From positions 21,588 through 85,587 of IMG/VR virus record IMGVR_UViG_3300028883_000041: a stretch of DNA of 64,000 nt; one strand, 5' to 3'. The notes under the pieces were generated by a model that was given only the letters and a program-made list of their open reading frames with translations, ran no database searches and had not been told where the DNA came from. Made by a program: the position numbers and the translations under genes. This stretch comes from a virus. Of the stretch, positions 1-64,000 are shown piece by piece. Positions within the stretch are counted from its first letter, which is position 1. Each line of letters opens with the position of its first letter.

Positions 1-1962
1 TTTGTCATAGGTCATGAACAATACATCATAGTCATATATCCTCTGCATCACAGTTTGGTAGGCACAATACCCTTGTTTCTGTTGATACTGTTGATATTGA
101 CTATCATCTGATTTCCAGATAGGCATAGGAGTTCCATCCTCTTCTCGATGTGGAAACACAAAAGTCTCTCTATAATAAGGACACTCTACCTTTTGACCAG
201 TCTCTTTTGTGACTATACAAGAAGGTTTAGTATGGAATGGCATATTCAACCACTCCACCTCTGGTGTAGGACCCCAGTTAGGTTCTTCTTTCTTCTTATT
301 TTTAAGGTCAGTTATCTGAAACCTAAGTTTAAGGCAAGAGTTTTTGTTTGAGGAAAGAACAGCACCATTAATCCTCTCTCCATACTGCTCGTAAATTATT
401 CTCATTGCACTGCTGAATACTTCTTCTGCTATCCTATTTGTAGGAACTAAGACCAACGTACGTTTCTTCATATAGGTTGCAACTCGTATCAAAGTTGTTG
501 TTAGACCAGCACGAGTAGTTTTGATTGCCTCAAAATGTTTGTGTGGTTGTTGTAACATCTGTGATACTCTATGCGTTATAACATCGAAGTCTCTTTCTTC
601 TTGTGCTTCTGTTAGAGCTTGGACTATAACTGGTGACGGTTTCTTCCTCAAACAATAACTCCTCCCACACTTGGGTGCATCCTTTGCTGGGTCACAGAAA
701 TAAAAATCACTATGAATGTCTTGCATCTTGGAACAAGACGGAGGTTTATCTGGCTCTTCTGGATTACCAAGATAAGCTCTTATACTTGTAAAGAGTTTGT
801 TCTTATTTTGTGGTAGGTTATCTTCTTCATCATTAATTCTAAATCTAAAAAACATTGCCAAGTCGTCTGGAGAGTAGTTCTTATTATGAGAATAGTAATC
901 ATATTTCATTGATGCTAAGTATCTTAATAGCACCACGTTCTTATGATGACCCCCAGCATGTAGAGCATTATAAATACATGGTGGTGTCTTCTCTGGGTCA
1001 TTACTTGAGATGAGTTTAAACATTTCATCTACTTTCTTCTCTTGTTTTTCATCCAGTAAATCATGTGGTTCTGGACATGTAATTTTATAGTAAATTAATG
1101 GCTTCTTGAATTCTTTGATTGTACCTACTCTCTGAACTTTTCTTGACAATTCTTCTATGTCTTCTGTATCCATACTTCTTGTAATATAATCAATGAATTG
1201 GAACGGAGGAACTACTATTGGTGCAACTTGTATGTTACCTAATTCTGTTTGTTTAATTGTTTCCTCTACATTATATGCACCATTTTGTTTAACAACTGGG
1301 ACACAATAAAAGGTCTTATACCCAAACTTCTGGTATGCAGAATATGGCACCCTAAATATATGTCCTCCTCTCTTATATAACACTGTATCAATAATGATAA
1401 GGTATTCAACTGATTTATATGTAAACTTTTTACATATCCCTTGGTGGCGTTTAGACTTCTTTCCCTCTTTATTCTTAGGGTAATAAAGGCTAAAGCCTTC
1501 ATTCTTCTTAAATAAGCCATTAACATTATCATCATCCCAGAGCACTGGTAGAAATACGAGTTTACTAACTGCTTTATTATATTTCTGTACTCTATACATT
1601 CCTTTACCAGAAACATAATCATAGAAACTGATATCTGGATGGTTTTTATCCCACTCTTCCCAAAATTTCATGACTGCTGTCAGTATCATCTTTCTTTGTT
1701 GTTCTTTGGTGTTTAGTTGCTTAGCATAAGGGGTAAGTATCTTCACATCTGTATCAATAACAAACATGGTATGGTCTTTACCTTCTATTGTTCTAAACAA
1801 AGGAGTTAAAGGATTAATAGCATTAAGGTCAAACTCAGTTTGCCACTTACCAATCTTTTCTCCTCCACCAGTAGCTCTTTCTGCTTTTGATATAGCATTA
1901 GCTCCTTTAACAAAGGGCTTGATAGCATTCCTCATCTTTAGAATTTTACTGTCTTCGGTCAC
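1..1962 (-). CDS. Primase-helicase fusion (AEP PriS + PriL C-terminal Fe-S domain + XPD/DinG-like SF2 helicase), 3'-truncated by the window edge
   Basis: Not in the ORF track because it runs off the window. Hand translation from ATG 1935 (or in-frame GTG 1962 after GGAG) is open to base 1. It contains VIDTD, SGKGMY, IIIDTVLY..HIFRVPYS (AEP motifs); PPCIYNAL..PPSCSKM..FC..C (PriL-CTD cysteines); and KTTRAGLTT, LVLVPTNRIAEE, SSNKNSCL..CPYY..YCAYQ..DYDVLFMTYDK (XPD-like). Confidence 0.8.
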   Translation of the reverse strand, partial: MTEDSKILKMRNAIKPFVKGANAISKAERATGGGEKIGKWQTEFDLNAINPLTPLFRTIEGKDHTMFVIDTDVKILTPYAKQLNTKEQQRKMILTAVMKFWEEWDKNHPDISFYDYVSGKGMYRVQKYNKAVSKLVFLPVLWDDDNVNGLFKKNEGFSLYYPKNKEGKKSKRHQGICKKFTYKSVEYLIIIDTVLYKRGGHIFRVPYSAYQKFGYKTFYCVPVVKQNGAYNVEETIKQTELGNIQVAPIVVPPFQFIDYITRSMDTEDIEELSRKVQRVGTIKEFKKPLIYYKITCPEPHDLLDEKQEKKVDEMFKLISSNDPEKTPPCIYNALHAGGHHKNVVLLRYLASMKYDYYSHNKNYSPDDLAMFFRFRINDEEDNLPQNKNKLFTSIRAYLGNPEEPDKPPSCSKMQDIHSDFYFCDPAKDAPKCGRSYCLRKKPSPVIVQALTEAQEERDFDVITHRVSQMLQQPHKHFEAIKTTRAGLTTTLIRVATYMKKRTLVLVPTNRIAEEVFSSAMRIIYEQYGERINGAVLSSNKNSCLKLRFQITDLKNKKKEEPNWGPTPEVEWLNMPFHTKPSCIVTKETGQKVECPYYRETFVFPHREEDGTPMPIWKSDDSQYQQYQQKQGYCAYQTVMQRIYDYDVLFMTYDK

Positions 1963-2045
1963 GTGTTGGTCTCCACATGAATGGTAATTTAACTTAATTT
2001 TTTGTACCTTAAAAACATTTCTTATGAGTGTACCACGAATATTCG

Positions 2046-2058
2046 AAAGGTTTAAATA
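2046..2058 (+). promoter_or_regulatory. Archaeal BRE-TATA promoter for the SSB/ATPase operon
   Basis: GAAAGG TTTAAAT(A) upstream of the 2172 gene. Confidence 0.6.
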
Positions 2059-2171
2059 CCATCAAGAAAATAGTAATTTACTAGCTTGAATTAGGATGCT
2101 TTCAATACTGAAAGTTAAGGAGGATTTCCTCCTTCCTCCTTTAAGTTATAGAAAACAAGTAAAAAAAGTAA

Positions 2172-3617
2172 GTGATTGAAATGGTTGATGAACTATTTTT
2201 AATGAAAAAACTGAAAGAAGTCGAATTTGAAGACTTTGATGTATCTGTGGATGATTATCTACAGAAGCAAACTGACCTTGATAAAATCAAGGAGTATTAC
2301 AAAGACGATGCCAACATGGATGCTCAGCTTACTGAGGTAGCAAAGGAAATATTTGATGATAAGATATATCAGATTACTACAGTAAGAGGAGCTATCAATG
2401 CAGTGCTCGGAAAAGTAAGAGAACAAGTCTATGCCAAACTAAGCGAAAATGCTTTAGAGGAAAAGATTGAAGAAGGAGATTATATCATAGAAACTGGTAC
2501 AATCTTAGGAGCTTATGATTTTCCAATCCGTAAGGATGATGGGTCTACCTTTACTAAGAACTTTATGGTTCTATCTACTGATGATGGGATAATAGAGATT
2601 ACATGTATTGGTGATAAGATTGGTCCAAGAAAACGTGCTGTTCCTATACCCTTTATGAAAAGAGCATCTTATGTTATTAATCCTAAGAAATTCACCAGAG
2701 CTAATGGTGTTCAAGATGTGGATTATGCAGCGATGAGAGTAGGTGAGGTTAGTGATGAGTTTGATATCATAACTGAACACTTAGCAGCTGCTGAGAATAC
2801 AGAAGGTGGTCTGTGGGATATTGATAGAATTGTTGATGAGTTCCCACCAGAAGGTCAACTCAAGAGAGGAGATTGGATTTGGTTTAAAGGGATAATCAGA
2901 AACATTGAACCTTTCCCAATATTTGAAGGAAGAGAGATGACTGGTCAATACCATCATTTAGTTACATATGATAAATATAATGAACCTACTTATGCTTTCA
3001 ATTTATCTGCAAGAGGTAAGTTCTTTGATGATGAGGCTTTCTATCCTACTATAAGATTACAGCCAACTGAGATTGGATATACACAAGTAGAATGGGATGG
3101 TGTTGAAGAGTTAGTAACAGCATTAACAGAAGCTCAGAATGATATGGACCCTTCAGACCAATTCAAAACTCTTGATAACGAGATTACTGATAGAGTGTTT
3201 TATGCTCTTGTAAAAGTAGCAAAGATTGAACAACGTAAAGGTCAAAGCAGACAAGAAGGTAGAGAAGGAGAAACAGTAGATAGGTTCTTCATTAATCTAA
3301 ATGCAGTATATGTCAGAATAACTGATGAGATTATTCCATGGAAACCTCAAACCAATGAGGAAGAAGAGGAAGAAGAAGAGAAACCAGCTAAAGCTCCAGC
3401 TAAGAAATCTCCTCCTAAAAAGAAACCAGCGACACCAGCTAAAGCAACAGCATGGAAAGCACAAGCAGTAAAGCAAATTACTGAATGGAGAAAAGCTATT
3501 CCAGATGCAGATTTTGAAACACTCGTAGACAACGATGCTTTCGATGATGATGTGTTCAAAGGCGTAGACGAAGCAGCCCTTAAAACTGTCTTTGAAGATT
3601 TAATAAAGGATGATTGA
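2172..3617 (+). CDS. Putative ssDNA-binding protein (RPA-like OB folds) with acidic and Pro/Ala/Lys linker
   Basis: Beta-rich segment GTILGAYDFPIRKDDGST..MVLSTDDGIIEITC resembles RPA OB folds; sits beside a Sak4-like ATPase; real start probably ATG 2181. Confidence 0.5.
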   Translation: MIEMVDELFLMKKLKEVEFEDFDVSVDDYLQKQTDLDKIKEYYKDDANMDAQLTEVAKEIFDDKIYQITTVRGAINAVLGKVREQVYAKLSENALEEKIEEGDYIIETGTILGAYDFPIRKDDGSTFTKNFMVLSTDDGIIEITCIGDKIGPRKRAVPIPFMKRASYVINPKKFTRANGVQDVDYAAMRVGEVSDEFDIITEHLAAAENTEGGLWDIDRIVDEFPPEGQLKRGDWIWFKGIIRNIEPFPIFEGREMTGQYHHLVTYDKYNEPTYAFNLSARGKFFDDEAFYPTIRLQPTEIGYTQVEWDGVEELVTALTEAQNDMDPSDQFKTLDNEITDRVFYALVKVAKIEQRKGQSRQEGREGETVDRFFINLNAVYVRITDEIIPWKPQTNEEEEEEEEKPAKAPAKKSPPKKKPATPAKATAWKAQAVKQITEWRKAIPDADFETLVDNDAFDDDVFKGVDEAALKTVFEDLIKDD

Positions 3618-4464
3618 AATGTCAAGAAGAGCAAGAACAGTAAGTAATATAACTTTGAAGGATACTACAGCCAATAGTATCTATACTCCATATGTTAAAG
3701 GTATAGTGTATGGTGGAACTAACTTAGGCAAGACTTATTTGGTTCTTAACTCTTATTTCAATACTGAAAAGAAGAAGAAAGTATTATTCATTAATACTGA
3801 CCAACCAGAGAACTTTCTCAAGAACTTTAATCATTTGACAGATGCACAAAAACTGCGAGTAGTACAACCACATGAAGAGATGAAGATAGGACATACATTA
3901 GATGATGTAAAGAATATCTCACCTCTCATCAAACAAATTTTAACTCCTCCTATCTCAAAAGAGATACATGATGGAACCATAGGTCTCATTGTTATTGATA
4001 CTATTGATGTTATTCAAGAGGCATATGAGAACAATGCTATGGACAACGATTTTAGTGGTACTCCAGAAATGTTTGTTAAAGGAAGAGGTAGAGCACAGAT
4101 GGAACGAGAGTTCCTCAAACCTCTTATCAAACTTCCATGTAACTTCATTGCTACTTCTGCATTTGACATTGTTTACAAAGAAGGTAAAGGTCCTCTAAAA
4201 GATATTGCTACTAAAGAAGTAGATGGTAAAGATATCCATATTCATAAGCCAAGACTTAACGCTAAGATGTGGAAACACTTTACAAATATCATGGAACTCA
4301 GAGACATTTACCAATTCGATGAGAAAAAGAGTCAGATTAATGGATACTTCATTAAATCAAAAAGAGACCAAGGGTTATATACCTATAATGTATTAAAAGG
4401 AGATAAAGAGTCTGGAAAAGGTCCAAGCTATGCTAAGTACATGGCTTATGACAGAGGACTCTAA
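3610..4464 (+). CDS. RecA-fold/AAA_24 (Sak4-like) ATPase
   Basis: Walker A YGGTNLGKT, VLFINTD, Walker B LIVIDTID. Confidence 0.7.
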   Translation: MIEMSRRARTVSNITLKDTTANSIYTPYVKGIVYGGTNLGKTYLVLNSYFNTEKKKKVLFINTDQPENFLKNFNHLTDAQKLRVVQPHEEMKIGHTLDDVKNISPLIKQILTPPISKEIHDGTIGLIVIDTIDVIQEAYENNAMDNDFSGTPEMFVKGRGRAQMEREFLKPLIKLPCNFIATSAFDIVYKEGKGPLKDIATKEVDGKDIHIHKPRLNAKMWKHFTNIMELRDIYQFDEKKSQINGYFIKSKRDQGLYTYNVLKGDKESGKGPSYAKYMAYDRGL

Positions 4465-4804
4465 TCCTATTTTTTTTTCGGTGAGAGAAATGAGACTTGG
4501 AGAGTTAGATGAACATACACAGTACCAGATACTCAAGAGATACTTAGATGGACATGAACCAGAGTATGAAGGGAAACCAGTAGTAATACCAAACAGTATT
4601 ACCGTAAGGTTTACTTGTTCTAACTATATGTGTGGTAAGTTAATCATGCCTTCCTATTATAAGTCTGACTTAGAAAACATACCTAATAGGATTATGTGTC
4701 CTCTTTGTGGTCAATGGGCAACCAGACATTATATGGGTGCTACTGTAGATTTACAGAAGGAAGTCAAGAGAACAGTGCAAAAGCGGATGATTGATTACCA
4801 ATAA
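4430..4804 (+). CDS. Zn-ribbon protein
   Basis: CSNYMC...CPLC. Confidence 0.55.
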   Translation: MLSTWLMTEDSNPIFFSVREMRLGELDEHTQYQILKRYLDGHEPEYEGKPVVIPNSITVRFTCSNYMCGKLIMPSYYKSDLENIPNRIMCPLCGQWATRHYMGATVDLQKEVKRTVQKRMIDYQ

Positions 4805-4870
4805 AAGAATTGGAGTCATATATAACAGAAAAGTTTTAATATTTACTAATAGTAGGTAAACACGATACAT

Positions 4871-5302
4871 ATGGTCGATTTAAGTAATGCTGATTTCTGG
4901 ATACAAGTAGGATTTTACGTAGCAGCTATTAGTGCTGGTATATTCTATTACTTCAGAGCAAAGAAAAAAGGAGAGGCAGCTCCTCCTCAATTGATGCAAC
5001 TATTTCAAAGCCAAACATCCATGTTAATGGAATGGTTCTTTAAAGCAGTTGCAGATGGTGTTATAACAAAAGAAGAAGCTCAAGAGCTAAAGGCAAAGTT
5101 CACAGCTAATCTGGATGATACTTTGGAAACTATTTTAAGGTTTTATTTACCCACGGAAGACGTGATTATAGAACCAGAACCAGTTCCAGTTCCAGAACCA
5201 GTAGTGGTTGAAGAACCAGTGGTTGAAGAACCAGAAGTAATTGATGAAATTGCTTCAGAAGAACCTCCAGTTGAAGAACCAGTAGAAGACACACCAGAAT
5301 AA
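4871..5302 (+). CDS. Membrane protein with N-terminal TM helix and acidic Pro/Glu/Val tail
   Basis: FWIQVGFYVAAISAGIFYYF followed by RAKKK; EPEPVPVPEP tail; own TATA-like element near 4835. Confidence 0.6.
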   Translation: MVDLSNADFWIQVGFYVAAISAGIFYYFRAKKKGEAAPPQLMQLFQSQTSMLMEWFFKAVADGVITKEEAQELKAKFTANLDDTLETILRFYLPTEDVIIEPEPVPVPEPVVVEEPVVEEPEVIDEIASEEPPVEEPVEDTPE

Positions 5303-6124
5303 TTAGATTAATCTATCTTTACCTCTTTTTCCTCTTTCCATTTTTTTAGGAAAGTTAGTATTTAGTTCAAGCCAGTATTTGTTTCTGTCTTCAGAGGTAA
5401 CTTTCTTTCTGTTCTTTTTCTTGATTATCATAGGTAATACCCAAAAACCAGTGAGACCTAATGTCACTGCGATGAGTAGAATAGCAAGAGGGTTGTTGAT
5501 AATCCATGCAATGATACCGCTGTCATAGTTAAGTAATGATAAAGCAGTAATTAAAATAGATGAGATGTAACCACCAGCAAGTATCCCTTTCTTACCAGAA
5601 CTGAGAGAACCTTTGAAAGTTTCCACTACACTGGAACTTTTTTCTGCTACTCTCATAATAAGCATAGTTTGTTGTTCAATCATACTTTCTAAATCAACAG
5701 TCCTTTGAGCAAGTTGAGCAACAGATGTTTCAAGAGTATATATTCTTGCTCTCATAATATTAACAGAGACCTTATCTACATGTGCTTCGATTGATGATAG
5801 TAAGGTAGGTAGATTGATTGCTTTCTTGGAGAAATGAGCCTTAACTCCTTCAGCCATCTGTTCTATTTCTTGATGACCAGAGATAGTTATAATGTTAGCA
5901 TCTGGGTCCATCTCTAAGATTTTTTCAGTTGCTTCTTCTCCACCCATGGTTGGCATAACTAAATCCATGAGTACTAAGTCTGGCATATTTCTCCTATATA
6001 CCTTTACAGCATCCTCTCCACTGAACACTTGGATGATATCATATCTATCTTTGAGTTTATCTCTAAGTCCATTAGAGTATATCTCATTATCATCCACAAT
6101 CATAATAGTACTCTTGTATTCCAT
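5303..6124 (-). CDS. Response-regulator receiver domain + coiled coil + two TM helices
   Basis: IVDD, LVLMDLVMP (phospho-Asp), IITISG, conserved Lys; C-terminal hydrophobic helices and a basic tail. Confidence 0.85.
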   Translation of the reverse strand: MEYKSTIMIVDDNEIYSNGLRDKLKDRYDIIQVFSGEDAVKVYRRNMPDLVLMDLVMPTMGGEEATEKILEMDPDANIITISGHQEIEQMAEGVKAHFSKKAINLPTLLSSIEAHVDKVSVNIMRARIYTLETSVAQLAQRTVDLESMIEQQTMLIMRVAEKSSSVVETFKGSLSSGKKGILAGGYISSILITALSLLNYDSGIIAWIINNPLAILLIAVTLGLTGFWVLPMIIKKKNRKKVTSEDRNKYWLELNTNFPKKMERGKRGKDRLI

Positions 6125-6164
6125 AGACCTCTATGTTTTATTAGCAAGATGATTATAAAAACTA

Positions 6165-6374
6165 TTAGGTGTTTAGAACAACTGTTGATAATTCATTAAT
6201 CAAATCAATTAGTTCTATACTAACTTCATGAGGTCCATAAAGTATCTTATCACAGACAGCACATTCTCTGCTATAGATAATAATATTCTCATTATCTGTA
6301 GGTTTAAAGCAAGTCTTAGGAATATGCTTCCCAAACCGACATCTCATCTTCATCCAAAATTGTGTAACTTTCAT
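6165..6374 (-). CDS. Small Cys/His protein
   Basis: CRFGKH...CAVC; overlaps the upstream gene in operon fashion. Confidence 0.45.
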   Translation of the reverse strand: MKVTQFWMKMRCRFGKHIPKTCFKPTDNENIIIYSRECAVCDKILYGPHEVSIELIDLINELSTVVLNT

Positions 6375-7272
6375 CTTTCATCACTGGTATTTCTAATTCG
6401 CCCATAAGATACTCTCCACACTCAAGTATATGTTCACACACTGCACATATTCCTCCAGTCAATCCTACATGACCAGAACGAGTGTTTATTGGAAGCGGTC
6501 TTGGGTCACGAAATTTTTTCTGTGCTTTCCTAAAGTCGTTTACATTTACACTGTACCACTTTGCTTTATATTTTGATGCACCTAACAACACACACAGAAC
6601 TTGAGGTTTTCCGTCCTCTATATAATAAGGATATTTTTCTAAGAACCCTTGCTTAGCTAACTCAGCATAATACTCACTCTCTACGAGTAGAGGATTGTAG
6701 TATCCAGATAACTGTAGATAATGTGATGGAATAACAGTAGAACCACTCTTCCAATCTATGATTAATAATCTCCATCCATGCTCTGTCTTATACAAAGCAA
6801 GTAGGTCTATGGTACCAGCTAAACTATTATATGGGTCCACCTTACCATTAGGTAGTTTTTTTATGTTTCTTATTTTCTTTTCGACAGCTATAATTCTGAT
6901 ATAGTCTTTATACTCATTCCAAAATTGTAGGAAGTTGTTGAATGCTTTCTCTATCTTATCCAAGAATATCCTATACCTTTCTGGCTTCTTTATCAGAGCC
7001 TTTATCTGTGCTTGGTCTGCTTTACTTAGAACCAACGTCTGAGCTGGTATTCCTATCAGTTCTCTTAGAAATGTTTCTATCCTATCATGGACTATTGTCC
7101 CAGCAACAGCAGCAAGATTGTATCTAACTATAGGATTAGAATGTATCCCCTCCCACTCATCTCTCTCTTTTTTATTAACTGGGTTAAGCCAAGCTGTCAT
7201 CTCACATTGTAAAGCAGATGCTACCTCTGTTACTCTTGGTATTAAGTCATCTTTGTCGTATAGATATGGCAT
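6316..7272 (-). CDS. Cas4/AddB-like PD-(D/E)xK exonuclease with Fe-S cysteines
   Basis: N-terminal Cys, GTIVHDRIE, GTIDL, IIDWKSG, QLSGY, C-terminal CAVCEHILEC. Confidence 0.8.
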   Translation of the reverse strand: MPYLYDKDDLIPRVTEVASALQCEMTAWLNPVNKKERDEWEGIHSNPIVRYNLAAVAGTIVHDRIETFLRELIGIPAQTLVLSKADQAQIKALIKKPERYRIFLDKIEKAFNNFLQFWNEYKDYIRIIAVEKKIRNIKKLPNGKVDPYNSLAGTIDLLALYKTEHGWRLLIIDWKSGSTVIPSHYLQLSGYYNPLLVESEYYAELAKQGFLEKYPYYIEDGKPQVLCVLLGASKYKAKWYSVNVNDFRKAQKKFRDPRPLPINTRSGHVGLTGGICAVCEHILECGEYLMGELEIPVMKDESYTILDEDEMSVWEAYS

Positions 7273-7273
7273 C

Positions 7274-7861
7274 TTAATCTTTCCTCAAGTTTTGAAGATT
7301 GCTTAAGCTGTTAATCCTTTTCTGTGCTTTCAATGCAACATCAGTATAACCTTTTTTCTCTGCATCTTTCATCATGATAGATAACATCTTCAAGTCAGAA
7401 CAACTCTTAATCTCTTCTTCCATATTTTTCTTCTCTTCTTCAATTATCTTAACATTATCCTCAGTAGGCTTATCATCTTCAATATAAGAAGTAGAAGGGA
7501 TTTCAGATGCTGTTTCTTTTTCCTTCATTCCTAAAGCCTTAAGGATATCAGTAGGATTAGCATAACTTTGTACTGGAGGAGTAGGAGCATTTAACTCTTC
7601 AAGTGTCATAGAAGGTGGTTCTGGTATTGGAGTTTGTGATGAGATTGCTTCTTGTAGTAATCTTTGATGTTCTTCTTCTTCTTTAGCCATCTCTTCATTA
7701 TAATACATATCATATCGAGCCATATAGATAGGGTTATGAACACACTGATATTGACCACACCATCCATGAGGTTTGGCTTTACCAGTGGCACTATCAATCA
7801 TTCTAATATAACGGTCACATTTTTTAGATTTTATCTGACCTACATAATAATTACATTCCAT
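7274..7861 (-). CDS. Hypothetical protein with N-terminal Cys cluster
   Basis: ORF track; C..C..C..CVH; TATA upstream near 7875. Confidence 0.6.
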   Translation of the reverse strand: MECNYYVGQIKSKKCDRYIRMIDSATGKAKPHGWCGQYQCVHNPIYMARYDMYYNEEMAKEEEEHQRLLQEAISSQTPIPEPPSMTLEELNAPTPPVQSYANPTDILKALGMKEKETASEIPSTSYIEDDKPTEDNVKIIEEEKKNMEEEIKSCSDLKMLSIMMKDAEKKGYTDVALKAQKRINSLSNLQNLRKD

Positions 7862-7922
7862 AGGAGTGTATTGTATTTAAATCTTTTAAACCTTTCTATA
7901 ATAAAAAGTAATCGAGAGAATG

Positions 7923-8747
7923 TTACTCTGTGAGTTTGTGGCACCATTCTCTAAATTTGTTTTCTATCCTATCCCAGATGCTTTGGATAAACGTTTCTAT
8001 GGAAGTAGCACTTATCTCATCATCAACCAGTTTCTTAGTGACTTCTTTCAAGAATATCATCTGGTCATTGATGAAACAATCAAACTCTGCTTTCATTCTC
8101 CAAAACTCTAAACCAGTCATAATCTTTCTGACTGAGCCATCGGATTTGATACCATATTTGCTTTCTTTACCGTCTTTTATGATGACTTTTTCTATCATCT
8201 CTTTATCGAATATCTTAGGCATCTCTTCTTCTCCACCAACTGAATAGTCATCATGATAATACTTCTCAGCATCATCGTAGCATTTGATTTTGTTCATGGT
8301 ATCATCGTAGCTCTTTGTTTTTATAGCACTAAGGTCTCCAGCAGAGGATTGAAAATGGTCTGCTATTGACTCTATCTCCAGTGTTCTGTCTCTTTCTGGT
8401 ATATCAAAAGCCTCATCATGACATAGAGATGTGTATCTCTGCTTCATACGATAATCATAGTCATCGAACAACGCACTTTTTATATCTCCAGATACATAGG
8501 CTATGAACTTCTTATCACTATCATCTTCCTTTTCTATGATGAATAATTTATCAGTTATCTCGTCTCTAAAGAGAGGGGGATAGTAACCATCACGATATTT
8601 TATATCAATGTTGTTGTCAAGCCAACCCATAAGAGTTATGTCTTTTGATACTAACTCTTTATTCACAGATGAAATAGTTATTCTATTCATCTTTTTACCT
8701 TCACAAATCCACCACAGTTTTTCTATTAGTTCTCTGTCTTCAGTCAT
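7923..8747 (-). CDS. Hypothetical protein
   Basis: 274-aa ORF with operon-style overlap. Confidence 0.6.
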   Translation of the reverse strand: MTEDRELIEKLWWICEGKKMNRITISSVNKELVSKDITLMGWLDNNIDIKYRDGYYPPLFRDEITDKLFIIEKEDDSDKKFIAYVSGDIKSALFDDYDYRMKQRYTSLCHDEAFDIPERDRTLEIESIADHFQSSAGDLSAIKTKSYDDTMNKIKCYDDAEKYYHDDYSVGGEEEMPKIFDKEMIEKVIIKDGKESKYGIKSDGSVRKIMTGLEFWRMKAEFDCFINDQMIFLKEVTKKLVDDEISATSIETFIQSIWDRIENKFREWCHKLTE

Positions 8748-9045
8748 CGTAAGTCACTGCTCCTTGATGTTCCATTGACACACGGAATTTGATATAATTA
8801 TTATCAAGCATTTTAACTTCTGCTTCTATTTCTATGGCTTTATTATGTTCTATTATGATATCATATCTATCTCCAAGTTCTTCTTTAAATTTACATCTAC
8901 CTAATACAGCAACTCTTACCAACTCATTACCTAATGAGATAGGGTCTATACTATCTGTTAAATCAAAATACATCTGGAAATACATATAATATTCCATAGC
9001 ACCTTTTCTCAGTTTATTGTTTTCATCATGCACATTATTCTGCAT
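8740..9045 (-). CDS. Hypothetical protein
   Basis: Overlapping ORF chain. Confidence 0.55.
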   Translation of the reverse strand: MQNNVHDENNKLRKGAMEYYMYFQMYFDLTDSIDPISLGNELVRVAVLGRCKFKEELGDRYDIIIEHNKAIEIEAEVKMLDNNYIKFRVSMEHQGAVTYDD

Positions 9046-9286
9046 TCTTAATCTCCTCTATTATTTCTTCTAATATTCCATCTTCTACTTCATAATGGAA
9101 GGCAATTCGATTGATTAATTTAACAAAGAACTCATCCTTTGGATACCGTCCAACGTCATAAAACCATTCTTCTTCATATCTATCTCCTCTAAATATATCA
9201 TTTAGAACTGCTTTTGTTAATGGATGAAATGATTTATCATTATTATAATCATAATATCCATCTCTAAATTTGTCTTTTTTACTCAT
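9035..9286 (-). CDS. Hypothetical protein
   Basis: Overlapping ORF chain. Confidence 0.55.
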   Translation of the reverse strand: MSKKDKFRDGYYDYNNDKSFHPLTKAVLNDIFRGDRYEEEWFYDVGRYPKDEFFVKLINRIAFHYEVEDGILEEIIEEIKNAE

Positions 9287-10823
9287 TGAAATTCACCTCT
9301 TCTATTATTTCTAATTCTGGTATTCGTTCTAAGAAGGTTCCGTCCAGAATTACATCGAACCCTTCTGCTCTCCAAGCTTTCACTCGTTCTACAGAGTGCT
9401 CCCATAAATATTCACAGTTGTTTGCGTAGTCTATGAATATAGCATTATTCTTATCAGCAGATGTTCTGATTAAACGACCCAATGTCTGGATGCTTCTGGT
9501 CTTACTCTTCCATGTACCAGCCAATACCATTGCACCTAAGTTAGGAAAGTCAAACCCTTCTCCTACTAATTGGACCGTGCATATCATGATATCTATCTCA
9601 TCAGTATTCATCCACTTATCAAACATCTCTTCTCTGTCTGGATGGTTAGCATCTACACCTACAGCTCTACCCATAGTTTCTTCATCTAAGCTCATCATGG
9701 CTTCCAGCATTTTGATATGTTTTACCCTATCAGTAAGCACTAAAACTTTCTTACCTTTTAACATCCATTTGGCAGCTTCTGTTACTATGAGTGAGTTTCT
9801 ATGGTCATTATAAACAATATAGTCTTCTACTATCTCATTATACTTCTTGTTTCTTGGATAAGACCTCTGTCCTACTGGTCTAAATATCACTGTTGCTTCG
9901 GTTGCTCTACCCATCTCTACCAAGTCTTTCTGTGTTATTTTTCCTACTACTGGACCAAGATATCCAAGATAGATTATGTCAGTATTATCAGACCTCATAT
10001 TTACTGTTCCAGATAGACCTATTCTATAGTATGCATTAACAGCATCTAATATCTCTCTGGACTGCTTTGTTGAGGCATGATGACATTCATCATAGATGAC
10101 AGTACCCACATCTCTCAAAAACAGTCTACAAAGCTCATACTCCTCTTGTTTTTTAGAATTAGTCTTATAGTATATGTTATGGGTATAACTTCTCGTAGCG
10201 ACCATAAAAACAGCCTTATTTTTGATTTGGTAAACCCTTGGCATATCAGTTTCTTGCATATCAAAATGGTTCTTCATTCTGGCAACCCATTGTTTTTCTA
10301 AGGTGGCGTTAGGCACGACAATAAGAGTTTTAGTTTTGAATAAATTAATCAGAAACATGGCAAGTTCTGTCTTACCTCCACCAGTACCAACATCTACTAT
10401 ACAACGACCATCATACTCAATGATTTCATCAACTACAGCATCTTGAAAATCAAAGAGGTTAATATCATTATATGTTTCTATTTCTTCATACTCTATTGGT
10501 GTTATAAAGTTGCCTTCAACCTCACTATCTGGATATAGACCTAAGACCAGATACCATAATCCAGCTGGAAAAGTCAGTCTCCACTTATCAAGCAGATGAA
10601 TTCTTCCATCCCAATCAAGCCACTCTCTTTTCTTATCAAGTAAATCGAGTTCTTCTTTTCTGGTCTTGGCTCTTGACATCTTATGAGTAATCTCACTAAG
10701 TCTGTAATCTCTTACCCTTTCTTTTTCTGGATGCTCGTATGACATAACAGAACGTAGTCTTGATATCTGTTCTTTTGTAGCATCTCTCAATTCTGCATGT
10801 ATGTTACCTATTATTATTTTCAA
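9279..10823 (-). CDS. SF2 helicase (UvsW/XPB-like)
   Basis: LFDFQ Q-motif, GTGGGKT, DECHH, GLSGT, EGFDFP, QTLGRLIR. Confidence 0.9.
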   Translation of the reverse strand: MKIIIGNIHAELRDATKEQISRLRSVMSYEHPEKERVRDYRLSEITHKMSRAKTRKEELDLLDKKREWLDWDGRIHLLDKWRLTFPAGLWYLVLGLYPDSEVEGNFITPIEYEEIETYNDINLFDFQDAVVDEIIEYDGRCIVDVGTGGGKTELAMFLINLFKTKTLIVVPNATLEKQWVARMKNHFDMQETDMPRVYQIKNKAVFMVATRSYTHNIYYKTNSKKQEEYELCRLFLRDVGTVIYDECHHASTKQSREILDAVNAYYRIGLSGTVNMRSDNTDIIYLGYLGPVVGKITQKDLVEMGRATEATVIFRPVGQRSYPRNKKYNEIVEDYIVYNDHRNSLIVTEAAKWMLKGKKVLVLTDRVKHIKMLEAMMSLDEETMGRAVGVDANHPDREEMFDKWMNTDEIDIMICTVQLVGEGFDFPNLGAMVLAGTWKSKTRSIQTLGRLIRTSADKNNAIFIDYANNCEYLWEHSVERVKAWRAEGFDVILDGTFLERIPELEIIEEVNFNE

Positions 10824-11154
10824 TGTTATAACCTCTCTTTTTCATCTCATCTACTATGTTTTTAGTTGTAGCCATCCTAATATATTTAGGAGTAGGTAAT
10901 CTTGGTATTGTTTCTTCTTGTGGTGTTGGTATTATTGGCAACTCCTTTATCTCTATACAGAAATCTGCTTTTTCGATAAATTCTGGATGGTCTTCTACAT
11001 CATGTAAAATCGGATAAATAACATCACCGTTCCAACCACATCTACAAGAGATATGATTATATAAATCAAATTCAACACCAAGTAATACTTCATGGTTACA
11101 TCTTGGACACATAATATGTTGACAATCATATTCTGTAATTATTTCCATTATCAT
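10804..11154 (-). CDS. Zn-ribbon protein
   Basis: CPRC...CRCG. Confidence 0.55.
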   Translation of the reverse strand: MIMEIITEYDCQHIMCPRCNHEVLLGVEFDLYNHISCRCGWNGDVIYPILHDVEDHPEFIEKADFCIEIKELPIIPTPQEETIPRLPTPKYIRMATTKNIVDEMKKRGYNIENNNR

Positions 11155-11155
11155 T

Positions 11156-11599
11156 TCAATCTCTCCTTATCTCAATTCTTGCTTCACCATCATCGCCTAC
11201 TACTAATTGCATATGCTGGAAGTGTATTATTCTATCTCTATACTCTTCATTCCCTCTTGGGTCAATAGGACTAACTATAACTTCTATACCTTTTTCATTT
11301 TCTAATATAACAGTATAACATTTACCATGAACCATTAACATCTGGTCTTCTGCTACTCTGGTTTTTGTAGTTATTGTTCTAATCTGGTCTGCAACTATAT
11401 CAGTAGGTTTGGATATCTCTTCCAACTCTTTTTCTATCTTCATAAGTTCTAATCGCTTGTTTTCTTTTGCATCTTGAATTTTTATTAATAGTAAATCTCT
11501 GTCTTCTCGCTTTTCTGGTATAGGTATTGTCTTGATATATTCTAACAGTTCTTCATCTGACATTCTTTCTATTTCATTTCTTTTCTTCTCGTTGTACAT
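11156..11599 (-). CDS. Hypothetical protein
   Basis: Operon-packed ORF. Confidence 0.55.
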   Translation of the reverse strand: MYNEKKRNEIERMSDEELLEYIKTIPIPEKREDRDLLLIKIQDAKENKRLELMKIEKELEEISKPTDIVADQIRTITTKTRVAEDQMLMVHGKCYTVILENEKGIEVIVSPIDPRGNEEYRDRIIHFQHMQLVVGDDGEARIEIRRD

Positions 11600-11801
11600 T
11601 TAACCAATCTTCCTTATCTAAAAACACATATTGGTGTTGTGATAAATCTCGTCCTCCTTCTACTGGACGTTGCTTTTCTATGACTAACAATGTGAGGAAA
11701 TCTCCATCTTGTATATCATATAGTTTTCTTACGGTCTTTGGTATTGTAACCCTACCGTTCTTCTGGACTTCTACCAGTATCTCTCTGTTTTTTAAACTCA
11801 T
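11574..11801 (-). CDS. AbrB/MazE/SpoVT-family DNA-binding protein
   Basis: VQKNGRVTIPKTVRKLYDIQDGD. Confidence 0.85.
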   Translation of the reverse strand: MSLKNREILVEVQKNGRVTIPKTVRKLYDIQDGDFLTLLVIEKQRPVEGGRDLSQHQYVFLDKEDWLNVQREEKK

Positions 11802-12721
11802 AGTATTGCCTCCTCTATTCTTCTTACAAAGTTAAAATTACAAGTAAATTCTGTTATGAACTTATCTTCTGGTAAGTTAGATTTGATTACTCCTACTTCT
11901 TTTTTACCAAGTTTCTTAGGTTCAGTAGGAACAAAACTGGTGTTCATAAATACTGTCTTACCAAAATCATAGTATCCATTGTATAAGTCTTCAATATAAT
12001 TGTTAAGTCTGATACTCTTTTCTCTGTCTTTCTTCATAAGTTCTGGTGTAGCAAATATCACTAACCTTACATTGTCCTCTTTAATGAGTGTATCTATAAC
12101 TTTATCTCCGTTAGGATAGACATTATCTAATATGATTGTCATCATAGTTTCTTGACCTAATACATCTCTGGCTATGAAATATCTTTTCAGATAGTCTTCT
12201 TGAGAGGCTACAAATCCTCTATATCCTTTGAAAGCATTAGGTAACAGCTTGGACCAATGACTCAAATGATAATACAATATTTTCTTGGCTGCTTTTTTAT
12301 CTCGTCCTATAATTAAGGTAGGCTCACCAGATTTTATTGATGCTAAGGTTGCTGTTGTTGTTTTACCAGTTAATCTTCCCCATAGATTTATATATAAACC
12401 ATATTTATTAATGTCTTCTATCAATCCTTTTTGGTATTTGTAAAGGACTATATTATCTGGTTTATATCCATCTACAAAGAACATGGTCATTGGTCTTCCT
12501 CTTTTACTCACACTAACACTATATGATTTTACTAACTTTCTATTCATCAGATGATTAAGATGGTCATACAGTGTTGTTCGTGGTATCTCGATATAATTTA
12601 ACAGTTCATCTCTATATGATGCTCCTTTCAGCTTTAAAAGATTGTAAATCGTATTACAAACTGGACAGTCTGTTAAATCATCTAACTCATTATGATAAAT
12701 CAACTTCTTCATTCTATTCAA
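11798..12721 (-). CDS. Winged-HTH fused to a degenerate terminase-like ATPase domain
   Basis: N-terminal CPVC and wHTH (IPRTTLYDHLNHL..KRGRP); then LYKYQ, WGRLTGKTT, IILDNV, VIFATP, KFITEFTCNF, which parallel TerL motifs. Confidence 0.65.
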   Translation of the reverse strand: MNRMKKLIYHNELDDLTDCPVCNTIYNLLKLKGASYRDELLNYIEIPRTTLYDHLNHLMNRKLVKSYSVSVSKRGRPMTMFFVDGYKPDNIVLYKYQKGLIEDINKYGLYINLWGRLTGKTTTATLASIKSGEPTLIIGRDKKAAKKILYYHLSHWSKLLPNAFKGYRGFVASQEDYLKRYFIARDVLGQETMMTIILDNVYPNGDKVIDTLIKEDNVRLVIFATPELMKKDREKSIRLNNYIEDLYNGYYDFGKTVFMNTSFVPTEPKKLGKKEVGVIKSNLPEDKFITEFTCNFNFVRRIEEAIL

Positions 12722-12771
12722 TACGTTAAAAAGGGTAATATATAAAAGTTTCGATAAAAATAGTTAGAAGC

Positions 12772-13332
12772 CTAATCATCTTCATTTTCTATTTCTTCTC
12801 TAATCTTAGCCAGATGTATTGAAAACGAGTCTTCATTAGATTTGGCAACTGTTTTACTTCTACGTTCTTTAGGTGTAGCGAGTAATTCTTTTTGAACACG
12901 AAGATATTCTTTAGTATAATCAGAAATAGTTTTATGATTGGATTTTAATAGTTGTACTGCTTCTTTAACCCCTTGGAATTCTGAACGTTCATCAAAGATA
13001 GCAAGTTTGGACGCACTTCTCCAAGCACCTTTGAGCTGGATAAACCCTAACATGATTAACATTTTATCTTTAGGATTACCCCCTTGAGCCATAATCTCTT
13101 TAAGATGTTCTCTGAAAAGATTACGTTCTATCTGGCAGTTACCATGCTCTTGATATACTTTACACCCATGCTGGGCAAATATACAGTTATCGCAACGAGT
13201 ATAAGTATACTCAATAAAATCTTCTGTTTCAAGTAGTATAATTTTTTCATCTGCATCTACAACAGCTGAAGGCATGTTAATAAAGTCTTCGTTTTCTAAA
13301 TCTGTCATAGGGTTAGGCAAATCTTCACTCAT
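12772..13332 (-). CDS. Cys-cluster helical protein, candidate terminase small subunit
   Basis: CDNC..C..C followed by helices; divergent from terL and sharing its promoter gap. Confidence 0.35.
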   Translation of the reverse strand: MSEDLPNPMTDLENEDFINMPSAVVDADEKIILLETEDFIEYTYTRCDNCIFAQHGCKVYQEHGNCQIERNLFREHLKEIMAQGGNPKDKMLIMLGFIQLKGAWRSASKLAIFDERSEFQGVKEAVQLLKSNHKTISDYTKEYLRVQKELLATPKERRSKTVAKSNEDSFSIHLAKIREEIENEDD

Positions 13333-13382
13333 GAGTTATATTACAAGAAAGTATATATAAAGGTAGTCACTCTCATATAATC

Positions 13383-15014
13383 ATGGACAGCGATGATATC
13401 ATACATAAGATTGCCAGAGGGATGGTAGAAAATCCAGTATTATTCATCGAGCAGACCATGGGAAGAACACCTTACTATTATCAAGAAGAGTTGCTTAGAA
13501 GTGAGGATAGGTTCTTAGTAGCATGTTGGGCAAGACAGACTGGTAAGAGTTGGATAGTTAGACAGAAGGCTATCTATGAAGCTTTTACTAAACCAGACCA
13601 ATTGATTATTATTATCTCAGCAACAGAAAGACAAGCACTACATTTCTATCGTTTGATGATGCAAGAGATAGAGAGTTCTGATTTGTTGGTTAATGAGATA
13701 GCAAGATTTACTAAGACCATGGCAGTTCTAAAAAACGGTAGTCAGATTATCTGTCTGGCACCAAGTGAGAAATCTGTCAGAGGTTACTCAGCAGATATGG
13801 TTATCTTAGATGAAGCAGATTTTATACCAAGAGAAGTAATCGTTGCTGTAGAACAGACCATAGTAGCAAGAAGAGGAAAGATGATAATGATATCTACCCC
13901 ATCACCAGAAGGTGTGGGAGGATTATTCTATCAATACTTTAATGATGCTATGGAAGCACATAAGAGAGGAGAAGAATTTGGAAGTGCTGGATATAAAGCA
14001 TTTCATTATGATTACACAGTAGGCTTACAAGTCACTCGTAAAGAAGGTAAGCATTGGGTTACTCAGTTGGACCCAGAAATGGTTAGAAGAAAACAACAGA
14101 CCATGGCTGAGTGGGAGTGGAAGAGAGAATACATGGCTACATGGGCTGATGATGTAGGAACGTATTACAACAGATTACATATAGAAGCATGTACCAATCC
14201 AGATTATAAGATGGTCTATAGACAGTTAGAGAAAGGAGTTAAAGAATATGTTGGAGAATTCCCAGACCAATTTGGTGGAGTGACTTTCGCTGGGATGGAT
14301 TTTGCTAAGCAAATAGACAACACTGTCTTATGTATTATTAGAATGGTCTCTGATGGTAAATATAAGATAGTTTATTTCTTAGAAATGAATGGAACAGACT
14401 ATGCTAAGCAAGGTGCATATATCATAGCAGCAATAACAAAATACAGAGTAGAAAAAGCATGGGCTGATAGAACTGGTGTAGGAGAAGCTTTTGTTGATTA
14501 CCTTAATAGGATTACCAGAAATTCTAACGCTTCATTATATCTTCAACAAATTGAACCAGTATATTTAACTAACATGAAGAAACAAGAAATATTTGGTAAT
14601 TCTTTTCCTTATGTAGCACAACAATTAGTAGAGTTTCCAGTCCATAAACAATTCAAACAAGAGATGATACATCTTAAGAGAGAAGTAACTCCAGAAGGGA
14701 ACTTGAAGATAGTAGGACCAGAAGAGATGAGTGATGTCAATGATGATTACCCAATGGCTTTTGCTCTGGCTATGATGTGTGAATATAATCCTAACTATGG
14801 ACCAGCCTTTGTACAAAATACTCCTTCTTATGCTGATAGTCCTATTCATAAAGAAAGACAACGAGATGCTTTTAGTGAAAAACAGATACCAGCTTATAGA
14901 GATGATGATGACTTATCTATGTTCTATAATCCAGATAAATTAAATACTACCTTTGGTTTTTCTTTCAATAGAGGTAGTGCAAGAGGTAGAAAAAGAAGGA
15001 AAGATTTATTATAA
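13383..15014 (+). CDS. terL: Terminase large subunit
   Basis: PYYYQ, ARQTGKS, VILDEAD, MISTP, nuclease GMDFA..DNT, DRTGVG, DDYPMA. Confidence 0.93.
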   Translation: MDSDDIIHKIARGMVENPVLFIEQTMGRTPYYYQEELLRSEDRFLVACWARQTGKSWIVRQKAIYEAFTKPDQLIIIISATERQALHFYRLMMQEIESSDLLVNEIARFTKTMAVLKNGSQIICLAPSEKSVRGYSADMVILDEADFIPREVIVAVEQTIVARRGKMIMISTPSPEGVGGLFYQYFNDAMEAHKRGEEFGSAGYKAFHYDYTVGLQVTRKEGKHWVTQLDPEMVRRKQQTMAEWEWKREYMATWADDVGTYYNRLHIEACTNPDYKMVYRQLEKGVKEYVGEFPDQFGGVTFAGMDFAKQIDNTVLCIIRMVSDGKYKIVYFLEMNGTDYAKQGAYIIAAITKYRVEKAWADRTGVGEAFVDYLNRITRNSNASLYLQQIEPVYLTNMKKQEIFGNSFPYVAQQLVEFPVHKQFKQEMIHLKREVTPEGNLKIVGPEEMSDVNDDYPMAFALAMMCEYNPNYGPAFVQNTPSYADSPIHKERQRDAFSEKQIPAYRDDDDLSMFYNPDKLNTTFGFSFNRGSARGRKRRKDLL

Positions 15015-15016
15015 TC

Positions 15017-16639
15017 TTACCAATCGTAATTTTCTGTTATAGAATACAGAGCTATTGATGAGGTATTTCCTACATTGACTGTATTAGCTTCTATTTTGAC
15101 CCTATATTGTCTTGTAGAACTAACTACTGGAGTAACTGCAACTTCTAATGTCCAGTATTCTGTTAACGTTTCATCAGCATCACAAGCTTCACAATTATGA
15201 GTGTCAGAACCACAAGAAGTCCAAGAACCTAAAGTAGGACTGCTATCTCTGTATTGTAAAGTCATAGTAATGCTTTGACTTCCTAACCAAGTTTCAGTTA
15301 ATTCATTATACCAACCAATAGTAATACATTTCCCTCTTAAATCGAGTTGACTACAACCTTCAGATATATTTATAGGTAAATAAATTATATTCTCATGAGT
15401 TCCTTGAGACCAACTTTCAGCTAAATGATTATGATATGTAGCATCATCCCAATCAAAATTAGCAGTATCTCCAGTCGCATTAAGATAATTCTCAAATGTA
15501 TGAGTTCTCTTTCTTGTTTCAGTAACTGTCAAATCATTGACTGTAACATCTTTAAGATTAGCATCCCCAGCGTTATCTACATAATAGGTTGTACCACCAG
15601 CAAAATTGACTTGACCAGTTACACTGAGAGCACCAGTAACATCAAGCGTTTCTGCTACAGTACCACTACCAGTTATATCTACATCATGAACTGTAGTTTT
15701 TCCAGTAACATCTAAAGTCTCAGTAACAGTTCCGCTACCTCCTATGACTAAATCATCTACTGTAGTTAATCCAGTTACATCGAGAGTTTCTGCAATAGTA
15801 CCAGACCCACCTATTACAATATCATCCACTGTGGTTAATCCAGTGATGTCTAAAGTCTCTGCTATTGTACCGCTACCACCAATAACTAAATCATCAACGG
15901 TTGTAAGACCAGTTACATCTAACGTCTCTGCTATGGTTCCACTTCCTCCAACAACTAAATCATCTATAGTTCCAATTTTGGTTACGGTTAAATTGTCTGG
16001 AACAGTAATAGTTCCAGATGTCATTGTTAAAAGGACTTTCCCTTTATAATCTTTAACTCTCATAGACTCTTCGTTTAATGATATCCATTCATTAGCTCTA
16101 ACTTCTGGATAATCATCACTATGAAGATTAGTTACAGCAGATACGCCACTGGCTGCATCTCTGGTTATTAACGCTATTGGTAATACATTATCTGGTATTT
16201 CAGCATCAGAACCACTCTCCCAAACATAAAATACTTCTCCACTTTCATCTCTGATATTACCAACACTGTCGGTAATACTATCAGCAGCTTCATTAACGTA
16301 AATACCTACTATTCTCTCACCAGCTACTGTTGTTTCTTGATATAAATCTGTAACAAGAATATTAGTTGTTCCACTTGTGAACCACCATCTCCCATTTACT
16401 AAAGCTGCACCAGATGATATATCGAAAGAAGTTCCAGCACCACTGCTGATACCAAGACCCCATCTAACTCTTGATTGTGGACCTAAATCTAACATATCTT
16501 CTATAGTTCTTTGAGCATTGGTAAGTATAGACCTTTCATTTCCAGAAGCATTCCACTGCATATCTTCTATTACTATACCTCCACCGTCTTGAACATTTGA
16601 TTGAGTTATATGTCTTTTACTAATTGATTCTTTTGCCAT
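15017..16639 (-). CDS. Tail fibre/baseplate-attached protein with 23-aa repeats
   Basis: Last gene of the tail module; tandem TVDDLVIGGSGTIAETLDVTGLT repeats. Confidence 0.7.
   Translation of the reverse strand: MAKESISKRHITQSNVQDGGGIVIEDMQWNASGNERSILTNAQRTIEDMLDLGPQSRVRWGLGISSGAGTSFDISSGAALVNGRWWFTSGTTNILVTDLYQETTVAGERIVGIYVNEAADSITDSVGNIRDESGEVFYVWESGSDAEIPDNVLPIALITRDAASGVSAVTNLHSDDYPEVRANEWISLNEESMRVKDYKGKVLLTMTSGTITVPDNLTVTKIGTIDDLVVGGSGTIAETLDVTGLTTVDDLVIGGSGTIAETLDITGLTTVDDIVIGGSGTIAETLDVTGLTTVDDLVIGGSGTVTETLDVTGKTTVHDVDITGSGTVAETLDVTGALSVTGQVNFAGGTTYYVDNAGDANLKDVTVNDLTVTETRKRTHTFENYLNATGDTANFDWDDATYHNHLAESWSQGTHENIIYLPINISEGCSQLDLRGKCITIGWYNELTETWLGSQSITMTLQYRDSSPTLGSWTSCGSDTHNCEACDADETLTEYWTLEVAVTPVVSSTRQYRVKIEANTVNVGNTSSIALYSITENYDW
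15640..15970 (-). repeat. About 5 degenerate 69-bp coding repeats (TVDDLVIGGSGTIAETLDVTG)
   Basis: Visible in the translation; the same unit recurs in the 21328-24177 gene; boundaries approximate. Confidence 0.75.
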
Positions 16640-16640
16640 T

Positions 16641-17339
16641 TTATCTCACTTCTACTTTTATTCTAAATTTAATGCCTAAAGGCTTTACTAAGTTTACTAC
16701 TTGTCTAAGTAATAATCTTTTTTCTGTTTGGTTCCAGTATTCGTATCCACGAGTGTCTGTAATATCATACGTTCCACTGATTAAATATATTGTTATATCA
16801 AACGCTTCTGCATCAGAATTTGTAGACCAATAACTGTAATGAACTGTTTCATCTCTGGGACCACTTGCTATGGTACTCCATAAAGACACACCAGCATCAT
16901 TATAATAATATATCGTTCCATCTTGAGATGGGTCTTCGATACGGATGTTTGTGGTAGTTTGCCAAGTTTCACTTTGGAAGGCACCACTACCTATGTAATG
17001 ATAAATTGCTCGTTTAATACTGTCTTCATTTCCTCCTCCTTCAAACTCAGACCAATATTTTTCTGCTCTTGTAGATAAGTTTGTAGTTGTTTCTTGAGGG
17101 AATTTAGTCATACCCCAATACAATATGTTATCTTCAAGAGGTTGCCCAACAGCATTGATAAGTTCTCTATCTTCATCTCTGATATCATGATAATTCTTCA
17201 ATGTATCATAAACTTGCATGATTGCTAAGAATAATCTGTGAGCATTACTATCATCATCTTTGAAAAAAGCAGACGGATAATATTGATACGGACCACTGCC
17301 AATCAGTTCTCCAAATGTTTTTTCATATGCTGTTGTCAT
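16641..17339 (-). CDS. Baseplate wedge protein (gpI/gp7-like)
   Basis: Follows baseplate J; AVGQPLE..WG and C-terminal VNLVKPLGIKF typical of the family. Confidence 0.6.
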   Translation of the reverse strand: MTTAYEKTFGELIGSGPYQYYPSAFFKDDDSNAHRLFLAIMQVYDTLKNYHDIRDEDRELINAVGQPLEDNILYWGMTKFPQETTTNLSTRAEKYWSEFEGGGNEDSIKRAIYHYIGSGAFQSETWQTTTNIRIEDPSQDGTIYYYNDAGVSLWSTIASGPRDETVHYSYWSTNSDAEAFDITIYLISGTYDITDTRGYEYWNQTEKRLLLRQVVNLVKPLGIKFRIKVEVR

Positions 17340-17344
17340 TTATA

Positions 17345-19660
17345 TCATTCCTTTGCTGAGTTAGTAAATACAATATCATATAATATTGCTACTTCTGACT
17401 TATAAATCACGTTATCAATTGTAGCATTATTAGTTCCACTTATAGGCATCATCACTGAAAATTTAGCATGGTTAGTGTTAAGAGCCCAAGCTGCTGGACC
17501 AGCTTCTTCATCCCATACCATTGCGTATTCTCCAGTCCATGGAACATTACCATCTGTATCAGTACCTACATAAGTATTAGAACCGCTGAAAGCCGAACCA
17601 GATATCACTACCCAATGTTTGGCTGTTGGGTCTGCTAATGTTAATCTACTTGCAAGTTCTACATAGATGTTTTGAGCTGTAGTTGTAGTTAAAGTATGAC
17701 TTCCGCTTTCTAAAGCACTTCCAGAAGGACCAGCATCTGTTCCAGAAAATATATAAACATCAAGAGCATCACCAGTTGTTCCGCTGACATTAAGTAAAAC
17801 TGCATCAATGTCTGTATAATCATAGTTCTCATAATTGAAGATAAGAGTATCTGTTCCACTTGTAAGATATGGGTCAGCAGAACCAGAACTTCCAGAAGTA
17901 ATTGTAATAGTTGTCCCATCATGAGTTGAATAAAAGTCTTGAGCATATAATGGGTCTCTAATCCATACACCATCATTGTCTTGTTTAGCACGAAAAACTG
18001 TTGGTGTAGCTCTTGATACTTGAGATATTTGTGTTCCACTCATAGTAACTGCACCAGCACCAGAATAAGTAAAAATATCTTTATAAGATTTAGTTCCCAT
18101 TTGGAATTGGTGTGCATATGAAGCAGTTCCACTTGTTTGTAAATCTATGCTATAAGTTAAACCATATGGTGTGTAAGAATAGGTAGAAATATCAAAATCA
18201 TCAATATCTAAAGCATAGACACCATTAATTCCCATTCCTTCTTCTATGATTTGTGAATAAACTACATCCTCTCCAACTTTAAGAGTATCGATATAATCAT
18301 CTATAGCATTCTCTACAGATGTATTTAGGGTTGTTCTATTAGCCCACCAATCACTATCTGGTGTTAAATCTATTTCTAAATAGACCCATTTTAACATAGG
18401 TTGGTAAATTTGATATCTTGTTCCTACTGGTCTTTTCGATGATACCGTATCTTCTACAGTATCAATCAACGCACTATTGGTTATAAGTTTGCTATCTCCT
18501 ACAACAAACACATGAATTTGATTAGCAGCGATATAAGGTTTGTTTTCTAAATCATAGACTTTACAATCAGAAATTCCATCTATATCTTCTACTGCTGCTT
18601 CTATTGCACTGTAAGTTGCAGACCCTTGTTTCTTTGAGGCTCTATATATTCTTGTTCTCAGCTGCTCATCAGTTTCTTGGTCTGCACCATTATTAAATAG
18701 ATTTGTTGAACCTAAATGAGTTGATGGATTACTGCAAGTTAAATCAGATACTTGTGTAGCTAATGATGTGTCTGTCCAAATTCTATTTATAGTTGTTGGA
18801 GCAACATTATATGATTTACCAGTTGCTACTGCTCTAACTTCTACTGCTTCTGTTGCACCACTTGCTATATCTACTTCTACTAAAGGTTCATAGACTAATG
18901 ACCTATCTGCTATAGAACATCTATATGAAGTAGTTACTGTAGTATCACTACCAGAATTAGTAACATATACATATCCAGTAGATTTGGTTGCAGCAGTTCT
19001 GGTTAATCCCCATGGATAAGCCAGTTCATCTAAAGCATCTCCAGTTGCTGTTCTAACAAAACTGTTCTTGAAAATAGTATAATTATTACTATCTAATTCA
19101 TGAAGATAACTTGCTATTGCTTCTACTAATGATGTGACAACGGTTCCGTCTGAAAAATTATTTAAGCTTGATTGAACAGTGCTATCATAAACTTTGTATG
19201 TTACCTTAAATATAGAACCATCTTTAGGTCTATAACCAGAAGCATTGTTCCATTTTATAGCATTAAATACATAATCCCCATCATAAACTGAAGTATCTTG
19301 ATTGATTGTTTGTTCAGTTCCAGACCAATACATATAATAATTAATTGTTGGTTCATCATTTTCTACAGCTCCACTCATTGCTGCTGAACCTTCTGCTATT
19401 TGTCCTCTACTACCTTCTGTCCAAGCAGAAATACCATTAAATGTTCCAGTTGGAGGAACCCAATTTCCATCTTCATCTGTTCCTTCAACAGAAATAATTT
19501 CAACAACATTAGGTGTGGTAGTAGTTGAACCACTAAGAACATAAGTAGCAGTATTCTGGTCAAAGGTATATTGCTCTCTTTCTATCCTAACTATACCATC
19601 TCTCATCTGTTCAATAATCTGATTTTTTATTTCTGTAGTAGTTTTAGTTTCATAACTCAT
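17345..19660 (-). CDS. Baseplate J-like wedge protein with insertions
   Basis: TATGDALDELAYPWGLTR, GADQETDEQLRTR, GSATYSAIE, IDTLKVGEDV. Confidence 0.85.
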   Translation of the reverse strand: MSYETKTTTEIKNQIIEQMRDGIVRIEREQYTFDQNTATYVLSGSTTTTPNVVEIISVEGTDEDGNWVPPTGTFNGISAWTEGSRGQIAEGSAAMSGAVENDEPTINYYMYWSGTEQTINQDTSVYDGDYVFNAIKWNNASGYRPKDGSIFKVTYKVYDSTVQSSLNNFSDGTVVTSLVEAIASYLHELDSNNYTIFKNSFVRTATGDALDELAYPWGLTRTAATKSTGYVYVTNSGSDTTVTTSYRCSIADRSLVYEPLVEVDIASGATEAVEVRAVATGKSYNVAPTTINRIWTDTSLATQVSDLTCSNPSTHLGSTNLFNNGADQETDEQLRTRIYRASKKQGSATYSAIEAAVEDIDGISDCKVYDLENKPYIAANQIHVFVVGDSKLITNSALIDTVEDTVSSKRPVGTRYQIYQPMLKWVYLEIDLTPDSDWWANRTTLNTSVENAIDDYIDTLKVGEDVVYSQIIEEGMGINGVYALDIDDFDISTYSYTPYGLTYSIDLQTSGTASYAHQFQMGTKSYKDIFTYSGAGAVTMSGTQISQVSRATPTVFRAKQDNDGVWIRDPLYAQDFYSTHDGTTITITSGSSGSADPYLTSGTDTLIFNYENYDYTDIDAVLLNVSGTTGDALDVYIFSGTDAGPSGSALESGSHTLTTTTAQNIYVELASRLTLADPTAKHWVVISGSAFSGSNTYVGTDTDGNVPWTGEYAMVWDEEAGPAAWALNTNHAKFSVMMPISGTNNATIDNVIYKSEVAILYDIVFTNSAKE

Positions 19661-20109
19661 ACTGTCAACCCCATAGTTATTTTTCCACCGTTTGTGGTTT
19701 TAATATAAACATCAAAATAAACTATCCCATTACTCTTTAAAGTTGCTGATGAAAAATCTATTCCAACTATAAGGTCTCCAAAGAATTTGTAGATAGAAGT
19801 AATGACTTCAGACTTGATAATTTCTATGAAGTCATCATCTGGAACTGGGTTCATTATTAAGAACTTGAACGCAGAACCAAACTCTGGATGAAAAGGAAGT
19901 TCTCCCCTTCCTTTATTATAATCATAAACAGTTAATAACAAAAACAACGAGCCATTGGATACTAATTCAGTTAATCCATTGGTAAGTTTGAAATCTCCTC
20001 CATCACTTACAACAAAGTCTAAATAGCCATCTGAGCAACCTAATTTCATATCTCTGCCAAAGATAATATTCTCTTGAGCTGTAGTAAGAGTGTTTATTTT
20101 AAAGGACAT
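19657..20109 (-). CDS. Baseplate gp25/gpW-like protein
   Basis: GELPFHPEFGS motif; upstream of baseplate J. Confidence 0.75.
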   Translation of the reverse strand: MSFKINTLTTAQENIIFGRDMKLGCSDGYLDFVVSDGGDFKLTNGLTELVSNGSLFLLLTVYDYNKGRGELPFHPEFGSAFKFLIMNPVPDDDFIEIIKSEVITSIYKFFGDLIVGIDFSSATLKSNGIVYFDVYIKTTNGGKITMGLTV

Positions 20110-20152
20110 CTGTTATGGTAATTATATAAAGCAATATAATAACTTTATGCTT

Positions 20153-20389
20153 CTAAGGAACAACCTCTTCATAATTATACATGACATTCAAATATCCTAA
20201 ACCAGCAGATATACTAAACCCAGATACTTCATCATATCTGTTAATAATATGGTCTAATTGGTTATCTGTATATGTACCATCTATCCTTAAGAGAATAACA
20301 TCTGTTCCGCTGGGATATGCTTTCCCATCAACCCCTTGGGTTGCAGCTAAATCGTTAATATAATCAACTATTTCTTGTAAAGTTGCCAT
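20153..20389 (-). CDS. Small protein, single copy of the domain duplicated in 20846-21319
   Basis: Likely start MATLQEI (ATG 20389) about 25 nt after a TATA; aligns by eye with both halves of the 157-aa neighbour. Confidence 0.6.
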   Translation of the reverse strand: MATLQEIVDYINDLAATQGVDGKAYPSGTDVILLRIDGTYTDNQLDHIINRYDEVSGFSISAGLGYLNVMYNYEEVVP

Positions 20390-20427
20390 GATAAAAAAGT
20401 AGAAAGAGGGATATAAGAACTTTATGC

Positions 20428-20805
20428 TTAGAGGATATCCAAGTATCTCTTCCATTTTTTCTTGACGACTGGTTGAGATGTATAATCTAACTTAGTCTCT
20501 CTGTCTGTTATGAATACTATGTCTGATAATAAATCACCAACAAACTCTAACTCCATATCACATTCCCCACAATCACAAGCAAAGGTATAATGAAGGTCTC
20601 CTCTTGCTTCTGGACCTCTTAACTTTCCAGTCCATTCTTCTGGGTCATATTTAACAGATTTCATATTGAGTTCTTTTTCGTTGCTACCTACTATTCGTAT
20701 TCCAGTTCTTAAGTTTCCCACAAATTCAAGATATCTACCACAACCACACTTACACATACAGTAATAGCTTCTATCTTCTGGTATAATTTCAACTTCTTCT
20801 GACAT
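20428..20805 (-). CDS. Cys-rich protein with internal duplication
   Basis: Likely start MSEEVE (20805) after AAAAGG-TTTAAATA; CKCGCGRYLEFVG and CDCGECDMELEFVG. Confidence 0.6.
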   Translation of the reverse strand: MSEEVEIIPEDRSYYCMCKCGCGRYLEFVGNLRTGIRIVGSNEKELNMKSVKYDPEEWTGKLRGPEARGDLHYTFACDCGECDMELEFVGDLLSDIVFITDRETKLDYTSQPVVKKKWKRYLDIL

Positions 20806-20845
20806 GAATAAAAAAAGGAAGGGAAGATATTTAAACCTTTTGACA

Positions 20846-21319
20846 CTATGAACCAGATAATGTTTCGTCATAGAGATAGTAGATTACAATTGGTCCATCA
20901 CCTTCATAGAGAGTGAAAGTGGTTATCTCATCTGGATAATGATTGATAAGGTGTTCAAGACCAGTTTTATTATATTGACCAATAAATCTAATCTTAACAT
21001 TCTCATCATCTGGTGTCCAAACCATAGCCTCTATCTTATCATTATTATCTATCAAATTCTGAACATAATCAACGATATCTCCTATAGTGTTACTACCAGA
21101 AGTATAAGGATAAATCAAGTCTAACCATCCCCTAATACTTTGAACAGCATAACTATATATCTCTGAGTATTGGTTGATAAGCCAATCTAATTGACCTTTA
21201 CTATAACTTCCTTTAGAAGTAATTCTGATATTACTACCAGTCCATAGTCCTATGGCTTCTAAATCTTGAGCCTTTATCAAGTTTTGAACAGTTGTTTCTA
21301 TTTCGCCTAATGTTGCCAT
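20846..21319 (-). CDS. Two-repeat small protein
   Basis: TLGEI..QLDWLINQY and TIGDI..LEHLINHY halves; GGTGA RBS. Confidence 0.6.
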   Translation of the reverse strand: MATLGEIETTVQNLIKAQDLEAIGLWTGSNIRITSKGSYSKGQLDWLINQYSEIYSYAVQSIRGWLDLIYPYTSGSNTIGDIVDYVQNLIDNNDKIEAMVWTPDDENVKIRFIGQYNKTGLEHLINHYPDEITTFTLYEGDGPIVIYYLYDETLSGS

Positions 21320-21327
21320 TTAATCAC

Positions 21328-24177
21328 CTAACTATAATAATATTCACACAACGGAGCTTTACAGTCTAAATCGTTTGCATTGGTACAGATGAAATCCAAT
21401 CTAAGATGTACCCAATCATAAGCACTAACGTCTGTAGTTGTCCAACCTATATCTGTTCTAAGACTGTATTCTATACCAGTATTGTAATTATTCAATGCTG
21501 TTTGACTGTCTAACAGAGTACTGGTTCTACCACTATGAGCGTAGACATATACTCGGTCCCATTCATCACCATTATCAGCATCAAGAAGATTGACTAAGAA
21601 ATCGTATATCTGTAATTCTAAAGTTCCTTCTCCTCTAACAGTTGGTAGAGGCACTACGCCTACAGCTATAAAGTCTTGAGCACCTACGTTAGATATAGTC
21701 ATAGCTGAAGAGTTCCATCTCCAATCATCATAATATCCAGCTGCTGTATTACCATTCATCATGATAGGTATCTTATGTCTGTCAGTAGATTTGGAAGACC
21801 AACCTATGACTTTAGATGCTCCTCTACTAATAGACCCATCACTTGTAGATAAGTTTCCTTCTATCCACAATTCATCTATCGCTGCACCAGAAGCACCTAT
21901 ACTGTAACTATCATCAGTATCTACGAGAATATCTCCACCTATGGTTGTTGTGCCTCCTATGGTGACGTTTCCAGTGACATCTAAAGTCTCACCTATAGTT
22001 CCAGACCCACCTACAACTAAGTCATCCACGGTAGCCTCACCATCAACAACTAAGGTTCCAAAACCTCCTTCTCCAGTAACTTCTAAGTCTTCTGTTACAG
22101 AAGCAGAAGTACCAACAGACAAACCAGCGGCTGTAGAAATATTTCCAGTCACATCCAGTGTTTCAGCCACAGTTCCAGAACCACCAATGACCAAATCATC
22201 CACCGTAGTTAAACCAGTTACATCTAAGGTTTCAGCAATGGTACCGCTTCCTCCTATGGTTATATCATCGACTGTGGTTGAACCACTCATGGTTGATGTT
22301 CCAGAAACGATAAGATTACCAGCAACTGTCGCATCCGTACCATCATCGAAAAGGATACTATCAGTTATATCTTTAGCTGTTCCACTTTCCCATTTGGTAA
22401 GATAATTATCTGTATGACTTGTCCCTTGAACTACATCTCCAGAACCGCTTCCAGCAGCACCAGAAACTGCTGATGGTTCCCATTTACTGTTAGCTTCTAC
22501 CCAAACAAGAGAGTCACCATCACTTGGAGACCCAGCATCTACATCATCTAATTCGTTTAAAACTATACCGCTTGTTGCACCACTAAAAGCAACGGTTCCA
22601 CTAAAGACTGTTGAACCACTGAAAGCCCAATCTCCAGTAACTATCTCGTTCTGAGCTAAGGATGCGTATTGTGGATGGTCATCATCTGATAACCCAGCTA
22701 AATCTCCGTGGTCCGTAACTGGAACAACAGTAAATTGTGTATCAAGAGGACTGAGAATAAGGTCTATATTGGAAGCATCTCGTTCTATGATGACTTTACC
22801 AACAAGTAACCCAAAATCTCTTAACAAAGGAGGAGGAGTTGGTATTGCAGATGCTTCTGCTTCTCCTAATTTATTATAATCATCTTGACCATATTGAACA
22901 TGTAAACTACCGTCTTGTAAAACATAAACTAAATGAACACCATAATCATTACTACCAACTGTTCCTAAAGTTCCGTCTCCATCATCATAATTAGTATTAC
23001 TTATCTGTGCTTGGTCAGTAACTTCTGTCCAACCACCGCCATTAGCCCTATACCAATAACTAAATCTATCACCATTATTTGTATTTAGAGCACTGATAGT
23101 CTCTCTATTATGAGCACAATATAAGACCCCAGCAGTTAATGAAAGATATCGTTCTCCTTCTTCTGCTAAACTCAATCCACTTGCTCGTTCAAAGCCATGT
23201 ATTTCAAAGTCTCTATAACATGCCTTAGTCATATAGTCAGTGATATCTTGACCTACATTATAGATGTAAAGAGTTGTTCCGTCTCTATACACTCTTCCAA
23301 TAACTATTTCTGTATGAAGGTCTAATGAAGTAATATCTACTGTTGCATCAACTTCTGGTGACCCACTACTATAAGACAAATAAATCCAATTGGTATTGTT
23401 ATCTGTTAATGATACACTATCATCCTCAGCCCAATCAAAGAACACATTACTTCCTATATCACTATCTGTTGTTTTGATGATACCAGTTCCAGAGCCAACA
23501 GTAGCTGAACCATCACCATTATCACTTATAGTACCACCAGTGATAAATCCAGCACTTTGAGTATTGTTCCACCAGTCTTCTAAAGTCTTATAAGTAGAAC
23601 CAGAAATGATACTATGATTGATTTGTTCATCATCTAATTCAAATGATGAAACAGCCATAGATTGTAACTCTCCACTATCTTCAAAGAGAATATTATCTGT
23701 AAGAGCAGCTGCATCAATAGTATCAACTACCAGTTTTCCTCCTACTGTGATAGTATCATCACCAGCATTCTGTGTTACAATACTGTCTGCTAATTCGTTA
23801 GCAGCACCACTCCACATAGGGATAGTTCTTATTGTTCCAGAACCACCTACACCGTAGTAAGTTCCAGAACCCCACGCTTCATAAGGTATGGCTACTCCAG
23901 ATATGATAACGAATATATTATTATCATCTGCTCTGAACCCATATTTTGTTCCATCTACTATAGTATCTTTAACATCACCTATAGTTCCACTTCCAAACCC
24001 CAACATGGCTTTGGCTGCATCAAATTCTACATAACCGCTGTTATTAGTCCATGTTTTATTAGTTACTGTTCCACTTACTAAATCAACATCATATCCATCT
24101 GTATCAACATACAATACAGTATAACAATCACTTGAACCACTTACTAAATTATCAGAACCTATATAATATGTCGCCAT
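21328..24177 (-). CDS. Long tail fibre/adhesin
   Basis: Gly/Ser/Thr/Asp-rich; DHGDLAGLSDDDHPQY and LNELDDV fibre motifs; shares the 23-aa repeat. Confidence 0.75.
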   Translation of the reverse strand: MATYYIGSDNLVSGSSDCYTVLYVDTDGYDVDLVSGTVTNKTWTNNSGYVEFDAAKAMLGFGSGTIGDVKDTIVDGTKYGFRADDNNIFVIISGVAIPYEAWGSGTYYGVGGSGTIRTIPMWSGAANELADSIVTQNAGDDTITVGGKLVVDTIDAAALTDNILFEDSGELQSMAVSSFELDDEQINHSIISGSTYKTLEDWWNNTQSAGFITGGTISDNGDGSATVGSGTGIIKTTDSDIGSNVFFDWAEDDSVSLTDNNTNWIYLSYSSGSPEVDATVDITSLDLHTEIVIGRVYRDGTTLYIYNVGQDITDYMTKACYRDFEIHGFERASGLSLAEEGERYLSLTAGVLYCAHNRETISALNTNNGDRFSYWYRANGGGWTEVTDQAQISNTNYDDGDGTLGTVGSNDYGVHLVYVLQDGSLHVQYGQDDYNKLGEAEASAIPTPPPLLRDFGLLVGKVIIERDASNIDLILSPLDTQFTVVPVTDHGDLAGLSDDDHPQYASLAQNEIVTGDWAFSGSTVFSGTVAFSGATSGIVLNELDDVDAGSPSDGDSLVWVEANSKWEPSAVSGAAGSGSGDVVQGTSHTDNYLTKWESGTAKDITDSILFDDGTDATVAGNLIVSGTSTMSGSTTVDDITIGGSGTIAETLDVTGLTTVDDLVIGGSGTVAETLDVTGNISTAAGLSVGTSASVTEDLEVTGEGGFGTLVVDGEATVDDLVVGGSGTIGETLDVTGNVTIGGTTTIGGDILVDTDDSYSIGASGAAIDELWIEGNLSTSDGSISRGASKVIGWSSKSTDRHKIPIMMNGNTAAGYYDDWRWNSSAMTISNVGAQDFIAVGVVPLPTVRGEGTLELQIYDFLVNLLDADNGDEWDRVYVYAHSGRTSTLLDSQTALNNYNTGIEYSLRTDIGWTTTDVSAYDWVHLRLDFICTNANDLDCKAPLCEYYYS

Positions 24178-25094
24178 TATTCCACCTTTTCCTTTCTGTT
24201 TTGACCACTTATAGTTCCACCTAATTGTGTTGTACCAGCATTAGCAGTAAGATTAGTCATAGGAGATTGTAACAAAGCGATAGGGATAGGAGCACCACTA
24301 ATAGGACACGCTGCTAAAGTTCCCCCTACACAACTAAAAGTAGATGCAGCAGTTATTTGAATTTGTCCGTTGGTTCCTAATGTTATAGAGTCTCCATCTG
24401 CTACAACAGAATTACTCCCACTTTGAAATAATACATTACCATCAGAATTAATATTAATAGCTCCTTTAGCATTAACATCAATACTACCATCAGCATTAAG
24501 AACAATGGATGTTCCACTTGTAGACTCTGAACTTCTGAGGGTGATACTCCCAGAAGACATATGAAATATATCACCATTATCTGTCTCTATGTAGAACCCT
24601 TCTTCTGGATAGGTAGGAGAATATGTTGGGTCAGCACTCATAAAAGTTTTTGTATCTCCCTTAAAATCAGCACTGGCAAACTCTCTGTTGAAATGTTGAT
24701 TAAAATCTGTTACATCTCCTACAGACAAAACAACTCTTTTACCACTTAATGATAATGAACCAGCACCAGAAGCAGCTTCTGTAAAACCAGAACCATCTCC
24801 TAAATGAACCTTTGCTCCTTCACTATCTAATAATACTGTTTCTCTGTTTAATATACCACTAACACTATGAGTTGAACCTAAAATATAACCAATATCTCCT
24901 TCTATGAATACTAAAACATTCTCATTTGGAGAGTAAGTAGGAATAAATCCAGCTCTTGCACCACTCATTGTTCCCATAATTGATATAGGACTACAAGATA
25001 TGTCTGTTCCGTCTATATTTATTGTATAAACATTACTATACCCCTCATCCTCTTCTTCCCTTTGGACGTTTTTTATTGTTGCCGATTTAATCAT
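24177..25094 (-). CDS. Baseplate central spike (gpV/gp5-like)
   Basis: OB-like N-terminus (ENVLVFIEG..GYILGS), beta-helix-like C-terminus, tip CPISGAP. Confidence 0.65.
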   Translation of the reverse strand: MIKSATIKNVQREEEDEGYSNVYTINIDGTDISCSPISIMGTMSGARAGFIPTYSPNENVLVFIEGDIGYILGSTHSVSGILNRETVLLDSEGAKVHLGDGSGFTEAASGAGSLSLSGKRVVLSVGDVTDFNQHFNREFASADFKGDTKTFMSADPTYSPTYPEEGFYIETDNGDIFHMSSGSITLRSSESTSGTSIVLNADGSIDVNAKGAININSDGNVLFQSGSNSVVADGDSITLGTNGQIQITAASTFSCVGGTLAACPISGAPIPIALLQSPMTNLTANAGTTQLGGTISGQNRKEKVE

Positions 25095-25095
25095 C

Positions 25096-28000
25096 TTATA
25101 CCATCCTTTTCCAACTTAAAGGCAAATTCTCTGATAATGAAGACCTTTGTAAAAATGTCGATAATTGTCTTGTAATCACATTGTCTTCATCAAAAGGCAT
25201 GTTACTGTTAATTGGGTCATCTACTAAATATATTTTACTCATGAACCCACTTGTTGTTCCGAAGTTACCGATATATTGAACATGTCTATAAACAAACCAT
25301 CTTACTACCTCATTCTCTTTTGCAGTATTTAGTTTAACAATATCATCATCTATAAATGCAGACCCTTCTCCATTATTTTCTAAATCTCTTATATACTTTT
25401 TTTCATTCAACATAGAAGTAAATTCTTTAGTCTTTCCAATAGCAGCACTCGCTATACTGACTACTCTATCTGTATCAATAATATCTACTGGTGCTACTCT
25501 TTTAGACAATTTTTCTAAGTAATAGTTTGCAAATCCTTCTCTCTTTTCTTGTAAAAAGATGGTATCACCAACTTGTATATTAGGTCTGGCTCCCATATAT
25601 ATTGAACCATTTCTCCCTTGCATTGTAGCCAATTCTATTAACATTGTCTCTACTGTTTTACAAGTCATCTCTATTATTCCAAATATTAAAGCTACCATAA
25701 ACTTTTTTATTGGTATTGCTTTTTGTGTGATGTTTCTAACAAATTCATAATATGGTTCTTGACCAACTTGATAATCTGATATTTCAGTTGCATTATACTT
25801 TACAACCTCTGATAAAAATCTCAACGTGTCATCTGCATCATCTAAATATTGATATATACTTTTCATCACTTGGGTTACAGCATTAAGACTGCTTTTTCCT
25901 ATTGACTTAGCAGTTAGGTAGGTGTTTTTGATATGATAATCAATGTCTTTACTTACACCAAATACAGTTTGACCTATACTTTCTAAACTACTATCTGATA
26001 GAAAATCTTGACACATCTCAAAGAACTCATTATAACTATATTTTTCTTTTAGTTGGAATGTTTTACTGCTACTATATTTGATATTGAATGTACCAGTTTG
26101 TTTTATTTTCTCACTGATGGGAACAGCTATAGAAGAAAAAGAACCAAATAAACCATTGAGATTGAATTCTAATTCAAAGGTTTTAGGGTTAATACCATAA
26201 GAATTAAGAGTATCGGTAATAGGATTATTAGAAGTGACAGATACCCCTTGTGTGTATGATAACATGTTATCTACTTTTTCTCTTAGTTCTAAGTAATAAC
26301 CATCTTCCAAAGATACAGAAGAAGTATTAACTGTTGACTCTTTATAATCTACTAAAGGTTTTTGTGTTTCAAAAACAACCATCTTAGGAACATTAGAATA
26401 GATGTTGTTCTTCGTAGAAAAATTATTTTTTAAAGACACAGACATTATAGGAGCAGAATTAACATCATCTGGGTCCACTAAATGACATTCTGCTATCTGT
26501 CCTCTTCTGTTTACCTCAAAGATATCTATTTCAGACACCTCATCAAGATAAAGTTTGTGTTTTCTATCTGGAACTAATAAATTACCAGCAGCATCTCTCC
26601 CACTAAATGTAAATAATAAGCATATAACTATTCCAGTTCCTTTCTTTCTATTTGGAACATCTTGGTTAATGAACATATCAGATTTAACCCATAAGTTCTT
26701 TGAAGCATCACCATAGATAATCTTGTTAATATAGATAAAATTACTTAGATACATATTAACAAAATCTATTATTGATGGTGTGTTAAAGGTTGTATCTAAC
26801 TCTGGTCTGGTATAGAGGTCCAACTTATCTGGCGTCCATCTCTCACTTGTTCTAACATTAAGAACATTAGTTAATGCACGAGCAAGAGGTATAGTTCCAG
26901 AAGCTTTACCACTTTTATCATCTAAATAAAGATAAAACTGTTCTGCTTTTCCCCCCTTATCTGCTACTAAAAATGATATCTTACCAGAACCATCTTTCTT
27001 AATCTTACCAAATAAATTCATGATTATCTTATCAAAAGAAATAAGCAGTTTATCAGTCTCATTTTCTTGTACTCTTCTTGTTTCAGCAAACACCCTATCA
27101 CCAAAAGCAGCAAAAAATCTGCTTGAAGTTATCATAAATTTTTTCATGGTTCTTCCTCTATTATCTGGGTCATCAACCTCTGTTGCTGGAAGAACACTGG
27201 TAGTCATACCATTATTAATACAAAACTTTACTGCTTTTGATATGGTTGTTTGCCATAAAGTATTTTTATCATAATCTTTTAATGTATAAGCTTCGTTATT
27301 ATCGTTATCTTCTTTCTTGATACCATAATTAATTTTAAGATGTTGGAACATTCTTGCTGGGTCTTGAGCATTCATCCTTAACTGAGTAGAACCTCCCATA
27401 TGAAGGTTTTTAACTGTAATAAACCCAGAAAAATGAGGTCTGTCTCTCTCTATTCTGGTAGTAAATCTACTCTTCTTAATCTTCTGTTCTTTTTCTCCAG
27501 ACTTACATAACGTACCTATTAAAGAGGTATTTGTAATAGAAACGTTTTGAAGATTTGTACCAATCTTCTTTTTTGTTAAGAAGTCTTTAACTCCTACAGC
27601 ATATTTAACATCTTGATTATACATCTCATAAAACAATAACTTTGAAGCAGCAAAATCCGCTCCAGATATAGCAGCAGAAGCCAAAGTTTTAGAAAGGTTC
27701 TGCGTCCAAACGAATATCACATCATCTGTTCTAACTATCTTATAAAGTAATCTTTCATAATCAGAAAAAGTTATTTCTATTTTAACACCGTATCTCGAAC
27801 TTTCATCAATTTGAACACCAAGAAGAGTATTCTGTTCATAAGAATTTGTAAAAGGATTTGATACCAAGTTCTTGCTTAAATATCTCATAGATTTATCTGG
27901 TTCAGTTACAGCACCTACAGCTTCATCTTCATGAAGTCTTGTAAGTTCTTCTTGGCTTAATACTTTTGTATCAACTTCAAACTTATAATAAGGTTTGAGG

Positions 28001-28134
28001 TCAACAAACTTGAACATACCTTTTTCAGTTCTTCTCCATATTTCAACAGCAACAATAACATGTTGTTCATTATCGAAATTGAATTTAAGAACTTCTGATG
28101 ATGTTGGTTGTAAAAACTGAGAAAGGTCTGACAT
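25096..28134 (-). CDS. Putative baseplate hub (gp27/gpD-like), enlarged
   Basis: Synteny between tube initiator and spike; FSGFIT..LRMNAQD and GARPNIQVGDTI..RHV..GFMSKI hub-like segments. Confidence 0.5.
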   Translation of the reverse strand: MSDLSQFLQPTSSEVLKFNFDNEQHVIVAVEIWRRTEKGMFKFVDLKPYYKFEVDTKVLSQEELTRLHEDEAVGAVTEPDKSMRYLSKNLVSNPFTNSYEQNTLLGVQIDESSRYGVKIEITFSDYERLLYKIVRTDDVIFVWTQNLSKTLASAAISGADFAASKLLFYEMYNQDVKYAVGVKDFLTKKKIGTNLQNVSITNTSLIGTLCKSGEKEQKIKKSRFTTRIERDRPHFSGFITVKNLHMGGSTQLRMNAQDPARMFQHLKINYGIKKEDNDNNEAYTLKDYDKNTLWQTTISKAVKFCINNGMTTSVLPATEVDDPDNRGRTMKKFMITSSRFFAAFGDRVFAETRRVQENETDKLLISFDKIIMNLFGKIKKDGSGKISFLVADKGGKAEQFYLYLDDKSGKASGTIPLARALTNVLNVRTSERWTPDKLDLYTRPELDTTFNTPSIIDFVNMYLSNFIYINKIIYGDASKNLWVKSDMFINQDVPNRKKGTGIVICLLFTFSGRDAAGNLLVPDRKHKLYLDEVSEIDIFEVNRRGQIAECHLVDPDDVNSAPIMSVSLKNNFSTKNNIYSNVPKMVVFETQKPLVDYKESTVNTSSVSLEDGYYLELREKVDNMLSYTQGVSVTSNNPITDTLNSYGINPKTFELEFNLNGLFGSFSSIAVPISEKIKQTGTFNIKYSSSKTFQLKEKYSYNEFFEMCQDFLSDSSLESIGQTVFGVSKDIDYHIKNTYLTAKSIGKSSLNAVTQVMKSIYQYLDDADDTLRFLSEVVKYNATEISDYQVGQEPYYEFVRNITQKAIPIKKFMVALIFGIIEMTCKTVETMLIELATMQGRNGSIYMGARPNIQVGDTIFLQEKREGFANYYLEKLSKRVAPVDIIDTDRVVSIASAAIGKTKEFTSMLNEKKYIRDLENNGEGSAFIDDDIVKLNTAKENEVVRWFVYRHVQYIGNFGTTSGFMSKIYLVDDPINSNMPFDEDNVITRQLSTFLQRSSLSENLPLSWKRMV

Positions 28135-28647
28135 CTAAAAAGCCACCTCTAATGGATACTTTATCACTGGAGGAATTCTTAATACTTCATATAACTCTAA
28201 AGTATATTTATAGACCATTCTTTCATCTCCAGACTGTTCCCAACTCATCTTATCTATAGTTACAAAAGCCATATCTAAATCTGCTTTCATAAATATAGGA
28301 GAATCGTAAGTATAAAGATACTCTATGAAATACTTTACTGCTCTTGCATCATAGGAAAAGAAGAACCAAGCCTTTTCCCCTCCAACACCAGCAAGACCTT
28401 TGAAATATCTATTCCATTTTCTAAAGAGGTTCTCAAAATTGAGTTCTCCTTTGATTACAAACTTAGTACTTTTTGTACCGAACTTTTGTCGGATAGAGCC
28501 TATCCTACCTATTGGATTTAACTCATTCACCCTTTTTTCATATGTCCCTTGCCAGAAATTGGCTTGTGGGTCTATAAGAAAAACTGGTGGTACATAAAGT
28601 AGAACTTTTCTTGAAACTAATGATTTTAATGTATCTATCGTTGACAT
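28135..28647 (-). CDS. Tail tube initiator (gpU-like)
   Basis: Follows the tape measure; QKFGTKSTKFVIKGEL..YKYTLELYE. Confidence 0.55.
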   Translation of the reverse strand: MSTIDTLKSLVSRKVLLYVPPVFLIDPQANFWQGTYEKRVNELNPIGRIGSIRQKFGTKSTKFVIKGELNFENLFRKWNRYFKGLAGVGGEKAWFFFSYDARAVKYFIEYLYTYDSPIFMKADLDMAFVTIDKMSWEQSGDERMVYKYTLELYEVLRIPPVIKYPLEVAF

Positions 28648-28649
28648 TT

Positions 28650-29990
28650 TTATTCTTCACCTATATCATATTCTGGATTAATCGCAAATCTTTTTGTAGT
28701 ATTGATATTAAACTCTTTTTCAACACGTGTTATACCTATTGCCATACCCTTTGCTGCTGTAGATACTCTACCTAATTTGTTTTGTAATGAAGCGAAATCT
28801 GAAGACCTATTCAAGAAGTCACTTATTGTACTGTATAGTTCCCCTTGCTGTCTCCTCATCTCTCCTAAATTGAAATCTATAGTCAATAAATTATCTAATT
28901 TTAACTTACTAAACAATCCATCGACAACACCAGTTATCACTTTATTTGATAGTCCTTCTTGGTCTATGGTTGCAGTAATCACTCCTCCAGAAGATGAACC
29001 ACTTCGAGATGGAGTAGAAGCAGTTGAAATAGAAGACTTAGAACCCATCTTATCTAACAAACTTTCTATGACTGTATCTACCATAGTATATGACTCAGTA
29101 AAAGCATTTGGGTCTGGAGCTTCAGAAGTTCTTGTCCTTAATTCTCCTACAAACATTTCTTCTATAGCACTTCTTACCTCTGGTTTTTTAGATGCTTCTT
29201 CAAATGATAAACCATTAGCTCTTGCATATTGTGTTATCACATATTCAGCATCAGATAAATTTTTACCCATATGTTTAGCAACCATATCTGGTCTAAGCTC
29301 TGGGTTTGGTAATGATGAGAGGTATCTTGAGCTGTAGTATCTTTCCACTTCTAATGCTTTTGATTCTTGTGGTCCTCCAAACGACTTCATGATATTAGAT
29401 ACTTCGTTATTAAGATATTCAAATACAGATAACATATTTGGAGAATCCTTAACCAAAGACAACAAATCTCTTGTTTGGTTTTGAGCATTTTTACTTCCTT
29501 TAATTTGTGGGAATAAATCATTTAATTTAGAAAGAAACATTAATGATTTGTCCATGATTTCTGACCACTTATCTGGGTCTTGTTCAAATCCTACACTTCT
29601 AATCATGGCTTCTAAATTATTCAAATACTCAAAAGGACTTACACCACCAAACACTGTTTCACTAATAACATCTTTGTTTATTTTTAGTCTTGCTAACTGG
29701 TTTCTTGTTTGATTGATAGCAGTCTGTGTTTGGAGAGTAGGAGCAGAAGAAGAATATTTAGTACTGGTTAAGAGACTATAGTTCATCTTTACATATTCTT
29801 TTATTTCATGTAACAAATCCCAGTTCCCACCAACTTTACTAACACCTCCTTCACTCATAGAATTAACTGCTGTAGTAAAATTGTTTTTAACAGTATCACT
29901 AAGAGCACCAAAATCACTAAAAGCCTTATAGATTTCTGACATGTTAGTTATTTCAGCTTGAGCACTTAGTTTGATATTTAGTTCAGCCAT
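28650..29990 (-). CDS. Putative tape measure protein (short, 446 aa)
   Basis: Directly after the tail chaperone; N-terminal MAELNIKLSAQ; helical composition. Confidence 0.6.
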   Translation of the reverse strand: MAELNIKLSAQAEITNMSEIYKAFSDFGALSDTVKNNFTTAVNSMSEGGVSKVGGNWDLLHEIKEYVKMNYSLLTSTKYSSSAPTLQTQTAINQTRNQLARLKINKDVISETVFGGVSPFEYLNNLEAMIRSVGFEQDPDKWSEIMDKSLMFLSKLNDLFPQIKGSKNAQNQTRDLLSLVKDSPNMLSVFEYLNNEVSNIMKSFGGPQESKALEVERYYSSRYLSSLPNPELRPDMVAKHMGKNLSDAEYVITQYARANGLSFEEASKKPEVRSAIEEMFVGELRTRTSEAPDPNAFTESYTMVDTVIESLLDKMGSKSSISTASTPSRSGSSSGGVITATIDQEGLSNKVITGVVDGLFSKLKLDNLLTIDFNLGEMRRQQGELYSTISDFLNRSSDFASLQNKLGRVSTAAKGMAIGITRVEKEFNINTTKRFAINPEYDIGEE

Positions 29991-30528
29991 TATAAATCAC
30001 TTTCATATTGTTCTACACACTCACTAATAAAAAGGATTTCTGTCCAATTCATTCTTATCAGTTCTCGGAGAGGAAGAGAGATTTTCTTTGACAGAGCATA
30101 AAGAAATCTACCCACATTTGTATGTGCTAATTTTCTAATTTCTTGCTCTCCGAGTGCTGAGAAAAAGAGATTTCTTCCACAGCACTGATTAGTGATTGTT
30201 GCATACCAAGAGGCATCATATCTACTTCTTTATAACTCAAAGGACGACCATCTGTAGTTGTTACCAACTTGGTTATCATATGTTTATACCGTTCTAACGG
30301 AGTGTTGAACATTTCTAATTCTAATTGTATTGCAACAGTAAGAGGTTTGACTATGAAAGACATCCCATCATCAATATCATCATAAATAATATTAACAGTA
30401 ACTTCTTTGGCATCAAGTATTTGCTGAAGTTTTTCTATGATGTTTTCTTTCTTAATTTCTCCCACAGCTTTTTTTAATTCACCAATAGTAGTGATAACTT
30501 CTTTCTGTCGTTGTTCTTCTTCTTCCAT
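29990..30528 (-). CDS. Tail assembly chaperone G-T, predicted -1 frameshift product
   Basis: A -1 slip at TCT TTT TC (about 30161-30168) opens FSALGEQEIRKLAHTNVGRFLYALSKKISLPLRELIRMNWTEILFISECVEQYESDL*; its TAA overlaps the tape-measure ATG. Confidence 0.7.
30127..30528 (-). CDS. Tail assembly chaperone G
   Basis: Between tube and tape-measure genes; FIVKPLT..EVDMMPLG. Confidence 0.7.
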   Translation of the reverse strand: MEEEEQRQKEVITTIGELKKAVGEIKKENIIEKLQQILDAKEVTVNIIYDDIDDGMSFIVKPLTVAIQLELEMFNTPLERYKHMITKLVTTTDGRPLSYKEVDMMPLGMQQSLISAVEEISFSQHSESKKLEN

Positions 30529-30566
30529 GGGAGGTAGTTATCAGAACTAATATTTAGATGTTTCTG

Positions 30567-31151
30567 TTAGAGGTGTCTTAAAGAACTATCAATAAGAGGA
30601 AGGTTTGATGCGTTGGGGAAAGACCTTTCTGTATATTCTTTAACATCTAAAGCAGTAAAACTTAGTGTCTCAGCCATAAATTGACCTTGATTAATACCAC
30701 CTTCTACAGAAGTTGGAGTAATTCTTGAAAACACATATCCTTTCCCTACCCCTTGAGCATAAAACCTTAACCTAACATCACTAAAAGGTATAAGTAACTC
30801 TCCTACATTATCAAAACCACTACCAACTTGATGTTTCAAATCATAAGTTCCAAGAAGAAGTTTTGTTCCAATGTCTATATAATCAAAATTAGCACTTGAG
30901 TGTTTGATAACCACAGAAGATAACTGTCCTTCTGCTGATAGATTGTTTCTAAAAATGTCTGAACCTAAAGGATTATCATCTCCTATAGCACGATAAGTTC
31001 TTGTGTTCCAAACATATCTCCAAGAAAGCTTGTCTGCAAACCCTATTGGAAAGTTTTGAAATAGAAACTCATCATCTCTCTGTCCTTTAACTGTTAGAAA
31101 TATTGCTACATCATCAGCATGAATAGTATTATTTTGTGTTGAATAACTCAT
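30567..31151 (-). CDS. Tail tube-like protein 2
   Basis: Paralogous by eye to 31190-31768 (YRAIG vs VRAIG; INQGQF vs IGQGDF). Confidence 0.6.
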   Translation of the reverse strand: MSYSTQNNTIHADDVAIFLTVKGQRDDEFLFQNFPIGFADKLSWRYVWNTRTYRAIGDDNPLGSDIFRNNLSAEGQLSSVVIKHSSANFDYIDIGTKLLLGTYDLKHQVGSGFDNVGELLIPFSDVRLRFYAQGVGKGYVFSRITPTSVEGGINQGQFMAETLSFTALDVKEYTERSFPNASNLPLIDSSLRHL

Positions 31152-31189
31152 TATGAATAAAAAAAGGATAAGAAGATTAAAAATCTTTC

Positions 31190-31768
31190 TTATGGATGAG
31201 AAGTTATTGAGGAAGATGGGTTACTATAACCGAATTCACCTTCCATTTCAATTATGGTGAAGTCCCCTTGACCAATATCTTTTGACCTTCTGGTAAAGAT
31301 ACAATCGTGTAATGTATCTTCGAACCCAGTTCTTAGGTTTCTTATCTGGATAGTAAATCTTAAAGGAGCAACATATTTACTTGGGTCATCCGCAGTACCA
31401 GCACCATGCATTTCTGGAGGAGTAACTGTTCCAGCACTAATAGCATCGGAAAGCAATGAATTGACATCAGATGTCCCTTCATTCATTCGAGCACCTAATG
31501 CTTGTTGTATCAACCGCATGTTGATGGCAGTAGCTCTAAATCTGCATCTGAAGACACCTCTATAGTTAGTTGTTCGAGCATCAACTCGAAACTTAGTTCC
31601 GATAGCTCTTACTTCTCTTAACTCTTCACTGTCTTCATATCTGATACTGTCTAATCTTCCAAGAGTATATTCTACTAAATCATTAGTTAGATTATCTCCA
31701 CCAACAACGAGCATCTTGAGGATTATATCGTCCCCAAATTCTGTATTATAATAGTTTAGATTTGACAT
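31190..31768 (-). CDS. Tail tube protein
   Basis: Directly downstream of the sheath; beta-rich; LHDCIF motif. Confidence 0.7.
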   Translation of the reverse strand: MSNLNYYNTEFGDDIILKMLVVGGDNLTNDLVEYTLGRLDSIRYEDSEELREVRAIGTKFRVDARTTNYRGVFRCRFRATAINMRLIQQALGARMNEGTSDVNSLLSDAISAGTVTPPEMHGAGTADDPSKYVAPLRFTIQIRNLRTGFEDTLHDCIFTRRSKDIGQGDFTIIEMEGEFGYSNPSSSITSHP

Positions 31769-31774
31769 TTTTTA

Positions 31775-33070
31775 TCACCCTATTTGTAATGTTGCTGTAA
31801 GATTTATCACTATCTTCAGTGTCTCAAAGACTGGTGTCACATCAACTTGACATCTCATAATGTTGTTTGCTTCATCATTAGCAGAAGCATACACATTTGC
31901 AGCAAATGCTTTAATCATCCCTTGTCTCTTTCTATCAGCAAGTTTAGTTTCTATCGAAGTTTTCGCAGAAGCTCTTGTACTTGAAGTGTTAGAACTGAAC
32001 AAGTATTGTCTCATAATGTTTCTTGCATCTTTTGCAATCGTATCTAAGATTTGTCTTGTAGTTATCAATGTTACATCTGCAGCTGAACTTGCAGTAAACG
32101 TCCAACCTTTGTCGTAAGACCAAGTACTATTTGTACCATTGGTCCATCTTCTTGGAAATATCACGTGGTCTCCCCACATGCTTTCCAATGTTGTCTTACC
32201 AAATATATGTAAGTTTTCATCACCTTTGTAAGAAGGCGACCATCCAGTAATATAACTCAGTGGAGTATGAGCATCTTGGCTTGATAATCTTCCAGCAACA
32301 TAAGCTGCTAAGAAGTTTCCACCTATTTCATGTGTTCCACTTGCGAAAGTTGTATAATCTTTCAGATGTGTATCTGTAGTTTCAGTAGAACCGCTTGTTG
32401 CAGTAAATTTATAGGTTGTATTAGCAAGAAGACATATCACTCTTCCAGTATCGCTTTGTTGAGTATCAGCAGTTGGGAATGAATATGTATATGAAGAACC
32501 ACTCAATGCTCTTTGCAAAGAAGTTCCAGTAACATAAACCCTTTCTTTACCTTCTGAAGCTGCTGAAGCAGCAACTACTTCTGTTACGACAGCTGCTATT
32601 GGATTAGCACCAGCCACAACCAAATAATAAACATCATCGAATGCTCTTAAAGCTGATAAAGCTTCTGAAAGACCAGTTGGTGATGTTTCAGCGTCAGTTC
32701 CAGTTCCACTAAGAACACAACCATAAACTTTTTTAGCACCACCAGCAAAAGCTAATTCTACTGCTCTCATAAAGTTATGGTCTGGGCAATAAGGAGAGTC
32801 GCTTGTAGCACCTAAATCATAAGTTCCACTTGACCAATTGGTACCTAATGCAATTCCCATCTTATTCTTATAATCAACAAGTGAGTCATATACAAAAACT
32901 GTCCCAGTATTACCAGTTGTAAATAAATCACTGTCTGCTACATCATAATCTGAACTACCAGATGCCATATGTCCTATGACAGCAACATATCGACCAGTAT
33001 CTAATGGGCTGGGTCTGATATCGTCTGTGGTTTGTTCCACATAAACACCAGCTAAAGTATATTCGCTCAT
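31775..33070 (-). CDS. Contractile tail sheath protein
   Basis: LAGVYVEQ N-terminus, AAYVAG, ITTRQILD, VDVTPVFETLKIVINL C-terminus. Confidence 0.85.
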   Translation of the reverse strand: MSEYTLAGVYVEQTTDDIRPSPLDTGRYVAVIGHMASGSSDYDVADSDLFTTGNTGTVFVYDSLVDYKNKMGIALGTNWSSGTYDLGATSDSPYCPDHNFMRAVELAFAGGAKKVYGCVLSGTGTDAETSPTGLSEALSALRAFDDVYYLVVAGANPIAAVVTEVVAASAASEGKERVYVTGTSLQRALSGSSYTYSFPTADTQQSDTGRVICLLANTTYKFTATSGSTETTDTHLKDYTTFASGTHEIGGNFLAAYVAGRLSSQDAHTPLSYITGWSPSYKGDENLHIFGKTTLESMWGDHVIFPRRWTNGTNSTWSYDKGWTFTASSAADVTLITTRQILDTIAKDARNIMRQYLFSSNTSSTRASAKTSIETKLADRKRQGMIKAFAANVYASANDEANNIMRCQVDVTPVFETLKIVINLTATLQIG

Positions 33071-33108
33071 AAGCTATTCTCTACATAATGAGTATAAAAA
33101 GATTATTA

Positions 33109-33855
33109 TCAACTTCCACTCTCTGTACCAGACCAAGAAAGTGTTCCGCTCTCGGTATCAACACTTTCTAAGACCCCAGAACTGGTTTGATAGACTTCTA
33201 TAGGAACTTCTCCTACAAGATAACCATCTGAACCACTTCCAGTTGGAGGAATAAACCTTACTTCAGTTGTAATCAATAAATCAAGATATCTACGATAGAC
33301 CATGGTCGCACCATTATGATGAGCTACATCTTTAATAAATCTATCAGCATCATCATATCCTATAAGGTCACTACTAACAGTTTTAACTTGTTTAATACCT
33401 AAATCATAAAGAGTATTAGACTGTGGAGACTTATACCAATTAAACAGATTATCTATTTTACCAGACAAAGAGTCTCTCATCCATGGGTCCTTAGCCCAAG
33501 AGTCACATCTGACAATGTAGATTTTTTCATGACCGTATACTGTATCATATGAACCAGAAGAAGCAACCCCACCACCACTATTTACATATTCAAAAAGAAA
33601 GTTACCTATATACTCACTCATCTCTCTTTGCCCTTGGACACTAACTACAATAGTAGGAAGTTCCATATTCTCTGCTGTAGGATAATCACCATAACAATTA
33701 ATTGTTGTTTCTGTACCAGAAGTACCTAATGATATAGTTCCAATATTAGTCCTTATGAAGTCAACTATATGTGCTTTAAGAGTATCTGTATCAAATAAAT
33801 AACCATCTTTAGACGATAATACTGAACCGCTATAACTTTCCCATGTCCAAGTCAT
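33109..33855 (-). CDS. Tail terminator/completion protein
   Basis: Upstream of the sheath; YP..LPTIVV..CDSWAKD. Confidence 0.6.
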   Translation of the reverse strand: MTWTWESYSGSVLSSKDGYLFDTDTLKAHIVDFIRTNIGTISLGTSGTETTINCYGDYPTAENMELPTIVVSVQGQREMSEYIGNFLFEYVNSGGGVASSGSYDTVYGHEKIYIVRCDSWAKDPWMRDSLSGKIDNLFNWYKSPQSNTLYDLGIKQVKTVSSDLIGYDDADRFIKDVAHHNGATMVYRRYLDLLITTEVRFIPPTGSGSDGYLVGEVPIEVYQTSSGVLESVDTESGTLSWSGTESGS

Positions 33856-33893
33856 TGTTATTACCTTTTATTCATGCCTTTTGAAGTTTTCCC

Positions 33894-35336
33894 TTATTCA
33901 TCATCATTAAAGAATTCTCCAAGAGATTTGTTTTTCCTTTTGTTTTCCATTTCTTTTTGTCTTCTGGCAACTCTATTACGTTGGTTTATTCTTTCTCTAC
34001 GTAGAGATACTGTTGGCTTTGCTTTTGTAGGTAATTTTTGTTCTGGAGTTTTATTTATGAAATTCCACACATTATAACCCATAAACTTATGATATAATCT
34101 TTTTGCTGCTTTATAGGATAAAGGTGTTTTACCACCCCCATGTTTTCTTGCAATAGCCTCTACTGTATCATGAAACTTAACTCTCTCTTTTGCTCTTTCT
34201 ATCCTTTGTTCTTCTATTAACTGTGCTTCATTTTCTATCTTTAATTTTCCACTCCTAATGAACTGGTTCAAATTACCTCTGTTTTCTATTATTTTGTTTC
34301 TTAAAATTTGTTGCTTTCTGTCCAATGATTTTACTTTTCTTTTTGCTTCTTGTGTTTCTTTCCTTTCTCTTTCTTTCTTTGTAGGTTGACCCATAACTAC
34401 ACGGTCATGAAAATCATCACTATTCTCATAGTTAATATCTATAATCATTTGTTTTTCTCTAAAGGCTCTACTTGCAGCTCTCTTCTGTGCTCCTTCGCTA
34501 TATCTCCATTTCTTTCCCTTATAATCTCCATCAACTTCTTCTCCAGCTTCATTTAACCAAATAGTTGAAAACTTTTTCCCTAAACTTTGTAATTCCTTCT
34601 TTCTTGCTTTCTCTCTTTCTTTGAGTTCCTCTAATTTGGCTTTACCTATTTCACTTGTAGCTGGTAATCTACTCAAAGGAACTTTTGCTGGTGCTATACC
34701 TTTTGTCGCATCTCCCCATGAATCTTTAATCCAATCTTCTGCTGATAATAAAACCTCATTATATATTGTTGGTTGCAGCATAGGTCTGGAGTCAAAAGGA
34801 TACCCTTTAAATTCAAAATAACCATGACCTCTAATATCCATATAACCATCATAAGTTTCTTCATCTGTATTTTGAACAACATGAACATCAGAAACATAAG
34901 AGTCTCTTGCAGCACTGGCTTCTGCTGTATAATCTACTGTCAGTCCTTCTGGTGTGGTCGTAGAAGACTCATTAGTCCATGAATGACCTTTCTTGTTAAA
35001 AAAGGTTTCATATAACCCTCTAAGAGTTTCACCAGTATCAATCATACCGCTTCTATTATCTGGATTAGGATGAGGAGTTTTCTTTGGAGGAAAACCATAT
35101 TTAGAATAGGCATGTTCTACAACATCTATAGCTATAAGATTAATATTATCTAAACAGTTTTCAAAGAACTGAGCAAATACTCTTTCAAATCTATCTATTG
35201 CATGAGCATTTTTCCTTAATACAAATCCGTGTTTTGTATATATTGCTTCAGTAAGAAAATTAATTCCGATATGTAACTCTAACTCAGCCATTCTCATTAA
35301 TACGTCTTTTTCATATGAAGTTAAAGTTATCATCAA
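33894..35336 (-). CDS. HK97 gp10-like tail completion domain with long basic C-terminal extension
   Basis: IDTGETLRG..YFEF..SRPMLQPT; K/R-rich C-terminal half. Confidence 0.45.
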   Translation of the reverse strand: MMITLTSYEKDVLMRMAELELHIGINFLTEAIYTKHGFVLRKNAHAIDRFERVFAQFFENCLDNINLIAIDVVEHAYSKYGFPPKKTPHPNPDNRSGMIDTGETLRGLYETFFNKKGHSWTNESSTTTPEGLTVDYTAEASAARDSYVSDVHVVQNTDEETYDGYMDIRGHGYFEFKGYPFDSRPMLQPTIYNEVLLSAEDWIKDSWGDATKGIAPAKVPLSRLPATSEIGKAKLEELKEREKARKKELQSLGKKFSTIWLNEAGEEVDGDYKGKKWRYSEGAQKRAASRAFREKQMIIDINYENSDDFHDRVVMGQPTKKERERKETQEAKRKVKSLDRKQQILRNKIIENRGNLNQFIRSGKLKIENEAQLIEEQRIERAKERVKFHDTVEAIARKHGGGKTPLSYKAAKRLYHKFMGYNVWNFINKTPEQKLPTKAKPTVSLRRERINQRNRVARRQKEMENKRKNKSLGEFFNDDE

Positions 35337-35365
35337 ATAATAAAAAGAAAAAGGAGTAAAAAAAG

Positions 35366-35716
35366 TTATTGTTTGTCTTTAGGCACAAGTTTATCTTCGA
35401 TATCTTGTTTATCAAATTCAGTTACATCTTCAAAGTTGTTATTTGCTGAGTAGTGTTTAGGTAACAATCCTATGAAATCGTCATCCCATACCACATCTTG
35501 AGCATGACCTACAACACGAGTAAAACCGAGAACTACTTGTTCTCTTATCCATTCACCTTGATGTAAATCAAACTGTCTTTGTAACTTTATATGTTGAACA
35601 CCATTAAGGTCTTCTATACCAACAAATTGCATGAGTTTTACAATTCTTTGGTCTAAACCAACATCATCCAACTCTTCAGTTTCTTCTTCTAACTCTTCAA
35701 AATCATCCTCTGTCAT
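35366..35716 (-). CDS. Hypothetical acidic protein
   Basis: ORF in the morphogenesis region. Confidence 0.55.
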   Translation of the reverse strand: MTEDDFEELEEETEELDDVGLDQRIVKLMQFVGIEDLNGVQHIKLQRQFDLHQGEWIREQVVLGFTRVVGHAQDVVWDDDFIGLLPKHYSANNNFEDVTEFDKQDIEDKLVPKDKQ

Positions 35717-36830
35717 CAGTAATCACATCCGCAAGTTTCTTGGCTGCTGATTTCCAAGTCCATTTCTTGACATCTTTTAGCCCTTGAACTGACCTCTTCT
35801 TTCTTCCTTCAACATCATCAACAACTTTTCTCATTATATTACGAATATTCTTTATTGAAGGTTTAGCCCAATAAAGCCCTTGGTTTCTATCGTAAGGACC
35901 TCTACCATCAGTGATATCCATTGTTTCTGGTTTAATGATGTAGGAGTTCTTAGTATTCATATATTCCAATTGACCACCAAACTTTTGTGTGATACATGGA
36001 ACACCACAAGCCATAGATTGAATATAGGGTAATCCCCAACTCTCACCTTTGCTTGGTAATATGAACGCATTAGCAGAGTTATATAATCTTCTCATATTAG
36101 GTTCAGTTAGCATCTGACCATTGATTACAATTTTTGGAGGGTTCTTATTCTTGAATTGAAAGGTTCTGGTTTTGATAGCATTAGTTATTCCTAACATAGT
36201 TGAGAAATTATTATCCATACCATATGTTTTTAACATTAACACTACTTTATCATCTCCAGTAAATTCTTTAAGATAAGCATCTACAAGTTCTTCAAACCCT
36301 TTTCGTTTAATCCACTGACCTACAGCCAAAAATACGAAGTCATCACCAAAGTCAAATAATTTGTCTTTATCTGGATAGAATATAGAAGTATCTATACCAT
36401 GAGGAACTATATGAATTGGTCTGGCATCTGGACCTTTTTCTGTTATGGCTCTTTCTATAGAGTCTTTACAAAACTTAGTATTTGTTATGAACTCATCATA
36501 AAGGGTGAGCTCTTTCTTCCATAGAGGAGGTAAATCAAGTAATTCCCAAACAAACATGAGTATGTTTCTATTGTGGTCTGGAGGAGACCTATCAAATACT
36601 ACTGGAGTTCCATATCTTATATAAGGAACTGTTTTATCAGAAGTCTTAGCAAACATATCTTGGAATATCGCTGCTTGGTCTGCTGGTAATCTAATTATTA
36701 AATCATCCATTTTTCTTTCTTGAAGATGAACATCTAATCCTTCTTCATGAAGACCTAACACCATTTTTCTGGCTGCATAAGCATAACCAGAAGGAGATAA
36801 TACTGTTGTTTCTATTCTTACATCAACCAT
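35703..36830 (-). CDS. GT4-family (GT-B) glycosyltransferase
   Basis: SGYA, VPHGID, RKG, PSKGESWGLPYIQSMACGVP. Confidence 0.9.
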   Translation of the reverse strand: MVDVRIETTVLSPSGYAYAARKMVLGLHEEGLDVHLQERKMDDLIIRLPADQAAIFQDMFAKTSDKTVPYIRYGTPVVFDRSPPDHNRNILMFVWELLDLPPLWKKELTLYDEFITNTKFCKDSIERAITEKGPDARPIHIVPHGIDTSIFYPDKDKLFDFGDDFVFLAVGQWIKRKGFEELVDAYLKEFTGDDKVVLMLKTYGMDNNFSTMLGITNAIKTRTFQFKNKNPPKIVINGQMLTEPNMRRLYNSANAFILPSKGESWGLPYIQSMACGVPCITQKFGGQLEYMNTKNSYIIKPETMDITDGRGPYDRNQGLYWAKPSIKNIRNIMRKVVDDVEGRKKRSVQGLKDVKKWTWKSAAKKLADVITDDRG

Positions 36831-38162
36831 TTACATCACCAACTCTATATTGGTATTAACTTTTTCAAATAAGTCAATCCACATCTTATTTACTACCGTC
36901 CAATCATAATGACTGACTGCCCAATCACGAGCATTTTTACCATGTAGTTTTCGTAGTTCTTCATCTTTCCAATATTTCTGGAAAGCTTGAGCCATCTTCT
37001 TAACATCTATCCAAGCCTTTCTAACTCCACATCTTTCCATATAAGCAGTTACATAAGGAACAGCAATTCCTCTTTGTTCTTCTTTAGGAACAACTTCTTC
37101 ATTATCACCAAGAAGTAAAAACTCTTCTGTGGTTGTATAATTGGTTGCTACTGTTGGAAGACCACAAGCCATGCCTTCTACTATAGGAATTCCAAATCCT
37201 TCTCCACCAGTTGATAGAGCATGAACGTCAAAACAATTATATAACAACGATAAATCTTGTGGGGGTATCCCTTCTAAGAAATTATATTTTTTTCTGGATT
37301 GATTTGATGCTGGAGTAATGATAACGTTCTCTCCTATTCCTCTACATTCAATCTGCTCTAAGAAGAAATAATCGTGGTTAGCATCCCCTATATATAATGG
37401 GTCTTTAGCATCTAAATGAAGATAGAGATAACAAGTTTCTTTCTTCAACTTTTTCTCTTCTTTACTTCCAGCATTCATAAACATCCTAAATGCTTCAAGT
37501 AATCTCATATGATGTTTTCGTTTATTCAATCTGGCTACGCAACCTATAATGAACATATCTTTAGGGTCTGTTTTAAACTTCATACCATATTCACCAAAGA
37601 ATGCTTGTCTTGCTGCTAATTTGTTTATAGGACTAAATATAGATGTATTTATACCATGGGGTACATATTCTGCATCAATTTTAAGTTGTTCTTTAGTAAG
37701 TTTTTGACCATATTTACTCATTGCTATTGGAACATCAACAGCCATTAGAACTGACTCTATCATACTGTTGATTGGGTCTCCATCAAGAGGATAATATAAC
37801 ATCCAAAAAGGTCTTGGTTGTCTTGCTAATACATCAACCATATGAGCATCCCCTTGAGTAAAGAGAACATCTGGAGCTATTTCATGAAATACGTCTTGAT
37901 AACTATCCTTACCAAACATAGCATTTCCTCTCACTCCATGAACTTTATAGTTAAATCCAGAAATTGGAGGATTGCCTCTTGTTTGCCATCCTAAATAATG
38001 AGTATCCCAATTGAAGAACTTAGATACTGTATTAGCTATAGTTCCACATTGTATAGCAAACCCAGTAGGATAGTAAGGGCTATCAGAAGCAAAAAGTATA
38101 GTTGGTCTTCTTCTATTCAACTTAATTTCGGTTTTTGTCTCTATATCTACTTTTTTTGACAT
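36831..38162 (-). CDS. GT4-family glycosyltransferase
   Basis: PTGF, VPHGIN, VARLNKRK, GEGFGIPIVEGMACGLP. Confidence 0.9.
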   Translation of the reverse strand: MSKKVDIETKTEIKLNRRRPTILFASDSPYYPTGFAIQCGTIANTVSKFFNWDTHYLGWQTRGNPPISGFNYKVHGVRGNAMFGKDSYQDVFHEIAPDVLFTQGDAHMVDVLARQPRPFWMLYYPLDGDPINSMIESVLMAVDVPIAMSKYGQKLTKEQLKIDAEYVPHGINTSIFSPINKLAARQAFFGEYGMKFKTDPKDMFIIGCVARLNKRKHHMRLLEAFRMFMNAGSKEEKKLKKETCYLYLHLDAKDPLYIGDANHDYFFLEQIECRGIGENVIITPASNQSRKKYNFLEGIPPQDLSLLYNCFDVHALSTGGEGFGIPIVEGMACGLPTVATNYTTTEEFLLLGDNEEVVPKEEQRGIAVPYVTAYMERCGVRKAWIDVKKMAQAFQKYWKDEELRKLHGKNARDWAVSHYDWTVVNKMWIDLFEKVNTNIELVM

Positions 38163-38206
38163 GTATATATATAAACACCTAATCTTATTAAATCTTTTGA
38201 TGGCTT

Positions 38207-38743
38207 CTAACTCATTGGCTTTGTTGGGTCAGTCTCACCAGTCTCTGAATAAGGCTTTCTAACAATCTTTAATAAAGTATAAACTTTCTGACCAAATGAA
38301 CCGTATTTTGTTTCGTTTAGCATTATATCATATTCGTACCTTGTATAATTGGTATCAATAGGAAAAATGATTATGTCACCAACTGCAAAGTTATCGTGTT
38401 CCCAGCCATAAGTCCATAACCGATGAGTATAACGTTGAACTAAACCAGCTGGTGTCACATAATCACCTACTCCACTTCTTCCAGTAGGAGGTATTTGCTC
38501 TACGTAAGCTTTTACTTTTCGTTCAGATGATGTCCCCTCAGTAAAGATAAATCCAGACCCATTACATACAGAACAAGTAGAATTAGGACGACCATATAAA
38601 CTATTCCAACAAGTACATTTAGTAGCACTTTTTTTAGACCTATGAATGACATCTTGTCCTACATTAGTTAAGATATGTCTCATATAATAGTCATCAATAA
38701 TAGGAACATGAGGTGTTCCCATAGTCCATTGTCTAAATGCCAT
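38207..38743 (-). CDS. Head closure/neck protein with Zn-finger insertion
   Basis: Likely start MAFRQW (38743); KCTCW..CSVCNGSG; adjacent to the adaptor. Confidence 0.55.
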   Translation of the reverse strand: MAFRQWTMGTPHVPIIDDYYMRHILTNVGQDVIHRSKKSATKCTCWNSLYGRPNSTCSVCNGSGFIFTEGTSSERKVKAYVEQIPPTGRSGVGDYVTPAGLVQRYTHRLWTYGWEHDNFAVGDIIIFPIDTNYTRYEYDIMLNETKYGSFGQKVYTLLKIVRKPYSETGETDPTKPMS

Positions 38744-38745
38744 AG

Positions 38746-39603
38746 TTAAACACCATCTCCAGCAAGGTTCATCCCTTGTACCCAACCACTATAAATGGTC
38801 TGGTCGCTTGTTACATATATCCTACCACTATCAACAAAGATTGCTGCTTGATTAAGAGTAACTCTGTTAGAACTAAGAGGAAAGCTTCTGGCATAATAAG
38901 GTTTAGAACCAGAACTCCTATCGATAATAACGACTGGAGCTTGGTCATATGCCAATTTCAGTATGTTCTTTAAATTATTAACTTTATCTTCATACATTCT
39001 AAACAGTTCTCCCATAGACATACCTTCTCCCCAAAGTTTGGTTTGAACTCCTAATTCTCCAAGATTATAACTAAACCCTCCTTGGATAGCATTAGAACTG
39101 TTTAATGCTAATATCGAATATTTGACAGCAATAGCATATACTAATAAAATAGCAAGTTGTTCAACGGTATCAGTTGTTGTTAAATCATAATCCCATGTCA
39201 TATCAAATTCATGATTGACTTCTTGTTTTGCTGACTCTAATTCCATCAATATTTGACTATTAGTAAGTCCAGCTTCATAACGATAGGTACATCTTACCTT
39301 CTCACCTATCACAACATTTGCACCAGAAGCAAGAATAACTTGTCCAGTGTTCTCAGTAAAATCAGAACCACTGGTTGTATTATAATAATTACTACCAGAA
39401 TGTGTCAAATCTGTATGTTCCCAAATTCCAGCAACACCTCCAAGGGGAACATTAAAAACATATATCTCATACCCACTTGAACCAGAAAAAACTACTTGTA
39501 ATTCATCTTCAATAGTCGGACTTTGCACTACCCCAGCTTGTGTTAACATATCCCTTACGTTGCTAATATGGTCAGCGTTTTCTGTCGTGCTTAAGAAACT
39601 CAT
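38746..39603 (-). CDS. Head-tail adaptor
   Basis: ISNVRDML N-terminus; FSYNLGELGV; synteny. Confidence 0.55.
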   Translation of the reverse strand: MSFLSTTENADHISNVRDMLTQAGVVQSPTIEDELQVVFSGSSGYEIYVFNVPLGGVAGIWEHTDLTHSGSNYYNTTSGSDFTENTGQVILASGANVVIGEKVRCTYRYEAGLTNSQILMELESAKQEVNHEFDMTWDYDLTTTDTVEQLAILLVYAIAVKYSILALNSSNAIQGGFSYNLGELGVQTKLWGEGMSMGELFRMYEDKVNNLKNILKLAYDQAPVVIIDRSSGSKPYYARSFPLSSNRVTLNQAAIFVDSGRIYVTSDQTIYSGWVQGMNLAGDGV

Positions 39604-39642
39604 TAAGCTAACTACTACATAATGAGTAAAAAAGGGTTTTGG

Positions 39643-40626
39643 TTAAATTCTTGTTTTTCCGTTGACTTCAAAACCACAGTTTTTGAACGTAACTTTTCCA
39701 CCATTTAACCAAGTAATAACCTTATCAAAATCATTTTCATCAACATTCATGACAGATACCTTATCATTAGCATCAATCATAGCAAGACCTCTTCCAGCAA
39801 TAATAAAATTCCATGGTCTAATATCTGTAGCATGTTCATATTTCAAATCTCTAAGTAACTTTTCTATGTTAGCAACATATGGAAAAGTTCCATTGAACAC
39901 CATAAAAGTATAAAGATTTATACCTTTAATCCATACTCTTTTTCTACCATCTTGATGATGATAATGTTTATGTTTCCATGAAGACTCAATACCAACCTTA
40001 CTTCTTAGATGAGGAGGACAGTTGTAATATCTTTTCTTCATTCCATTCTTAATAGTAGTTATCATATAGATAGGTCTTTTTCCCCCTTTGGTAACATGAG
40101 AGTCTCCTTCTCCTATTTGTTCTACTTTACCATAGAATAAATCTGGATTTATCTTAACAACTTTATGAGGATTACAAGCATTGGTAGTATTAGGAAGCTC
40201 AATAATTAGCCTATCTCCAAGAGCAGACATTTCATTAACAACATCATTAGGGTCTCCATCTATATGATGAACTACACTCATTGCTAACACTACATCAAAA
40301 TGTTCTATCTCAGACAAAACTTTAATTTTGTATAAATCCATATGGGTTTGTAACAATATGATATTATTCAAATCGTTTCTTACAGCAAGATTTTGTAATT
40401 GTTTTCCATAGAAATTTGGAGACTCAATCATAACTACAGAACTCATTGGATAATCTTCTGCTATCCTAAATGAGAAGTAACCAAGATTAGCACCTATGTC
40501 TAACACAGTAAAACTCCTCTCAAACTTATCAAGAACCTTTTTTATTACTTGATACCTTTTCTCACACTCTCTTACACCTTTCTTTTCCAATTTTCCTTTA
40601 ACCCATATATCTTGATATTGTTCCAT
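39643..40626 (-). CDS. SAM methyltransferase + kinase-like domain (WbdD-like architecture)
   Basis: VLDIGANLGYFS, FDVVLAMSVVHH; C-terminal HATDIRPWNFII..LAMID. Confidence 0.7.
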   Translation of the reverse strand: MEQYQDIWVKGKLEKKGVRECEKRYQVIKKVLDKFERSFTVLDIGANLGYFSFRIAEDYPMSSVVMIESPNFYGKQLQNLAVRNDLNNIILLQTHMDLYKIKVLSEIEHFDVVLAMSVVHHIDGDPNDVVNEMSALGDRLIIELPNTTNACNPHKVVKINPDLFYGKVEQIGEGDSHVTKGGKRPIYMITTIKNGMKKRYYNCPPHLRSKVGIESSWKHKHYHHQDGRKRVWIKGINLYTFMVFNGTFPYVANIEKLLRDLKYEHATDIRPWNFIIAGRGLAMIDANDKVSVMNVDENDFDKVITWLNGGKVTFKNCGFEVNGKTRI

Positions 40627-41384
40627 TATATTCCTAACTCCTTATACCATGTTTTTATGTTCTCACCAGCAATAATATCTGCTTTTGTTCTCATTTCATC
40701 AGTCCAGTTTTCTATTGAAGGATAGATATACTTATTAGCCCAGCTATCATATTTCTTTATAATCAAATCACTGAAATCATAATCTATACCTATAAAAATG
40801 TTAAATAATAACATATCAGTGTAAGGAGGATTGAACATATCTTCCATCTTTAATAACATCATAGGTATAGTCTTTGCAAACTCTTGAGCAACATTTAAAT
40901 ATTTATTCCATATCCAAAGAGCTTTCATAAATGCTTGTTTTTTAGTTCTATCTCCTTTTTTCCACCACTGTGTTGCTGGGTCATCTTTAAACAGAAACGG
41001 ACTTAATCTATCTGTTACTATACTTTCTTCTGTGTTCTTAGTAGTATATCTTGTAGCAAATGAACGGACAAAATCTACTGGATTTCTTATGATATAAACA
41101 ATCTTAGATTCTGGATAACAATCATGAATAATATCAACGATTGGTGTAAAAGCCCAGTTACTCTCAAAGTAATGTTCTGCATTTCCTCTTATCTTTTCTG
41201 TTCTATCCTTAAAGATTTTAGATAACTCATCTCTTGTTATCTCTCCTTTGTAATATGAAACTATATTATGTCTCAGTCTTGGATGTGGTTCATGTTTTCC
41301 AAGATAATGAGTGTTCTTATTAATGTTATGTGCTAACCAACCAGTACCAGTTCTACCAGTCGATACCACAAATACTTCTACCAT
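40626..41384 (-). CDS. Sulfotransferase
   Basis: 5'-PSB loop VVSTGRTGTGWL, HEP, 3'-PB motif IIRNPVDFVRS. Confidence 0.85.
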   Translation of the reverse strand: MVEVFVVSTGRTGTGWLAHNINKNTHYLGKHEPHPRLRHNIVSYYKGEITRDELSKIFKDRTEKIRGNAEHYFESNWAFTPIVDIIHDCYPESKIVYIIRNPVDFVRSFATRYTTKNTEESIVTDRLSPFLFKDDPATQWWKKGDRTKKQAFMKALWIWNKYLNVAQEFAKTIPMMLLKMEDMFNPPYTDMLLFNIFIGIDYDFSDLIIKKYDSWANKYIYPSIENWTDEMRTKADIIAGENIKTWYKELGI

Positions 41385-41403
41385 TTTTTACACCTTTAAT
41401 TTA

Positions 41404-42057
41404 TTATTTTACGAATACTTCAATCATAGACAACCTATTTAGAAGGTGAGGACTATCTACCCAATATGGTTTCATATCAACTATTCTATAATCATGTCCC
41501 CACTTGTGACAGATTTCTTTCATATCTTTTTCAGAATAAAAGAAACTTAAAGGAGGTTTAAAAAAGCCCCATGGTTTGGTCTTTTTACCTATCCACACAG
41601 TAACAAATACTTTTGTTGTAGGCTTCATAATCTTCCATAGATTCTGGATAAATTCTTCAAACATAGCAATAGGATTGTGGTTCAATACAGACACCGCTAT
41701 AATGTAATCTACTTTTGGTAGATAATCAAAGCCGAAATCAGTATTAATATAAAACTCTGCTATCTCTTGCTTATTTCCTACTAATACCTTTCCAGCTTCT
41801 ATGGCTTCTGGACATATATCTACACCTACATAACTTCTACAACCATAGTCATATACCTTATCTAATAATGGTAAAGTCCCACAACCCAAATCTAACAGAG
41901 AGTGTTCTGGTTTAAAACCATTATCTTTTAACAACTGTAAAATCTTCTTAGAACCAACATCCCATGAATAAGTTGATGTTCCAGCAGACTTGGGGTCTAT
42001 TGCAACTTGCTCCTTCATGAATTCAGCATAATTATTTATGTGCTCATCATGTGTCAT
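41404..42057 (-). CDS. Class I SAM methyltransferase
   Basis: LLDLGCG, YVGVDI, DYIIAVSVLNH. Confidence 0.85.
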   Translation of the reverse strand: MTHDEHINNYAEFMKEQVAIDPKSAGTSTYSWDVGSKKILQLLKDNGFKPEHSLLDLGCGTLPLLDKVYDYGCRSYVGVDICPEAIEAGKVLVGNKQEIAEFYINTDFGFDYLPKVDYIIAVSVLNHNPIAMFEEFIQNLWKIMKPTTKVFVTVWIGKKTKPWGFFKPPLSFFYSEKDMKEICHKWGHDYRIVDMKPYWVDSPHLLNRLSMIEVFVK

Positions 42058-42092
42058 GATAACATTTAAATATTTCTAACTTTATTAATCTT

Positions 42093-43112
42093 TTGATGAC
42101 TAAACTTAAGATAGCAGTACCAGCTATACATAAATCACGATTAAGACAAATAGCACGAACTGGTCATGAGATATATTACTTTGATGACGATAGAGAAGTA
42201 GAAAAGGGTTATAACTCAATATTCGATGAGTTCACCAAAGAATTAAACAACATAGAATTCATAGCAAAAAACGATTTTGTTAATAACCCAACAAAATATG
42301 ATTTAATAATATTGCCTAATCAAGCATCTATGCATGAGTTTAGTAGTTATAGTAATTTGCCTAAAGCTTTTATTTGGACTAATGTATGTGATATAAATGA
42401 TAAGGTAAAAAAGTTTTTTGGAAACAACCCATTGATGATTTGTACCTCCAACAACTGGAAACTTAGACCACAAGATAGAACAGTAACAATAGGAGTGGAC
42501 CCAGAAGAATTTCCAGAGAGAGACTTTGAAATGAAACCAATATCAAGAATATTGGCTCCTATAAATAATTTTGTTCATGTAGGGAAAAACTTTGCTAAGA
42601 AACACAGAAACTCTCCTAACTGGTTTGGCGATATACCTAATCAACAATATTTCTGTGAGTTAGTAGGTTATGATTGGGTTGATACACTCTCAAATAATGA
42701 GTATATAAAAATATGTGGAAGAAATCCAGTTTTTAAAGAAGAAACATTAATATCAAGAGAACAATATAAAAAATGGATAAGATTACACTCATCTATTTTA
42801 ATACCATCAAGATTTAAACATCATGCTAATGCAACAGCAGAAGCACTTATGAGTAAACAAGCACTATTAATAAGACCTTCAGTAGAATTTAGAGTCAATT
42901 CTTCTCCTCTTACTGATGAACATGATTGTTTCATAATCAAAACAGAAGACGAGTTAAGAAAATATTATTGTAACGATGGGTGGGTATATGATAGAAAAAG
43001 ACAAGAAGCGATAGCTGAAAATGCTTTGCTTACAGCTCATCAATATTTCAGTATGGATACTTGTGTTGAACGATGGAATGAATTCTTTGAACATGTGGTA
43101 GATTGGCAATGA
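42093..43112 (+). CDS. Divergent GT-B-like glycosyltransferase (paralog A)
   Basis: IGVDPEEF; ATAEALM; FSMDTCVERWNEFF GT-B-like C-terminus. Confidence 0.6.
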   Translation: MMTKLKIAVPAIHKSRLRQIARTGHEIYYFDDDREVEKGYNSIFDEFTKELNNIEFIAKNDFVNNPTKYDLIILPNQASMHEFSSYSNLPKAFIWTNVCDINDKVKKFFGNNPLMICTSNNWKLRPQDRTVTIGVDPEEFPERDFEMKPISRILAPINNFVHVGKNFAKKHRNSPNWFGDIPNQQYFCELVGYDWVDTLSNNEYIKICGRNPVFKEETLISREQYKKWIRLHSSILIPSRFKHHANATAEALMSKQALLIRPSVEFRVNSSPLTDEHDCFIIKTEDELRKYYCNDGWVYDRKRQEAIAENALLTAHQYFSMDTCVERWNEFFEHVVDWQ

Positions 43113-44095
43113 AGATAATAGGAATATACGGTCACATGGGTTTTTCAAGACAGTTGGCTGCCACTAAACACGATTGGACATTTGTTCTATTTGACGATAG
43201 AGCAAAAAAAGAACACGGTTATAGAGACTTGTTTACTGACAAAGAAAAGAACAACTTCAACATCATTGGAACAGACGAATTCTGGGAAAAAATAAACAAC
43301 GATTATTTTGATGCAGTATATCTGGACAAAGACTGGACCATCCAAAGGTTCTGTCATTTAAATATGCCTAAACTTTACGGTTGGGTTAACGTTAGATTAC
43401 CAGTTCCAGAAACAATAAAAGCAATAGGAGATACACCTTTTATACCTACCACTTCTAATGATTGGGATATTAGACCTCAAGATAGAATAGTTTCTATTGG
43501 TGTAGACCCAAACGATTTTCCTAAGAGAGACATAGATGAAGTAATTAATGAAGGATATTTATTCCCAGTAAATTGTTACCTTAAAGTTGCTCTTAGAGCA
43601 GAAAAAGAAGGAGAACACTATCTTAGAGTTGTAGGATATGATTGGGATGATGTTATATCTGACCCTAATCTACCTATAAAGAAATGTGGTTATAATCCAA
43701 TTTATGATGAACGTTTTAAAACAAGTACCAGAGTAGATAGACATGTATTCAAAGAATGGATGAGAAATTATGCTTCTTTGTTTCAACCATCACCTATGAA
43801 ACATCATTCTAATATTATGGCTGAAGCTTTGATGACTGGTCAAGCAATAATTACCAGACCTATGAAACAGTATAGAGTTAACAGTTCTCACCTTATCAAC
43901 AACTGGAATTCTATCATCATCTCAAAGATGGAAGACTTCAGAAAACTCCATCGTAGTGGGTTCTTAAAAGATAAAAAGAAATTAAAACAGTTAGGGGAAA
44001 ATGCTCATCAAACTGCTATAGACCATTTCAACATGAAAAGAACTACAGAAAAATGGGAAGAGTTCATAGAACATTCTATTGCTTGGCAATCTTAG
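43103..44095 (+). CDS. Divergent GT-B-like glycosyltransferase (paralog B)
   Basis: Shares RPQDR, IGVDP, VGYDW, KHH, AEALM and RVNSS with paralog A. Confidence 0.6.
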   Translation: MAMKIIGIYGHMGFSRQLAATKHDWTFVLFDDRAKKEHGYRDLFTDKEKNNFNIIGTDEFWEKINNDYFDAVYLDKDWTIQRFCHLNMPKLYGWVNVRLPVPETIKAIGDTPFIPTTSNDWDIRPQDRIVSIGVDPNDFPKRDIDEVINEGYLFPVNCYLKVALRAEKEGEHYLRVVGYDWDDVISDPNLPIKKCGYNPIYDERFKTSTRVDRHVFKEWMRNYASLFQPSPMKHHSNIMAEALMTGQAIITRPMKQYRVNSSHLINNWNSIIISKMEDFRKLHRSGFLKDKKKLKQLGENAHQTAIDHFNMKRTTEKWEEFIEHSIAWQS

Positions 44096-44843
44096 TCCAT
44101 TTCTCTTTTAAATATTTCCAGTTAGGATTATGTTGTATTTTATGAGCATGAGGAATATGTTTATGTAAGTCCTTTGTCCAACCTATATCAATATGCCACA
44201 CTCTCTTATTATTTGGTATGATAGCGTAGCCACGGTGAATGAGTTGGAGAGCAAAATCAGTATCCTCTAATCCCCATTCACCATCGAAGTTACTATCATA
44301 TCTTGCTCCCCAATCGTCTTTATGCCATAACCAAAACAGAATTGCATTAACATGATATCTTGGATTTAATGCTGTTTCTACTTTATTCAAAGTTATAGGA
44401 CAACCATGTCCGTGTTCGTTAGGCAATTTGAACTCTTTTGAATATTCTGTTTGAACTACCCTTGGATTATATACAACTTTAGAATAAGGTGTAGATAAAC
44501 TGAGAACATTTTCAAGAAGAGTTTTTTCCATGATACAATCATCACCTATGATACCTATGAATATCTTATCAGACCCAGAATATCTTTTAGTAACATAATC
44601 CAAACCAAAGTTTATTGTAGAAGAAAGCTGATATTCTTCTGTTTTCTTGAAGAATAATTCTGTTACTGGAGTTATACAATGATGTCCAATAATGGTATTT
44701 TTCTCATAGTTTTTTACCAAAATAACTTCATCAAACATTTCCTTCTGATTATCAAGTTGTTTGAGAACTTCTATGAGAACCTCTCTATCTTTCTTATCTG
44801 TCTTATGGGTTGGTATGATTAATACTCTGGGATAGTTATCCAT
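44076..44843 (-). CDS. GT2/GT-A glycosyltransferase
   Basis: LIIPT, DEVIL, GDDC (DxD-like), FDGEWGLEDTDF, WH. Confidence 0.75.
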   Translation of the reverse strand: MDNYPRVLIIPTHKTDKKDREVLIEVLKQLDNQKEMFDEVILVKNYEKNTIIGHHCITPVTELFFKKTEEYQLSSTINFGLDYVTKRYSGSDKIFIGIIGDDCIMEKTLLENVLSLSTPYSKVVYNPRVVQTEYSKEFKLPNEHGHGCPITLNKVETALNPRYHVNAILFWLWHKDDWGARYDSNFDGEWGLEDTDFALQLIHRGYAIIPNNKRVWHIDIGWTKDLHKHIPHAHKIQHNPNWKYLKEKWTKIAKQ

Positions 44844-44851
44844 CGTATCAC

Positions 44852-45109
44852 CTAAAGAACTAATCCTTCAATACCGTTGAGTTCACAAACCATGTAATTA
44901 ATCTCTTCCCCATGGAAGATATAATACATCAGACTATCATTCTCATCACATAAGAAACGAATGGTTCTTCCACCGAACTTAACTTTTAGAATGTTTTTCA
45001 TATGAACAGCGGTTCCGTCTTTTAGATAAACTACTCTGCTTAATTCTATTGGTTCCCCATCTTCTCTTTCTAATGTTATGTATTCTTTCTTTTTTTCTTC
45101 TAACGTCAT
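44852..45109 (-). CDS. Hypothetical protein
   Basis: ATGA overlap with the epimerase gene. Confidence 0.55.
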   Translation of the reverse strand: MTLEEKKKEYITLEREDGEPIELSRVVYLKDGTAVHMKNILKVKFGGRTIRFLCDENDSLMYYIFHGEEINYMVCELNGIEGLVL

Positions 45110-46017
45110 TTTTCTTTTACCTCCTTATAATATTCTACTAATTCTTTTATTCCTTCTTTCAATGGAGTGCATTCAAATCCTAAGATATTTTTTGCACGAG
45201 TTGTATCTGCATGTGCTCTGTCTATATTACCATAGAAATCTTTTCCAAAAACAAAATGAAGTTCTTTTTCTGCTATTTCTGAAATCATTATTGCTAAATC
45301 CATAATAGATACTTCCTCTCCAGCCACATTAAAGTCATGACCCCATGCTTCGAGTTCTATAATCTTCTCTACAACATAGACCAAATCTCTAACATCTGTA
45401 AAGGTTCTCATCTGAGTTCCATCACCATGCACTTCTATTTGTTCTTCAGCCAATATTTTCTTAGTAAATACATTAACTACATTATGAGCATATGCTCCAT
45501 AAACAGAGTAGGGTCTGATATTACATGCTTTTAGCTCATCTTTGTTTCTGAAATATTGAACATAAGCATCACCAGCAGCCTTACTGATTGTATAAGGAGT
45601 TGGAATTCCATCCATGAATTTATGGTCTTCTTTAACTAATTTACCTTTAGGCATACCATAAACAGAACCAGATGAAAAATTAATAAGTTTAGTATTTAAG
45701 AATGCACACAAATATGAAACTGTTACAGAAGTTACTATGTTCTTATAAACATCCCCTACTGGGTCATTGATAGTGTCCATCATATGCATACAAGCCAAAT
45801 TAATAACTATATGATGGTCAGCTATTAGCCTTTCAATTACTGGATAATTAGCCGCATCTCCTCTGATAACTCTATCAGCAATACCGTCTATTCTACCCAT
45901 TTCTCCACGTGAGAAATCATCGAATACTGTCACCCAATAATCTAACTCTTTAAGTCGTTTTACAATGTGGGAGCCGATAAACCCAGCTCCTCCGATAACC
46001 AAAATCTTTTTTGTCAT
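45106..46017 (-). CDS. NAD-dependent nucleotide-sugar epimerase/dehydratase (extended SDR)
   Basis: GGAGFIG, SSGSVYG, YTISK, GDGTQMRTF. Confidence 0.9.
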   Translation of the reverse strand: MTKKILVIGGAGFIGSHIVKRLKELDYWVTVFDDFSRGEMGRIDGIADRVIRGDAANYPVIERLIADHHIVINLACMHMMDTINDPVGDVYKNIVTSVTVSYLCAFLNTKLINFSSGSVYGMPKGKLVKEDHKFMDGIPTPYTISKAAGDAYVQYFRNKDELKACNIRPYSVYGAYAHNVVNVFTKKILAEEQIEVHGDGTQMRTFTDVRDLVYVVEKIIELEAWGHDFNVAGEEVSIMDLAIMISEIAEKELHFVFGKDFYGNIDRAHADTTRAKNILGFECTPLKEGIKELVEYYKEVKEK

Positions 46018-46059
46018 ATATAACGTTAAAGATTTTTAACCTTTTAAAGTTTTTGATTT

Positions 46060-46356
46060 CTATCGCAGATTTTGGTCTCGTTCTTTAACAAGAACATAAT
46101 CCGACCTTGCTTGTAACCATCTAATACTCCATTGTATCCACAGAAAGAAGAATAATGGTAAATTAATCAATACAAGAAATATTGCTCCAGCAAAGAACCA
46201 TTTCCAATCTTCTGAAGGGTAATTGACAGCAAACCAGATGAATACAACAGCATAAGCTAATTGTATCAATCCTATTAAAATCATAACACCATACTTGGTT
46301 ACTATATCAAAGACATTAACATCTACATATTTTAATTGTAACTTTCTTTTACTCAT
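46060..46356 (-). CDS. Two-TM membrane protein
   Basis: Two hydrophobic helices. Confidence 0.55.
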   Translation of the reverse strand: MSKRKLQLKYVDVNVFDIVTKYGVMILIGLIQLAYAVVFIWFAVNYPSEDWKWFFAGAIFLVLINLPLFFFLWIQWSIRWLQARSDYVLVKERDQNLR

Positions 46357-46361
46357 AACTA

Positions 46362-46637
46362 TTACTTCCTTATCTCATCTATAAGTTTTACTAAATCTCC
46401 TTTAGTTACTGCATCAGACCACATAACAGTATCTCTATCAGCACGGAACCTATATGGTGTTCCAGCTGGTATGTGGATAGTATCCCCTTCCATGAACTGT
46501 TTCTCTTCTTCACCTAAAACAAAACTACCAGTTCCTTCAAGAATTAAAACTTCATCATCAAGAAGAGAATGATATTGATAGTCAGTGCTCTGGTCCTTTT
46601 TAATGTAAGATAAACCCAAGATGGTTAGTTCTTCCAT
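46362..46637 (-). CDS. Cupin-fold protein
   Basis: Likely start MEELT (46637); YH..DEVLILEGTG..GDTIHIPAGTPYRF. Confidence 0.7.
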   Translation of the reverse strand: MEELTILGLSYIKKDQSTDYQYHSLLDDEVLILEGTGSFVLGEEEKQFMEGDTIHIPAGTPYRFRADRDTVMWSDAVTKGDLVKLIDEIRK

Positions 46638-46707
46638 ATTTAATAATAAGAATGATGAGTTTTTAAATGTTGTTAAAAAAAATAAAAAGGGATGAATAGT
46701 TTTACAA

Positions 46708-47727
46708 CTATCCAACGTAATTTGCTGGGTCTAAAGCTGTCAGATTATCTAACCTACATGCCGCATCTGGATTGACCACACCAACACCTACTCTCGCTGT
46801 CATGTACAATGCCATGGCATCGTGAGAGATGATTGACTCTTGGTCTACAGACAATGGTCGCCTTACAAATCGTATGGCGTATTGCTGAGTGTTCAAGAAC
46901 AGTGCTTTGGTTGTACTCATCCATGGAGTTGAAATAATATTCAACCCAGCGATTGGGTACATATTTCCAGTTCTGAATGTTTGTTGCTGGTCTGGAGGCA
47001 ATACTTGGAACACATTACTTGACATAAATTGGTCCATCTTCATCAACTGTAATAAGTTGTAAGGATGAATAACTAATGTATCGTATGGAATTCCTTCTGC
47101 TTGTCCTACTGCAAGACACATTTGTATCTTTTCCCAGTCTAAAACACCAGATGTTCCAGAGAATGTAGTGTCAGTTGCATCTAGTACATGGTTTGAAACT
47201 TGCTGACCAGTTTTGAAGTTTGTAGTTCCGTCAGAAACACCGTTCAACAGTGTTTGGATAATCAATTTATCTTCAAATCTTGCACATGCGTTCATACCAT
47301 TTTGAACTTGTCTTGAAACCACGTCAAATGACTGTACGTCTTCAATTGCTTCATTAGTAATTGAAACACCTACACCGAATTTCTGTACACGAACAGTTAC
47401 CTTACCGTATTTTGGTTTGGCGATTGGTATCTCGACACCTTCTCCCAAAGGATATGCATCGAAACCACTCTCGAACATGTATGAAATCATTGGTGAATTC
47501 ACTGTCATGGTTTGTACTAAGTTTGCACCAACTAAATCTGGTATATATTCTGTAAAGAATTCACGATTGAATGCCTCTGTAATATATAACAGCATGTCAT
47601 CTCTTGATATATACTGTGTAATTTCATTTAGGTTTGTGGGCTTCTTAACCATTTTTCCTTTGTAAGGAATATAGTTTGAGGCTCCCCAACTTCTAATTCT
47701 ATCGTCTGCTACTGCCATTTTTACCAT
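46708..47727 (-). CDS. Major capsid protein (HK97 fold)
   Basis: GEGVEIP..KFGVGVSITNEAIED..EDKLII..DTLVIHP..IAGLNIISTPWM; likely start 47718. Confidence 0.88.
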   Translation of the reverse strand: MVKMAVADDRIRSWGASNYIPYKGKMVKKPTNLNEITQYISRDDMLLYITEAFNREFFTEYIPDLVGANLVQTMTVNSPMISYMFESGFDAYPLGEGVEIPIAKPKYGKVTVRVQKFGVGVSITNEAIEDVQSFDVVSRQVQNGMNACARFEDKLIIQTLLNGVSDGTTNFKTGQQVSNHVLDATDTTFSGTSGVLDWEKIQMCLAVGQAEGIPYDTLVIHPYNLLQLMKMDQFMSSNVFQVLPPDQQQTFRTGNMYPIAGLNIISTPWMSTTKALFLNTQQYAIRFVRRPLSVDQESIISHDAMALYMTARVGVGVVNPDAACRLDNLTALDPANYVG

Positions 47728-48338
47728 CCTCTCTTATATGTTGGGTCGACAAGAACTTTGCCTACCGTTCCTTCAGTTGTCCAAACTTGTGGACCTTCGG
47801 AACCACTTGAAACTCTAATGACTTTTCCAATAACAATTCTGTTATAGGGGTCTGATAGATATTCCACGTATCCGTCTGTACCGCTTGATAGGGTTACAAA
47901 TTTACCAGCTGTAGGTAAGGTACCGCTATATGGCATCCATACTGGTTCATCAGTTACATATCCGAAAATATACATATTCTCGAAGTCTGCACTTCCAGAG
48001 AACCATTGAGTAATATCAGTTGGACTTCCAGTTTGTAGGAAGGTCAATGGGGCATCAGTTGTTGATATACCAAGTATTCCATAATCGTGACTTGAACCAC
48101 TGATAGTTGTTCCATAAGTTGCAACATCAGTTGCTGCTGCTTTGTTTGCACGTGGAATAATTTGTTCTACTCTGCTTGTAGCACTTCCATACCATTGAGT
48201 TGAGCTATCGTCAGACTCATCGGTTTTAACGAGTACCATTCCAGCTTTCCATGATGCACCAGAACCAAGTTGGCACATCTTTACGTTTTTAGGTTTGTAG
48301 TGTAAACCTTCTTGGTAAGGCATTCTAAAGTTTGGCAT
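47721..48338 (-). CDS. Capsid cement/decoration protein
   Basis: Between protease and MCP; ILGIS, AGKFVTL..IVIGKV pattern. Confidence 0.6.
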   Translation of the reverse strand: MPNFRMPYQEGLHYKPKNVKMCQLGSGASWKAGMVLVKTDESDDSSTQWYGSATSRVEQIIPRANKAAATDVATYGTTISGSSHDYGILGISTTDAPLTFLQTGSPTDITQWFSGSADFENMYIFGYVTDEPVWMPYSGTLPTAGKFVTLSSGTDGYVEYLSDPYNRIVIGKVIRVSSGSEGPQVWTTEGTVGKVLVDPTYKRGW

Positions 48339-49546
48339 TATTTCTTACCTCCGATTTTAAAACCATCTTTCATTTTAGTTTCTTGAGAAACGAATTGAAC
48401 GACAAGTTTAGCATCTTCTTCAATATCTTTGCCTTTCAGATTAAACAATCTTTGGAAGTATTTTACTCCTTCCTCATGTTCGTCAAACACTGGTTGGTTT
48501 GGAGGTTGTCCTACTTGTAAACTTCCAGTCTGTTCAATATCTTCGTCTTTTTTATTGAACTTCTTGTCATAGGCAACCACACTCTTATGGAGTTTTTCAA
48601 GCTGAGTTATTGACATGTCAGAGTATTCCTCTGGCTTTTCACCGCTAAGTTCACAAATTTGTGAAATTAGTTTTTCTTTTTCTTTAGTCTCAAAAGCTTT
48701 TAGTCTTTTCTCTACTTCTTCCATCTGCTTAAGAACTGTAGCTTTTTCAGCTTCAGCTTGTTTGACTTCAGCTTCTTTTTCTTTAAGCTTTAAATCATTC
48801 TCTTTTGTAGCAGCTTTGATTAGAGTCTCAACTTCCTTTTGAGATACTTTTTCTTCCGAGCTCATAATCTTCACGTTTTGTTTGATTTGAGTTTGATGTT
48901 CTGATTTAGCCTTTTTAAATTGCTGACAGATATCTACCATCAGTTTTTCATTGACTTTATCATAAACATCTTCATTCTGTGACGAAATGGCACTGTCGTT
49001 TGCTAAGGGGTCTGCTGGGTCGAGAACGAATGATAAATGTGTCCATCTTAGATGTTTCACAATACCAGCTGCAACCTCACCATTATATTTTTGTAATGGG
49101 TCATGAGGACACATACCAAATGGTTCGTGGCAGATAGTACATTCTATGTTGTTACTTCGAGCCATAATACTAACAGAGTCTACATCTTTTCTTTCCAGCA
49201 TCTTACCGATACCAGATGGATGTTCTTCGTTAATATCAGCCTCATAGATTAACTTGCCATTCTTTTCGTAAGAAGATAATACTCTTCCTACTGTTTTTTC
49301 TATGGTGTTCTCATGGTCTATAACCATTGGAAAACCACTGAGAGATGAAGCAAACTGCTTTATAGTCTCGATAGGATAAATCAAACCATTGAGATTTGGC
49401 TTACCACTATTATGAGCTAATGCAGTCCCAGATACTTTAATACCTTTTACTCCGTCTTCCTTCGTCACAGAGACTGGATTAATGGAGCTAACTACATCAA
49501 ATTCTCTCATGATTGACATTATATTCAGATACCTATAAGAACTCAA
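48338..49546 (-). CDS. Prohead protease + scaffold
   Basis: MVIDH, VGRV, VSI, CTICH..CPH, LSFVLDPAD; coiled-coil C-terminus; likely start 49519. Confidence 0.8.
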   Translation of the reverse strand: MSSYRYLNIMSIMREFDVVSSINPVSVTKEDGVKGIKVSGTALAHNSGKPNLNGLIYPIETIKQFASSLSGFPMVIDHENTIEKTVGRVLSSYEKNGKLIYEADINEEHPSGIGKMLERKDVDSVSIMARSNNIECTICHEPFGMCPHDPLQKYNGEVAAGIVKHLRWTHLSFVLDPADPLANDSAISSQNEDVYDKVNEKLMVDICQQFKKAKSEHQTQIKQNVKIMSSEEKVSQKEVETLIKAATKENDLKLKEKEAEVKQAEAEKATVLKQMEEVEKRLKAFETKEKEKLISQICELSGEKPEEYSDMSITQLEKLHKSVVAYDKKFNKKDEDIEQTGSLQVGQPPNQPVFDEHEEGVKYFQRLFNLKGKDIEEDAKLVVQFVSQETKMKDGFKIGGKK

Positions 49547-49627
49547 CTGTAAAAGGATTAGAAAGAATAAAAAATCGAAGGAAAGTGTGTTACAAAAACG
49601 GTAACTTTATTTCCTATTAATGTCGGA

Positions 49628-51130
49628 CTATTTAGGAGATGAGGGAGATGTTGATGGTGTTGGCTTGTTTTTAGCAGACTCTTTTGAAGCTTCTGCTTGA
49701 GTTTTAGCTGCTTCTGTTAAATCTGGTTGAGCCTCTGCTTGAGCATCATGAAGTCGTGATTGAGCAAGTTGCATTTGTAAAGTTGGATGTAGATTTTGTT
49801 CTACAATAACTCTCTTTCTACCAAAGTCCTCTCTGGCTTCAAGCATATCCATTGACCCACCCATAAGTTCGCTTTCAATACGAAGTCTTCTATCTGCAAT
49901 ACTTTCAATTTCTAACCATCTAATGAATGGTAATGATTGGTATTTTATAGGAGGAACTTCATTAACTTTAGCCATGTTCTTCTTGTTCTGGAAATCACTT
50001 GGACTAAATAGAAATATGTCTCTAAACACTTCATTAAGAAGTTTAGTTCCTATATAATTCTGACGAGCCATAATCCTTCTTCTAAACATTTCATTTTTAA
50101 TCTCTGCATCTGGAGCACTGGAAGAACCAAACCCAATAAGAGTATCTGGAACACCAAGACCAGCAATAATCTGTCTGAGAACATATGCTTGAAAAGGTTC
50201 TACGTTAGTAACACTTTTACCTATCTCCACTGTATCTACTTCTACACGACCATCGATAGCGATATCAGAACCTCTGGCAAGACCAGCCATAATCTGAGAA
50301 GCAATAGCCTTCATCTGTTTAACAGCAAGAGGATTTTGAGCATCACCCATTTTCCATACAGTCAAAGGTCTGGCTGTGGTACGAATGATATCAGCAATAT
50401 CATCTTCCATACCAAGCATGATATTAACTACATCTTTAAGAGGTCTAAACATCGAGTTACCATAAGTAGCATTAGTTATGTCTCTTGCTTTGAAATGAAC
50501 AACTGTTTCTGCTCCTACCTTTCTTATCCTCATCTCCTCATCAGATTTAGTTGTAGTTTTTGGACCAGCAACTGAAGTTCCCATAAATACACCAGTATTA
50601 GTTTTAATCTTATATGGTTCTTGCCAGTATTCAATTACTCTTCCATATGAGTCTCTTTTAACACTTACACTATAAGGATGAACTACTTTTAATCTTTTAA
50701 TTCCCCAGCCGCCTTCATTGTATGATTTATTATCATAAACCTTTTCTACAAAACATTCTCCAAACACGTCCATTTGAGCACTGATTTGTTGTATCACATT
50801 ATCTAATTCAACAAATCTCCTCCATGCTCTTAAGAAATTCAATTGCTTTCTTTGGAAGTCTTGTAATTCTTTATCTGTTTCAAAAGCGTAAGTATGACCG
50901 TAAGCAGTTACCATATCAGCTCTTAACCACACAGCAGCTGCTAAAATAGGAACAGAGTTCAAAGCAGTCTCATATCTTAAGATATTCTCTTCTCTTGCTT
51001 CTACAAAGTTAATATATCTTCTTGGATGAACCATCATATGCCCTTCAGAAGGTTTTCTCCCTTGAGATATCTCATAATGATTACCTACCCACTGAGCAAA
51101 AAGTTCATCTCTACTGTCTTCTTCTGACAT
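49628..51130 (-). CDS. Portal protein
   Basis: VFGECFVE, LKVVHP, VVHFK..YGNS, IIAGLGVPDTLIG. Confidence 0.88.
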   Translation of the reverse strand: MSEEDSRDELFAQWVGNHYEISQGRKPSEGHMMVHPRRYINFVEAREENILRYETALNSVPILAAAVWLRADMVTAYGHTYAFETDKELQDFQRKQLNFLRAWRRFVELDNVIQQISAQMDVFGECFVEKVYDNKSYNEGGWGIKRLKVVHPYSVSVKRDSYGRVIEYWQEPYKIKTNTGVFMGTSVAGPKTTTKSDEEMRIRKVGAETVVHFKARDITNATYGNSMFRPLKDVVNIMLGMEDDIADIIRTTARPLTVWKMGDAQNPLAVKQMKAIASQIMAGLARGSDIAIDGRVEVDTVEIGKSVTNVEPFQAYVLRQIIAGLGVPDTLIGFGSSSAPDAEIKNEMFRRRIMARQNYIGTKLLNEVFRDIFLFSPSDFQNKKNMAKVNEVPPIKYQSLPFIRWLEIESIADRRLRIESELMGGSMDMLEAREDFGRKRVIVEQNLHPTLQMQLAQSRLHDAQAEAQPDLTEAAKTQAEASKESAKNKPTPSTSPSSPK

Positions 51131-51273
51131 TTACCTTCATTCTTTTATATTGAACTCCCATATATTTATCTTTCCGTTGGCTTCTGATGTATGAATAACT
51201 TCAAAACCTTTAAATAGTAGATAAATCAATGTCTATACATGAGAGAGATGTATAAAGATATGGAGAGAAAGAA

Positions 51274-51450
51274 ATGACTAAGAAAAAATGTCCAGAATGT
51301 GGAAAGTTTATGAAAGTTAAAGGAAAAGGTCAATCTACTATATACTACTGTAAATCTTGTGATAGTTATTATTTTACACCAATCTTTGCTACAACTAATA
51401 CAACAGAAACAGATAATATAAAATTCAAGTCGGTGAAGTATGATGGATAG
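51274..51450 (+). CDS. Small Zn-ribbon protein (58 aa, not in ORF track)
   Basis: MTKKKCPECGKFM..YYCKSC; promoter AAACC-TTTAAATA near 51205. Confidence 0.6.
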   Translation: MTKKKCPECGKFMKVKGKGQSTIYYCKSCDSYYFTPIFATTNTTETDNIKFKSVKYDG

Positions 51451-51943
51451 AAGAGGTCATATAGTTGGAGGAACAATAGTATGGGGAATAGTTTTATTCA
51501 TCTATATGTTTGTTGGAGATATCAACGCAAATAAAGATGCGATGTGGGTAATCATGAGTTTGATAGTAGTTCAAGCTGGAGCAGTGCTTCCAGATTATGA
51601 TTTATTAAGTAAGAAGTTTTTACCACACAGAAATGTGATTACACATTCATTCTTCTTACCAGCCTTACTAACAATACCAATCTACTTTGTTAGAGATGAA
51701 ACCAATGTGTTACTACCTTTATTTGCTTTCTTCTTAATAGGATATTCCTCTCATCTACTCTTAGACATGAAACCTAAATCATGGCAAGGGTCAGCAAGAG
51801 TGCATATCTTCTGGAGAAATGAAAAAGGAAACAAACAGATGGGTTCTAAGAGAAGTTTTGCTTGGATACTGGTCAATGGGTTAATACTCATGGCAGCTGG
51901 GATAATCCTATTATACTTCTTTAACAAATGGATGGTGATATGA
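51440..51943 (+). CDS. YdjM-like membrane metal-dependent hydrolase
   Basis: GH, LPDYD, HRNVITHS, SHLLLD plus TM helices. Confidence 0.8.
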   Translation: MMDRRGHIVGGTIVWGIVLFIYMFVGDINANKDAMWVIMSLIVVQAGAVLPDYDLLSKKFLPHRNVITHSFFLPALLTIPIYFVRDETNVLLPLFAFFLIGYSSHLLLDMKPKSWQGSARVHIFWRNEKGNKQMGSKRSFAWILVNGLILMAAGIILLYFFNKWMVI

Positions 51944-52119
51944 TGGGTAGATGCTCTCATTCTGGTAAGAAAATTAAATGCCCTCACTGCGGTAGCGGTA
52001 GGGTGGCTTTTTTTTATGATGTGGATAAAACAATCATCTACTGTCAAGCAGTAGGTTGTTATAGAAGGTCAACAACAAAACATCATTCTGACCCAGATTT
52101 CGGTAAGGAGTGGGAATGA
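51928..52119 (+). CDS. Small Zn-finger protein
   Basis: CPHCGS..CQAVGC. Confidence 0.5.
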   Translation: MDGDMMGRCSHSGKKIKCPHCGSGRVAFFYDVDKTIIYCQAVGCYRRSTTKHHSDPDFGKEWE

Positions 52120-52256
52120 TGGGACTGGAAAATGTTGACCCAAATATGTTAATGGTCATTGCTGCTTGTGGTTTATTTGCTGTTGTAGTACTAGTACTAT
52201 ATATTAGTATTAAACAATATATAAGTAATAATTCCGATATTTATGTCGATGAATAA
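52116..52256 (+). CDS. 46-aa single-TM peptide (not in ORF track)
   Basis: ATGA overlap; MMGLENVDPNMLMVIAACGLFAVVVLVLYISIK. Confidence 0.45.
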   Translation: MMGLENVDPNMLMVIAACGLFAVVVLVLYISIKQYISNNSDIYVDE

Positions 52257-52304
52257 TCTTTTTAAGCACATACTTTTTATAGTAATACACATAAAGAGTA
52301 ACTA

Positions 52305-53339
52305 ATGACATACCGTGTGCTCTTTGTAGATGATGAACAAAAGTTTCTTGAAGCTTGTTGTGAACTAATGTACGATGATGAGATAGAAATAATACCAATA
52401 GACAATGCTAAAGAGGCTTTTGAGATATTCAAAAGTGAAAACATTGACGCAATTATATCGGACTTTAAAATGGATAATATCAACGGATTTGAGTTTCTGG
52501 ATATGGTTAGGAAGGAAGACCAAGAAATACCTTTTATCATATTCTCAAGAATACCAAGAAAAGAAGCCCTCACTACCATCCCTTTGGGTTTTACCATTTA
52601 CATACAAAAAGATGCAAAAGAACTACAATATCAACTCAAAGAGATATGCCACTACATTAGATGCAATGTCGAAAAGAGAAGAGAAATCGCTAAATTAAGC
52701 AAAAAATGTAATGATTTAAAATTCTTAGTAAGAACATGTGCTCATGATATGCATAACAAACTTTCTACAGTCAGTATTTACAATTCCATGGTATTAAACC
52801 AGTATACTAACAAAGTTCATGCTTCTATATTAGATATGTCACAGTATCTTGATAACATCAGTAATTTAGTTAAAAATGGGTATGATAACTTAGAAAGAGA
52901 TATTATTAATCTTTCATCCATGGTTAAGAAGATATGTAATGAAATTATGCCTTTTTCTCCCATAAAATTCAATCTATTCCCATTACCAAAAATAAAAGGT
53001 CATCAAATACATGTAGAACAGATTTTTCATAATTTGATAATAAACATTGTTAATCACTCACAAGCCAAAATTGTTTGGATATGGAGCAAGTTAAATAAAG
53101 ATGATAATACTTTTCAGATATTTGTTAGAGATAATGGGAAAGGTATTCCTCCTACTTATCAACAAAAAATACGAAGCAATTGGAAAACAGCAACTCCTTA
53201 TGATGTGAGTTTTGGTTTAGGTTTAATGATAGTTAAAAATGCTGTTGAAGAACATAATGGAGATATACAGTTTTCCAGCGGACATAAAAATGGAACTACT
53301 TTTCGTCTGACTTTTCCTCTGGATAGACTGGTGGAATAG
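52305..53339 (+). CDS. Hybrid receiver + histidine kinase (REC-HisKA-HATPase)
   Basis: FVDD, IISDFKM; H-box AHDMHNKL; N-box IFHNLIIN; DNGKGI; GLGL; GTTF. Confidence 0.92.
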   Translation: MTYRVLFVDDEQKFLEACCELMYDDEIEIIPIDNAKEAFEIFKSENIDAIISDFKMDNINGFEFLDMVRKEDQEIPFIIFSRIPRKEALTTIPLGFTIYIQKDAKELQYQLKEICHYIRCNVEKRREIAKLSKKCNDLKFLVRTCAHDMHNKLSTVSIYNSMVLNQYTNKVHASILDMSQYLDNISNLVKNGYDNLERDIINLSSMVKKICNEIMPFSPIKFNLFPLPKIKGHQIHVEQIFHNLIINIVNHSQAKIVWIWSKLNKDDNTFQIFVRDNGKGIPPTYQQKIRSNWKTATPYDVSFGLGLMIVKNAVEEHNGDIQFSSGHKNGTTFRLTFPLDRLVE

Positions 53340-53517
53340 AGTTAATTAAATCCCAATCTACTTCTACTCTAACCTCTCCATGAAATTTATCCATAACAAA
53401 AAAACATTGTGGGTTAGAACATTTCTTTCTATCTAATGTTTTCATCTTCTCTTCAATAAGATAGCACCCACATTTAGGACACCAATTAATATCATCGTAA
53501 AGTATCCAGATTGACAT
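53296..53517 (-). CDS. Zn-ribbon protein
   Basis: CPKCG..CSNPQC. Confidence 0.55.
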   Translation of the reverse strand: MSIWILYDDINWCPKCGCYLIEEKMKTLDRKKCSNPQCFFVMDKFHGEVRVEVDWDLINSIPPVYPEEKSDEK

Positions 53518-53664
53518 GATTATCTTCTATTACGATATCTTCTTGCTGGTCTCTCACGCCTTGGAAGACCCCTTCTTGGACAATCTGGGTCATCTCTACG
53601 TGGAGGTCTCTTTCTTCTTGTTCCGTATCCTTCACGATAATATATTTTGAAAGCATCTCTTGAG

Positions 53665-53958
53665 CTACTCAGTTACATCTACCTCTATCACTTCATATCT
53701 TTCTAATCGTTTAAGAGGTATAAAGATTTTGTGCTTATCTCCAACATAAATTTTAAGATATCGCAAAGTCTTTTGTATCTTAGTAACATTGATAATATTT
53801 TTGATTTCTGTGCCTCTCCAGTCATCTAAGTAGATTGTCACTTCATAATACTTCTTTCTATCTTCTTTGATAGTATTCCATTTTGCTTTCAACTTATCTA
53901 ATTCTTCTATTAGTTTTTCTTTCTTTGACATTTTATCACCTTTTTCTTCTTCAATCAT
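53665..53958 (-). CDS. Hypothetical protein
   Basis: ORF; GGTGA RBS before internal MSKK. Confidence 0.5.
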   Translation of the reverse strand: MIEEEKGDKMSKKEKLIEELDKLKAKWNTIKEDRKKYYEVTIYLDDWRGTEIKNIINVTKIQKTLRYLKIYVGDKHKIFIPLKRLERYEVIEVDVTE

Positions 53959-55090
53959 AATAATCCTCTGGCACTAATGGTATGAACCACAAATTTGCTA
54001 TTGGTGTATGTTCATTATAACTGAATGCTACAAATCTCAAATCTGTTGGTAATCCCAACTCATTAGCAAAGTGTTCACTATCATAACAAGCTCCATTACT
54101 AATAAAATACTTTCGATGACCCATAGTCCAATATCTTGTTTGATGCACATGTCCCATAAGGAAAACATCAAAATCTTCAGAATATGAAGCCTTAGCCAAG
54201 AGACTTGTATTCATTTTACTTATATTGTTTAGTGCTCCTCTGCTCAAGATTTTATGTCCATGACCTAACAAATATGTCCATGGTCCTTCTTTATGATATA
54301 ATAAAAACTTTGGAGCATATTTAACACTAATATTCCATGGAACCTCCCCTTCATCAATCGTTTGTTTTACATAATTAACTGCCTTTTGAATGGTCAAATA
54401 AACTAAACTATCCCAGTTATTAATTTCAGACTGTTTAGATATTCGTCCATGATTACCTTGTACTCCAACGACCTCAATTTCTTCGGTATATTGATATAAG
54501 TCTAATATCAGCTGTAATATCTCTCCAGTAATTATTTCTATCTGGTCATTGATGATTGCATGAGAATTCTCTATCTGAGATGGATAGACGCTAAACCCTT
54601 CAATCATGTCTCCCAAGAGACATATCGTTATCTTAGATGGATAGTGCTTACTCCACAATAATCTATTTATCAGACCTTCTTTAAGATATTTAAACCTTGA
54701 TTGTGCTTGTTCTACCCAATCAATCTCTCCTTTTCTGTCTCTAAACGAACCAGCATGAGTATCTCCAATCAATAACATGATTGGGTCCTTCAGCACATAT
54801 TCATAATCTATAGGGTTCCTTTTAATGTCTTTAATGTATCTTATTGTTCTTTGAACCATCTGAGTTGCTTCTAATAAACCTTCTACATCTAACTCTACTG
54901 GTTCTCTCCTTAGTCTTCCCCATCTTAATCCAAACTTCTTTGCCCAGTAATGAACTGCACTCGCATTCATATTCCAACCATATTCTGTATTGCACATGTC
55001 TGCTACTTCTATCAATGTCATTCTGTCTTGGATACACTGGAGAAGAAATTCTTTAGTAATAATATCTTTATACTTTGCTCTTCGTGTCAT
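53951..55090 (-). CDS. HTH + calcineurin-like metallophosphoesterase
   Basis: GDTHAG, LGDMIEG, GNHG, GHGH, GHVH. Confidence 0.85.
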   Translation of the reverse strand: MTRRAKYKDIITKEFLLQCIQDRMTLIEVADMCNTEYGWNMNASAVHYWAKKFGLRWGRLRREPVELDVEGLLEATQMVQRTIRYIKDIKRNPIDYEYVLKDPIMLLIGDTHAGSFRDRKGEIDWVEQAQSRFKYLKEGLINRLLWSKHYPSKITICLLGDMIEGFSVYPSQIENSHAIINDQIEIITGEILQLILDLYQYTEEIEVVGVQGNHGRISKQSEINNWDSLVYLTIQKAVNYVKQTIDEGEVPWNISVKYAPKFLLYHKEGPWTYLLGHGHKILSRGALNNISKMNTSLLAKASYSEDFDVFLMGHVHQTRYWTMGHRKYFISNGACYDSEHFANELGLPTDLRFVAFSYNEHTPIANLWFIPLVPEDYYD

Positions 55091-55277
55091 GCTATTGCTC
55101 CAATAAATTATTATTCAAATAAATTTCTACTTTAATCTATATAAGTGTTATCTTAGGATTTCTGTCGCTTTATTTTGCTATCTTTTATAAGTCTGAATAA
55201 CCATTCTTGTATGAGGTAAAGGTCTATACAATAGATTATCCATAAAACAGTTCCACCAATTACTAAATAAATCCATT

Positions 55278-55544
55278 CTATTGCTGTGAGAGCCATTCTA
55301 AATCCCTTTCGTGTTCTAAATCTACTTCATTGAACCTTATCCACATACCACCGTCTTTCTTGTAAAGGTTCCAAATTCTACTATATTCTTTCTTTCGTCT
55401 ATATTTTCTTCTATGCCTTAACAGATATTTCTTCATTTTTTTCATGCTATTAAATTCTGATTCATCCCACCAATTGTTACTGGGTGCAGCCCTATAATAA
55501 GTCTCTTTCATGTTACCTTCTCCTTTTTTGTAAATGATGGGCAT
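55278..55544 (-). CDS. Basic hypothetical protein
   Basis: ORF chain; likely start at MKETY. Confidence 0.45.
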   Translation of the reverse strand: MPIIYKKGEGNMKETYYRAAPSNNWWDESEFNSMKKMKKYLLRHRRKYRRKKEYSRIWNLYKKDGGMWIRFNEVDLEHERDLEWLSQQ

Positions 55545-55699
55545 ACTGAACCCATATACTGTAATAAAGCATAATAATCTTTTACCTCTGCAATTGTTAT
55601 GAAATCTCTCATTGTATGATAAAACCTACAAATGGGTCTGTTCTTACATAAATCACACTTAGGTGATGGTTCTTTTCTTAATGGTATATCATCTTGCAT
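55508..55699 (-). CDS. Small Cys protein
   Basis: CDLC..C..C. Confidence 0.5.
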   Translation of the reverse strand: MQDDIPLRKEPSPKCDLCKNRPICRFYHTMRDFITIAEVKDYYALLQYMGSVCPSFTKKEKVT

Positions 55700-55832
55700 T
55701 TTTAATCATCCACCTTACAACTGCTGACTTATTACCAGCAAACCTTTCATCTGCAATCTCTTGTAGAAGCTTTTCTTCTTTCTTTGATAGTCTAACAATG
55801 AGTATCTCAGTTAGTTTTTCGTAATCTTTCAT
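55689..55832 (-). CDS. Ribbon-helix-helix regulator (47 aa, not in ORF track)
   Basis: ILIVRLSKKEEKLLQEIA..NKSAVVRWMI; TGATG overlap with the exonuclease gene. Confidence 0.65.
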   Translation of the reverse strand: MKDYEKLTEILIVRLSKKEEKLLQEIADERFAGNKSAVVRWMIKNAR

Positions 55833-56440
55833 CAATATCTACCTCTGTTTATTAATTCTAACATAATCTTCGATGCCATAAAAGCATCATAACTTGCTCT
55901 ATGAAAACCGTAATCCCTTATAGTATCAAGAGTTTGTTGATTTATCTTGAGTATAGGAAGCCCAAACACAATATAATTGGTCGCTTCCTCTAAATTAGCC
56001 ATTTTGAAATTAAATTTTTTATGTCCTTTCTTCAAATAGTTAGTAGCCATTCGCATGATGCATGGTGCTTTATGACGATAATAATACCACATATTGAAAG
56101 GTTCCCTATCCAAGAACCTCATGAAATCAAAATCAGTGTTATATGATGTGACAACTTTATCGCTAAGAAGACTTATCAGTTCCCTTTTAACTGTAATTAT
56201 AGGTCTTCCCTCAGTTAATATATCTTCTGTTCTAATATCACTGTTCTTTGCTAACCAAGAGTTAGGATAAGACCATCTTATAATATCATCTTTAGCATAC
56301 TTTACTAAACTATTATACATTAGTTCAATACCACCAGTATTAGGTTCTGCTCTACATACAGCCACTTCTACTATATGGTCTCTTGCTGTAAGTCCAGTAG
56401 TTTCTAAATCAATTACATATATATCATTCATTCTTCTCAC
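55832..56440 (-). CDS. DEDDh (DnaQ/RNase T-like) 3'-5' exonuclease
   Basis: VIDLETTG, YNTDFD, HRASYDA. Confidence 0.9.
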   Translation of the reverse strand: MRRMNDIYVIDLETTGLTARDHIVEVAVCRAEPNTGGIELMYNSLVKYAKDDIIRWSYPNSWLAKNSDIRTEDILTEGRPIITVKRELISLLSDKVVTSYNTDFDFMRFLDREPFNMWYYYRHKAPCIMRMATNYLKKGHKKFNFKMANLEEATNYIVFGLPILKINQQTLDTIRDYGFHRASYDAFMASKIMLELINRGRY

Positions 56441-56447
56441 TTCTTTT

Positions 56448-56524
56448 TGGTGGGACTGAAGAGATTTGAACTCTAACCCTTGGGGTCTGGAGCCCCTTAT
56501 GCTACCAGACTACACCACAGTCCC
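56448..56524 (-). tRNA. trnW: tRNA-Trp(CCA), intronless, CCA encoded
   Basis: GGGACTG/CAGTCCC acceptor, GGGG-CTCCAGA-CCCC anticodon arm, GTTCAAATC T-loop, ACCA end. Confidence 0.88.
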
Positions 56525-56530
56525 AATCAT

Positions 56531-56740
56531 TACGACCATAGGCACCCACTCAAGTTTAAATGCATTGGACTTTACGCTAACTATCGCCTATGTTTATCGT
56601 GCTTGAGATTTAATTCACATCTCTCGGCTCTTGGTATTTTGTTTGATATGGTTCTCAACCATAGCGACCCAATGTCCAGACACCGTGGAAGCTTCCATCT
56701 ATCCTTCTTGGAACAGTATCCTTATCTTGGTTTATCGTGG
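56531..56740 (-). ncRNA. Putative structured ncRNA between the minihelix and tRNA-Trp
   Basis: Helices ACGAT-AAA-CATAGGC/GCCTATG-GTCGT, ATGGTT/AACCAT, CATTGG/CCAATG, CTCAAG/CTTGAG; CACGATAAAC occurs twice. Confidence 0.45.
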
Positions 56741-56741
56741 T

Positions 56742-56778
56742 TGGTGCACCCAGCCAGATTTGAACTGGTTATGGGTGC
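56742..56778 (-). ncRNA. 37-nt tRNA minihelix (acceptor stem + T arm + ACCA; no D or anticodon arm)
   Basis: GCACCCA TA ACCAG TTCAAAT CTGGC TGGGTGC ACCA. Confidence 0.7.
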
Positions 56779-56785
56779 TTAGATT

Positions 56786-56929
56786 GGGTGGATGGTAGGG
56801 GATTTGAACCCCACTTGGCATCCAGTTTCCTTGACAGATAGCTCTTCTATCAAGTTTCCTTTCTTTTGCCTTTTCAGTTGAAGCCAGATACTCATGGAGT
56901 TGTTCCTTCTTCCACTTTCGCTTCCATCC
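56786..56929 (-). ncRNA. About 144-nt tRNA-like RNA with expanded interior
   Basis: GGATGG/CCATCC acceptor, GGGG-TTCAAAT-CCCC T arm, internal hairpin CTTGATAGA/TCTGTCAAG. Confidence 0.6.
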
Positions 56930-56934
56930 ATATT

Positions 56935-57016
56935 TGGTGTTCGGAGGTGGGAATTGAACCCACGGTGTACCAAAGCTGTTATCAGCCCAGCGGTCCCATT
57001 ACGCCCTACTCCAAAC
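56935..57016 (-). tRNA. Non-canonical tRNA-like RNA (8-bp acceptor/5-bp T stem; Ile-like CTGATAA in an irregular anticodon arm)
   Basis: GTTTGGAG/CTCCGAAC + ACCA; GTGGG-TTCAATT-CCCAC; D stem GGCG/CGCT. Confidence 0.6.
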
Positions 57017-57025
57017 ATGAATTAA

Positions 57026-57201
57026 TAGGATGGGTTGGGGTCACTGTATTTGTCAGCACCCAACTATGAGTTTGCCCTCTTACCGTTACCGTATCATGAA
57101 TTCAGAGGCTCTTACACTTGCAGTAAGTCTGTTTTCCTTACCTACGTGATTCTCTCGCAGTTCTTCCGTATGCGTCCATCAGCGTCTTCTGGTCCATCCT
57201 A
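57026..57201 (-). ncRNA. About 176-nt structured ncRNA with closed terminal stem
   Basis: TAGGATGG/CCATCCTA ends; hairpins CTTAC/GTAAG, GCCTCT/AGAGG(G)C, GTTGGG..CCCAAC; begins at the predicted TSS. Confidence 0.6.
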
Positions 57202-57222
57202 AAATGTATATACAAATAATAG

Positions 57223-57236
57223 TATTTAAAGGTTTC
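57223..57236 (-). promoter_or_regulatory. BRE-TATA promoter of the ncRNA polycistron
   Basis: GAAACC TTTAAATA about 30 nt upstream of the 5' end of the 57201 RNA. Confidence 0.7.
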
Positions 57237-57246
57237 GAAAAAAAGG

Positions 57247-58275
57247 TTATGAAGAGAGTAAGTTCTCTTCAAGTATTTGGAAAAATAGTTCTCTAATTAG
57301 TCCAGCGTGTTTATTCATTCTCTTGTTGAATGCTCTATGAAGGAGTTTATCAATCTCCTCTTTCTGCTCTGCTAAGATATCTTGGAAGACATCACCTATG
57401 ACAGAACCAGTATACTGCCTATCAATCTTCCCACGACCATGCTGTTCTTCGAGTTTCATGATAGACTTCTGGACCCTTCCCTTGGTTATGTAACTCTCCA
57501 TGATATATTGAACAATTTCATCTATATCTGCTGAACCTTTCTTGGTCTTATCTTTGTTTGCAACACCACTTAAAGCTTCTTTGAACTCCTCTCTGACAAA
57601 CTTGACCATAGGCAAGATAGTCTCCTCACCTAATGATTGCCAGAATTCTCCATCATGATATGGCTCATAGTTCTTGAAAATCACGCCTTCTCTCATCTGA
57701 CCTCCCAGATAAGACTCTACCTTGTGTTCTTCTCTTGCCCAAGTGAATAGGTCTTGCATGGCACACTCACTCTTTCCACTGAATAGGATTGGAACCTTGT
57801 CAAAATCCATGAGTTTGACTATGCTATCAAACAACTCACATTCTGGATGTAACATCGTGAAGGTCCCATCTCTTATCGCTGCTATATCAAACACCGCAAG
57901 ATAGTTCTTGGGTATCCTCTCATAATACAATGTCGAGTGTCTTGGTTTGCTCAGATACTCTCCGAAGATGATTATGCTATCATACTCCATACTCTCCAGA
58001 GTGTTCATCATCTTTTCTCTAACATTCCAACTGTCCATATGTTTAGTAACATAGTCTATGATTGGTCTGAATGTTTTCTTACTGAAGCTGTCATCTGTCT
58101 CGTCTTGGGTCCTACTTCCGAACTGGACAGTTCCATCCTTGTTTATCCCTATTCTGAAATTGCTTCCATCAATCTTTTCTTCCAGCACTATCTGTGCTCC
58201 ACTCTCAAATCTTTCCCATTGGATGTATTTCGCATTACTTCCCAACGGATGTTTCACTTTTGGATATTTCTTCAT
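57247..58275 (-). CDS. ATP-dependent RNA ligase (Rnl2-like)
   Basis: YPK, motif I EEKIDGSNFR, IIFGEY, AVFDI, EGVIFK, VKFV..FKE; T-run after the stop. Confidence 0.85.
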   Translation of the reverse strand: MKKYPKVKHPLGSNAKYIQWERFESGAQIVLEEKIDGSNFRIGINKDGTVQFGSRTQDETDDSFSKKTFRPIIDYVTKHMDSWNVREKMMNTLESMEYDSIIIFGEYLSKPRHSTLYYERIPKNYLAVFDIAAIRDGTFTMLHPECELFDSIVKLMDFDKVPILFSGKSECAMQDLFTWAREEHKVESYLGGQMREGVIFKNYEPYHDGEFWQSLGEETILPMVKFVREEFKEALSGVANKDKTKKGSADIDEIVQYIMESYITKGRVQKSIMKLEEQHGRGKIDRQYTGSVIGDVFQDILAEQKEEIDKLLHRAFNKRMNKHAGLIRELFFQILEENLLSS

Positions 58276-58468
58276 GTTTGTTCACCTTCTTATACATCTC
58301 CCAGTAGGCAGCCCTCTTGCCTTTGTGGTAGTAGTATTTTTCTAATTGCCTTACCTTATCACAGATATCATCCGCCCTCTCATAATCTTCCCAGTATTGC
58401 TCTGTTGACATCCCATTGGTAGCCACCTCATCCTTCAGCCACTTGATTAACTCTTCCATGGTCATCAT
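58235..58468 (-). CDS. Hypothetical protein
   Basis: Operon overlap. Confidence 0.5.
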   Translation of the reverse strand: MMTMEELIKWLKDEVATNGMSTEQYWEDYERADDICDKVRQLEKYYYHKGKRAAYWEMYKKVNKHEEISKSETSVGK

Positions 58469-58677
58469 TGTTCCTTCACCTTCATTATAATCTCATGTAC
58501 TTTTAATCCCATAACCTCATAGTAGTCATAAACGTCTTCGTCATATTCATCATAAGTCTTTATGAGTTCATCAAATGCTTTCAATCTTCTATCAATCTCA
58601 GCAACATCTATAAACGCTGAATAGTCACAAGGTAGTTCTTTTAATAGTTCTTTCAAGAGTTCGTGGAGTTCAGTCAT
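58465..58677 (-). CDS. Hypothetical protein
   Basis: GGTGA RBS; promoter GAAAACC-TTTAAAAA near 58725. Confidence 0.55.
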   Translation of the reverse strand: MTELHELLKELLKELPCDYSAFIDVAEIDRRLKAFDELIKTYDEYDEDVYDYYEVMGLKVHEIIMKVKEQ

Positions 58678-58838
58678 TGTTCATCACCTATCCGTCCATG
58701 TACATACAGTAGAAGCACTTCCTTTTTAAAGGTTTTCATCGCCCTCATGTCATCGAAGGTCGCACACGGAAAGTTTAGAGATGAGGGTGTGAGATTGAAA
58801 TAAAGGCTTGTTTTTGTCCATTATACAGAACCTTTTAA

Positions 58839-58871
58839 CTCGCTTTCCTCAGACCATGATTTAAGAGCGTC
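58839..58871 (+). repeat. Repeat site 0 (degenerate): CTCGCT-N10-CATG-N7-AGCGTC
   Basis: Matches the four fuller copies to the right. Confidence 0.55.
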
Positions 58872-58954
58872 TAAAGGCTGTTTGTGGTTTGGGGTTGGTT
58901 GGGTGTAAATAATTAGTAAGCGTTTAATGAGAATAGATTAATGAGGTTGTTAAA

Positions 58955-59995
58955 TTGTTAAACGAAAATTACCAACATCGAAAAATCAATTTGATAGATA
59001 TTGATATCGTACTAGTGCTTAAAGTATTTGCTTCTTATGTCACTATTACAGTTTATCATAATTCAACTAAATTGAGAACACAAAAATTCAATGGTGTGCA
59101 AAGTCGAAAATACTTTTTGAGTATTTACGACAATGCTTTGAATATCGGTTTTGATGAATTAACCGAAACTTTAACCCTATTCGCAAAAAGCAAATATCCA
59201 GAATTTGACTTTAAGACTTTGTCCAACTTCCTTAAAGGATTGATGGATGAACAAAGTTTAATTAAAGAGGAATTCGACAGATTAGATTTAAGCTTTGACA
59301 ATGAGTTAAGTTCAAGTTATAACTTAAGCGTGTTTGAAAACAAAAAAGCTGTTTGTTATGCGAGAAGGTCAATAAACCTTAATATTGGTTCTGGCATTGA
59401 AACATACGAGAAACAAACATTAAAGCTTTTATCACTTGCTCAACAAGTCTTTGAAGAAAAAGAGATTTATACTTTAATGATTGACGAACTAAGCGGTTAC
59501 TACTCACCCACATTAATTAAACGACTGTTCAAAGAAACAAGCGTTCAAGTTGTTTATATTGATAGAGTTGACCGATTAGGACGAAACGTTTTAGCATTGC
59601 TTGATTTATTGGACTATTGCTTAAGAAACAAGAAAGACATTCGTACTAGTGAAGGGTCAATAATTAGAGGTTTCGGATATATCCAAAGCGTGATTATGGG
59701 TTTATTTGCTGAGTTTGAATTACTGAGCAAACAAACAAAATTCAGCTATTACCTTATTGAAGTCGTTAAGTTCGAGCTTGGCTTAATCGCTTTTGATGAT
59801 ATGAGCGACAAAGCAGAAAAACTCTTTAGACTTGGACGTTTTAGTGCTAAAGAAGATTTCTTAAATAAAGCGTACGATTTCGCTTCAAAGGTAGTAGCAG
59901 AAAAAGACAAAACCGACAAGAACGGCAAAAGGCTACACGGCGAAGAAATATTAAAATCAGCTCTTGAAGTTATCGAGTTACTCGATAACCGATAA
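58955..59995 (+). CDS. Serine recombinase (resolvase catalytic domain) with uncharacterised N-terminal extension
   Basis: AVCYARRS (catalytic Ser), DELSG, DRVDRLGRN, helix E IMGLFAEFE; GAGGT RBS before TTG. Confidence 0.82.
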   Translation: MLNENYQHRKINLIDIDIVLVLKVFASYVTITVYHNSTKLRTQKFNGVQSRKYFLSIYDNALNIGFDELTETLTLFAKSKYPEFDFKTLSNFLKGLMDEQSLIKEEFDRLDLSFDNELSSSYNLSVFENKKAVCYARRSINLNIGSGIETYEKQTLKLLSLAQQVFEEKEIYTLMIDELSGYYSPTLIKRLFKETSVQVVYIDRVDRLGRNVLALLDLLDYCLRNKKDIRTSEGSIIRGFGYIQSVIMGLFAEFELLSKQTKFSYYLIEVVKFELGLIAFDDMSDKAEKLFRLGRFSAKEDFLNKAYDFASKVVAEKDKTDKNGKRLHGEEILKSALEVIELLDNR

Positions 59996-60035
59996 GAGCT
60001 TTTTTTTTGGCTTTTCATCGTGTCATTTTTGGGTT

Positions 60036-60077
60036 GTCGCTGGGTGTCGCTTGGTGTATTCATGGTTACAGAGCGAC
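60036..60077 (+). repeat. Repeat site 1: GTCGCT-N4-GTCGCT-N9-CATG-N7-AGCGAC
   Basis: Read directly; also a 10-bp inverted repeat (GGTTGTCGCT/AGCGACAACC) followed by a T run. Confidence 0.8.
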
Positions 60078-60296
60078 AACCTTTTTTTTGGTATCTTGGT
60101 GTGGTGTGGTGTGGTTGGTGTGGTGTGCTTGGCTTGGGTAGTTTCGGCAATATCCCCCTTAACAATCCCCCTAAGATGTAAGAAATAAGATAACTAAAAA
60201 CTTATGTTTTGAATGAATGATAAAAGAGAATGAAAGAGAGAGTAAGGCTAAAGTGAGGTTGTTAAACGCTTGTGTTTTCTTACTCTCTCAATCAGC

Positions 60297-60695
60297 TTAA
60301 ACTATTATTTCGTACTTATTGCTTTGTTCTATACTATCAATTATATAGATTGTTTCTTTATTGGTATTGTCAAATATAGCTACTTGATTGTGTGCCAAAG
60401 CTAAGTTTATAGCTGTTGCTAAGTCTTCAACAATAACAGAGTTTTCAATATAACATATATTGTCTTTATCTATCCAACAGCCGATTAATTGTCCTTTTTG
60501 GGAATAAAATCTATATTGATTAATGATAGATTTAAAGAGTTCAAAATTCATTATTGTCATACTAAAACTTGAAGGAATACCAGATATAGAAACAAAATAC
60601 CCTTCATTTTCTACAGTGTTTAAGTCTGTATCTACTGTAAAACCATTTTCTAAAAGCATTAGTCCGTAAAGTTCTTTTTCGTTGAGTTTGCTCAT
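60297..60695 (-). CDS. Hypothetical protein (cassette A)
   Basis: Own promoter; GFT..GY.VS..IGCW..Q.AIFD pattern. Confidence 0.6.
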   Translation of the reverse strand: MSKLNEKELYGLMLLENGFTVDTDLNTVENEGYFVSISGIPSSFSMTIMNFELFKSIINQYRFYSQKGQLIGCWIDKDNICYIENSVIVEDLATAINLALAHNQVAIFDNTNKETIYIIDSIEQSNKYEIIV

Positions 60696-60706
60696 AATTA
60701 TACTAT

Positions 60707-60778
60707 TGTATTACAGTATTTAAACCCTTTGGATTTCTCGCTGAGTGTCGCTAAAGGTAGCCATGATAACAGAGCGAC
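60707..60778 (-). promoter_or_regulatory. Repeat site 2 + TATA + TGTAATACA palindrome
   Basis: Site 60737-60778; TTTAAATA 12 nt away; TGTAATACA at 60707-60715. Confidence 0.8.
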
Positions 60779-60838
60779 CACAATAAAAAATAAAGAGTTG
60801 AAAAGTGGGAAAGGACAAAACCCACTAATCAACAAGCG

Positions 60839-61180
60839 TTAAAATTCTTTAACATCTATAAGATGTTCAATAGGTAGGTACCAATCAATTGAAGTGTATA
60901 TTCTATATACTGTATTTTGTCCTTTACTCATTTCATAAAATTTAGCTCTGTCTTCAATATTATTTACCCAAACATGTATTTTAATAGGTTGTGCATATCT
61001 AATATAACATTCTACTAATTTAATGTTATAGTTATCGTCCTTTCTTACTATTGAATTTGCACGACCTATTAACTGATTAACAGCTCTTACTAAATAGCTA
61101 TTGTCTCTTACTTGTTCTTTGTTGTGTATGTCACCTTTGAACTCTATATTATCCAAATGAATATAATCTACTGTGCTCAT
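60839..61180 (-). CDS. Hypothetical protein (cassette B)
   Basis: ORF track; overlap with upstream gene. Confidence 0.55.
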   Translation of the reverse strand: MSTVDYIHLDNIEFKGDIHNKEQVRDNSYLVRAVNQLIGRANSIVRKDDNYNIKLVECYIRYAQPIKIHVWVNNIEDRAKFYEMSKGQNTVYRIYTSIDWYLPIEHLIDVKEF

Positions 61181-61509
61181 TGTACTAACCCTCTTTGTAT
61201 TCTGTCTTTGAGTGTCTCAAAGTAATTAAGTGTATGTTCTGTAATGTCGATAAACTCGCTATCTATTCTAAGGTATATCTTAAAGTACCATCCGTGTCCT
61301 TCGGCTCTGTCACAACCTTCGTCTCCATCTTCAACATATCTGAACCACCTATTCAATAAGTTGTATAGTTGTGCGTTATCGTGTATCTCTTCTAATTCTT
61401 GCTCTTTTGTATATGAAACAAAAAGGCTTTTGTCGTATAATTCATATTGGTTTGAGTATTCTTCTATGTTGCTGTATCTGTGGTATTCTTGGTAATATAG
61501 TTTAATCAT
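61177..61509 (-). CDS. Hypothetical acidic protein (cassette B)
   Basis: ORF track; TAATG overlap. Confidence 0.55.
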   Translation of the reverse strand: MIKLYYQEYHRYSNIEEYSNQYELYDKSLFVSYTKEQELEEIHDNAQLYNLLNRWFRYVEDGDEGCDRAEGHGWYFKIYLRIDSEFIDITEHTLNYFETLKDRIQRGLVQ

Positions 61510-61931
61510 TAGTATTCACCTTCTAAAGAAATAGCCTTTTTCCAAGTGTGTTTATTACCATCCCAATAAGGAAGGGTACAAGCTAAAGTTAAACACGAAT
61601 ATTTGTCTTTTCCACAAATTCCGTCATATGCAAAGTATATTAACTCTCCAATAGTCATTTTAGGGTACATTTTACCTATTCTATACCAATCAATTAAATA
61701 GTTTGGTATTTTGCTATCTCCTAAAGTATTTCTCCATAACTGTACTTGAATATCTTTAAGAGTATAATTACTGTAATTCTCAACATATTGTTTAGCTTCT
61801 TCAATTAAAGAATAAACTGTCCTATCTCCATAAATCTGAATATAGTGACCTTGAGCATTACCGTAACCATCTGAACTCATTCTTATTTCAAAGAATTTAA
61901 TGTCCTTAATTTTTGGTTTGTGTTCGTTCAT
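61509..61931 (-). CDS. Hypothetical protein (cassette B)
   Basis: Leaderless ATG after the promoter. Confidence 0.6.
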   Translation of the reverse strand: MNEHKPKIKDIKFFEIRMSSDGYGNAQGHYIQIYGDRTVYSLIEEAKQYVENYSNYTLKDIQVQLWRNTLGDSKIPNYLIDWYRIGKMYPKMTIGELIYFAYDGICGKDKYSCLTLACTLPYWDGNKHTWKKAISLEGEY

Positions 61932-61942
61932 ACTTTAACTAC

Positions 61943-62014
61943 TGTATTACACTATATAAACCTAACGAAAAAGTCGCTTGATGTCGCTAAGTTCAGCCAT
62001 GACCTAACAGCGAC
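61943..62014 (-). promoter_or_regulatory. Repeat site 3 + TATA + TGTAATACA
   Basis: Site 61973-62014; TTTATATA 12 nt away; palindrome at 61943-61951. Confidence 0.8.
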
Positions 62015-62047
62015 TACTAACGAAAAAGAGCGAAAAAAAGAAAAATG

Positions 62048-62653
62048 TTAAATAAGTTTGAAATATATCTTATCTGAAGTGTTACTAATGAGGTGTTGCA
62101 GTAGTTCTATTAAATCTGAATGGTCTTTTTCTTTTCTAACAGCATTGACCTTACACATCATATCTGTCAGTCGCCTCTCATCTATATCTGCTTTTATAAG
62201 ATGTAAGATGTAAGATGTAAATTCCTTAAACTTAACGAAATAATTAAGCATATTCTCTTCAATTAATGCAACAACTTCTTCAACTGCTTCATACAAGTAA
62301 TCAAACTTACCTTCATCTCTGTAACAATCGTTTTGCTCATCGTACTCACAAGTCTGAAAGATTTCTTGGTCTATTAGTTCATCTAACCATTCTTTAATGA
62401 CTTCTTCTTCAACATTTGTTTCTTGTTCAAAATGTTCCTTTAACAGTTCGTAAAATCTGTATTGATTGTATTCAATCCATTTATCTACTTTTCTGTATTG
62501 GTCACAGCTCGAACACTTATCAAAATCACTCTCGTACCAAAGCCAACATTGAAAGAACTCTTCTAAAGTGGTTGCTGTATTGTAACTGTAATAGTAGTCG
62601 TCATATACCTTTTTCTCCCAATCACCTATTTTTATCCAAAGTTCGTTTGCCAT
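62048..62653 (-). CDS. Highly acidic hypothetical protein (cassette C)
   Basis: E/D- and aromatic-rich; CSSC. Confidence 0.6.
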   Translation of the reverse strand: MANELWIKIGDWEKKVYDDYYYSYNTATTLEEFFQCWLWYESDFDKCSSCDQYRKVDKWIEYNQYRFYELLKEHFEQETNVEEEVIKEWLDELIDQEIFQTCEYDEQNDCYRDEGKFDYLYEAVEEVVALIEENMLNYFVKFKEFTSYILHLIKADIDERRLTDMMCKVNAVRKEKDHSDLIELLQHLISNTSDKIYFKLI

Positions 62654-62696
62654 TTTTATTCATTCCTCAGTAACAAAAAAATGAAACCAAAAGAAC

Positions 62697-62921
62697 TTAA
62701 TCTCTTGGTTTGTATTTGAATACATTTACACCAAAGCGAATAGCTTTGTCAGCCCCTTCAATAATTTTGTTACCAGAAGTGGTAGCTATCTTGTAGGTCT
62801 TCTCACCTTCACCGTAAGGCTCTGCTTCTAATTCAATTCGCAAGTGTAATATTTTACCATCCGCAGAAAGCTTGTATTCTACGTTTTTGGCATTTTCTGG
62901 AGTTGTGTATCCGTTGGTCAT
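62697..62921 (-). CDS. Small beta-rich hypothetical protein (cassette C)
   Basis: NVEYK..LHLRIEL..KTYKIATTSGN..FGVNVFK. Confidence 0.6.
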   Translation of the reverse strand: MTNGYTTPENAKNVEYKLSADGKILHLRIELEAEPYGEGEKTYKIATTSGNKIIEGADKAIRFGVNVFKYKPRD

Positions 62922-62944
62922 TTTTATTACCTAAGATTATTATC

Positions 62945-63017
62945 TGTATTACAGTATATAAATCTGTTGAATATCTCGCTCAAAGTCGCTGACCGCCTCT
63001 CATGACCTTTTAGCGAC
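62945..63017 (-). promoter_or_regulatory. Repeat site 4 + TATA + TGTAATACA
   Basis: Site 62975-63017 (N10 left spacer); TTTATATA 12 nt away; palindrome at 62945-62953. Confidence 0.8.
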
Positions 63018-63474
63018 CAGAGAGTACCCACAGAGCAACTATCCGCCTTTTAACGCACTTTTGCCCCCCTAACAGCTTTTATAAGATGTTAGATTAACAG
63101 ATATTAATCGTTTTAAATCATCCGCTATCGCATGTATTCCTATACACTCCTTACCCAATGATTTGGAGATATACACACACACAGAAAAAAACAAAGTTCT
63201 ACTATCTACTCGTGGGGGCGAGAAGAGAGAAAAAAAGGGAAGTGCATATTGTATCACACTACCTTTTTGTAAAAAGTTCGACTATATTCAAAGGTTTTGA
63301 ACCGCTTCTAACATTTACAAGAAGAAGATAGAAAGGCTGTAAGTAACTTTGCAAAGGTATCGAAGAAAAGCAGTTGTATCACAAGAAAAACCCATTTAAG
63401 TACTATATAATATGGCGTTTGCGTGTGATACAAATGTGATACAAAAAAAGGTTGTTGGGCGAACAGCCCAGCAG

Positions 63475-63687
63475 TTAAAAGGTTTGGTTGCATTGGTGAC
63501 AGCAAACAGAACCACCACCACTCAATGCGTGACAGTGGTTGCATTCTTTGGGGGGTACTAATCTGTTGCTGTGTTTGAATGCTTTGGCTTCAGTTTCGTT
63601 GCAATGAAAAACATGCATAATGTTTTCAATGGGCTGAAAACGAAGCAAGTCAGAGAGTTTATAAGCTGTCTTACTCATTTTACTCAT
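63475..63687 (-). CDS. Small Zn-finger protein
   Basis: CNHC..CCHQC. Confidence 0.5.
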   Translation of the reverse strand: MSKMSKTAYKLSDLLRFQPIENIMHVFHCNETEAKAFKHSNRLVPPKECNHCHALSGGGSVCCHQCNQTF

Positions 63688-64000
63688 CCTCTAAAAGATA
63701 CTTGTTAGTGAGCATTTTAAACTCACAGCGGTCACAAGTGTAATGTTCTAATCTGATGTTGCCTACTTTATCGGCTGATAAAATACCTTTGGGGAAAACA
63801 ACAGAGTAAGTATAACCAATTGATACAATTCCCTTCTCACAGTGAGGGCAATCGAATGAACCGTAAATATCATATCCGTCTTCAAGATTTTGGCTGAAGG
63901 TGATAACTTTGGGGAAATCGATTTTGATGTTTTGGTCTAACTCTTCTCCACACTTGACACAAATGAGAATGTTGTATGTGTGATAATAATATTCTAAATC
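63680..64000 (-). CDS. 5'-truncated multi-Zn-ribbon protein (not in ORF track)
   Basis: Open frame from the window edge: CVKC..CPHC..CDRC..LEDE*. Confidence 0.55.
   Translation of the reverse strand, partial: DLEYYYHTYNILICVKCGEELDQNIKIDFPKVITFSQNLEDGYDIYGSFDCPHCEKGIVSIGYTYSVVFPKGILSADKVGNIRLEHYTCDRCEFKMLTNKYLLEDE

Follow-up and report, generated by a model that had tools for sequence, protein, structure and literature searches.

To our knowledge, a few actinobacteriophages are the only tailed viruses in which experiments have established glycosylation of the particle by enzymes of the virus itself, and a short acceptor motif has not been defined for them. In mycobacteriophages of the Che8 type, virion proteins are reportedly O-glycosylated by phage-encoded glycosyltransferases. 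The GtfA-GtfB complex of streptococci and staphylococci is the O-GlcNAc transferase for serine-rich-repeat adhesins; it joins a cytoplasmic GT4 enzyme to a catalytically degenerate GT-B partner and acts on serines set among small residues. The general O-glycosylation of Bacteroidota follows the motif D-(S/T)-(A/I/L/V/M/T) and is host-encoded, lipid-linked and periplasmic. GT4 transferases are retaining enzymes of the GT-B fold, and they build glycolipids and polysaccharides more often than they modify proteins.

Here we describe an uncultured tailed virus with a contractile tail (a myovirus) in which the word Ser-Gly-(Ser/Thr/Ala), hereafter SG[STA], is strongly over-represented in exposed virion proteins and is distributed among related viruses together with a pair of GT4 genes. 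S-G-[S/T/A] is probably a sequon for O-glycosylation of serine in exposed turns by a heterodimer of these viral GT4 enzymes.

The SG[STA] motif in exposed virion proteins

Coordinates are positions in the window, a stretch of 64,000 nt of IMGVR_UViG_3300028883_000041; the genes described here lie within 15017-48338.

15017..16639, minus strand: tail fibre, 540 aa; 13 SG, 10 SG[STA] (1.2 expected)
16641..17339, minus strand: baseplate protein adjoining J, 232 aa; 4 SG, 2 SG[STA] (0.2 expected)
17345..19660, minus strand: baseplate J or wedge-like protein, 771 aa; 19 SG, 18 SG[STA] (1.6 expected)
21328..24177, minus strand: tail fibre, 949 aa; 28 SG, 21 SG[STA] (3.0 expected)
24177..25094, minus strand: hub/spike-like protein, 305 aa; 10 SG, 6 SG[STA] (1.3 expected)
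25096..31768, minus strand: internal controls without excess (ORFs beside the sheath, tape-measure-like protein, Ser-rich protein)
31775..33070, minus strand: contractile tail sheath, 431 aa; 6 SG, 6 SG[STA] (1.1 expected)
33109..33855, minus strand: protein adjoining the sheath, 248 aa; 10 SG, 7 SG[STA] (0.7 expected)
38746..39603, minus strand: protein without family match, earlier called adaptor, 285 aa; 8 SG, 5 SG[STA] (0.6 expected)
46708..47727, minus strand: HK97-type major capsid protein, 339 aa; a single SGT
47721..48338, minus strand: protein downstream of the capsid gene, 205 aa; 6 SG, 6 SG[STA] (0.6 expected)

A previous sequence-only reading of this DNA had counted SG dipeptides by hand, and its counts are reproduced exactly (28, 19, 13, 10, 10, 8, 6 and 6 in the proteins of 949, 771, 540, 248, 305, 285, 431 and 205 aa), as is the near-absence of the dipeptide from its controls: none in the terminase, the portal and the 192-aa tube, and one in the SF2 helicase. 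It had also noted that most of these dipeptides belong to SG[STA], which holds for 81 of the 104 in the nine exposed virion proteins pooled for our test. The 81 occurrences compare with 10.4 expected under global shuffling, 12.6 under shuffling within 20-residue windows and 14.6 within 10-residue windows (z about 19-22 overall). The motif is thus present at about eight times the shuffle expectation in the exposed virion proteins, with a true excess over the fibre baseline of about threefold rather than eightfold, because large fibre-like proteins in 74 unrelated viral loci already reach 2-3x. The same 74 loci taken whole contain 506 SG[STA] against 323 expected (1.56x), and the rest of the present genome (22,395 aa) contains 17 against 10.3.

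The excess is specific to the word and exceeds what Ser and Gly composition provides. SGT and SGS, in that order, lead all tripeptides in over-representation, and the excess is much smaller when the word is reversed or permuted (GS[STA] 2.0x, S[STA]G 1.3x), so that GS is not equally enriched. Within the nine proteins, TG[STA] is not enriched (8 observed, about 11.5 expected), nor is AG[ST]; SGG, SGD, SGN and SGV are at or under expectation, and N-x-S/T stands at 0.8x. Serine codons of both the AGY and the TCY families are used at the motif, which places the signal at the protein level. Position -1 is occupied by G, S, T or F. Around the motif, G, F and hydrophobic residues are preferred; D/E signals trace back to a repeat in the fibres, and analysis of the sites revealed no consistent acidic flank.

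That repeat is 23 aa long, has the core GGSGT(I/V)AETLD and occurs in at least four copies in the 540-aa fibre; it carries SGT and is common to both fibres. In baseplate J, residues 268-509 contain no sites at all and make up the larger part of the stretch matched to phrog_6 (165-490). The 305-aa hub/spike-like protein has a weak DUF2345 or baseplate assembly match. The sheath fold is confirmed by Foldseek matches to sheaths of contractile injection systems and of phage 812 (E down to 5e-15, probability 1.00) and by PHROG tail sheath matches. Its predicted structure (pLDDT 79.6) is the one confident model for site mapping, and all six motif sites lie in its loops, within residues 37-246, in keeping with the surface placement previously supposed. 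Structural matches in the Atlas offer leads on two more proteins: the 248-aa protein might be a tail terminator (TM 0.56 to PF23961 clusters), and the 205-aa protein might be a cement or decoration protein (0.95-0.96 to phage cement clusters). No excess was found in the tape-measure-like protein (1012 aa; 2 SG[STA] against 0.8) or the Ser-rich protein (446 aa; 1 against 0.8), and the ORFs of 133, 194 and 192 aa beside the sheath, the last being the tube, have no SG[STA].

Candidate glycosyltransferases

35703..36830, minus strand: GT4a, 375 aa, Glycos_transf_1 (PF00534, 50.2 bits)
36831..38162, minus strand: GT4b, 443 aa, Glycos_transf_1 (PF00534, 56.7 bits)

Both proteins score above the curated PF00534 cut-off of 26.4 bits, and their genes abut within the late structural operon. 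GT4b retains an intact E-x7-E signature, whose two glutamates, E321 and E329, do not vary among 21 homologues; the corresponding GT4a sequence, GESWGLPYIQ, reads E-x7-Q (E-x7-N in clade B, defined below) and lacks the second Glu. The two proteins are predicted to form a complex (ipSAE 0.83, against 0.00 for the best control), reaching a mark that 58 of 80 solved complexes attained, as did 2 of 110 mismatched pairs. The runs have at least 83% of contacts in common, partner pLDDT is at least 89, and the conserved C-terminal tail of GT4b (residues 433-443) forms the predicted interface to GT4a. This outcome may reflect the likeness of the model to solved GT-B dimers, GtfA-GtfB among them.

The top PDB match of both GT4a and GT4b is B736L of chlorovirus NY-2A (3oy2; E 4e-6 and 4e-9), a weak similarity limited to the C-terminal domain. 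Neither protein has GtfA or GtfB among its PDB sequence matches at E <= 0.01, and a Pfam scan detected no DUF1975 in the pair, so sequence kinship to GtfA/GtfB was not found. All NCBIfam matches fall far under their cut-offs.

Distribution of the motif and the enzymes among related viruses

The relatives fall into three clades. Clade A comprises this genome and four others (G001-G004), with orthologues 37-65% identical; clade B is a deeper clade carrying the GT4 pair, with sheaths about 30% identical; clade D is a third related clade with the gene order of clade A. The GT4 pair occupies the same place in clades A and B (G001-G004, L106, L107, L109), and GT4a is absent from G006-G009. Neither PF00534 nor PF00535 (GT4/GT2) was detected on the 46-75 kb contigs of clade D, which are incomplete (CheckV 34-59%) and may have a transferase off the contig. 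On these contigs SG[STA] is at background (genome totals of 24, 17 and 15 against 16.0, 13.5 and 8.2 expected), a lack of the motif where the transferases are missing, of the kind that the sequence-only reading had proposed to look for.

The excess persists in all four relatives within clade A, where the motif serine is conserved at 67% against 34% for other serines, and many sites hold their position with the third residue switching among S, T and A. Baseplate J has 12-18 sites in clade A (14 and 12 in two orthologues) against 0-2 in clade D (2 and 0 in GT4-less relatives). Sheath sites number 6, 6, 6 and 7 in the four clade A relatives, 3-7 in clade B, whose sheaths retain the excess, and 0-2 in clade D; the 205-aa protein has 5, 6, 6 and 6 sites in the four relatives and 1-2 in GT4-less homologues. 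The orthologues of the 540-aa fibre in G001 and G002 contain 7 and 9. The 248-aa protein has 5, 7, 7 and 7 sites in the clade A relatives and 0-1 in clades B and D; that this terminator-like protein has no sites in clade B, where the GT4 pair is present, speaks against the GT4 reading. The major capsid protein has one SG[STA] in each of 13 full-length homologues. Aligned sites in clade D often keep the glycine without the preceding serine (HVGTNYY for HSGSNYY), and GT4-less homologues of the 205-aa protein keep TDGYVE and replace the SG before it.

Clade A core genes without a BLAST homologue in clade D include a sugar or modification family match for the GT4 pair only; the remaining family matches are helix-turn-helix-like, several genes lack any match, and the ORFs beside the sheath very likely have divergent positional homologues in clade D. 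Clades A and D also share avoidance of CAGG, CCTG and GATC, a sequence pattern that hints at similar hosts. The contrast in presence and absence amounts to about one evolutionary event (A and B against D), and shared ancestry could tie unrelated traits. In the 74 other viral loci, distant homologues of the GT4 genes, whether alone or in pairs, are not accompanied by an SG[STA] excess.

The accessory glycan island

39643..46715, unstranded: accessory glycan island, from Pfam/NCBIfam scans; specific to this genome
39643-40626: methyltransferase
40626-41384: sulfotransferase
41404-42057: second methyltransferase
42093-44095, plus strand: pair of paralogous proteins of no assigned function
44076-44843: weak GT2
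45106-46017: NDP-sugar epimerase/dehydratase
46362-46715: cupin

Family scans bear out the earlier remark that genes for glycan enzymes lie among the structural genes. It is not the methyltransferase, sulfotransferase and GT2 island that travels with the motif, as had been supposed, but the GT4 genes at 35703-38162. Island orthologues are absent at this place from all four relatives (G001-G004), in which the adaptor gene sits next, or almost next, to the capsid gene, and sulfation or methylation would therefore be at most a strain-specific decoration. Because the island is specific to this genome, the suggested sulfated and methylated, proteoglycan-like coat is unsupported, and so is an Asgard host, for which this analysis gave no evidence. 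The scanned proteins of the island matched only GT4, weak GT2, methyltransferase, sulfotransferase, epimerase and cupin families. The broader proposal, in which SG[STA] on exposed virion proteins serves as acceptor site for viral glycosyltransferases, withstood every computational refutation test that had been named for it, with a different choice of enzymes.

A proposed mechanism and its alternatives

Since relatives without the GT4 pair are also without the motif, the motif is probably an address by which the virus coats its own particle with sugar. The motif counts, the conservation of the motif and its joint occurrence with the GT4 pair are direct observations; from them we infer both the glycosylation of the serine and the role of GT4a and GT4b as its enzymes, and the identity of the sugar would likewise be a matter of inference. 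The two proteins would be made from the late structural operon as soluble enzymes and would act in the cytoplasm, using a nucleotide sugar. GT4b, with its intact E-x7-E, is the likely catalytic subunit, and GT4a (E-x7-Q/N) is suggested to be a non-catalytic or altered partner in the heterodimer. Modified serines would sit in glycine turns at the ends of strands, on the outward surfaces of the fibres, baseplate, hub, sheath, neck proteins and capsid decoration protein. Proteins enclosed in the particle (tube, tape measure, portal) lack the word, as do those that are not structural. In this genome only, the epimerase/dehydratase, cupin, GT2, two methyltransferases and sulfotransferase may lengthen the glycan or add decorations to it.

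An origin of the excess in Ser/Gly-rich low complexity or duplicated units has virtually no probability left: the motif proteins are indeed rich in S, G and T and the two fibres share their SGT-bearing repeat, but 10-residue-window shuffles still give 81 against 14.6, 75 sites are left once extra repeat copies are masked, and the 446-aa protein with 12% Ser has one site. Local shuffles and repeat masking refute such an artefact. Part of the signal is nevertheless a general property of fibre-like proteins, which reach 2-3x in unrelated phages and 3-4x in clade D. This lends some weight to the idea that the word is a structural or physico-chemical solution (a turn, hydration, loop flexibility) fixed in one lineage with no covalent modification, the GT4 pair acting elsewhere, on the host envelope, a polysaccharide or a glycolipid. 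Sites do occur at strand ends and turns, the glycine is often kept even in GT4-less relatives, the joint distribution traces to roughly one evolutionary event, and GT4 acceptors are commonly non-protein. We nonetheless regard this explanation as unlikely. A turn preference leaves the choice of Ser over Thr in the first position unexplained (81 against 8), and turns of the NG/DG type are not enriched. The fold does not need the serine, since homologues with V, T, G or N at that position still adopt it, yet in clade A the motif serine shows double the conservation of other serines. Moreover, the word spans unrelated folds and is still confined to exposed proteins, and the GT4 genes are placed within the late structural operon.

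The word could instead be recognised by another enzyme, whether from the host (a protein O-glycosyltransferase, a kinase) or from the virus (a protein of unassigned family), with the GT4 pair extending the product or being unrelated. The missing second Glu of GT4a would fit, as would the clade A core genes of 481, 307 and 195 aa that have neither a BLAST homologue in clade D nor a family match. These genes, however, lie in the replication module, outside the structural operon; family scans of the structural module found no kinase or other modifying enzyme, and the motif is restricted to GT4-bearing clades although the restriction avoidance shared by clades A and D may point to similar hosts. 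We consider this explanation very unlikely.

If the GT4 reading is true, it describes a new protein O-glycosylation system with bearing on virion protease resistance, sticking to non-hosts and evasion of recognition, and possibly a portable tool for Ser-specific glyco-tagging. The case offers a sharp candidate sequon, two small soluble candidate enzymes and a natural negative control in sister viruses that have neither the enzymes nor the motif. Its boldest version appears quite unlikely: a three-residue code read by a dedicated GT4 heterodimer, O-glycosylation of almost all exposed proteins in a virion with a contractile tail, a glycan methylated and sulfated in this strain and, were the host a marine-sediment archaeon, the first archaeal enzyme-plus-sequon pair for protein O-glycosylation.

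Comparison with known systems

The analogy to animal proteoglycans drawn in the sequence-only reading is formal only. Xylosylation likewise takes an acceptor Ser followed by Gly, but the animal enzyme is a GT14 xylosyltransferase of the Golgi with a preference for acidic flanks; Pfam and NCBIfam scans found no GT14-type enzyme among the island proteins, and consistent acidic flanks are missing from the sites. The Bacteroidota system resembles the present one in placing a three-residue O-glycosylation motif across many unrelated surface proteins and differs in requiring D at position -1, where G, S, T or F occurs here, and the candidate enzymes here are soluble GT4s. Chloroviruses share virus-encoded soluble or cytoplasmic transferases, including the GT4 enzyme B736L, and atypical acceptor sites on the capsid; their glycans are N-linked to Asn and their hosts are eukaryotic algae.

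GtfA-GtfB may have a counterpart in the two neighbouring GT4 genes, of which GT4b reads E-x7-E and GT4a E-x7-Q/N, and in their predicted heterodimer, whereas the presumed substrates here are folded virion proteins with isolated sites instead of long Ser-rich repeats. The Che8-type viruses are siphoviruses of Actinobacteria with modified capsid and tail-tube subunits; the present virus is a myovirus in which at least nine proteins, from the fibres, baseplate, sheath, neck and cement, share a three-residue word and the tube is without it. The transferase genes are carried by the virus here and are distributed together with the trait, GT4 genes and motif occurring jointly in clades A and B and neither on the clade D contigs. 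In both cases a tailed virus has glycosyltransferases of its own and structural proteins as presumed acceptors, and modification would take place in the cytoplasm before or during assembly, as we propose for the virus described here.

Excess of a serine-glycine motif in virion proteins

Tripeptides of the form S-G-[S/T/A] (SG[STA]) are strongly over-represented in a set of nine virion proteins of this virus. Together these contain 104 SG dipeptides. In 81 of them the next residue is S, T or A, compared with 10.4 SG[STA] expected from residue shuffles of the same proteins. Shuffles preserving local composition give expectations of 12.6 (20-residue windows) and 14.6 (10-residue windows), and GS[STA] reaches just 2.0 times expectation. 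Serine and glycine content is thus not the cause of the excess, an explanation raised by the sequence-only reading, whose SG counts were all reproduced exactly. SGS, SGT and SGA each occur at 6–8.5 times expectation, and SGT and SGS head the ranking of all over-represented tripeptides in the protein set. None of TGS, TGT, TGA, AGS and AGT, or of SGG, SGD, SGN and SGV, exceeds expectation, and permuting the motif to S[STA]G or G[STA]S brings the count to expectation. The two fibres (15017–16639 and 21328–24177) have a common 23-aa repeat with the core VDDLVIGGSGT(I/V)AETLDV, present in at least four copies in each; the extra copies explain only six sites. The archaeal-type sequon N-x-S/T was rejected as a candidate, with 32 occurrences against 40 expected (0.8 times). 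No S-G-[S/T/A] acceptor motif is described for phages or archaeal viruses in the literature searched.

Phage fibres lean generally, if mildly, to SG[STA], since very large fibre-like proteins in 74 unrelated viral loci carry 2–3 times the expected number; these loci as a whole contain 506 sites against 323 expected (1.56 times). The excess observed here is about three times the phage-fibre baseline: 7–11 times expectation in the fibres and baseplate J, and 5–10 times in the sheath, neck and cement proteins. Outside the nine proteins, the genome contains 17 sites where 10.3 are expected. The 949-aa fibre is matched in part, at 39% identity, by a fibre encoded in an otherwise unrelated viral contig (L029:16013–19852).

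A cause at the DNA level was rejected, because the sites are written in varied nine-base codon strings. AGT, TCT and AGC all serve as codons for the motif serine, which places the signal at the protein level. The serine codon TCA never precedes GGN at the motif because CAGG/CCTG is avoided totally (0 found against 120–168 expected).

Distribution within the structural module

The window covers bases 21588–85587 of the 85.6-kb record of an uncultured virus and has a GC content of about 35%. Its contractile-tail structural module occupies the minus strand between about 51 and 15 kb.

Gene order of the structural module and genes discussed in the text
Minus strand, start of module: portal, 402-aa protein, 205-aa protein, HK97-type capsid, accessory island
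Minus strand, next: 285-aa protein, 192-aa protein, two GT4 genes, two unknowns, 248-aa protein, sheath
Minus strand, next: tube-like proteins, tape-measure-like protein, hub/spike-like protein, 949-aa fibre
Minus strand, end of module: small baseplate proteins, baseplate J, 232-aa protein, 540-aa fibre
Plus strand, next after the 540-aa fibre: terminase
35703–36830: GT4a, and 36831–38162: GT4b, both in the same place in all four clade A relatives
42093–43112 and 43103–44095, plus strand, opposite to the module: two paralogous island genes with no family match

The fold of the sheath confirms its identity: in Foldseek its model (pLDDT 79.6) matches solved sheaths with E-values down to 5e-15. 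Atlas look-alikes back the names "cement" (205-aa) and "terminator" (248-aa) as leads only, and "adaptor" (285-aa) is a label backed by position alone.

The excess is carried by the fibres, baseplate J and its 232-aa neighbour, the hub/spike-like protein, the sheath, the 248-aa and 285-aa neck-region proteins and the cement-like protein. No excess is seen in the portal, the terminase, the tube-like and tape-measure-like proteins, any of the replication proteins, or a 446-aa protein despite its 12% serine. Baseplate J has 13 sites in its C-terminal extension and none in residues 268–509, the larger part of the stretch matching the conserved wedge family. All six sheath sites fall within the N-terminal 246 residues and occupy loop positions in the confident model, two of them directly after a strand; loop placement was a check named by the sequence-only reading. 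The cement-like protein was left out of site mapping owing to its poor AlphaFold model (pLDDT 47.8). The capsid protein (46708–47727) has exactly one SG[STA], the SGT within FSGTSGV (residue 190), and the 13 full-length homologues found also have exactly one each; this site may be a single conserved acceptor on the capsid face.

Motif and glycosyltransferases among relatives

Capsid search and an alignment-based scan identified four relatives (G001–G004) with capsids 57–74% identical, which together with the window virus form clade A; scans of viral contigs with single proteins or small alignments returned the same five relatives and no others. The direct terminal repeats assigned to the closest long relative, G001 (IMG/VR, 79,254 bases; L007–L010), suggest that its genome is complete at about 79 kb. 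Its completeness is estimated at 47% despite these repeats, so estimates of this kind may be too low for this virus group.

Orthologues of the sheath, neck, cement and baseplate proteins in clade A are 37–65% identical and keep the excess. Many sites stay in place with a third residue that alternates between S, T and A and with diverging flanks; others have been gained or lost. Conservation stands at 67% for motif serines, compared with 34% for the other serines and 47% over all residues.

SG[STA] counts in clade A orthologues
Sheath, four relatives: 6, 6, 6, 7
248-aa protein, four relatives: 5, 7, 7, 7
285-aa protein, four relatives: 3, 5, 5, 5
Cement-like protein, four relatives: 5, 6, 6, 6
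Baseplate J, two orthologues: 14 and 12

Exhaustive searching yielded no more than 26 sheath homologues, whose clades differ in SG[STA] count. Sheaths of clade B, about 30% identical to that of the window virus, have 5–8 sites. Three clade B contigs preserve the local gene order, with the two GT4 genes at 43% and 29% identity. On these contigs the sheath has 3–7 sites against about 1 expected, and the terminator-like protein has none. The excess in clade B is weaker and patchier than in clade A. The motif is mostly missing from clade C sheaths, for which no contig was found among viral or genome contigs.

Clade D sheaths have 0–1 sites. This clade is represented by three incomplete contigs of 46, 71 and 75 kb, which are plainly related to the window virus; they preserve the local gene order and encode homologues of the DNA polymerase, the 1192-aa replication protein, terminase, baseplate J, tape measure, sheath, capsid and cement proteins. 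As in the window virus, CAGG, CCTG and GATC are all absent from them. No match to Glycos_transf_1 or Glycos_transf_2 was found on these incomplete contigs (46–75 kb), and their motif counts are at background: 2 and 0 in baseplate J, 0–2 in the sheath, 1–2 in the cement-like protein, and observed/expected genome totals of 24/16.0, 17/13.5 and 15/8.2. The expectation that relatives without the glycosyltransferases also lack the motif thus holds across these incomplete contigs, and they provide an unusually clean negative control.

At aligned sites clade D often keeps the glycine and not the preceding serine (HVGTNYY or HTGTNYY against HSGSNYY, TGG against SGS, AVTDGYVA or TNTDGYVE against SGTDGYVE), so the fold does not need the motif serine. 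In these alignments the serine looks as if written onto pre-existing glycine turns in GT4-owning lineages. Among the clade A core genes with no clade D BLAST homologue, the GT4 pair alone matches a sugar or modification family; the others with a family match are helix-turn-helix-like regulators, and several match no family. The ORFs beside the sheath very likely have divergent positional homologues in clade D. The contrast in GT4 genes and motif between clades amounts to roughly one evolutionary event.

The GT4 pair and the accessory island

Both GT4a and GT4b are ordinary members of Pfam Glycos_transf_1, with all specific NCBIfam matches far under cut-off; among solved structures, both are closest to the GT4 enzyme B736L from a chlorovirus, with weak E-values. 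E-x7-E is invariant in GT4b, and the GT4a signature is E-x7-Q in clade A and E-x7-N in clade B. A heterodimer is predicted, with the conserved C-terminal tail of GT4b against GT4a residues 207–239; the model scores 0.83 (best control 0.00), with at least 83% of contacts agreeing between runs and partner pLDDT of at least 89. Of 80 solved complexes 58 reached that mark, as did 2 of 110 mismatched pairs. The prediction does not show binding, and the pass may mirror likeness to known dimers, since GT-B dimers including GtfA-GtfB have already been solved. In G002 (L011:6874–8886) and G003 the GT4a orthologue has 670 aa instead of about 375 and carries an intein-like insertion immediately past the conserved GES/AWGLP motif. 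The insertion starts with Cys after QSMA, ends in HN followed by Cys, and matches Pfam Intein_splicing weakly (E 6e-6, under cut-off).

The accessory island (39643–46715) encodes two methyltransferases, a sulfotransferase, a weak GT2, an NDP-sugar epimerase/dehydratase, a cupin and the two paralogues. It is missing from the four relatives, where the 285-aa and capsid genes are adjacent or nearly so, which makes it a strain-specific addition. The adaptor-capsid junction looks like an insertion hot spot from these gene orders; G004 has a homologue of an island paralogue there (L017:10154–11170, 30% identical). The sequence-only reading had tied the motif to the island. Glycan genes and motif are both real, but it is the GT4 pair that travels with the motif, and, with the island confined to this genome, a general coat of sulfated or methylated glycans is not supported.

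Word avoidance and host

Across the whole record, CAGG, CCTG and GATC are all absent (120–269 expected), and CTAG is nearly gone (5 against 269). The first three are likewise at zero in the GT4-less relatives G006–G008, which points to a shared restriction pressure; the two groups probably have similar hosts. A capsid alignment run against 185,579 species genomes found no provirus and gave no host, leaving the suggested Asgard host unsupported. Shine-Dalgarno-like words precede 73 of 120 genes and a TATA-like peak near −30 is faint, which does not separate bacterial from archaeal hosts.

Putative virion glycosylation

The most economical account is that the virus encodes, in the GT4 pair, its own cytoplasmic system for O-glycosylating exposed virion proteins at a sequon. 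The pair would read SG[STA] on these proteins, and the motif serine would receive the putative O-glycan. The analogy with proteoglycans, also drawn earlier, finds no support. The proposed mode of action is similar to that of GtfA-GtfB, although by sequence the GT4 pair falls outside that family.

Follow-up and report, generated by a model that had tools for sequence, protein, structure and literature searches.

What does a tRNA reduced to its top half do in the genome of a virus? Minihelices built from an acceptor stem and a T arm are classic laboratory substrates, and ideas on how tRNA arose also invoke them. A natural gene for this half, ending in CCA, would show that the half is a working biological unit. 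Such an element lies in the window, by which we mean the whole 64,000-nt stretch of viral DNA that was analysed, within an 806-nt non-coding stretch (56441-57246). An earlier note on this DNA had proposed three roles for it, namely a processing signal, a decoy and an aminoacyl donor. Here these roles are weighed together with a truncated tRNA gene, a site of integration and a part of a larger RNA.

The window is taken from a marine-sediment record of IMG/VR that spans 85.6 kb, is estimated to be 60% complete and has a GC content of 35%. The virus is tailed, as indicated by a T4-type terminase, a portal protein, an HK97-type capsid protein, a baseplate J protein and a family B polymerase. Compared with isolated viruses, its major capsid protein and its RNA ligase display distant matches only.

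Anatomy and fold of the minihelix

The element was read directly from the sequence and comprises the following parts, all on the minus strand:

56742..56778: minihelix (unit C), 37 nt
56778-56772: G1-A7, 5' strand of the acceptor stem
56771-56770: U8 and A9
56769-56753: T arm, with its loop at 56764-56758
56752-56746: U66-C72, 3' strand of the acceptor stem
56745: A73
56744-56742: encoded CCA (A76 is 56742)

From 5' to 3', the element reads GCACCCA, UA, ACCAG, UUCAAAU, CUGGC, UGGGUGC, A and CCA. The 7-bp acceptor stem claimed earlier (GCACCCA/TGGGTGC) is borne out, with Watson-Crick pairs at 7 of 7 positions, and the same is true of the TA joiner, the TTCAAAT loop, the A73-CCA end and the absence of both the D and the anticodon arms. 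U8-A9 alone joins the acceptor 5' strand to the T arm. The T loop follows the U54-U55-C56-R57-A58-N59-Y60 pattern, and the G53:C61 pair is present. The T arm claimed in the earlier note stands as far as its loop is concerned, but its stem has to be corrected to 4 bp and an A49.C65 mismatch in place of 5 bp. A mismatch at the same T-stem position is also found in two neighboring elements, the tRNA-Trp and unit B described below.

The minihelix folds with a minimum free energy (MFE) of -18.2 kcal/mol into a structure that makes up 0.93 of the ensemble (z -4.5), and none of 200 shuffles folds equally well. The hairpin is also kept in both the MFE and the centroid folds of the entire 760-nt predicted transcript. 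ARAGORN makes no tRNA call for the element, relaxed thresholds included, and Rfam returns no tRNA match at E values up to 10. Compared with a canonical tRNA (RF00005), the minihelix has the 7-bp acceptor stem, the UUCRANY loop with G53:C61, the discriminator and the CCA, and fails to form the cloverleaf. We confirm that a natural gene for a tRNA top half, consisting of acceptor stem, T arm and encoded CCA, is present in a viral tRNA-like array.

Units of this architecture with CCA do not occur in 300 shuffles of the window; with the CCA requirement dropped, the shuffles give 0.30 such units per window. In 1.38 Mb of other viral and metagenomic loci, five weak look-alikes were found, none of them with CCA. 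The earlier note had named an assembly artefact as a finding that would overturn its claim. Logan contigs from two runs (85.5 kb and 6.3 kb), which may be the source samples themselves, cover the site at a depth of ~ 21 and are identical to the window. Since these contigs span the site without differences, an assembly artefact is unlikely.

The tRNA-like array and its predicted transcript

The minihelix is one of four tRNA-like units placed between two protein genes. The features of this region, all on the minus strand and given in the direction of transcription, are:

57247..58275: gene of an Rnl2-like RNA ligase, directly upstream of the array (PF09414 4.6e-18, phrog_548 6.9e-37)
57223..57244: predicted array promoter, with a T7 run at 57244-57238, a BRE-like cgaaacc and the TATA box TTTAAATA at 57230-57223
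57014..57200: leader RNA of ~ 187 nt, from the predicted start to unit A, GC 45.5%
56935..57016: unit A, an 82-nt tRNA-like RNA, from its fold and a T-arm scan
56785..56930: unit B, a 146-nt tRNA-like RNA, from its fold (z -2.75) and a T-arm scan
56525..56741: stretch of 217 nt between the minihelix and tRNA-Trp, GC 41.5% versus 33% in other intergenic DNA
56448..56524: tRNA-Trp(CCA), a true tRNA (ARAGORN; Rfam RF00005, 56.2 bits)
55832..56440: gene of a DEDD (RNase T / DnaQ-like) exonuclease (PF00929 3.1e-6, phrog_192 2.4e-17)

The order of the array is unit A, 4 nt, unit B, 6 nt, minihelix, 217 nt and tRNA-Trp, with an encoded CCA on all four units. The 85.6-kb genome has five T-arm motifs, and four of them are grouped in this array, all on the same strand and all with an acceptor 3' strand and NCCA behind them; the spacers of 4 and 6 nt resemble the spacing of tRNA clusters. 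GC across the array amounts to 44%, compared with 33% for the remaining intergenic DNA. The tRNA-Trp, with G1:C72, A73 and encoded CCA, is the sole normal tRNA of the array. Units A and B and the minihelix each display a well-formed top half with CCA, accompanied by a lower half that is abnormal, expanded or absent. The locus offers a compact test bed, in which a canonical tRNA shares one predicted transcript, adjoining an RNA ligase, with three look-alikes whose lower halves are shrunken or expanded. Open reading frames overlapping the array (79, 100, 55 and 67 aa) have no family match. A plus-strand Rfam match to the Plastid-ycf2 5' UTR (30 bits against a gathering threshold of 65.7) was dismissed as the antisense image of a tRNA-like hairpin.

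Unit A combines an 8-bp acceptor stem, a 5-bp T stem and an A-CCA end with a single long AUAA-capped hairpin that replaces the D and anticodon arms. ARAGORN makes no call for it at the default threshold, and unit A seems to imitate a tRNA while lacking an anticodon loop. It contains an Ile-like CUGAUAA motif, around which, however, no 7-nt loop is formed.

In unit B, a single A.A mismatch interrupts the 9-bp acceptor stem. The T stem is 4 bp long, its loop reads UUCAAAU, the discriminator is C and CCA follows, and two long inner arms take up ~ 110 nt. A 9/4 acceptor/T geometry is that of archaeal tRNA-Sec. A CUUCAAC stretch of the unit could offer a UCA anticodon, yet this stretch is paired in the predicted fold. 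A contig of an unrelated 2015 sediment run (X3) matches 56788-56930 with 1 change in 143 nt (99% kept). This contig diverges exactly 5' of 56930, the 5' end of unit B, and ends 10 nt short of the minihelix. For the ligase gene, fragments from the same run differ at 19 of 291 positions, compared with 1 of 143 in unit B (Fisher p 0.006). This difference, together with the divergence exactly at the 5' end, indicates that unit B is a discrete and constrained unit.

For the 217-nt stretch downstream of the minihelix, the predicted fold is non-significant (z -0.59) and similarity to the tRNA units is limited to T loops; both tRNA debris and a structured RNA were therefore rejected as descriptions of it. 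It contains a small frame of 27 aa (window ~ 56615-56698, minus strand) with AAGGA 4 nt before its ATG. Another small frame, of 19 aa, lies at the predicted transcript start (57138-57197, minus strand). Within the 217 nt, GGUGUCUGGA (56675-56684) could pair through 9 of its 10 positions with the anticodon arm of tRNA-Trp (56482-56491). This pairing recalls the guide RNAs contained in the introns of archaeal pre-tRNA-Trp, but no C/D boxes accompany it and the match is at chance level for the region.

The minihelix was also considered as an intron nested in a tRNA, and this was rejected on account of its flanks, which form no tRNA. Upstream lie the complete 3' end of unit B and AUCUAA, and the downstream side is unstructured and holds no tRNA half.

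The T7 run at 57244-57238 closes the ligase gene, and the transcript is predicted to start near 57200. Across the genome, 15 of 31 copies of TTTAWATA fall in the intergenic 10%; most are preceded by a cgaaa-type motif and followed, at ~ 29 nt, by a start codon. The recurrence of this promoter motif at such a distance from start codons suggests leaderless messages and an archaeal host. The combination of tcgaaaSS and TTTAWATA, a strong motif of the archaeal promoter type, recurs before genes, for example at 57223-57238, 60724, 61960 and 62962 (minus strand). Between 57200 and the exonuclease start, the minus strand is free of runs of five or more T, so the array contains no oligo-T terminator. 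The likely ATG of the exonuclease lies 17 nt past the CCA of tRNA-Trp, again with no terminator between them, and judging from this arrangement the exonuclease gene and the array are probably carried on one transcript.

The host is most likely archaeal, as suggested by the intergenic TTTAWATA/BRE boxes together with the G1:C72 and A73 of the tRNA-Trp. Identity of tRNA-Trp is known to depend on G1:C72 and A73 in archaea and eukarya, and on A1:U72 and G73 in bacteria (PMC1538984).

As for the neighboring genes, the match of the ligase to T4_Rnl2_C is weak. An RNA-repair cassette around the array was considered and rejected. RNA specificity is confined to the ligase; for both the metallophosphoesterase and the DEDD protein, the matches are to families of DNA exonucleases; and an AAA_33-type (PF13671) kinase domain is absent. 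On the plus strand, 58955-59995 encodes a 346-aa protein with a serine-resolvase catalytic domain at residues 132-256 and an N-terminal extension.

Possibly a cutting mark for host enzymes, or else a truncated gene

We tentatively propose that the minihelix is a t-element-like module at which host RNase P and RNase Z cleave the transcript, a reading to which we attach slightly less than even confidence. Transcription would start from the BRE/TATA near 57230 and proceed through units A and B, the minihelix, the 217 nt and tRNA-Trp into the exonuclease gene. A cut by host RNase P 5' of G1 (56778) would trim unit B to a 6-nt trailer, and RNase Z, or else an exonuclease acting from the 3' side, would cut or trim back to the encoded CCA (56742), setting the 5' end of the downstream 217-nt RNA. 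The minihelix would act as a non-decoding cutting mark that needs neither a D nor an anticodon arm.

The t-elements of plant mitochondria, and the one upstream of 5S rRNA in Haloferax volcanii, are tRNA-derived, non-decoding elements in polycistronic transcripts (PMC1920247, PMC11658184, PMC4326828). Their acceptor/T half is read by RNase P and RNase Z and the cuts set the ends of neighboring RNAs, with an archaeal example among them. The minihelix likewise has a tRNA-derived structure with an acceptor/T domain. The predicted promoter upstream and the lack of an oligo-T terminator before the exonuclease gene would place it inside a longer transcript. Unlike the known t-elements, it is a bare 37-nt minihelix with encoded CCA and resides in a virus, and we infer its cleavage from its anatomy and position.

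The minihelix retains exactly what RNase P and archaeal RNase Z need, and among the readings considered this one fits best (PMC7479834, PMC4326828). Methanomicrobial RNase Z cuts CCA-containing precursors, and it also cuts precursors lacking the D, anticodon or T arm, given an acceptor stem and a mature 5' end (PMC7479834). In Haloferax, t-elements serve as substrates of RNase P and tRNase Z and are able to free a flanked RNA in vivo (PMC4326828), and those of plant mitochondria are cut, CCA-tailed and uncharged (PMC11658184). The top halves kept over abnormal lower halves in units A (8/5) and B (9/4) point in the same direction, as this is expected of selection by top-half-binding enzymes and not of random decay. 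An anatomy well beyond chance, the grouping of the T-arm motifs, the constraint on unit B and the raised GC of the array also favor a processing role. Of the roles suggested in the earlier note, a processing signal is hence the best fit, given the uninterrupted array, the single predicted promoter and the retained RNase P/Z parts, with the cuts themselves being predicted.

The earlier comparison with mascRNA can be upheld in part. The mascRNA of MALAT1 and the tRNA-like units in the TMERs of murid gammaherpesvirus 68 are tRNA-shaped parts of longer transcripts, cut by RNase P and/or RNase Z, CCA-ended and uncharged, and free neighboring RNA. They have kept the cloverleaf and belong to eukaryotic nuclear systems. 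The likeness applies to the proposed working mode and does not extend to membership, as the mascRNA/menRNA model (RF01684) matches only the tRNA-Trp, weakly (25 bits against a gathering threshold of 42.5), and leaves the minihelix unmatched.

By its function, the minihelix may belong among the tRNA-like processing elements, which are a known kind. Our literature search retrieved no description of transcript cutting by tRNA enzymes at such elements in archaeal viruses; it is known for plant mitochondria and one Haloferax rRNA operon (PMC11658184, PMC4326828). If the processing reading is true, it would indicate that archaeal viruses can cut long transcripts with host tRNA enzymes.

Several observations speak against a processing role. 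The 217-nt RNA that would be freed has no significant fold. The cutting mark would also be partly redundant, since unit B, 6 nt upstream, would itself supply RNase P/Z sites. In addition, the perfect acceptor stem is equally expected after a recent deletion. The remaining objection concerns conservation. The earlier note had proposed to look for the same architecture in related viral genomes, and it was not found in any of the collections searched. With blastn, 56000-57600 has no match among 50,697 phage records, and exact-pattern scans of IMG/VR returned nothing, neither with the minihelix pattern nor with that of unit B's T arm and 3' end. Protein-anchored scans, for which the ligase, its two closest homologues, the neighboring nuclease and the DNA polymerase served as queries, yielded one true relative, G001, with 28 common proteins of 21-53% identity, which places it at family level. 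The closest ligases, P0003 and P0004, are 53% and 42% identical to the ligase of the window. The metagenome scan contained, among the matches listed, more distant loci and no homologous locus.

G001 has neither the array nor the minihelix, and carries an ordinary tRNA-Gly(GCC) beside its ligase. The minihelix was likewise found in 0 of ~ 160 other ligase loci; in these and in G001, at strict and relaxed settings, the matches of the minihelix scan were the inner parts of real tRNAs only. In G001 (L082 5700-5773), the tRNA-Gly(GCC) has an encoded CCA and lies ~ 220 nt upstream of the ligase, with a small zinc-ribbon-like ORF between them. As a raw count, 31 of 160 ligase loci have at least one tRNA within ~ 6 kb.

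This lack of a relative with the minihelix fits the main rival explanation, a truncated tRNA gene, which we hold somewhat less probable than the cutting mark. The element would then have belonged to a viral tRNA cluster, have lost positions 10-48 through a single deletion and be without a selected role, although tRNA enzymes may still excise the remnant as a by-product. A recent deletion in a tRNA gene had been named in the earlier note as a further finding that would overturn its claim, and with no homologous locus found, such a deletion keeps a fair probability. The minihelix fills a normal slot of a tRNA cluster, with 6-nt spacing, and the two runs are identical at the site, giving no sign of its age. 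Among the matches listed, 111 of 127 bacterial tRNAs with the minihelix acceptor stem and A73 are tRNA-Arg, and many of these genes begin with the same 9 nt, GCACCCA-UA; the 80 scan matches examined, out of 120, are all bacterial. Pseudo-tRNAs are moreover known from the tRNA clusters of archaeal viruses such as HGTV-1, with three putative pseudo-tRNA genes (PMC13532342), which resemble the minihelix as cluster members that do not decode. No minihelix was found, however, in the first 62 kb of HGTV-1; an orphan, unannotated T-arm element there is of full tRNA size and, unlike the minihelix, displays no clean loss of the D and anticodon arms.

Against a truncated gene stands the clean break at the level of architecture, with U8-A9 running straight onto the T arm, and the undamaged state of stems, T loop and CCA in a genome of 35% GC. 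Units A and B repeat the same pattern of a kept top and a free bottom, and unit B is measurably constrained. Because all three units share this pattern, a common selection is more probable than three separate accidents at the same locus and would also maintain the minihelix. Even as a mere deletion remnant, the minihelix would show how tRNA genes decay in viral clusters.

Other readings of the element

If the 37-mer were released by host enzymes, it might also act by itself. As a decoy, or as a competitor, it could occupy host factors with affinity for the tRNA top half, the proposed targets being defence nucleases, the CCA-adding enzyme or a synthetase, or it could be a non-ribosomal carrier of an amino acid. 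We regard such a free-standing minihelix as unlikely. The encoded CCA, A73 and the perfect acceptor stem would suit it, and an RNA ligase gene lies beside the array. Hipps and Schimmel reportedly observed in 1995 that sequence-specific minihelices inhibit the growth of E. coli (cited in PMC9976931), which we count as further support.

Charging of the 37-mer is disfavored by its sequence. In bacteria, its acceptor stem is mostly that of tRNA-Arg, and ArgRS depends on the anticodon and the D loop. Neither G3:U70 nor G-1:C73 is present, as the 3:70 pair is A:U and both position -1 and position 73 are A. These two features are the marks for anticodon-independent charging of minihelices with Ala and His, respectively (PMC9976931). 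Since both are absent, the best-known anticodon-independent charging routes are closed, and the element is not a minihelix of the Ala or His type. Plant t-elements are CCA-tailed yet uncharged (PMC11658184), which likewise speaks against charging of the 37-mer. No Fem-type transferase, Ro60 or CCA-adding enzyme was found in the record, and the element has no tie to any defence system. With the charging marks missing and a stem mostly of the tRNA-Arg type, the decoy and aminoacyl-donor roles of the earlier note remain unsupported. A mimic of Y RNA (YrlA) was rejected as well, with Ro60/TROVE (PF05731) absent from the record.

The laboratory minihelix of Francklyn and Schimmel (1989) is said to measure 35 nt, versus 37 nt for the viral element. 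The synthetic minihelices of that work (cited in PMC4033280 and PMC9976931) resemble the viral element in the stack of acceptor on T stem, the 7-nt T loop, the discriminator and the CCA. The viral element differs in being a natural gene and in its U8-A9 bulge, its A49.C65 mismatch and its lack of any known anticodon-independent identity mark.

The top halves could also be a general handle, with A and B being cargo in an acceptor/T scaffold and the 37-mer being the bare scaffold, stable, CCA-ended and acting on its own. Such a 37-mer might sequester, for example, a host factor or a defence enzyme recognizing the acceptor/T domain, or might be charged, and its gene would be a natural minihelix gene under selection for a function of its own. 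We consider this combination improbable.

A piece of a host tRNA gene may be kept by a virus as an attP-type site for integration into that gene. Halovirus HF2, an archaeal tailed virus, provides the precedent, with a tRNA-like gene that is likewise non-canonical and is proposed to act as such a site (PMC8707807). That gene lies beside an integrase and its last 57 nt equal host tRNA genes (PMC8707807), whereas the element in the window has lost its middle. A recombinase gene is located ~ 2 kb away (58955-59995), but its product is of the serine resolvase type, and no member of the tyrosine integrase family PF00589 was found in the 85.6-kb record, whose completeness is put at 60%. Moreover, an att site is one contiguous stretch of the host gene, and the minihelix consists of both acceptor strands around a T arm, with three similar units beside it on the transcribed strand. 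An attP-type site is therefore very unlikely.

Finally, the acceptor 5' strand might belong to a larger RNA. Here UAAGCACCCA (56781-56772) would pair with UGGGUGCCUA (56548-56539), to which it is complementary at 9 of 10 positions, closing ~ 240 nt, and the local hairpin would be the alternative fold. Six comparable inverted repeats are present within the same 900 nt, which puts this pairing at chance level. When the full transcript is folded, the local hairpin also prevails in the MFE and centroid structures, and the enclosed 217 nt are not significantly structured, making a larger RNA of this form highly improbable.

CACCCA occurs twice, at the tail of unit B (56785-56791) and in the 5' strand of the minihelix (56772-56781), and UGGGUGC occurs twice as well, in the 3' strand of the minihelix and 24 nt before tRNA-Trp (56539-56548). 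Together, these repeats permit other helices to form over long distances in the region of the minihelix and the 217-nt stretch.

Follow-up and report, generated by a model that had tools for sequence, protein, structure and literature searches.

The circular 85.4-kb genome of an uncultivated marine-sediment virus, tailed and of archaeal type, whose nearest GenBank relatives are, according to the portal, haloarchaeal tailed viruses, carries a series of two-armed, CATG-centered sites that are phased to promoters, restricted to the neighborhood of its single serine-recombinase-family gene, and paralleled by similar sites in relatives. We consider that they are coupled to promoters and are bound by the unusual recombinase-family protein of this virus, which would serve chiefly in gene control and might occasionally exchange strands; we give this reading about an even chance of being correct. 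The features are collected in Table 1, where the window is the whole stretch of 64,000 nucleotides analyzed.

Table 1. Recombinase gene, sites and gene blocks, with positions in the window unless another reference is given.
Feature	Position	Strand	Description
Serine-recombinase-family gene (P0001)	58955..59995	+	346 aa, TTG start; alternative TTG at 58991
S0, degenerate site	58839..58871	-	CTCGCT-N10-CATG-N7-AGCGTC; two mismatches, one direct box where the others have two
S1, perfect site	60036..60077	-	GTCGCT-N4-GTCGCT-N9-CATG-N7-AGCGAC
S2 and promoter	60717..60778	-	TTTAAATA at 60717-60724
S2, internal parts			boxes 60737-60742 and 60747-60752; CATG 60762-60765; inverted box 60773-60778
S3 and promoter	61953..62014	-	TTTATATA at 61953-61960
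S4 and promoter	62955..63017	-	TTTATATA at 62955-62962; left spacer N10
S5, sixth site	contig 1763-1788 (L001 1500-1525)		~2.6 kb beyond the window end
Block 1	60297..60695	-	one 132-aa gene, driven from the S2 promoter
Block 2	60839..61931	-	three genes: 140, 110, and 113 aa
Block 3	62048..62921	-	genes of 74 aa and 201 aa

The original prediction described the motif [G/C]TCGCT-N4-GTCGCT-N9/10-CATG-N7-AGCGAC, at 58839-63017, as four copies plus a partial one in a single orientation. The copies are real: four of them are exact, the fifth is degenerate, and all have the same orientation. The direct-box portion, TCGCT-N4-GTCGCT, occurs four times on the plus strand (60037, 60738, 61974, and 62976) against 0.09 occurrences expected from shuffles, and GTCGCT-N9/10-CATG-N7-AGCGAC was found four times where none was expected. 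A scan of the full 85.4 kb with up to three mismatches recovered the four sites and the copy at 58839, and no more (0.35 in shuffles). The perfect site S1 lies downstream of the recombinase gene, in a gap between convergent genes. As had been described, the sites bracket the recombinase gene and blocks of one, three, and two genes. The sixth site, S5, is comprised of three direct boxes, without the CATG or the inverted arm, and no Rfam match was found around it. In total, the sites are confined to ~8.5 kb around the single PF00239 gene of this virus. Additionally, a direct repeat, CTAACGAAAAAG, flanks S3 (61962-61973 and 62017-62028), and the spacer of S2 is polymorphic in a second sample. Two other ideas were rejected by reading of the sites: an S0 x S1 exchange inverting the recombinase segment predicts arm structures unlike the observed arms, and the frames and lengths of the mini-ORFs for which CATG might supply a start codon vary between sites.

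A collinear relative with a 79-kb genome (G001) harbors five clustered sites beside a recombinase homolog of 33% identity, and these sites are confined to ~5.3 kb around its own single PF00239 gene. The boxes in G001 (TTCGG/CCGAA) are quite unlike those of this virus, their spacing is 8 rather than 10 bp, and the inner spacers also differ; the CATG center is kept. A third context, the fragment L030, repeats the CATG-centered plan, as AGTATACT-N8-CATG-N8-AGTACACT, and two CATGA-N8-AGTATACT half sites lie at the promoter of its recombinase gene; by tblastx, the recombinase is the only gene common to L030 and either virus. In G001, the axis of symmetry of the arms falls in the middle of CATG; the conserved center is therefore this palindrome, and not the CA dinucleotide about which the inverted boxes were originally placed; the N9-CA-N9 arithmetic itself holds for S1 to S3 (S4 has N10), but a crossover at CA is not favored over one at the AT of CATG. 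The type of site thus goes with the recombinase family in three genomic contexts, every one of them found through the recombinase, which means that the sampling behind this association was not unbiased.

Sequence searches returned little beyond these contexts. Exact-pattern scans of IMG/VR for the site yielded single chance matches only, none with the extra box, and a scan for the boxes plus TATA likewise; the G001 site pattern was found in IMG/VR in G001 itself and nowhere else, and the full 21-base pattern did not occur in any of 185,579 species genomes. Related-locus searches (queries P0001, A1, A2, P0008, and P0009) gave no match in IMG/VR or the species genomes and a single one, L030, in metagenomes. 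Among GenBank phages, neither the locus nor the recombinase had a relative.

The most regular property of the array is its relation to promoters. On the minus strand, the proximal box stands 12 nt upstream of a TATA box at S2, S3, and S4, in agreement with the original prediction, and S5 again has its TATA box (TTTATAAA) at this distance, such that TTTAWAWA occurs exactly 12 nt from the proximal box in all of S2, S3, S4, and S5. Both sites flanking the recombinase gene had been described as lacking a TATA box, which is true of S1, but S0 has a degenerate TATA-like octamer, GTATAATG (58819-58826, minus strand), exactly 12 nt from its box. The distance from CATG to TATA is 37, 37, and 38 nt in this virus and 37, 37, 36, and 37 nt in G001. 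Each time, the oligo-T end of the preceding operon is followed by the site. Judged by their TATA sequences, the promoters are of archaeal type in both viruses: TTTAWAWA clusters mostly 20-40 nt ahead of ATG in both, in keeping with the archaeal pattern of a TATA octamer ~25 nt before the start site and leaders that are short or absent. The spacers between box and TATA have diverged in sequence and kept their length in the two viruses, which points to selection on promoter geometry. Furthermore, each array ends, on its far side, in a boxes-only site (S5 in this virus, site 5 in G001), and such sites persist at promoters. The suggestion that these are promoter-linked, activator-type sites is thus well supported, given a geometry that is fixed here and in G001 despite other boxes.

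The recombinase gene encodes a PF00239 catalytic domain at residues 132-256 (32.7 bits against a cut-off of 23.3; 34.5 bits in a six-frame search). In 19 family representatives, S139, R207, and R210 never vary and R137 shows at least 90% conservation, and by alignment the catalytic serine and arginine set (R-x-S ... D-R-x-x-R) is retained; this invariance argues for selection on catalysis, and not on binding alone. The catalytic fold resembles those of a serine integrase (Z 10.9, rmsd 3.3 Å, 131 aligned) and Sin (Z 9.4, rmsd 2.6 Å, 108 aligned). At 346 aa, the protein is smaller than the large serine integrases (>400 aa), and PF00239 is its only match (E ≤0.1), so that the Recombinase and zinc-ribbon domains of those enzymes are both missing from its matches. 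No known family is matched by the first 130 aa or by the C-terminal part (residues 262-346). The latter forms a confident helical bundle with generic fold matches alone (Z ≤5.2) and no Pfam HTH family, and the N-termini of the 19 representatives are not alignable, with a ribbon-helix-helix (RHH) in two or three family members. In the recombinase's own N- and C-terminal parts, no DNA-binding fold was recognized by Pfam, sequence, or fold comparison, and searches of a protein atlas and of PDB sequences with these parts returned nothing usable.

Binding of the sites by the recombinase, the sign of regulation, and any recombination are inferred. The variable N-terminal part of the protein would recognize the outer hexamers, and its conserved catalytic core would cover the invariant CATG center. 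Given that the site center is ~43 bp, or approximately four helical turns, upstream of the TATA-box center, the bound complex would face TBP/TFB and may determine expression levels in four or five successive accessory operons, which in G001 would include the recombinase gene itself. Transcription control would be the everyday function. As a likely secondary activity, the protein, which keeps all its catalytic residues, would on rare occasions exchange strands between two sites at the AT of CATG, by which promoter-bearing blocks could be excised, inserted, or swapped; this would account for S1 and for the gene turnover between sites. Among the points that speak against this proposal, the boxes could be recognized by a different viral factor that evolves fast, and a purely regulatory role leaves the promoterless S1 unexplained.

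A serine recombinase that also acts on promoters has a precedent in the Tn3/gamma-delta resolvase, which at res represses promoters within its own site. Shared with that system are the serine-recombinase catalytic domain, two-armed sites with a central crossover position, and a promoter placement permitting a regulator role, which is predicted here. In contrast to the resolvase, the extra domain is N-terminal and a C-terminal HTH is not detectable, five or six single sites are dispersed ~1 kb apart instead of forming one three-part res, and the sites lie in a virus, upstream of an archaeal TATA box at a fixed 37 nt. In the IS607-family TnpA, an N-terminal DNA-binding part precedes the catalytic domain, and multiple repeated motifs are bound (PMC6188088, PMC4058570). 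The inverted domain order, C-terminal helical region, and multiple repeated motifs are all similar here, and the catalytic fold matches that of the IS607-like IS1535 TnpA (Z 8.0). However, there are no transposon ends and no TnpB (no large ORF adjoins the recombinase gene), the sites are promoter-linked and CATG-centered, and none of the 19 family members matches MerR or HTH_17, although TnpA has a MerR-type HTH at its N-terminus.

The array was also originally interpreted as an integron-like, serine-recombinase-driven cassette system. If recombination were the main role of such a platform, the cut would fall at the CATG center, blocks would be excised, inserted, and reordered, and the TATA distance would be inherited with each block; we regard this as doubtful. 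Consistent with it, the full sites share one orientation and cluster at the sole recombinase gene of each virus, the catalytic serine and arginines are invariant, the same CATG center recurs in three viruses with differing boxes, and S1 is perfect although it has no promoter. The comparison of gene blocks with G001 is a further point in its favor. The core genes of the two collinear viruses are 45-74% identical, yet the gene content between sites differs, and G001 carries one whole extra site-bounded block. Inside the G001 array, only the recombinase and three of the block genes have counterparts. A single 269-aa ORF there corresponds in its N-terminal part to the 140-aa product and in its C-terminal part to the 113-aa product, and a 122-aa homolog of the 132-aa protein (33% identity) is encoded immediately upstream of the recombinase gene. 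The 110-aa ORF is without a match, and the 201-aa protein has no significant match among G001 proteins. The 74-aa product is tentatively related to the first gene product (101 aa) of a differently placed G001 block (pairwise BLASTP E 6e-5, Smith-Waterman Z 6.9), and no homologs of it were found for profile comparison; if these two proteins are related, block order may differ between the viruses.

Several observations weigh against recombination as the main role. The clearly shared genes keep the same order in both viruses (140/113, then 132, then the recombinase), box-to-TATA length is maintained across diverged spacers, sites without CATG are retained, no hybrid spacers were seen among the sites, and direct repeats would mostly cause gene deletion. 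Contigs from two marine-sediment samples (runs X1 and X2) have the same gene order and no site-to-site joint, although this counts for little, since rare forms do not show up in contigs. Support for the cassette interpretation is thus indirect, coming from the catalytic residues, the intact promoterless S1, the gene blocks that differ between relatives, and the co-occurrence of site type and recombinase family; no recombination product was seen. Like the integron (IntI, attI, attC), this locus has a same-orientation site array beside a recombinase gene, with small accessory blocks that differ between relatives. Unlike the integron, its recombinase is of the serine rather than the tyrosine type (no tyrosine integrase, PF00589, occurs in either complete genome), its sites are double-stranded, two-armed, and at the 5' end of the blocks, and every block has its own promoter; the array is known here from sequence, and its mobility is a prediction.

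It is unlikely that the boxes are instead operators of another viral or host transcription factor, with the recombinase a mere neighbor that perhaps serves in multimer resolution or in integration via another site or S0/S1 only. Direct hexamer repeats just upstream of BRE/TATA do suit ordinary archaeal activators, and the failure to recognize a DNA-binding domain in the recombinase itself points the same way. Against this, the site type changes along with the recombinase in three viruses, the conserved CATG sits where a recombinase core would, and the sites are confined to the recombinase neighborhood in both complete genomes. The conserved 132-aa/122-aa neighbor, which has no Pfam match (E ≤0.1), was judged by eye to be unlike a DNA-binding protein. 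Promoter-carrying intergenic repeats without a recombinase are known in the archaeal tailed virus HF2, where class I/II repeats are presumed to be bound by viral regulators (PMC8707807); the elements described here are likewise repeated, intergenic, and promoter-carrying, but the HF2 repeat is the core promoter itself, whereas here a separate, upstream, two-armed site is tied to a recombinase family.

It is highly improbable that the copies are passive repeats providing short homologies for general recombination without a dedicated protein, as in the PeSL cassettes of T4-type phages, which act via sequence homology (PMC2839356, PMC4122927): the layout is similar, with composite terminator-promoter repeats (oligo-T end, repeat, and promoter) flanking small ORFan blocks in a variable, hyperplastic myovirus region, but a dedicated recombinase gene lies inside the array, and the copies share only the 6-bp boxes, CATG, and ~10-13 nt at the start region, a conservation of pattern and spacing rather than sequence, as is usual where proteins bind. 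Modules are exactly identical over at most 13 nt in this virus and 19 nt in G001, in contrast to the near-identical repeats of PeSL cassettes; 13 nt is too short for efficient homologous exchange, which also fits a recombinase-driven platform.

If the recombinase does bind these promoter-coupled sites, it would represent a previously undescribed serine-recombinase branch whose members combine an N-terminal head that varies with an additional C-terminal bundle, and whose sites would keep a CATG core and be phased to archaeal promoters. It is possible, though not probable, that the system is an archaeal-virus equivalent of the integron based on a serine recombinase, in which an exchangeable N-terminal head recognizes CATG-centered sites upstream of promoters, and in which blocks that are excised, captured, or reordered would arrive expression-ready under the recombinase's own transcriptional control. 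The system is compact, with one 346-aa protein and 42-bp sites, and its natural pairs of box sets and protein heads could reveal how such enzymes change specificity. Binding would, furthermore, tie transcription control in archaeal viruses to site-specific recombination, and would provide a mechanism for fast accessory-gene turnover in the variable regions of these viruses.

The pattern [G/C]TCGCT-N4-GTCGCT-N9/10-CATG-N7-AGCGAC occurs in four exact copies, and a whole-genome scan allowing up to three mismatches adds only S0 (shuffles, 0.35); shuffled sequences give 0.09 copies of the two-box part and 0 of the CATG part. These scans and shuffles agree with the original prediction of four copies plus a partial one. 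Read on the transcribed (minus) strand, a full site begins at the oligo-T end of the preceding operon and runs GTCGCT, N7, CATG, N9/10, AGCGAC, N4, AGCGA(G/C), N12, TTTAWATA, ∼21–33 nt, and ATG. The N12 distance between box and TATA, proposed earlier for three copies, is exact at S2, S3, and S4, and also at the boxes-only site S5; the 12-nt spacers are unlike in sequence from site to site, so length is what is conserved. The claim that the two copies flanking the recombinase gene have no TATA stands for S1, located where the 3′ ends of the recombinase and 132-aa genes face each other, but not entirely for S0, where a decayed TATA-like octamer (GTATAATG) occupies the N12 position. Many other promoters in the genome are without boxes.

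Coordinates of the recombinase gene, the sites with the operons that they head, and neighboring features (window positions unless stated)
Feature	Position	Strand	Details
Recombinase gene	58955-59995	+	TTG start, 346 aa
S0	58839		CTCGCT-N10-CATG-N7-AGCGTC, one direct box instead of two
S1	60036	+	exact copy
S2	60737	+	exact copy; operon: 132 aa
S3	61973	+	exact copy; operon: 140, 110, and 113 aa
S4	62975	+	exact copy; operon: 74 and 201 aa
S5	contig 1763-1788		three direct boxes, 10-bp steps, without CATG or inverted arm; operon: 282, 202 aa and further small genes
CTAACGAAAAAG direct repeat	61962-61973, 62017-62028		flanks S3; target-duplication-like; no such repeat at other sites
GT-rich runs (GGTGTGG-like)	58885-58905, 60089-60142		after S0 and S1, respectively
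Perfect 11-bp hairpin (GAGAGAGTAAG / CTTACTCTCTC)	60236-60288		convergent gap between 132-aa gene and S1
TGTATCACA/TGTGATACA	63250-63443		four copies, two forming an inverted pair; long non-coding stretch upstream of S4
TTTATATA, hairpin (GAGACCAA...TTGGTCTC), T-run	L001 (a stretch of the contig) 1526-1640 (contig ∼1790-1900)	+	other side of S5 boxes, in this order
(AGATGTA)n or complement ATCTTACATCTTA	60173-60186, 62198-62222, 63080-63095		second copy falls within the 201-aa ORF
Same, elsewhere	L001 ∼1640-1665; G001 (L031 2318-2335; L034 ∼1670-1690)
S2 assembly fork	60714-60825		second study
tRNA-like region	56027-57503		one second-sample contig skips 1,475 bases; weak, 21 bases on one side

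The window covers bases 21588–85587 of an 85,587-base IMG/VR record whose first 136 bases (G000:C1 1–136) equal its last 136 (85452–85587) with one mismatch, and the source run, when assembled independently, gives 85,476 bases that start at a different point. The genome is therefore probably complete at ∼85.45 kb and either circular or terminally redundant, which places S5 only ∼2.6 kb past S4; the database lists the record as linear, with 60% completeness. Among the products encoded in the window are portal, sheath, and baseplate proteins, and the nearest GenBank relatives of the portal are haloarchaeal tailed viruses (25% identity). Operon starts carry aaaggTTTAWATA, mostly 20–40 nt ahead of ATG; at internal genes, the ribosome sites are GGAGG or GGTGAT. 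One recombinase family member is from a record labeled as a Heimdallarchaeaceae MAG, and the two runs containing the sequence are both marine-sediment metagenomes. Given the portal relatives, the TTTAWATA elements, this family member, and the sediment origin, the promoters are treated here as putative archaeal BRE/TATA promoters. GATC is absent from the genome (0 observed vs. 331 expected), as are GGCC, CCGG, CGCG, and GCGC, and CTAG is nearly missing (5 vs. 251); the relative G001 avoids the same tetramers, which suggests strong pressure from restriction systems.

Sites S5, S4, S3, and S2 head four consecutive operons, among whose products there are no Pfam matches and, in PHROG, a weak match for only one. 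Both viruses share the (AGATGTA)n repeats, which often lie beside C-runs in non-coding DNA close to the ends of operons. TGTAWTACA words, related to TGTATCACA/TGTGATACA, overlap the S2, S3, and S4 promoters at their start regions, and together these may form a second operator set. The hairpin-bearing stretch beside S5 may encode a small divergent RNA; it has no match in Rfam. The other sample seems to have ∼23 nt more in the GT-rich run after S1 (77 contig bases over 54 window bases), and in G001 the recombinase gene, too, is followed by a G-rich run.

The recombinase, for which the gene call in the second sample begins 12 codons later, matches PF00239 above the curated cut-off (residues 132–256). 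Both complete viruses carry a single PF00239 gene and no PF00589 gene. An exhaustive HMMER search recovered only 19 cluster representatives of the family (297–391 aa), in whose alignment S139, R207, and R210 are invariant, R137 is nearly so, and a FAExEL..KQT helix is conserved. Their N-terminal 100–130 residues are not alignable; in two or three members, this region includes a ribbon-helix-helix (RHH_1, RelB-like, and aCcr1-like matches). In the AlphaFold model, confidence is good for the catalytic domain and the C-terminal helical bundle (262–346) and poor for residues 1–120. Structural matches for the catalytic domain are to serine integrases (Z 10.9), Sin (9.4), and IS607-like TnpA (8.0); the bundle has no specific one. 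In the literature searches made, neither this recombinase branch nor promoter-phased, CATG-centered sites were found described.

Family member P0015 is located on G001 (IMGVR_UViG_3300033149_002633; 79,254 bp, 114-bp terminal repeat), which is collinear with the studied virus (60 ORF matches, some in overlapping frames, at 25–74% identity and in the same order). Its five sites lie inside 5.3 kb, in an array ending at the recombinase gene, and read (TTCGG-N3-TTCGG)-N11-CATG-N11/12-(CCGAA-N3-CCGWA)-N13-TTTAAATA; the one lying most distant from the recombinase has just the two promoter-side boxes, like S5. The two viruses are unlike in their boxes, in the period of these (8 bp in G001, 10 bp in the studied virus), and in the inner spacers. 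The CATG center is common to both, and the distance from CATG to TATA is similar (37, 37, 36, and 37 nt in G001 vs. 37, 37, and 38 nt in the studied virus), ∼43 bp center to center or roughly four helical turns. In L030, a 2.7-kb fragment carrying member P0006, only the recombinase is common with the other two viruses (tblastx); the site is AGTATACT-N8-CATG-N8-AGTACACT, and two CATGA-N8-AGTATACT half sites lie just upstream of the recombinase's TATA. Thus, what stays constant in the site tracks what stays constant in the protein, and the boxes vary along with the N-terminus.

The recombinases of the studied virus and G001 match each other; the gene is inverted in one relative to the other. The 132-aa protein matches one of 122 aa in G001, both directly upstream of the recombinase. 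The 140-aa and 113-aa proteins match the N- and C-terminal parts of a single 269-aa ORF in G001; an unrelated 110-aa ORF lies between them (60839–61931), so either a gene was split or one was inserted. The remaining array content is not shared, and an entire additional block bounded by sites (101, 148, and 80 aa) is present in G001. The 74-aa protein may be related to the 101-aa protein of that block (E 6e-5 in pairwise BLASTP; Z 6.9 by Smith-Waterman, ranking fifth among 210 pairs, with 4.7 as the next best), with no further homologs found to confirm it; if real, this kinship means that block order differs between the viruses. The longest exact identity between modules is 13 nt in the studied virus and 19 nt in G001, which would make them a poor substrate for homologous exchange.

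Because the catalytic residues are intact, S1 is perfect yet promoter-less, and blocks turn over, real recombination may occur at the sites. The same points favor a mainly integron-like system, but the assembled contigs of two runs, on which the population comparison rests, contain no site-to-site joints and have the same gene order, and we regard such a system as somewhat unlikely. The assembly from the second study splits precisely at S2, and one of the two alleles is that of the window. The other keeps the boxes and CATG, with the 20-nt spacer region altered at nine positions plus a one-base insertion, and has lost 2 bases ∼17 nt past the inverted box. Its sequence, GTCGCT-TTAA-CTCGTT-CATG-ATATAAG-AGCGAC, contains an additional direct box, the third, which is imperfect. 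Divergence in the flanks is only 0.2–0.75%. This local replacement is not a simple hybrid of other sites.

The site-TATA phasing kept in two viruses with otherwise differing sites, together with boxes-only sites at promoters, shows that the element works with the transcription machinery, and passive repeats are very improbable. The recombinase is the best candidate for the binding factor, because the sites are restricted to the neighborhood of its sole gene, and because boxes and protein head change jointly while CATG is common where the recombinase core would sit; that an unrelated factor reads the boxes instead is unlikely. We give roughly even chances to these being promoter-coupled recombinase sites. 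The layout of the array is similar to those of integrons, PeSL cassettes, and HF2 promoter repeats, and the system belongs to none of these, nor to resolvase/res, being without a tyrosine recombinase, long homologies, a recognizable C-terminal HTH, or a MerR head. In its working, it would be akin to resolvase at res, with a recombinase that doubles as a regulator.
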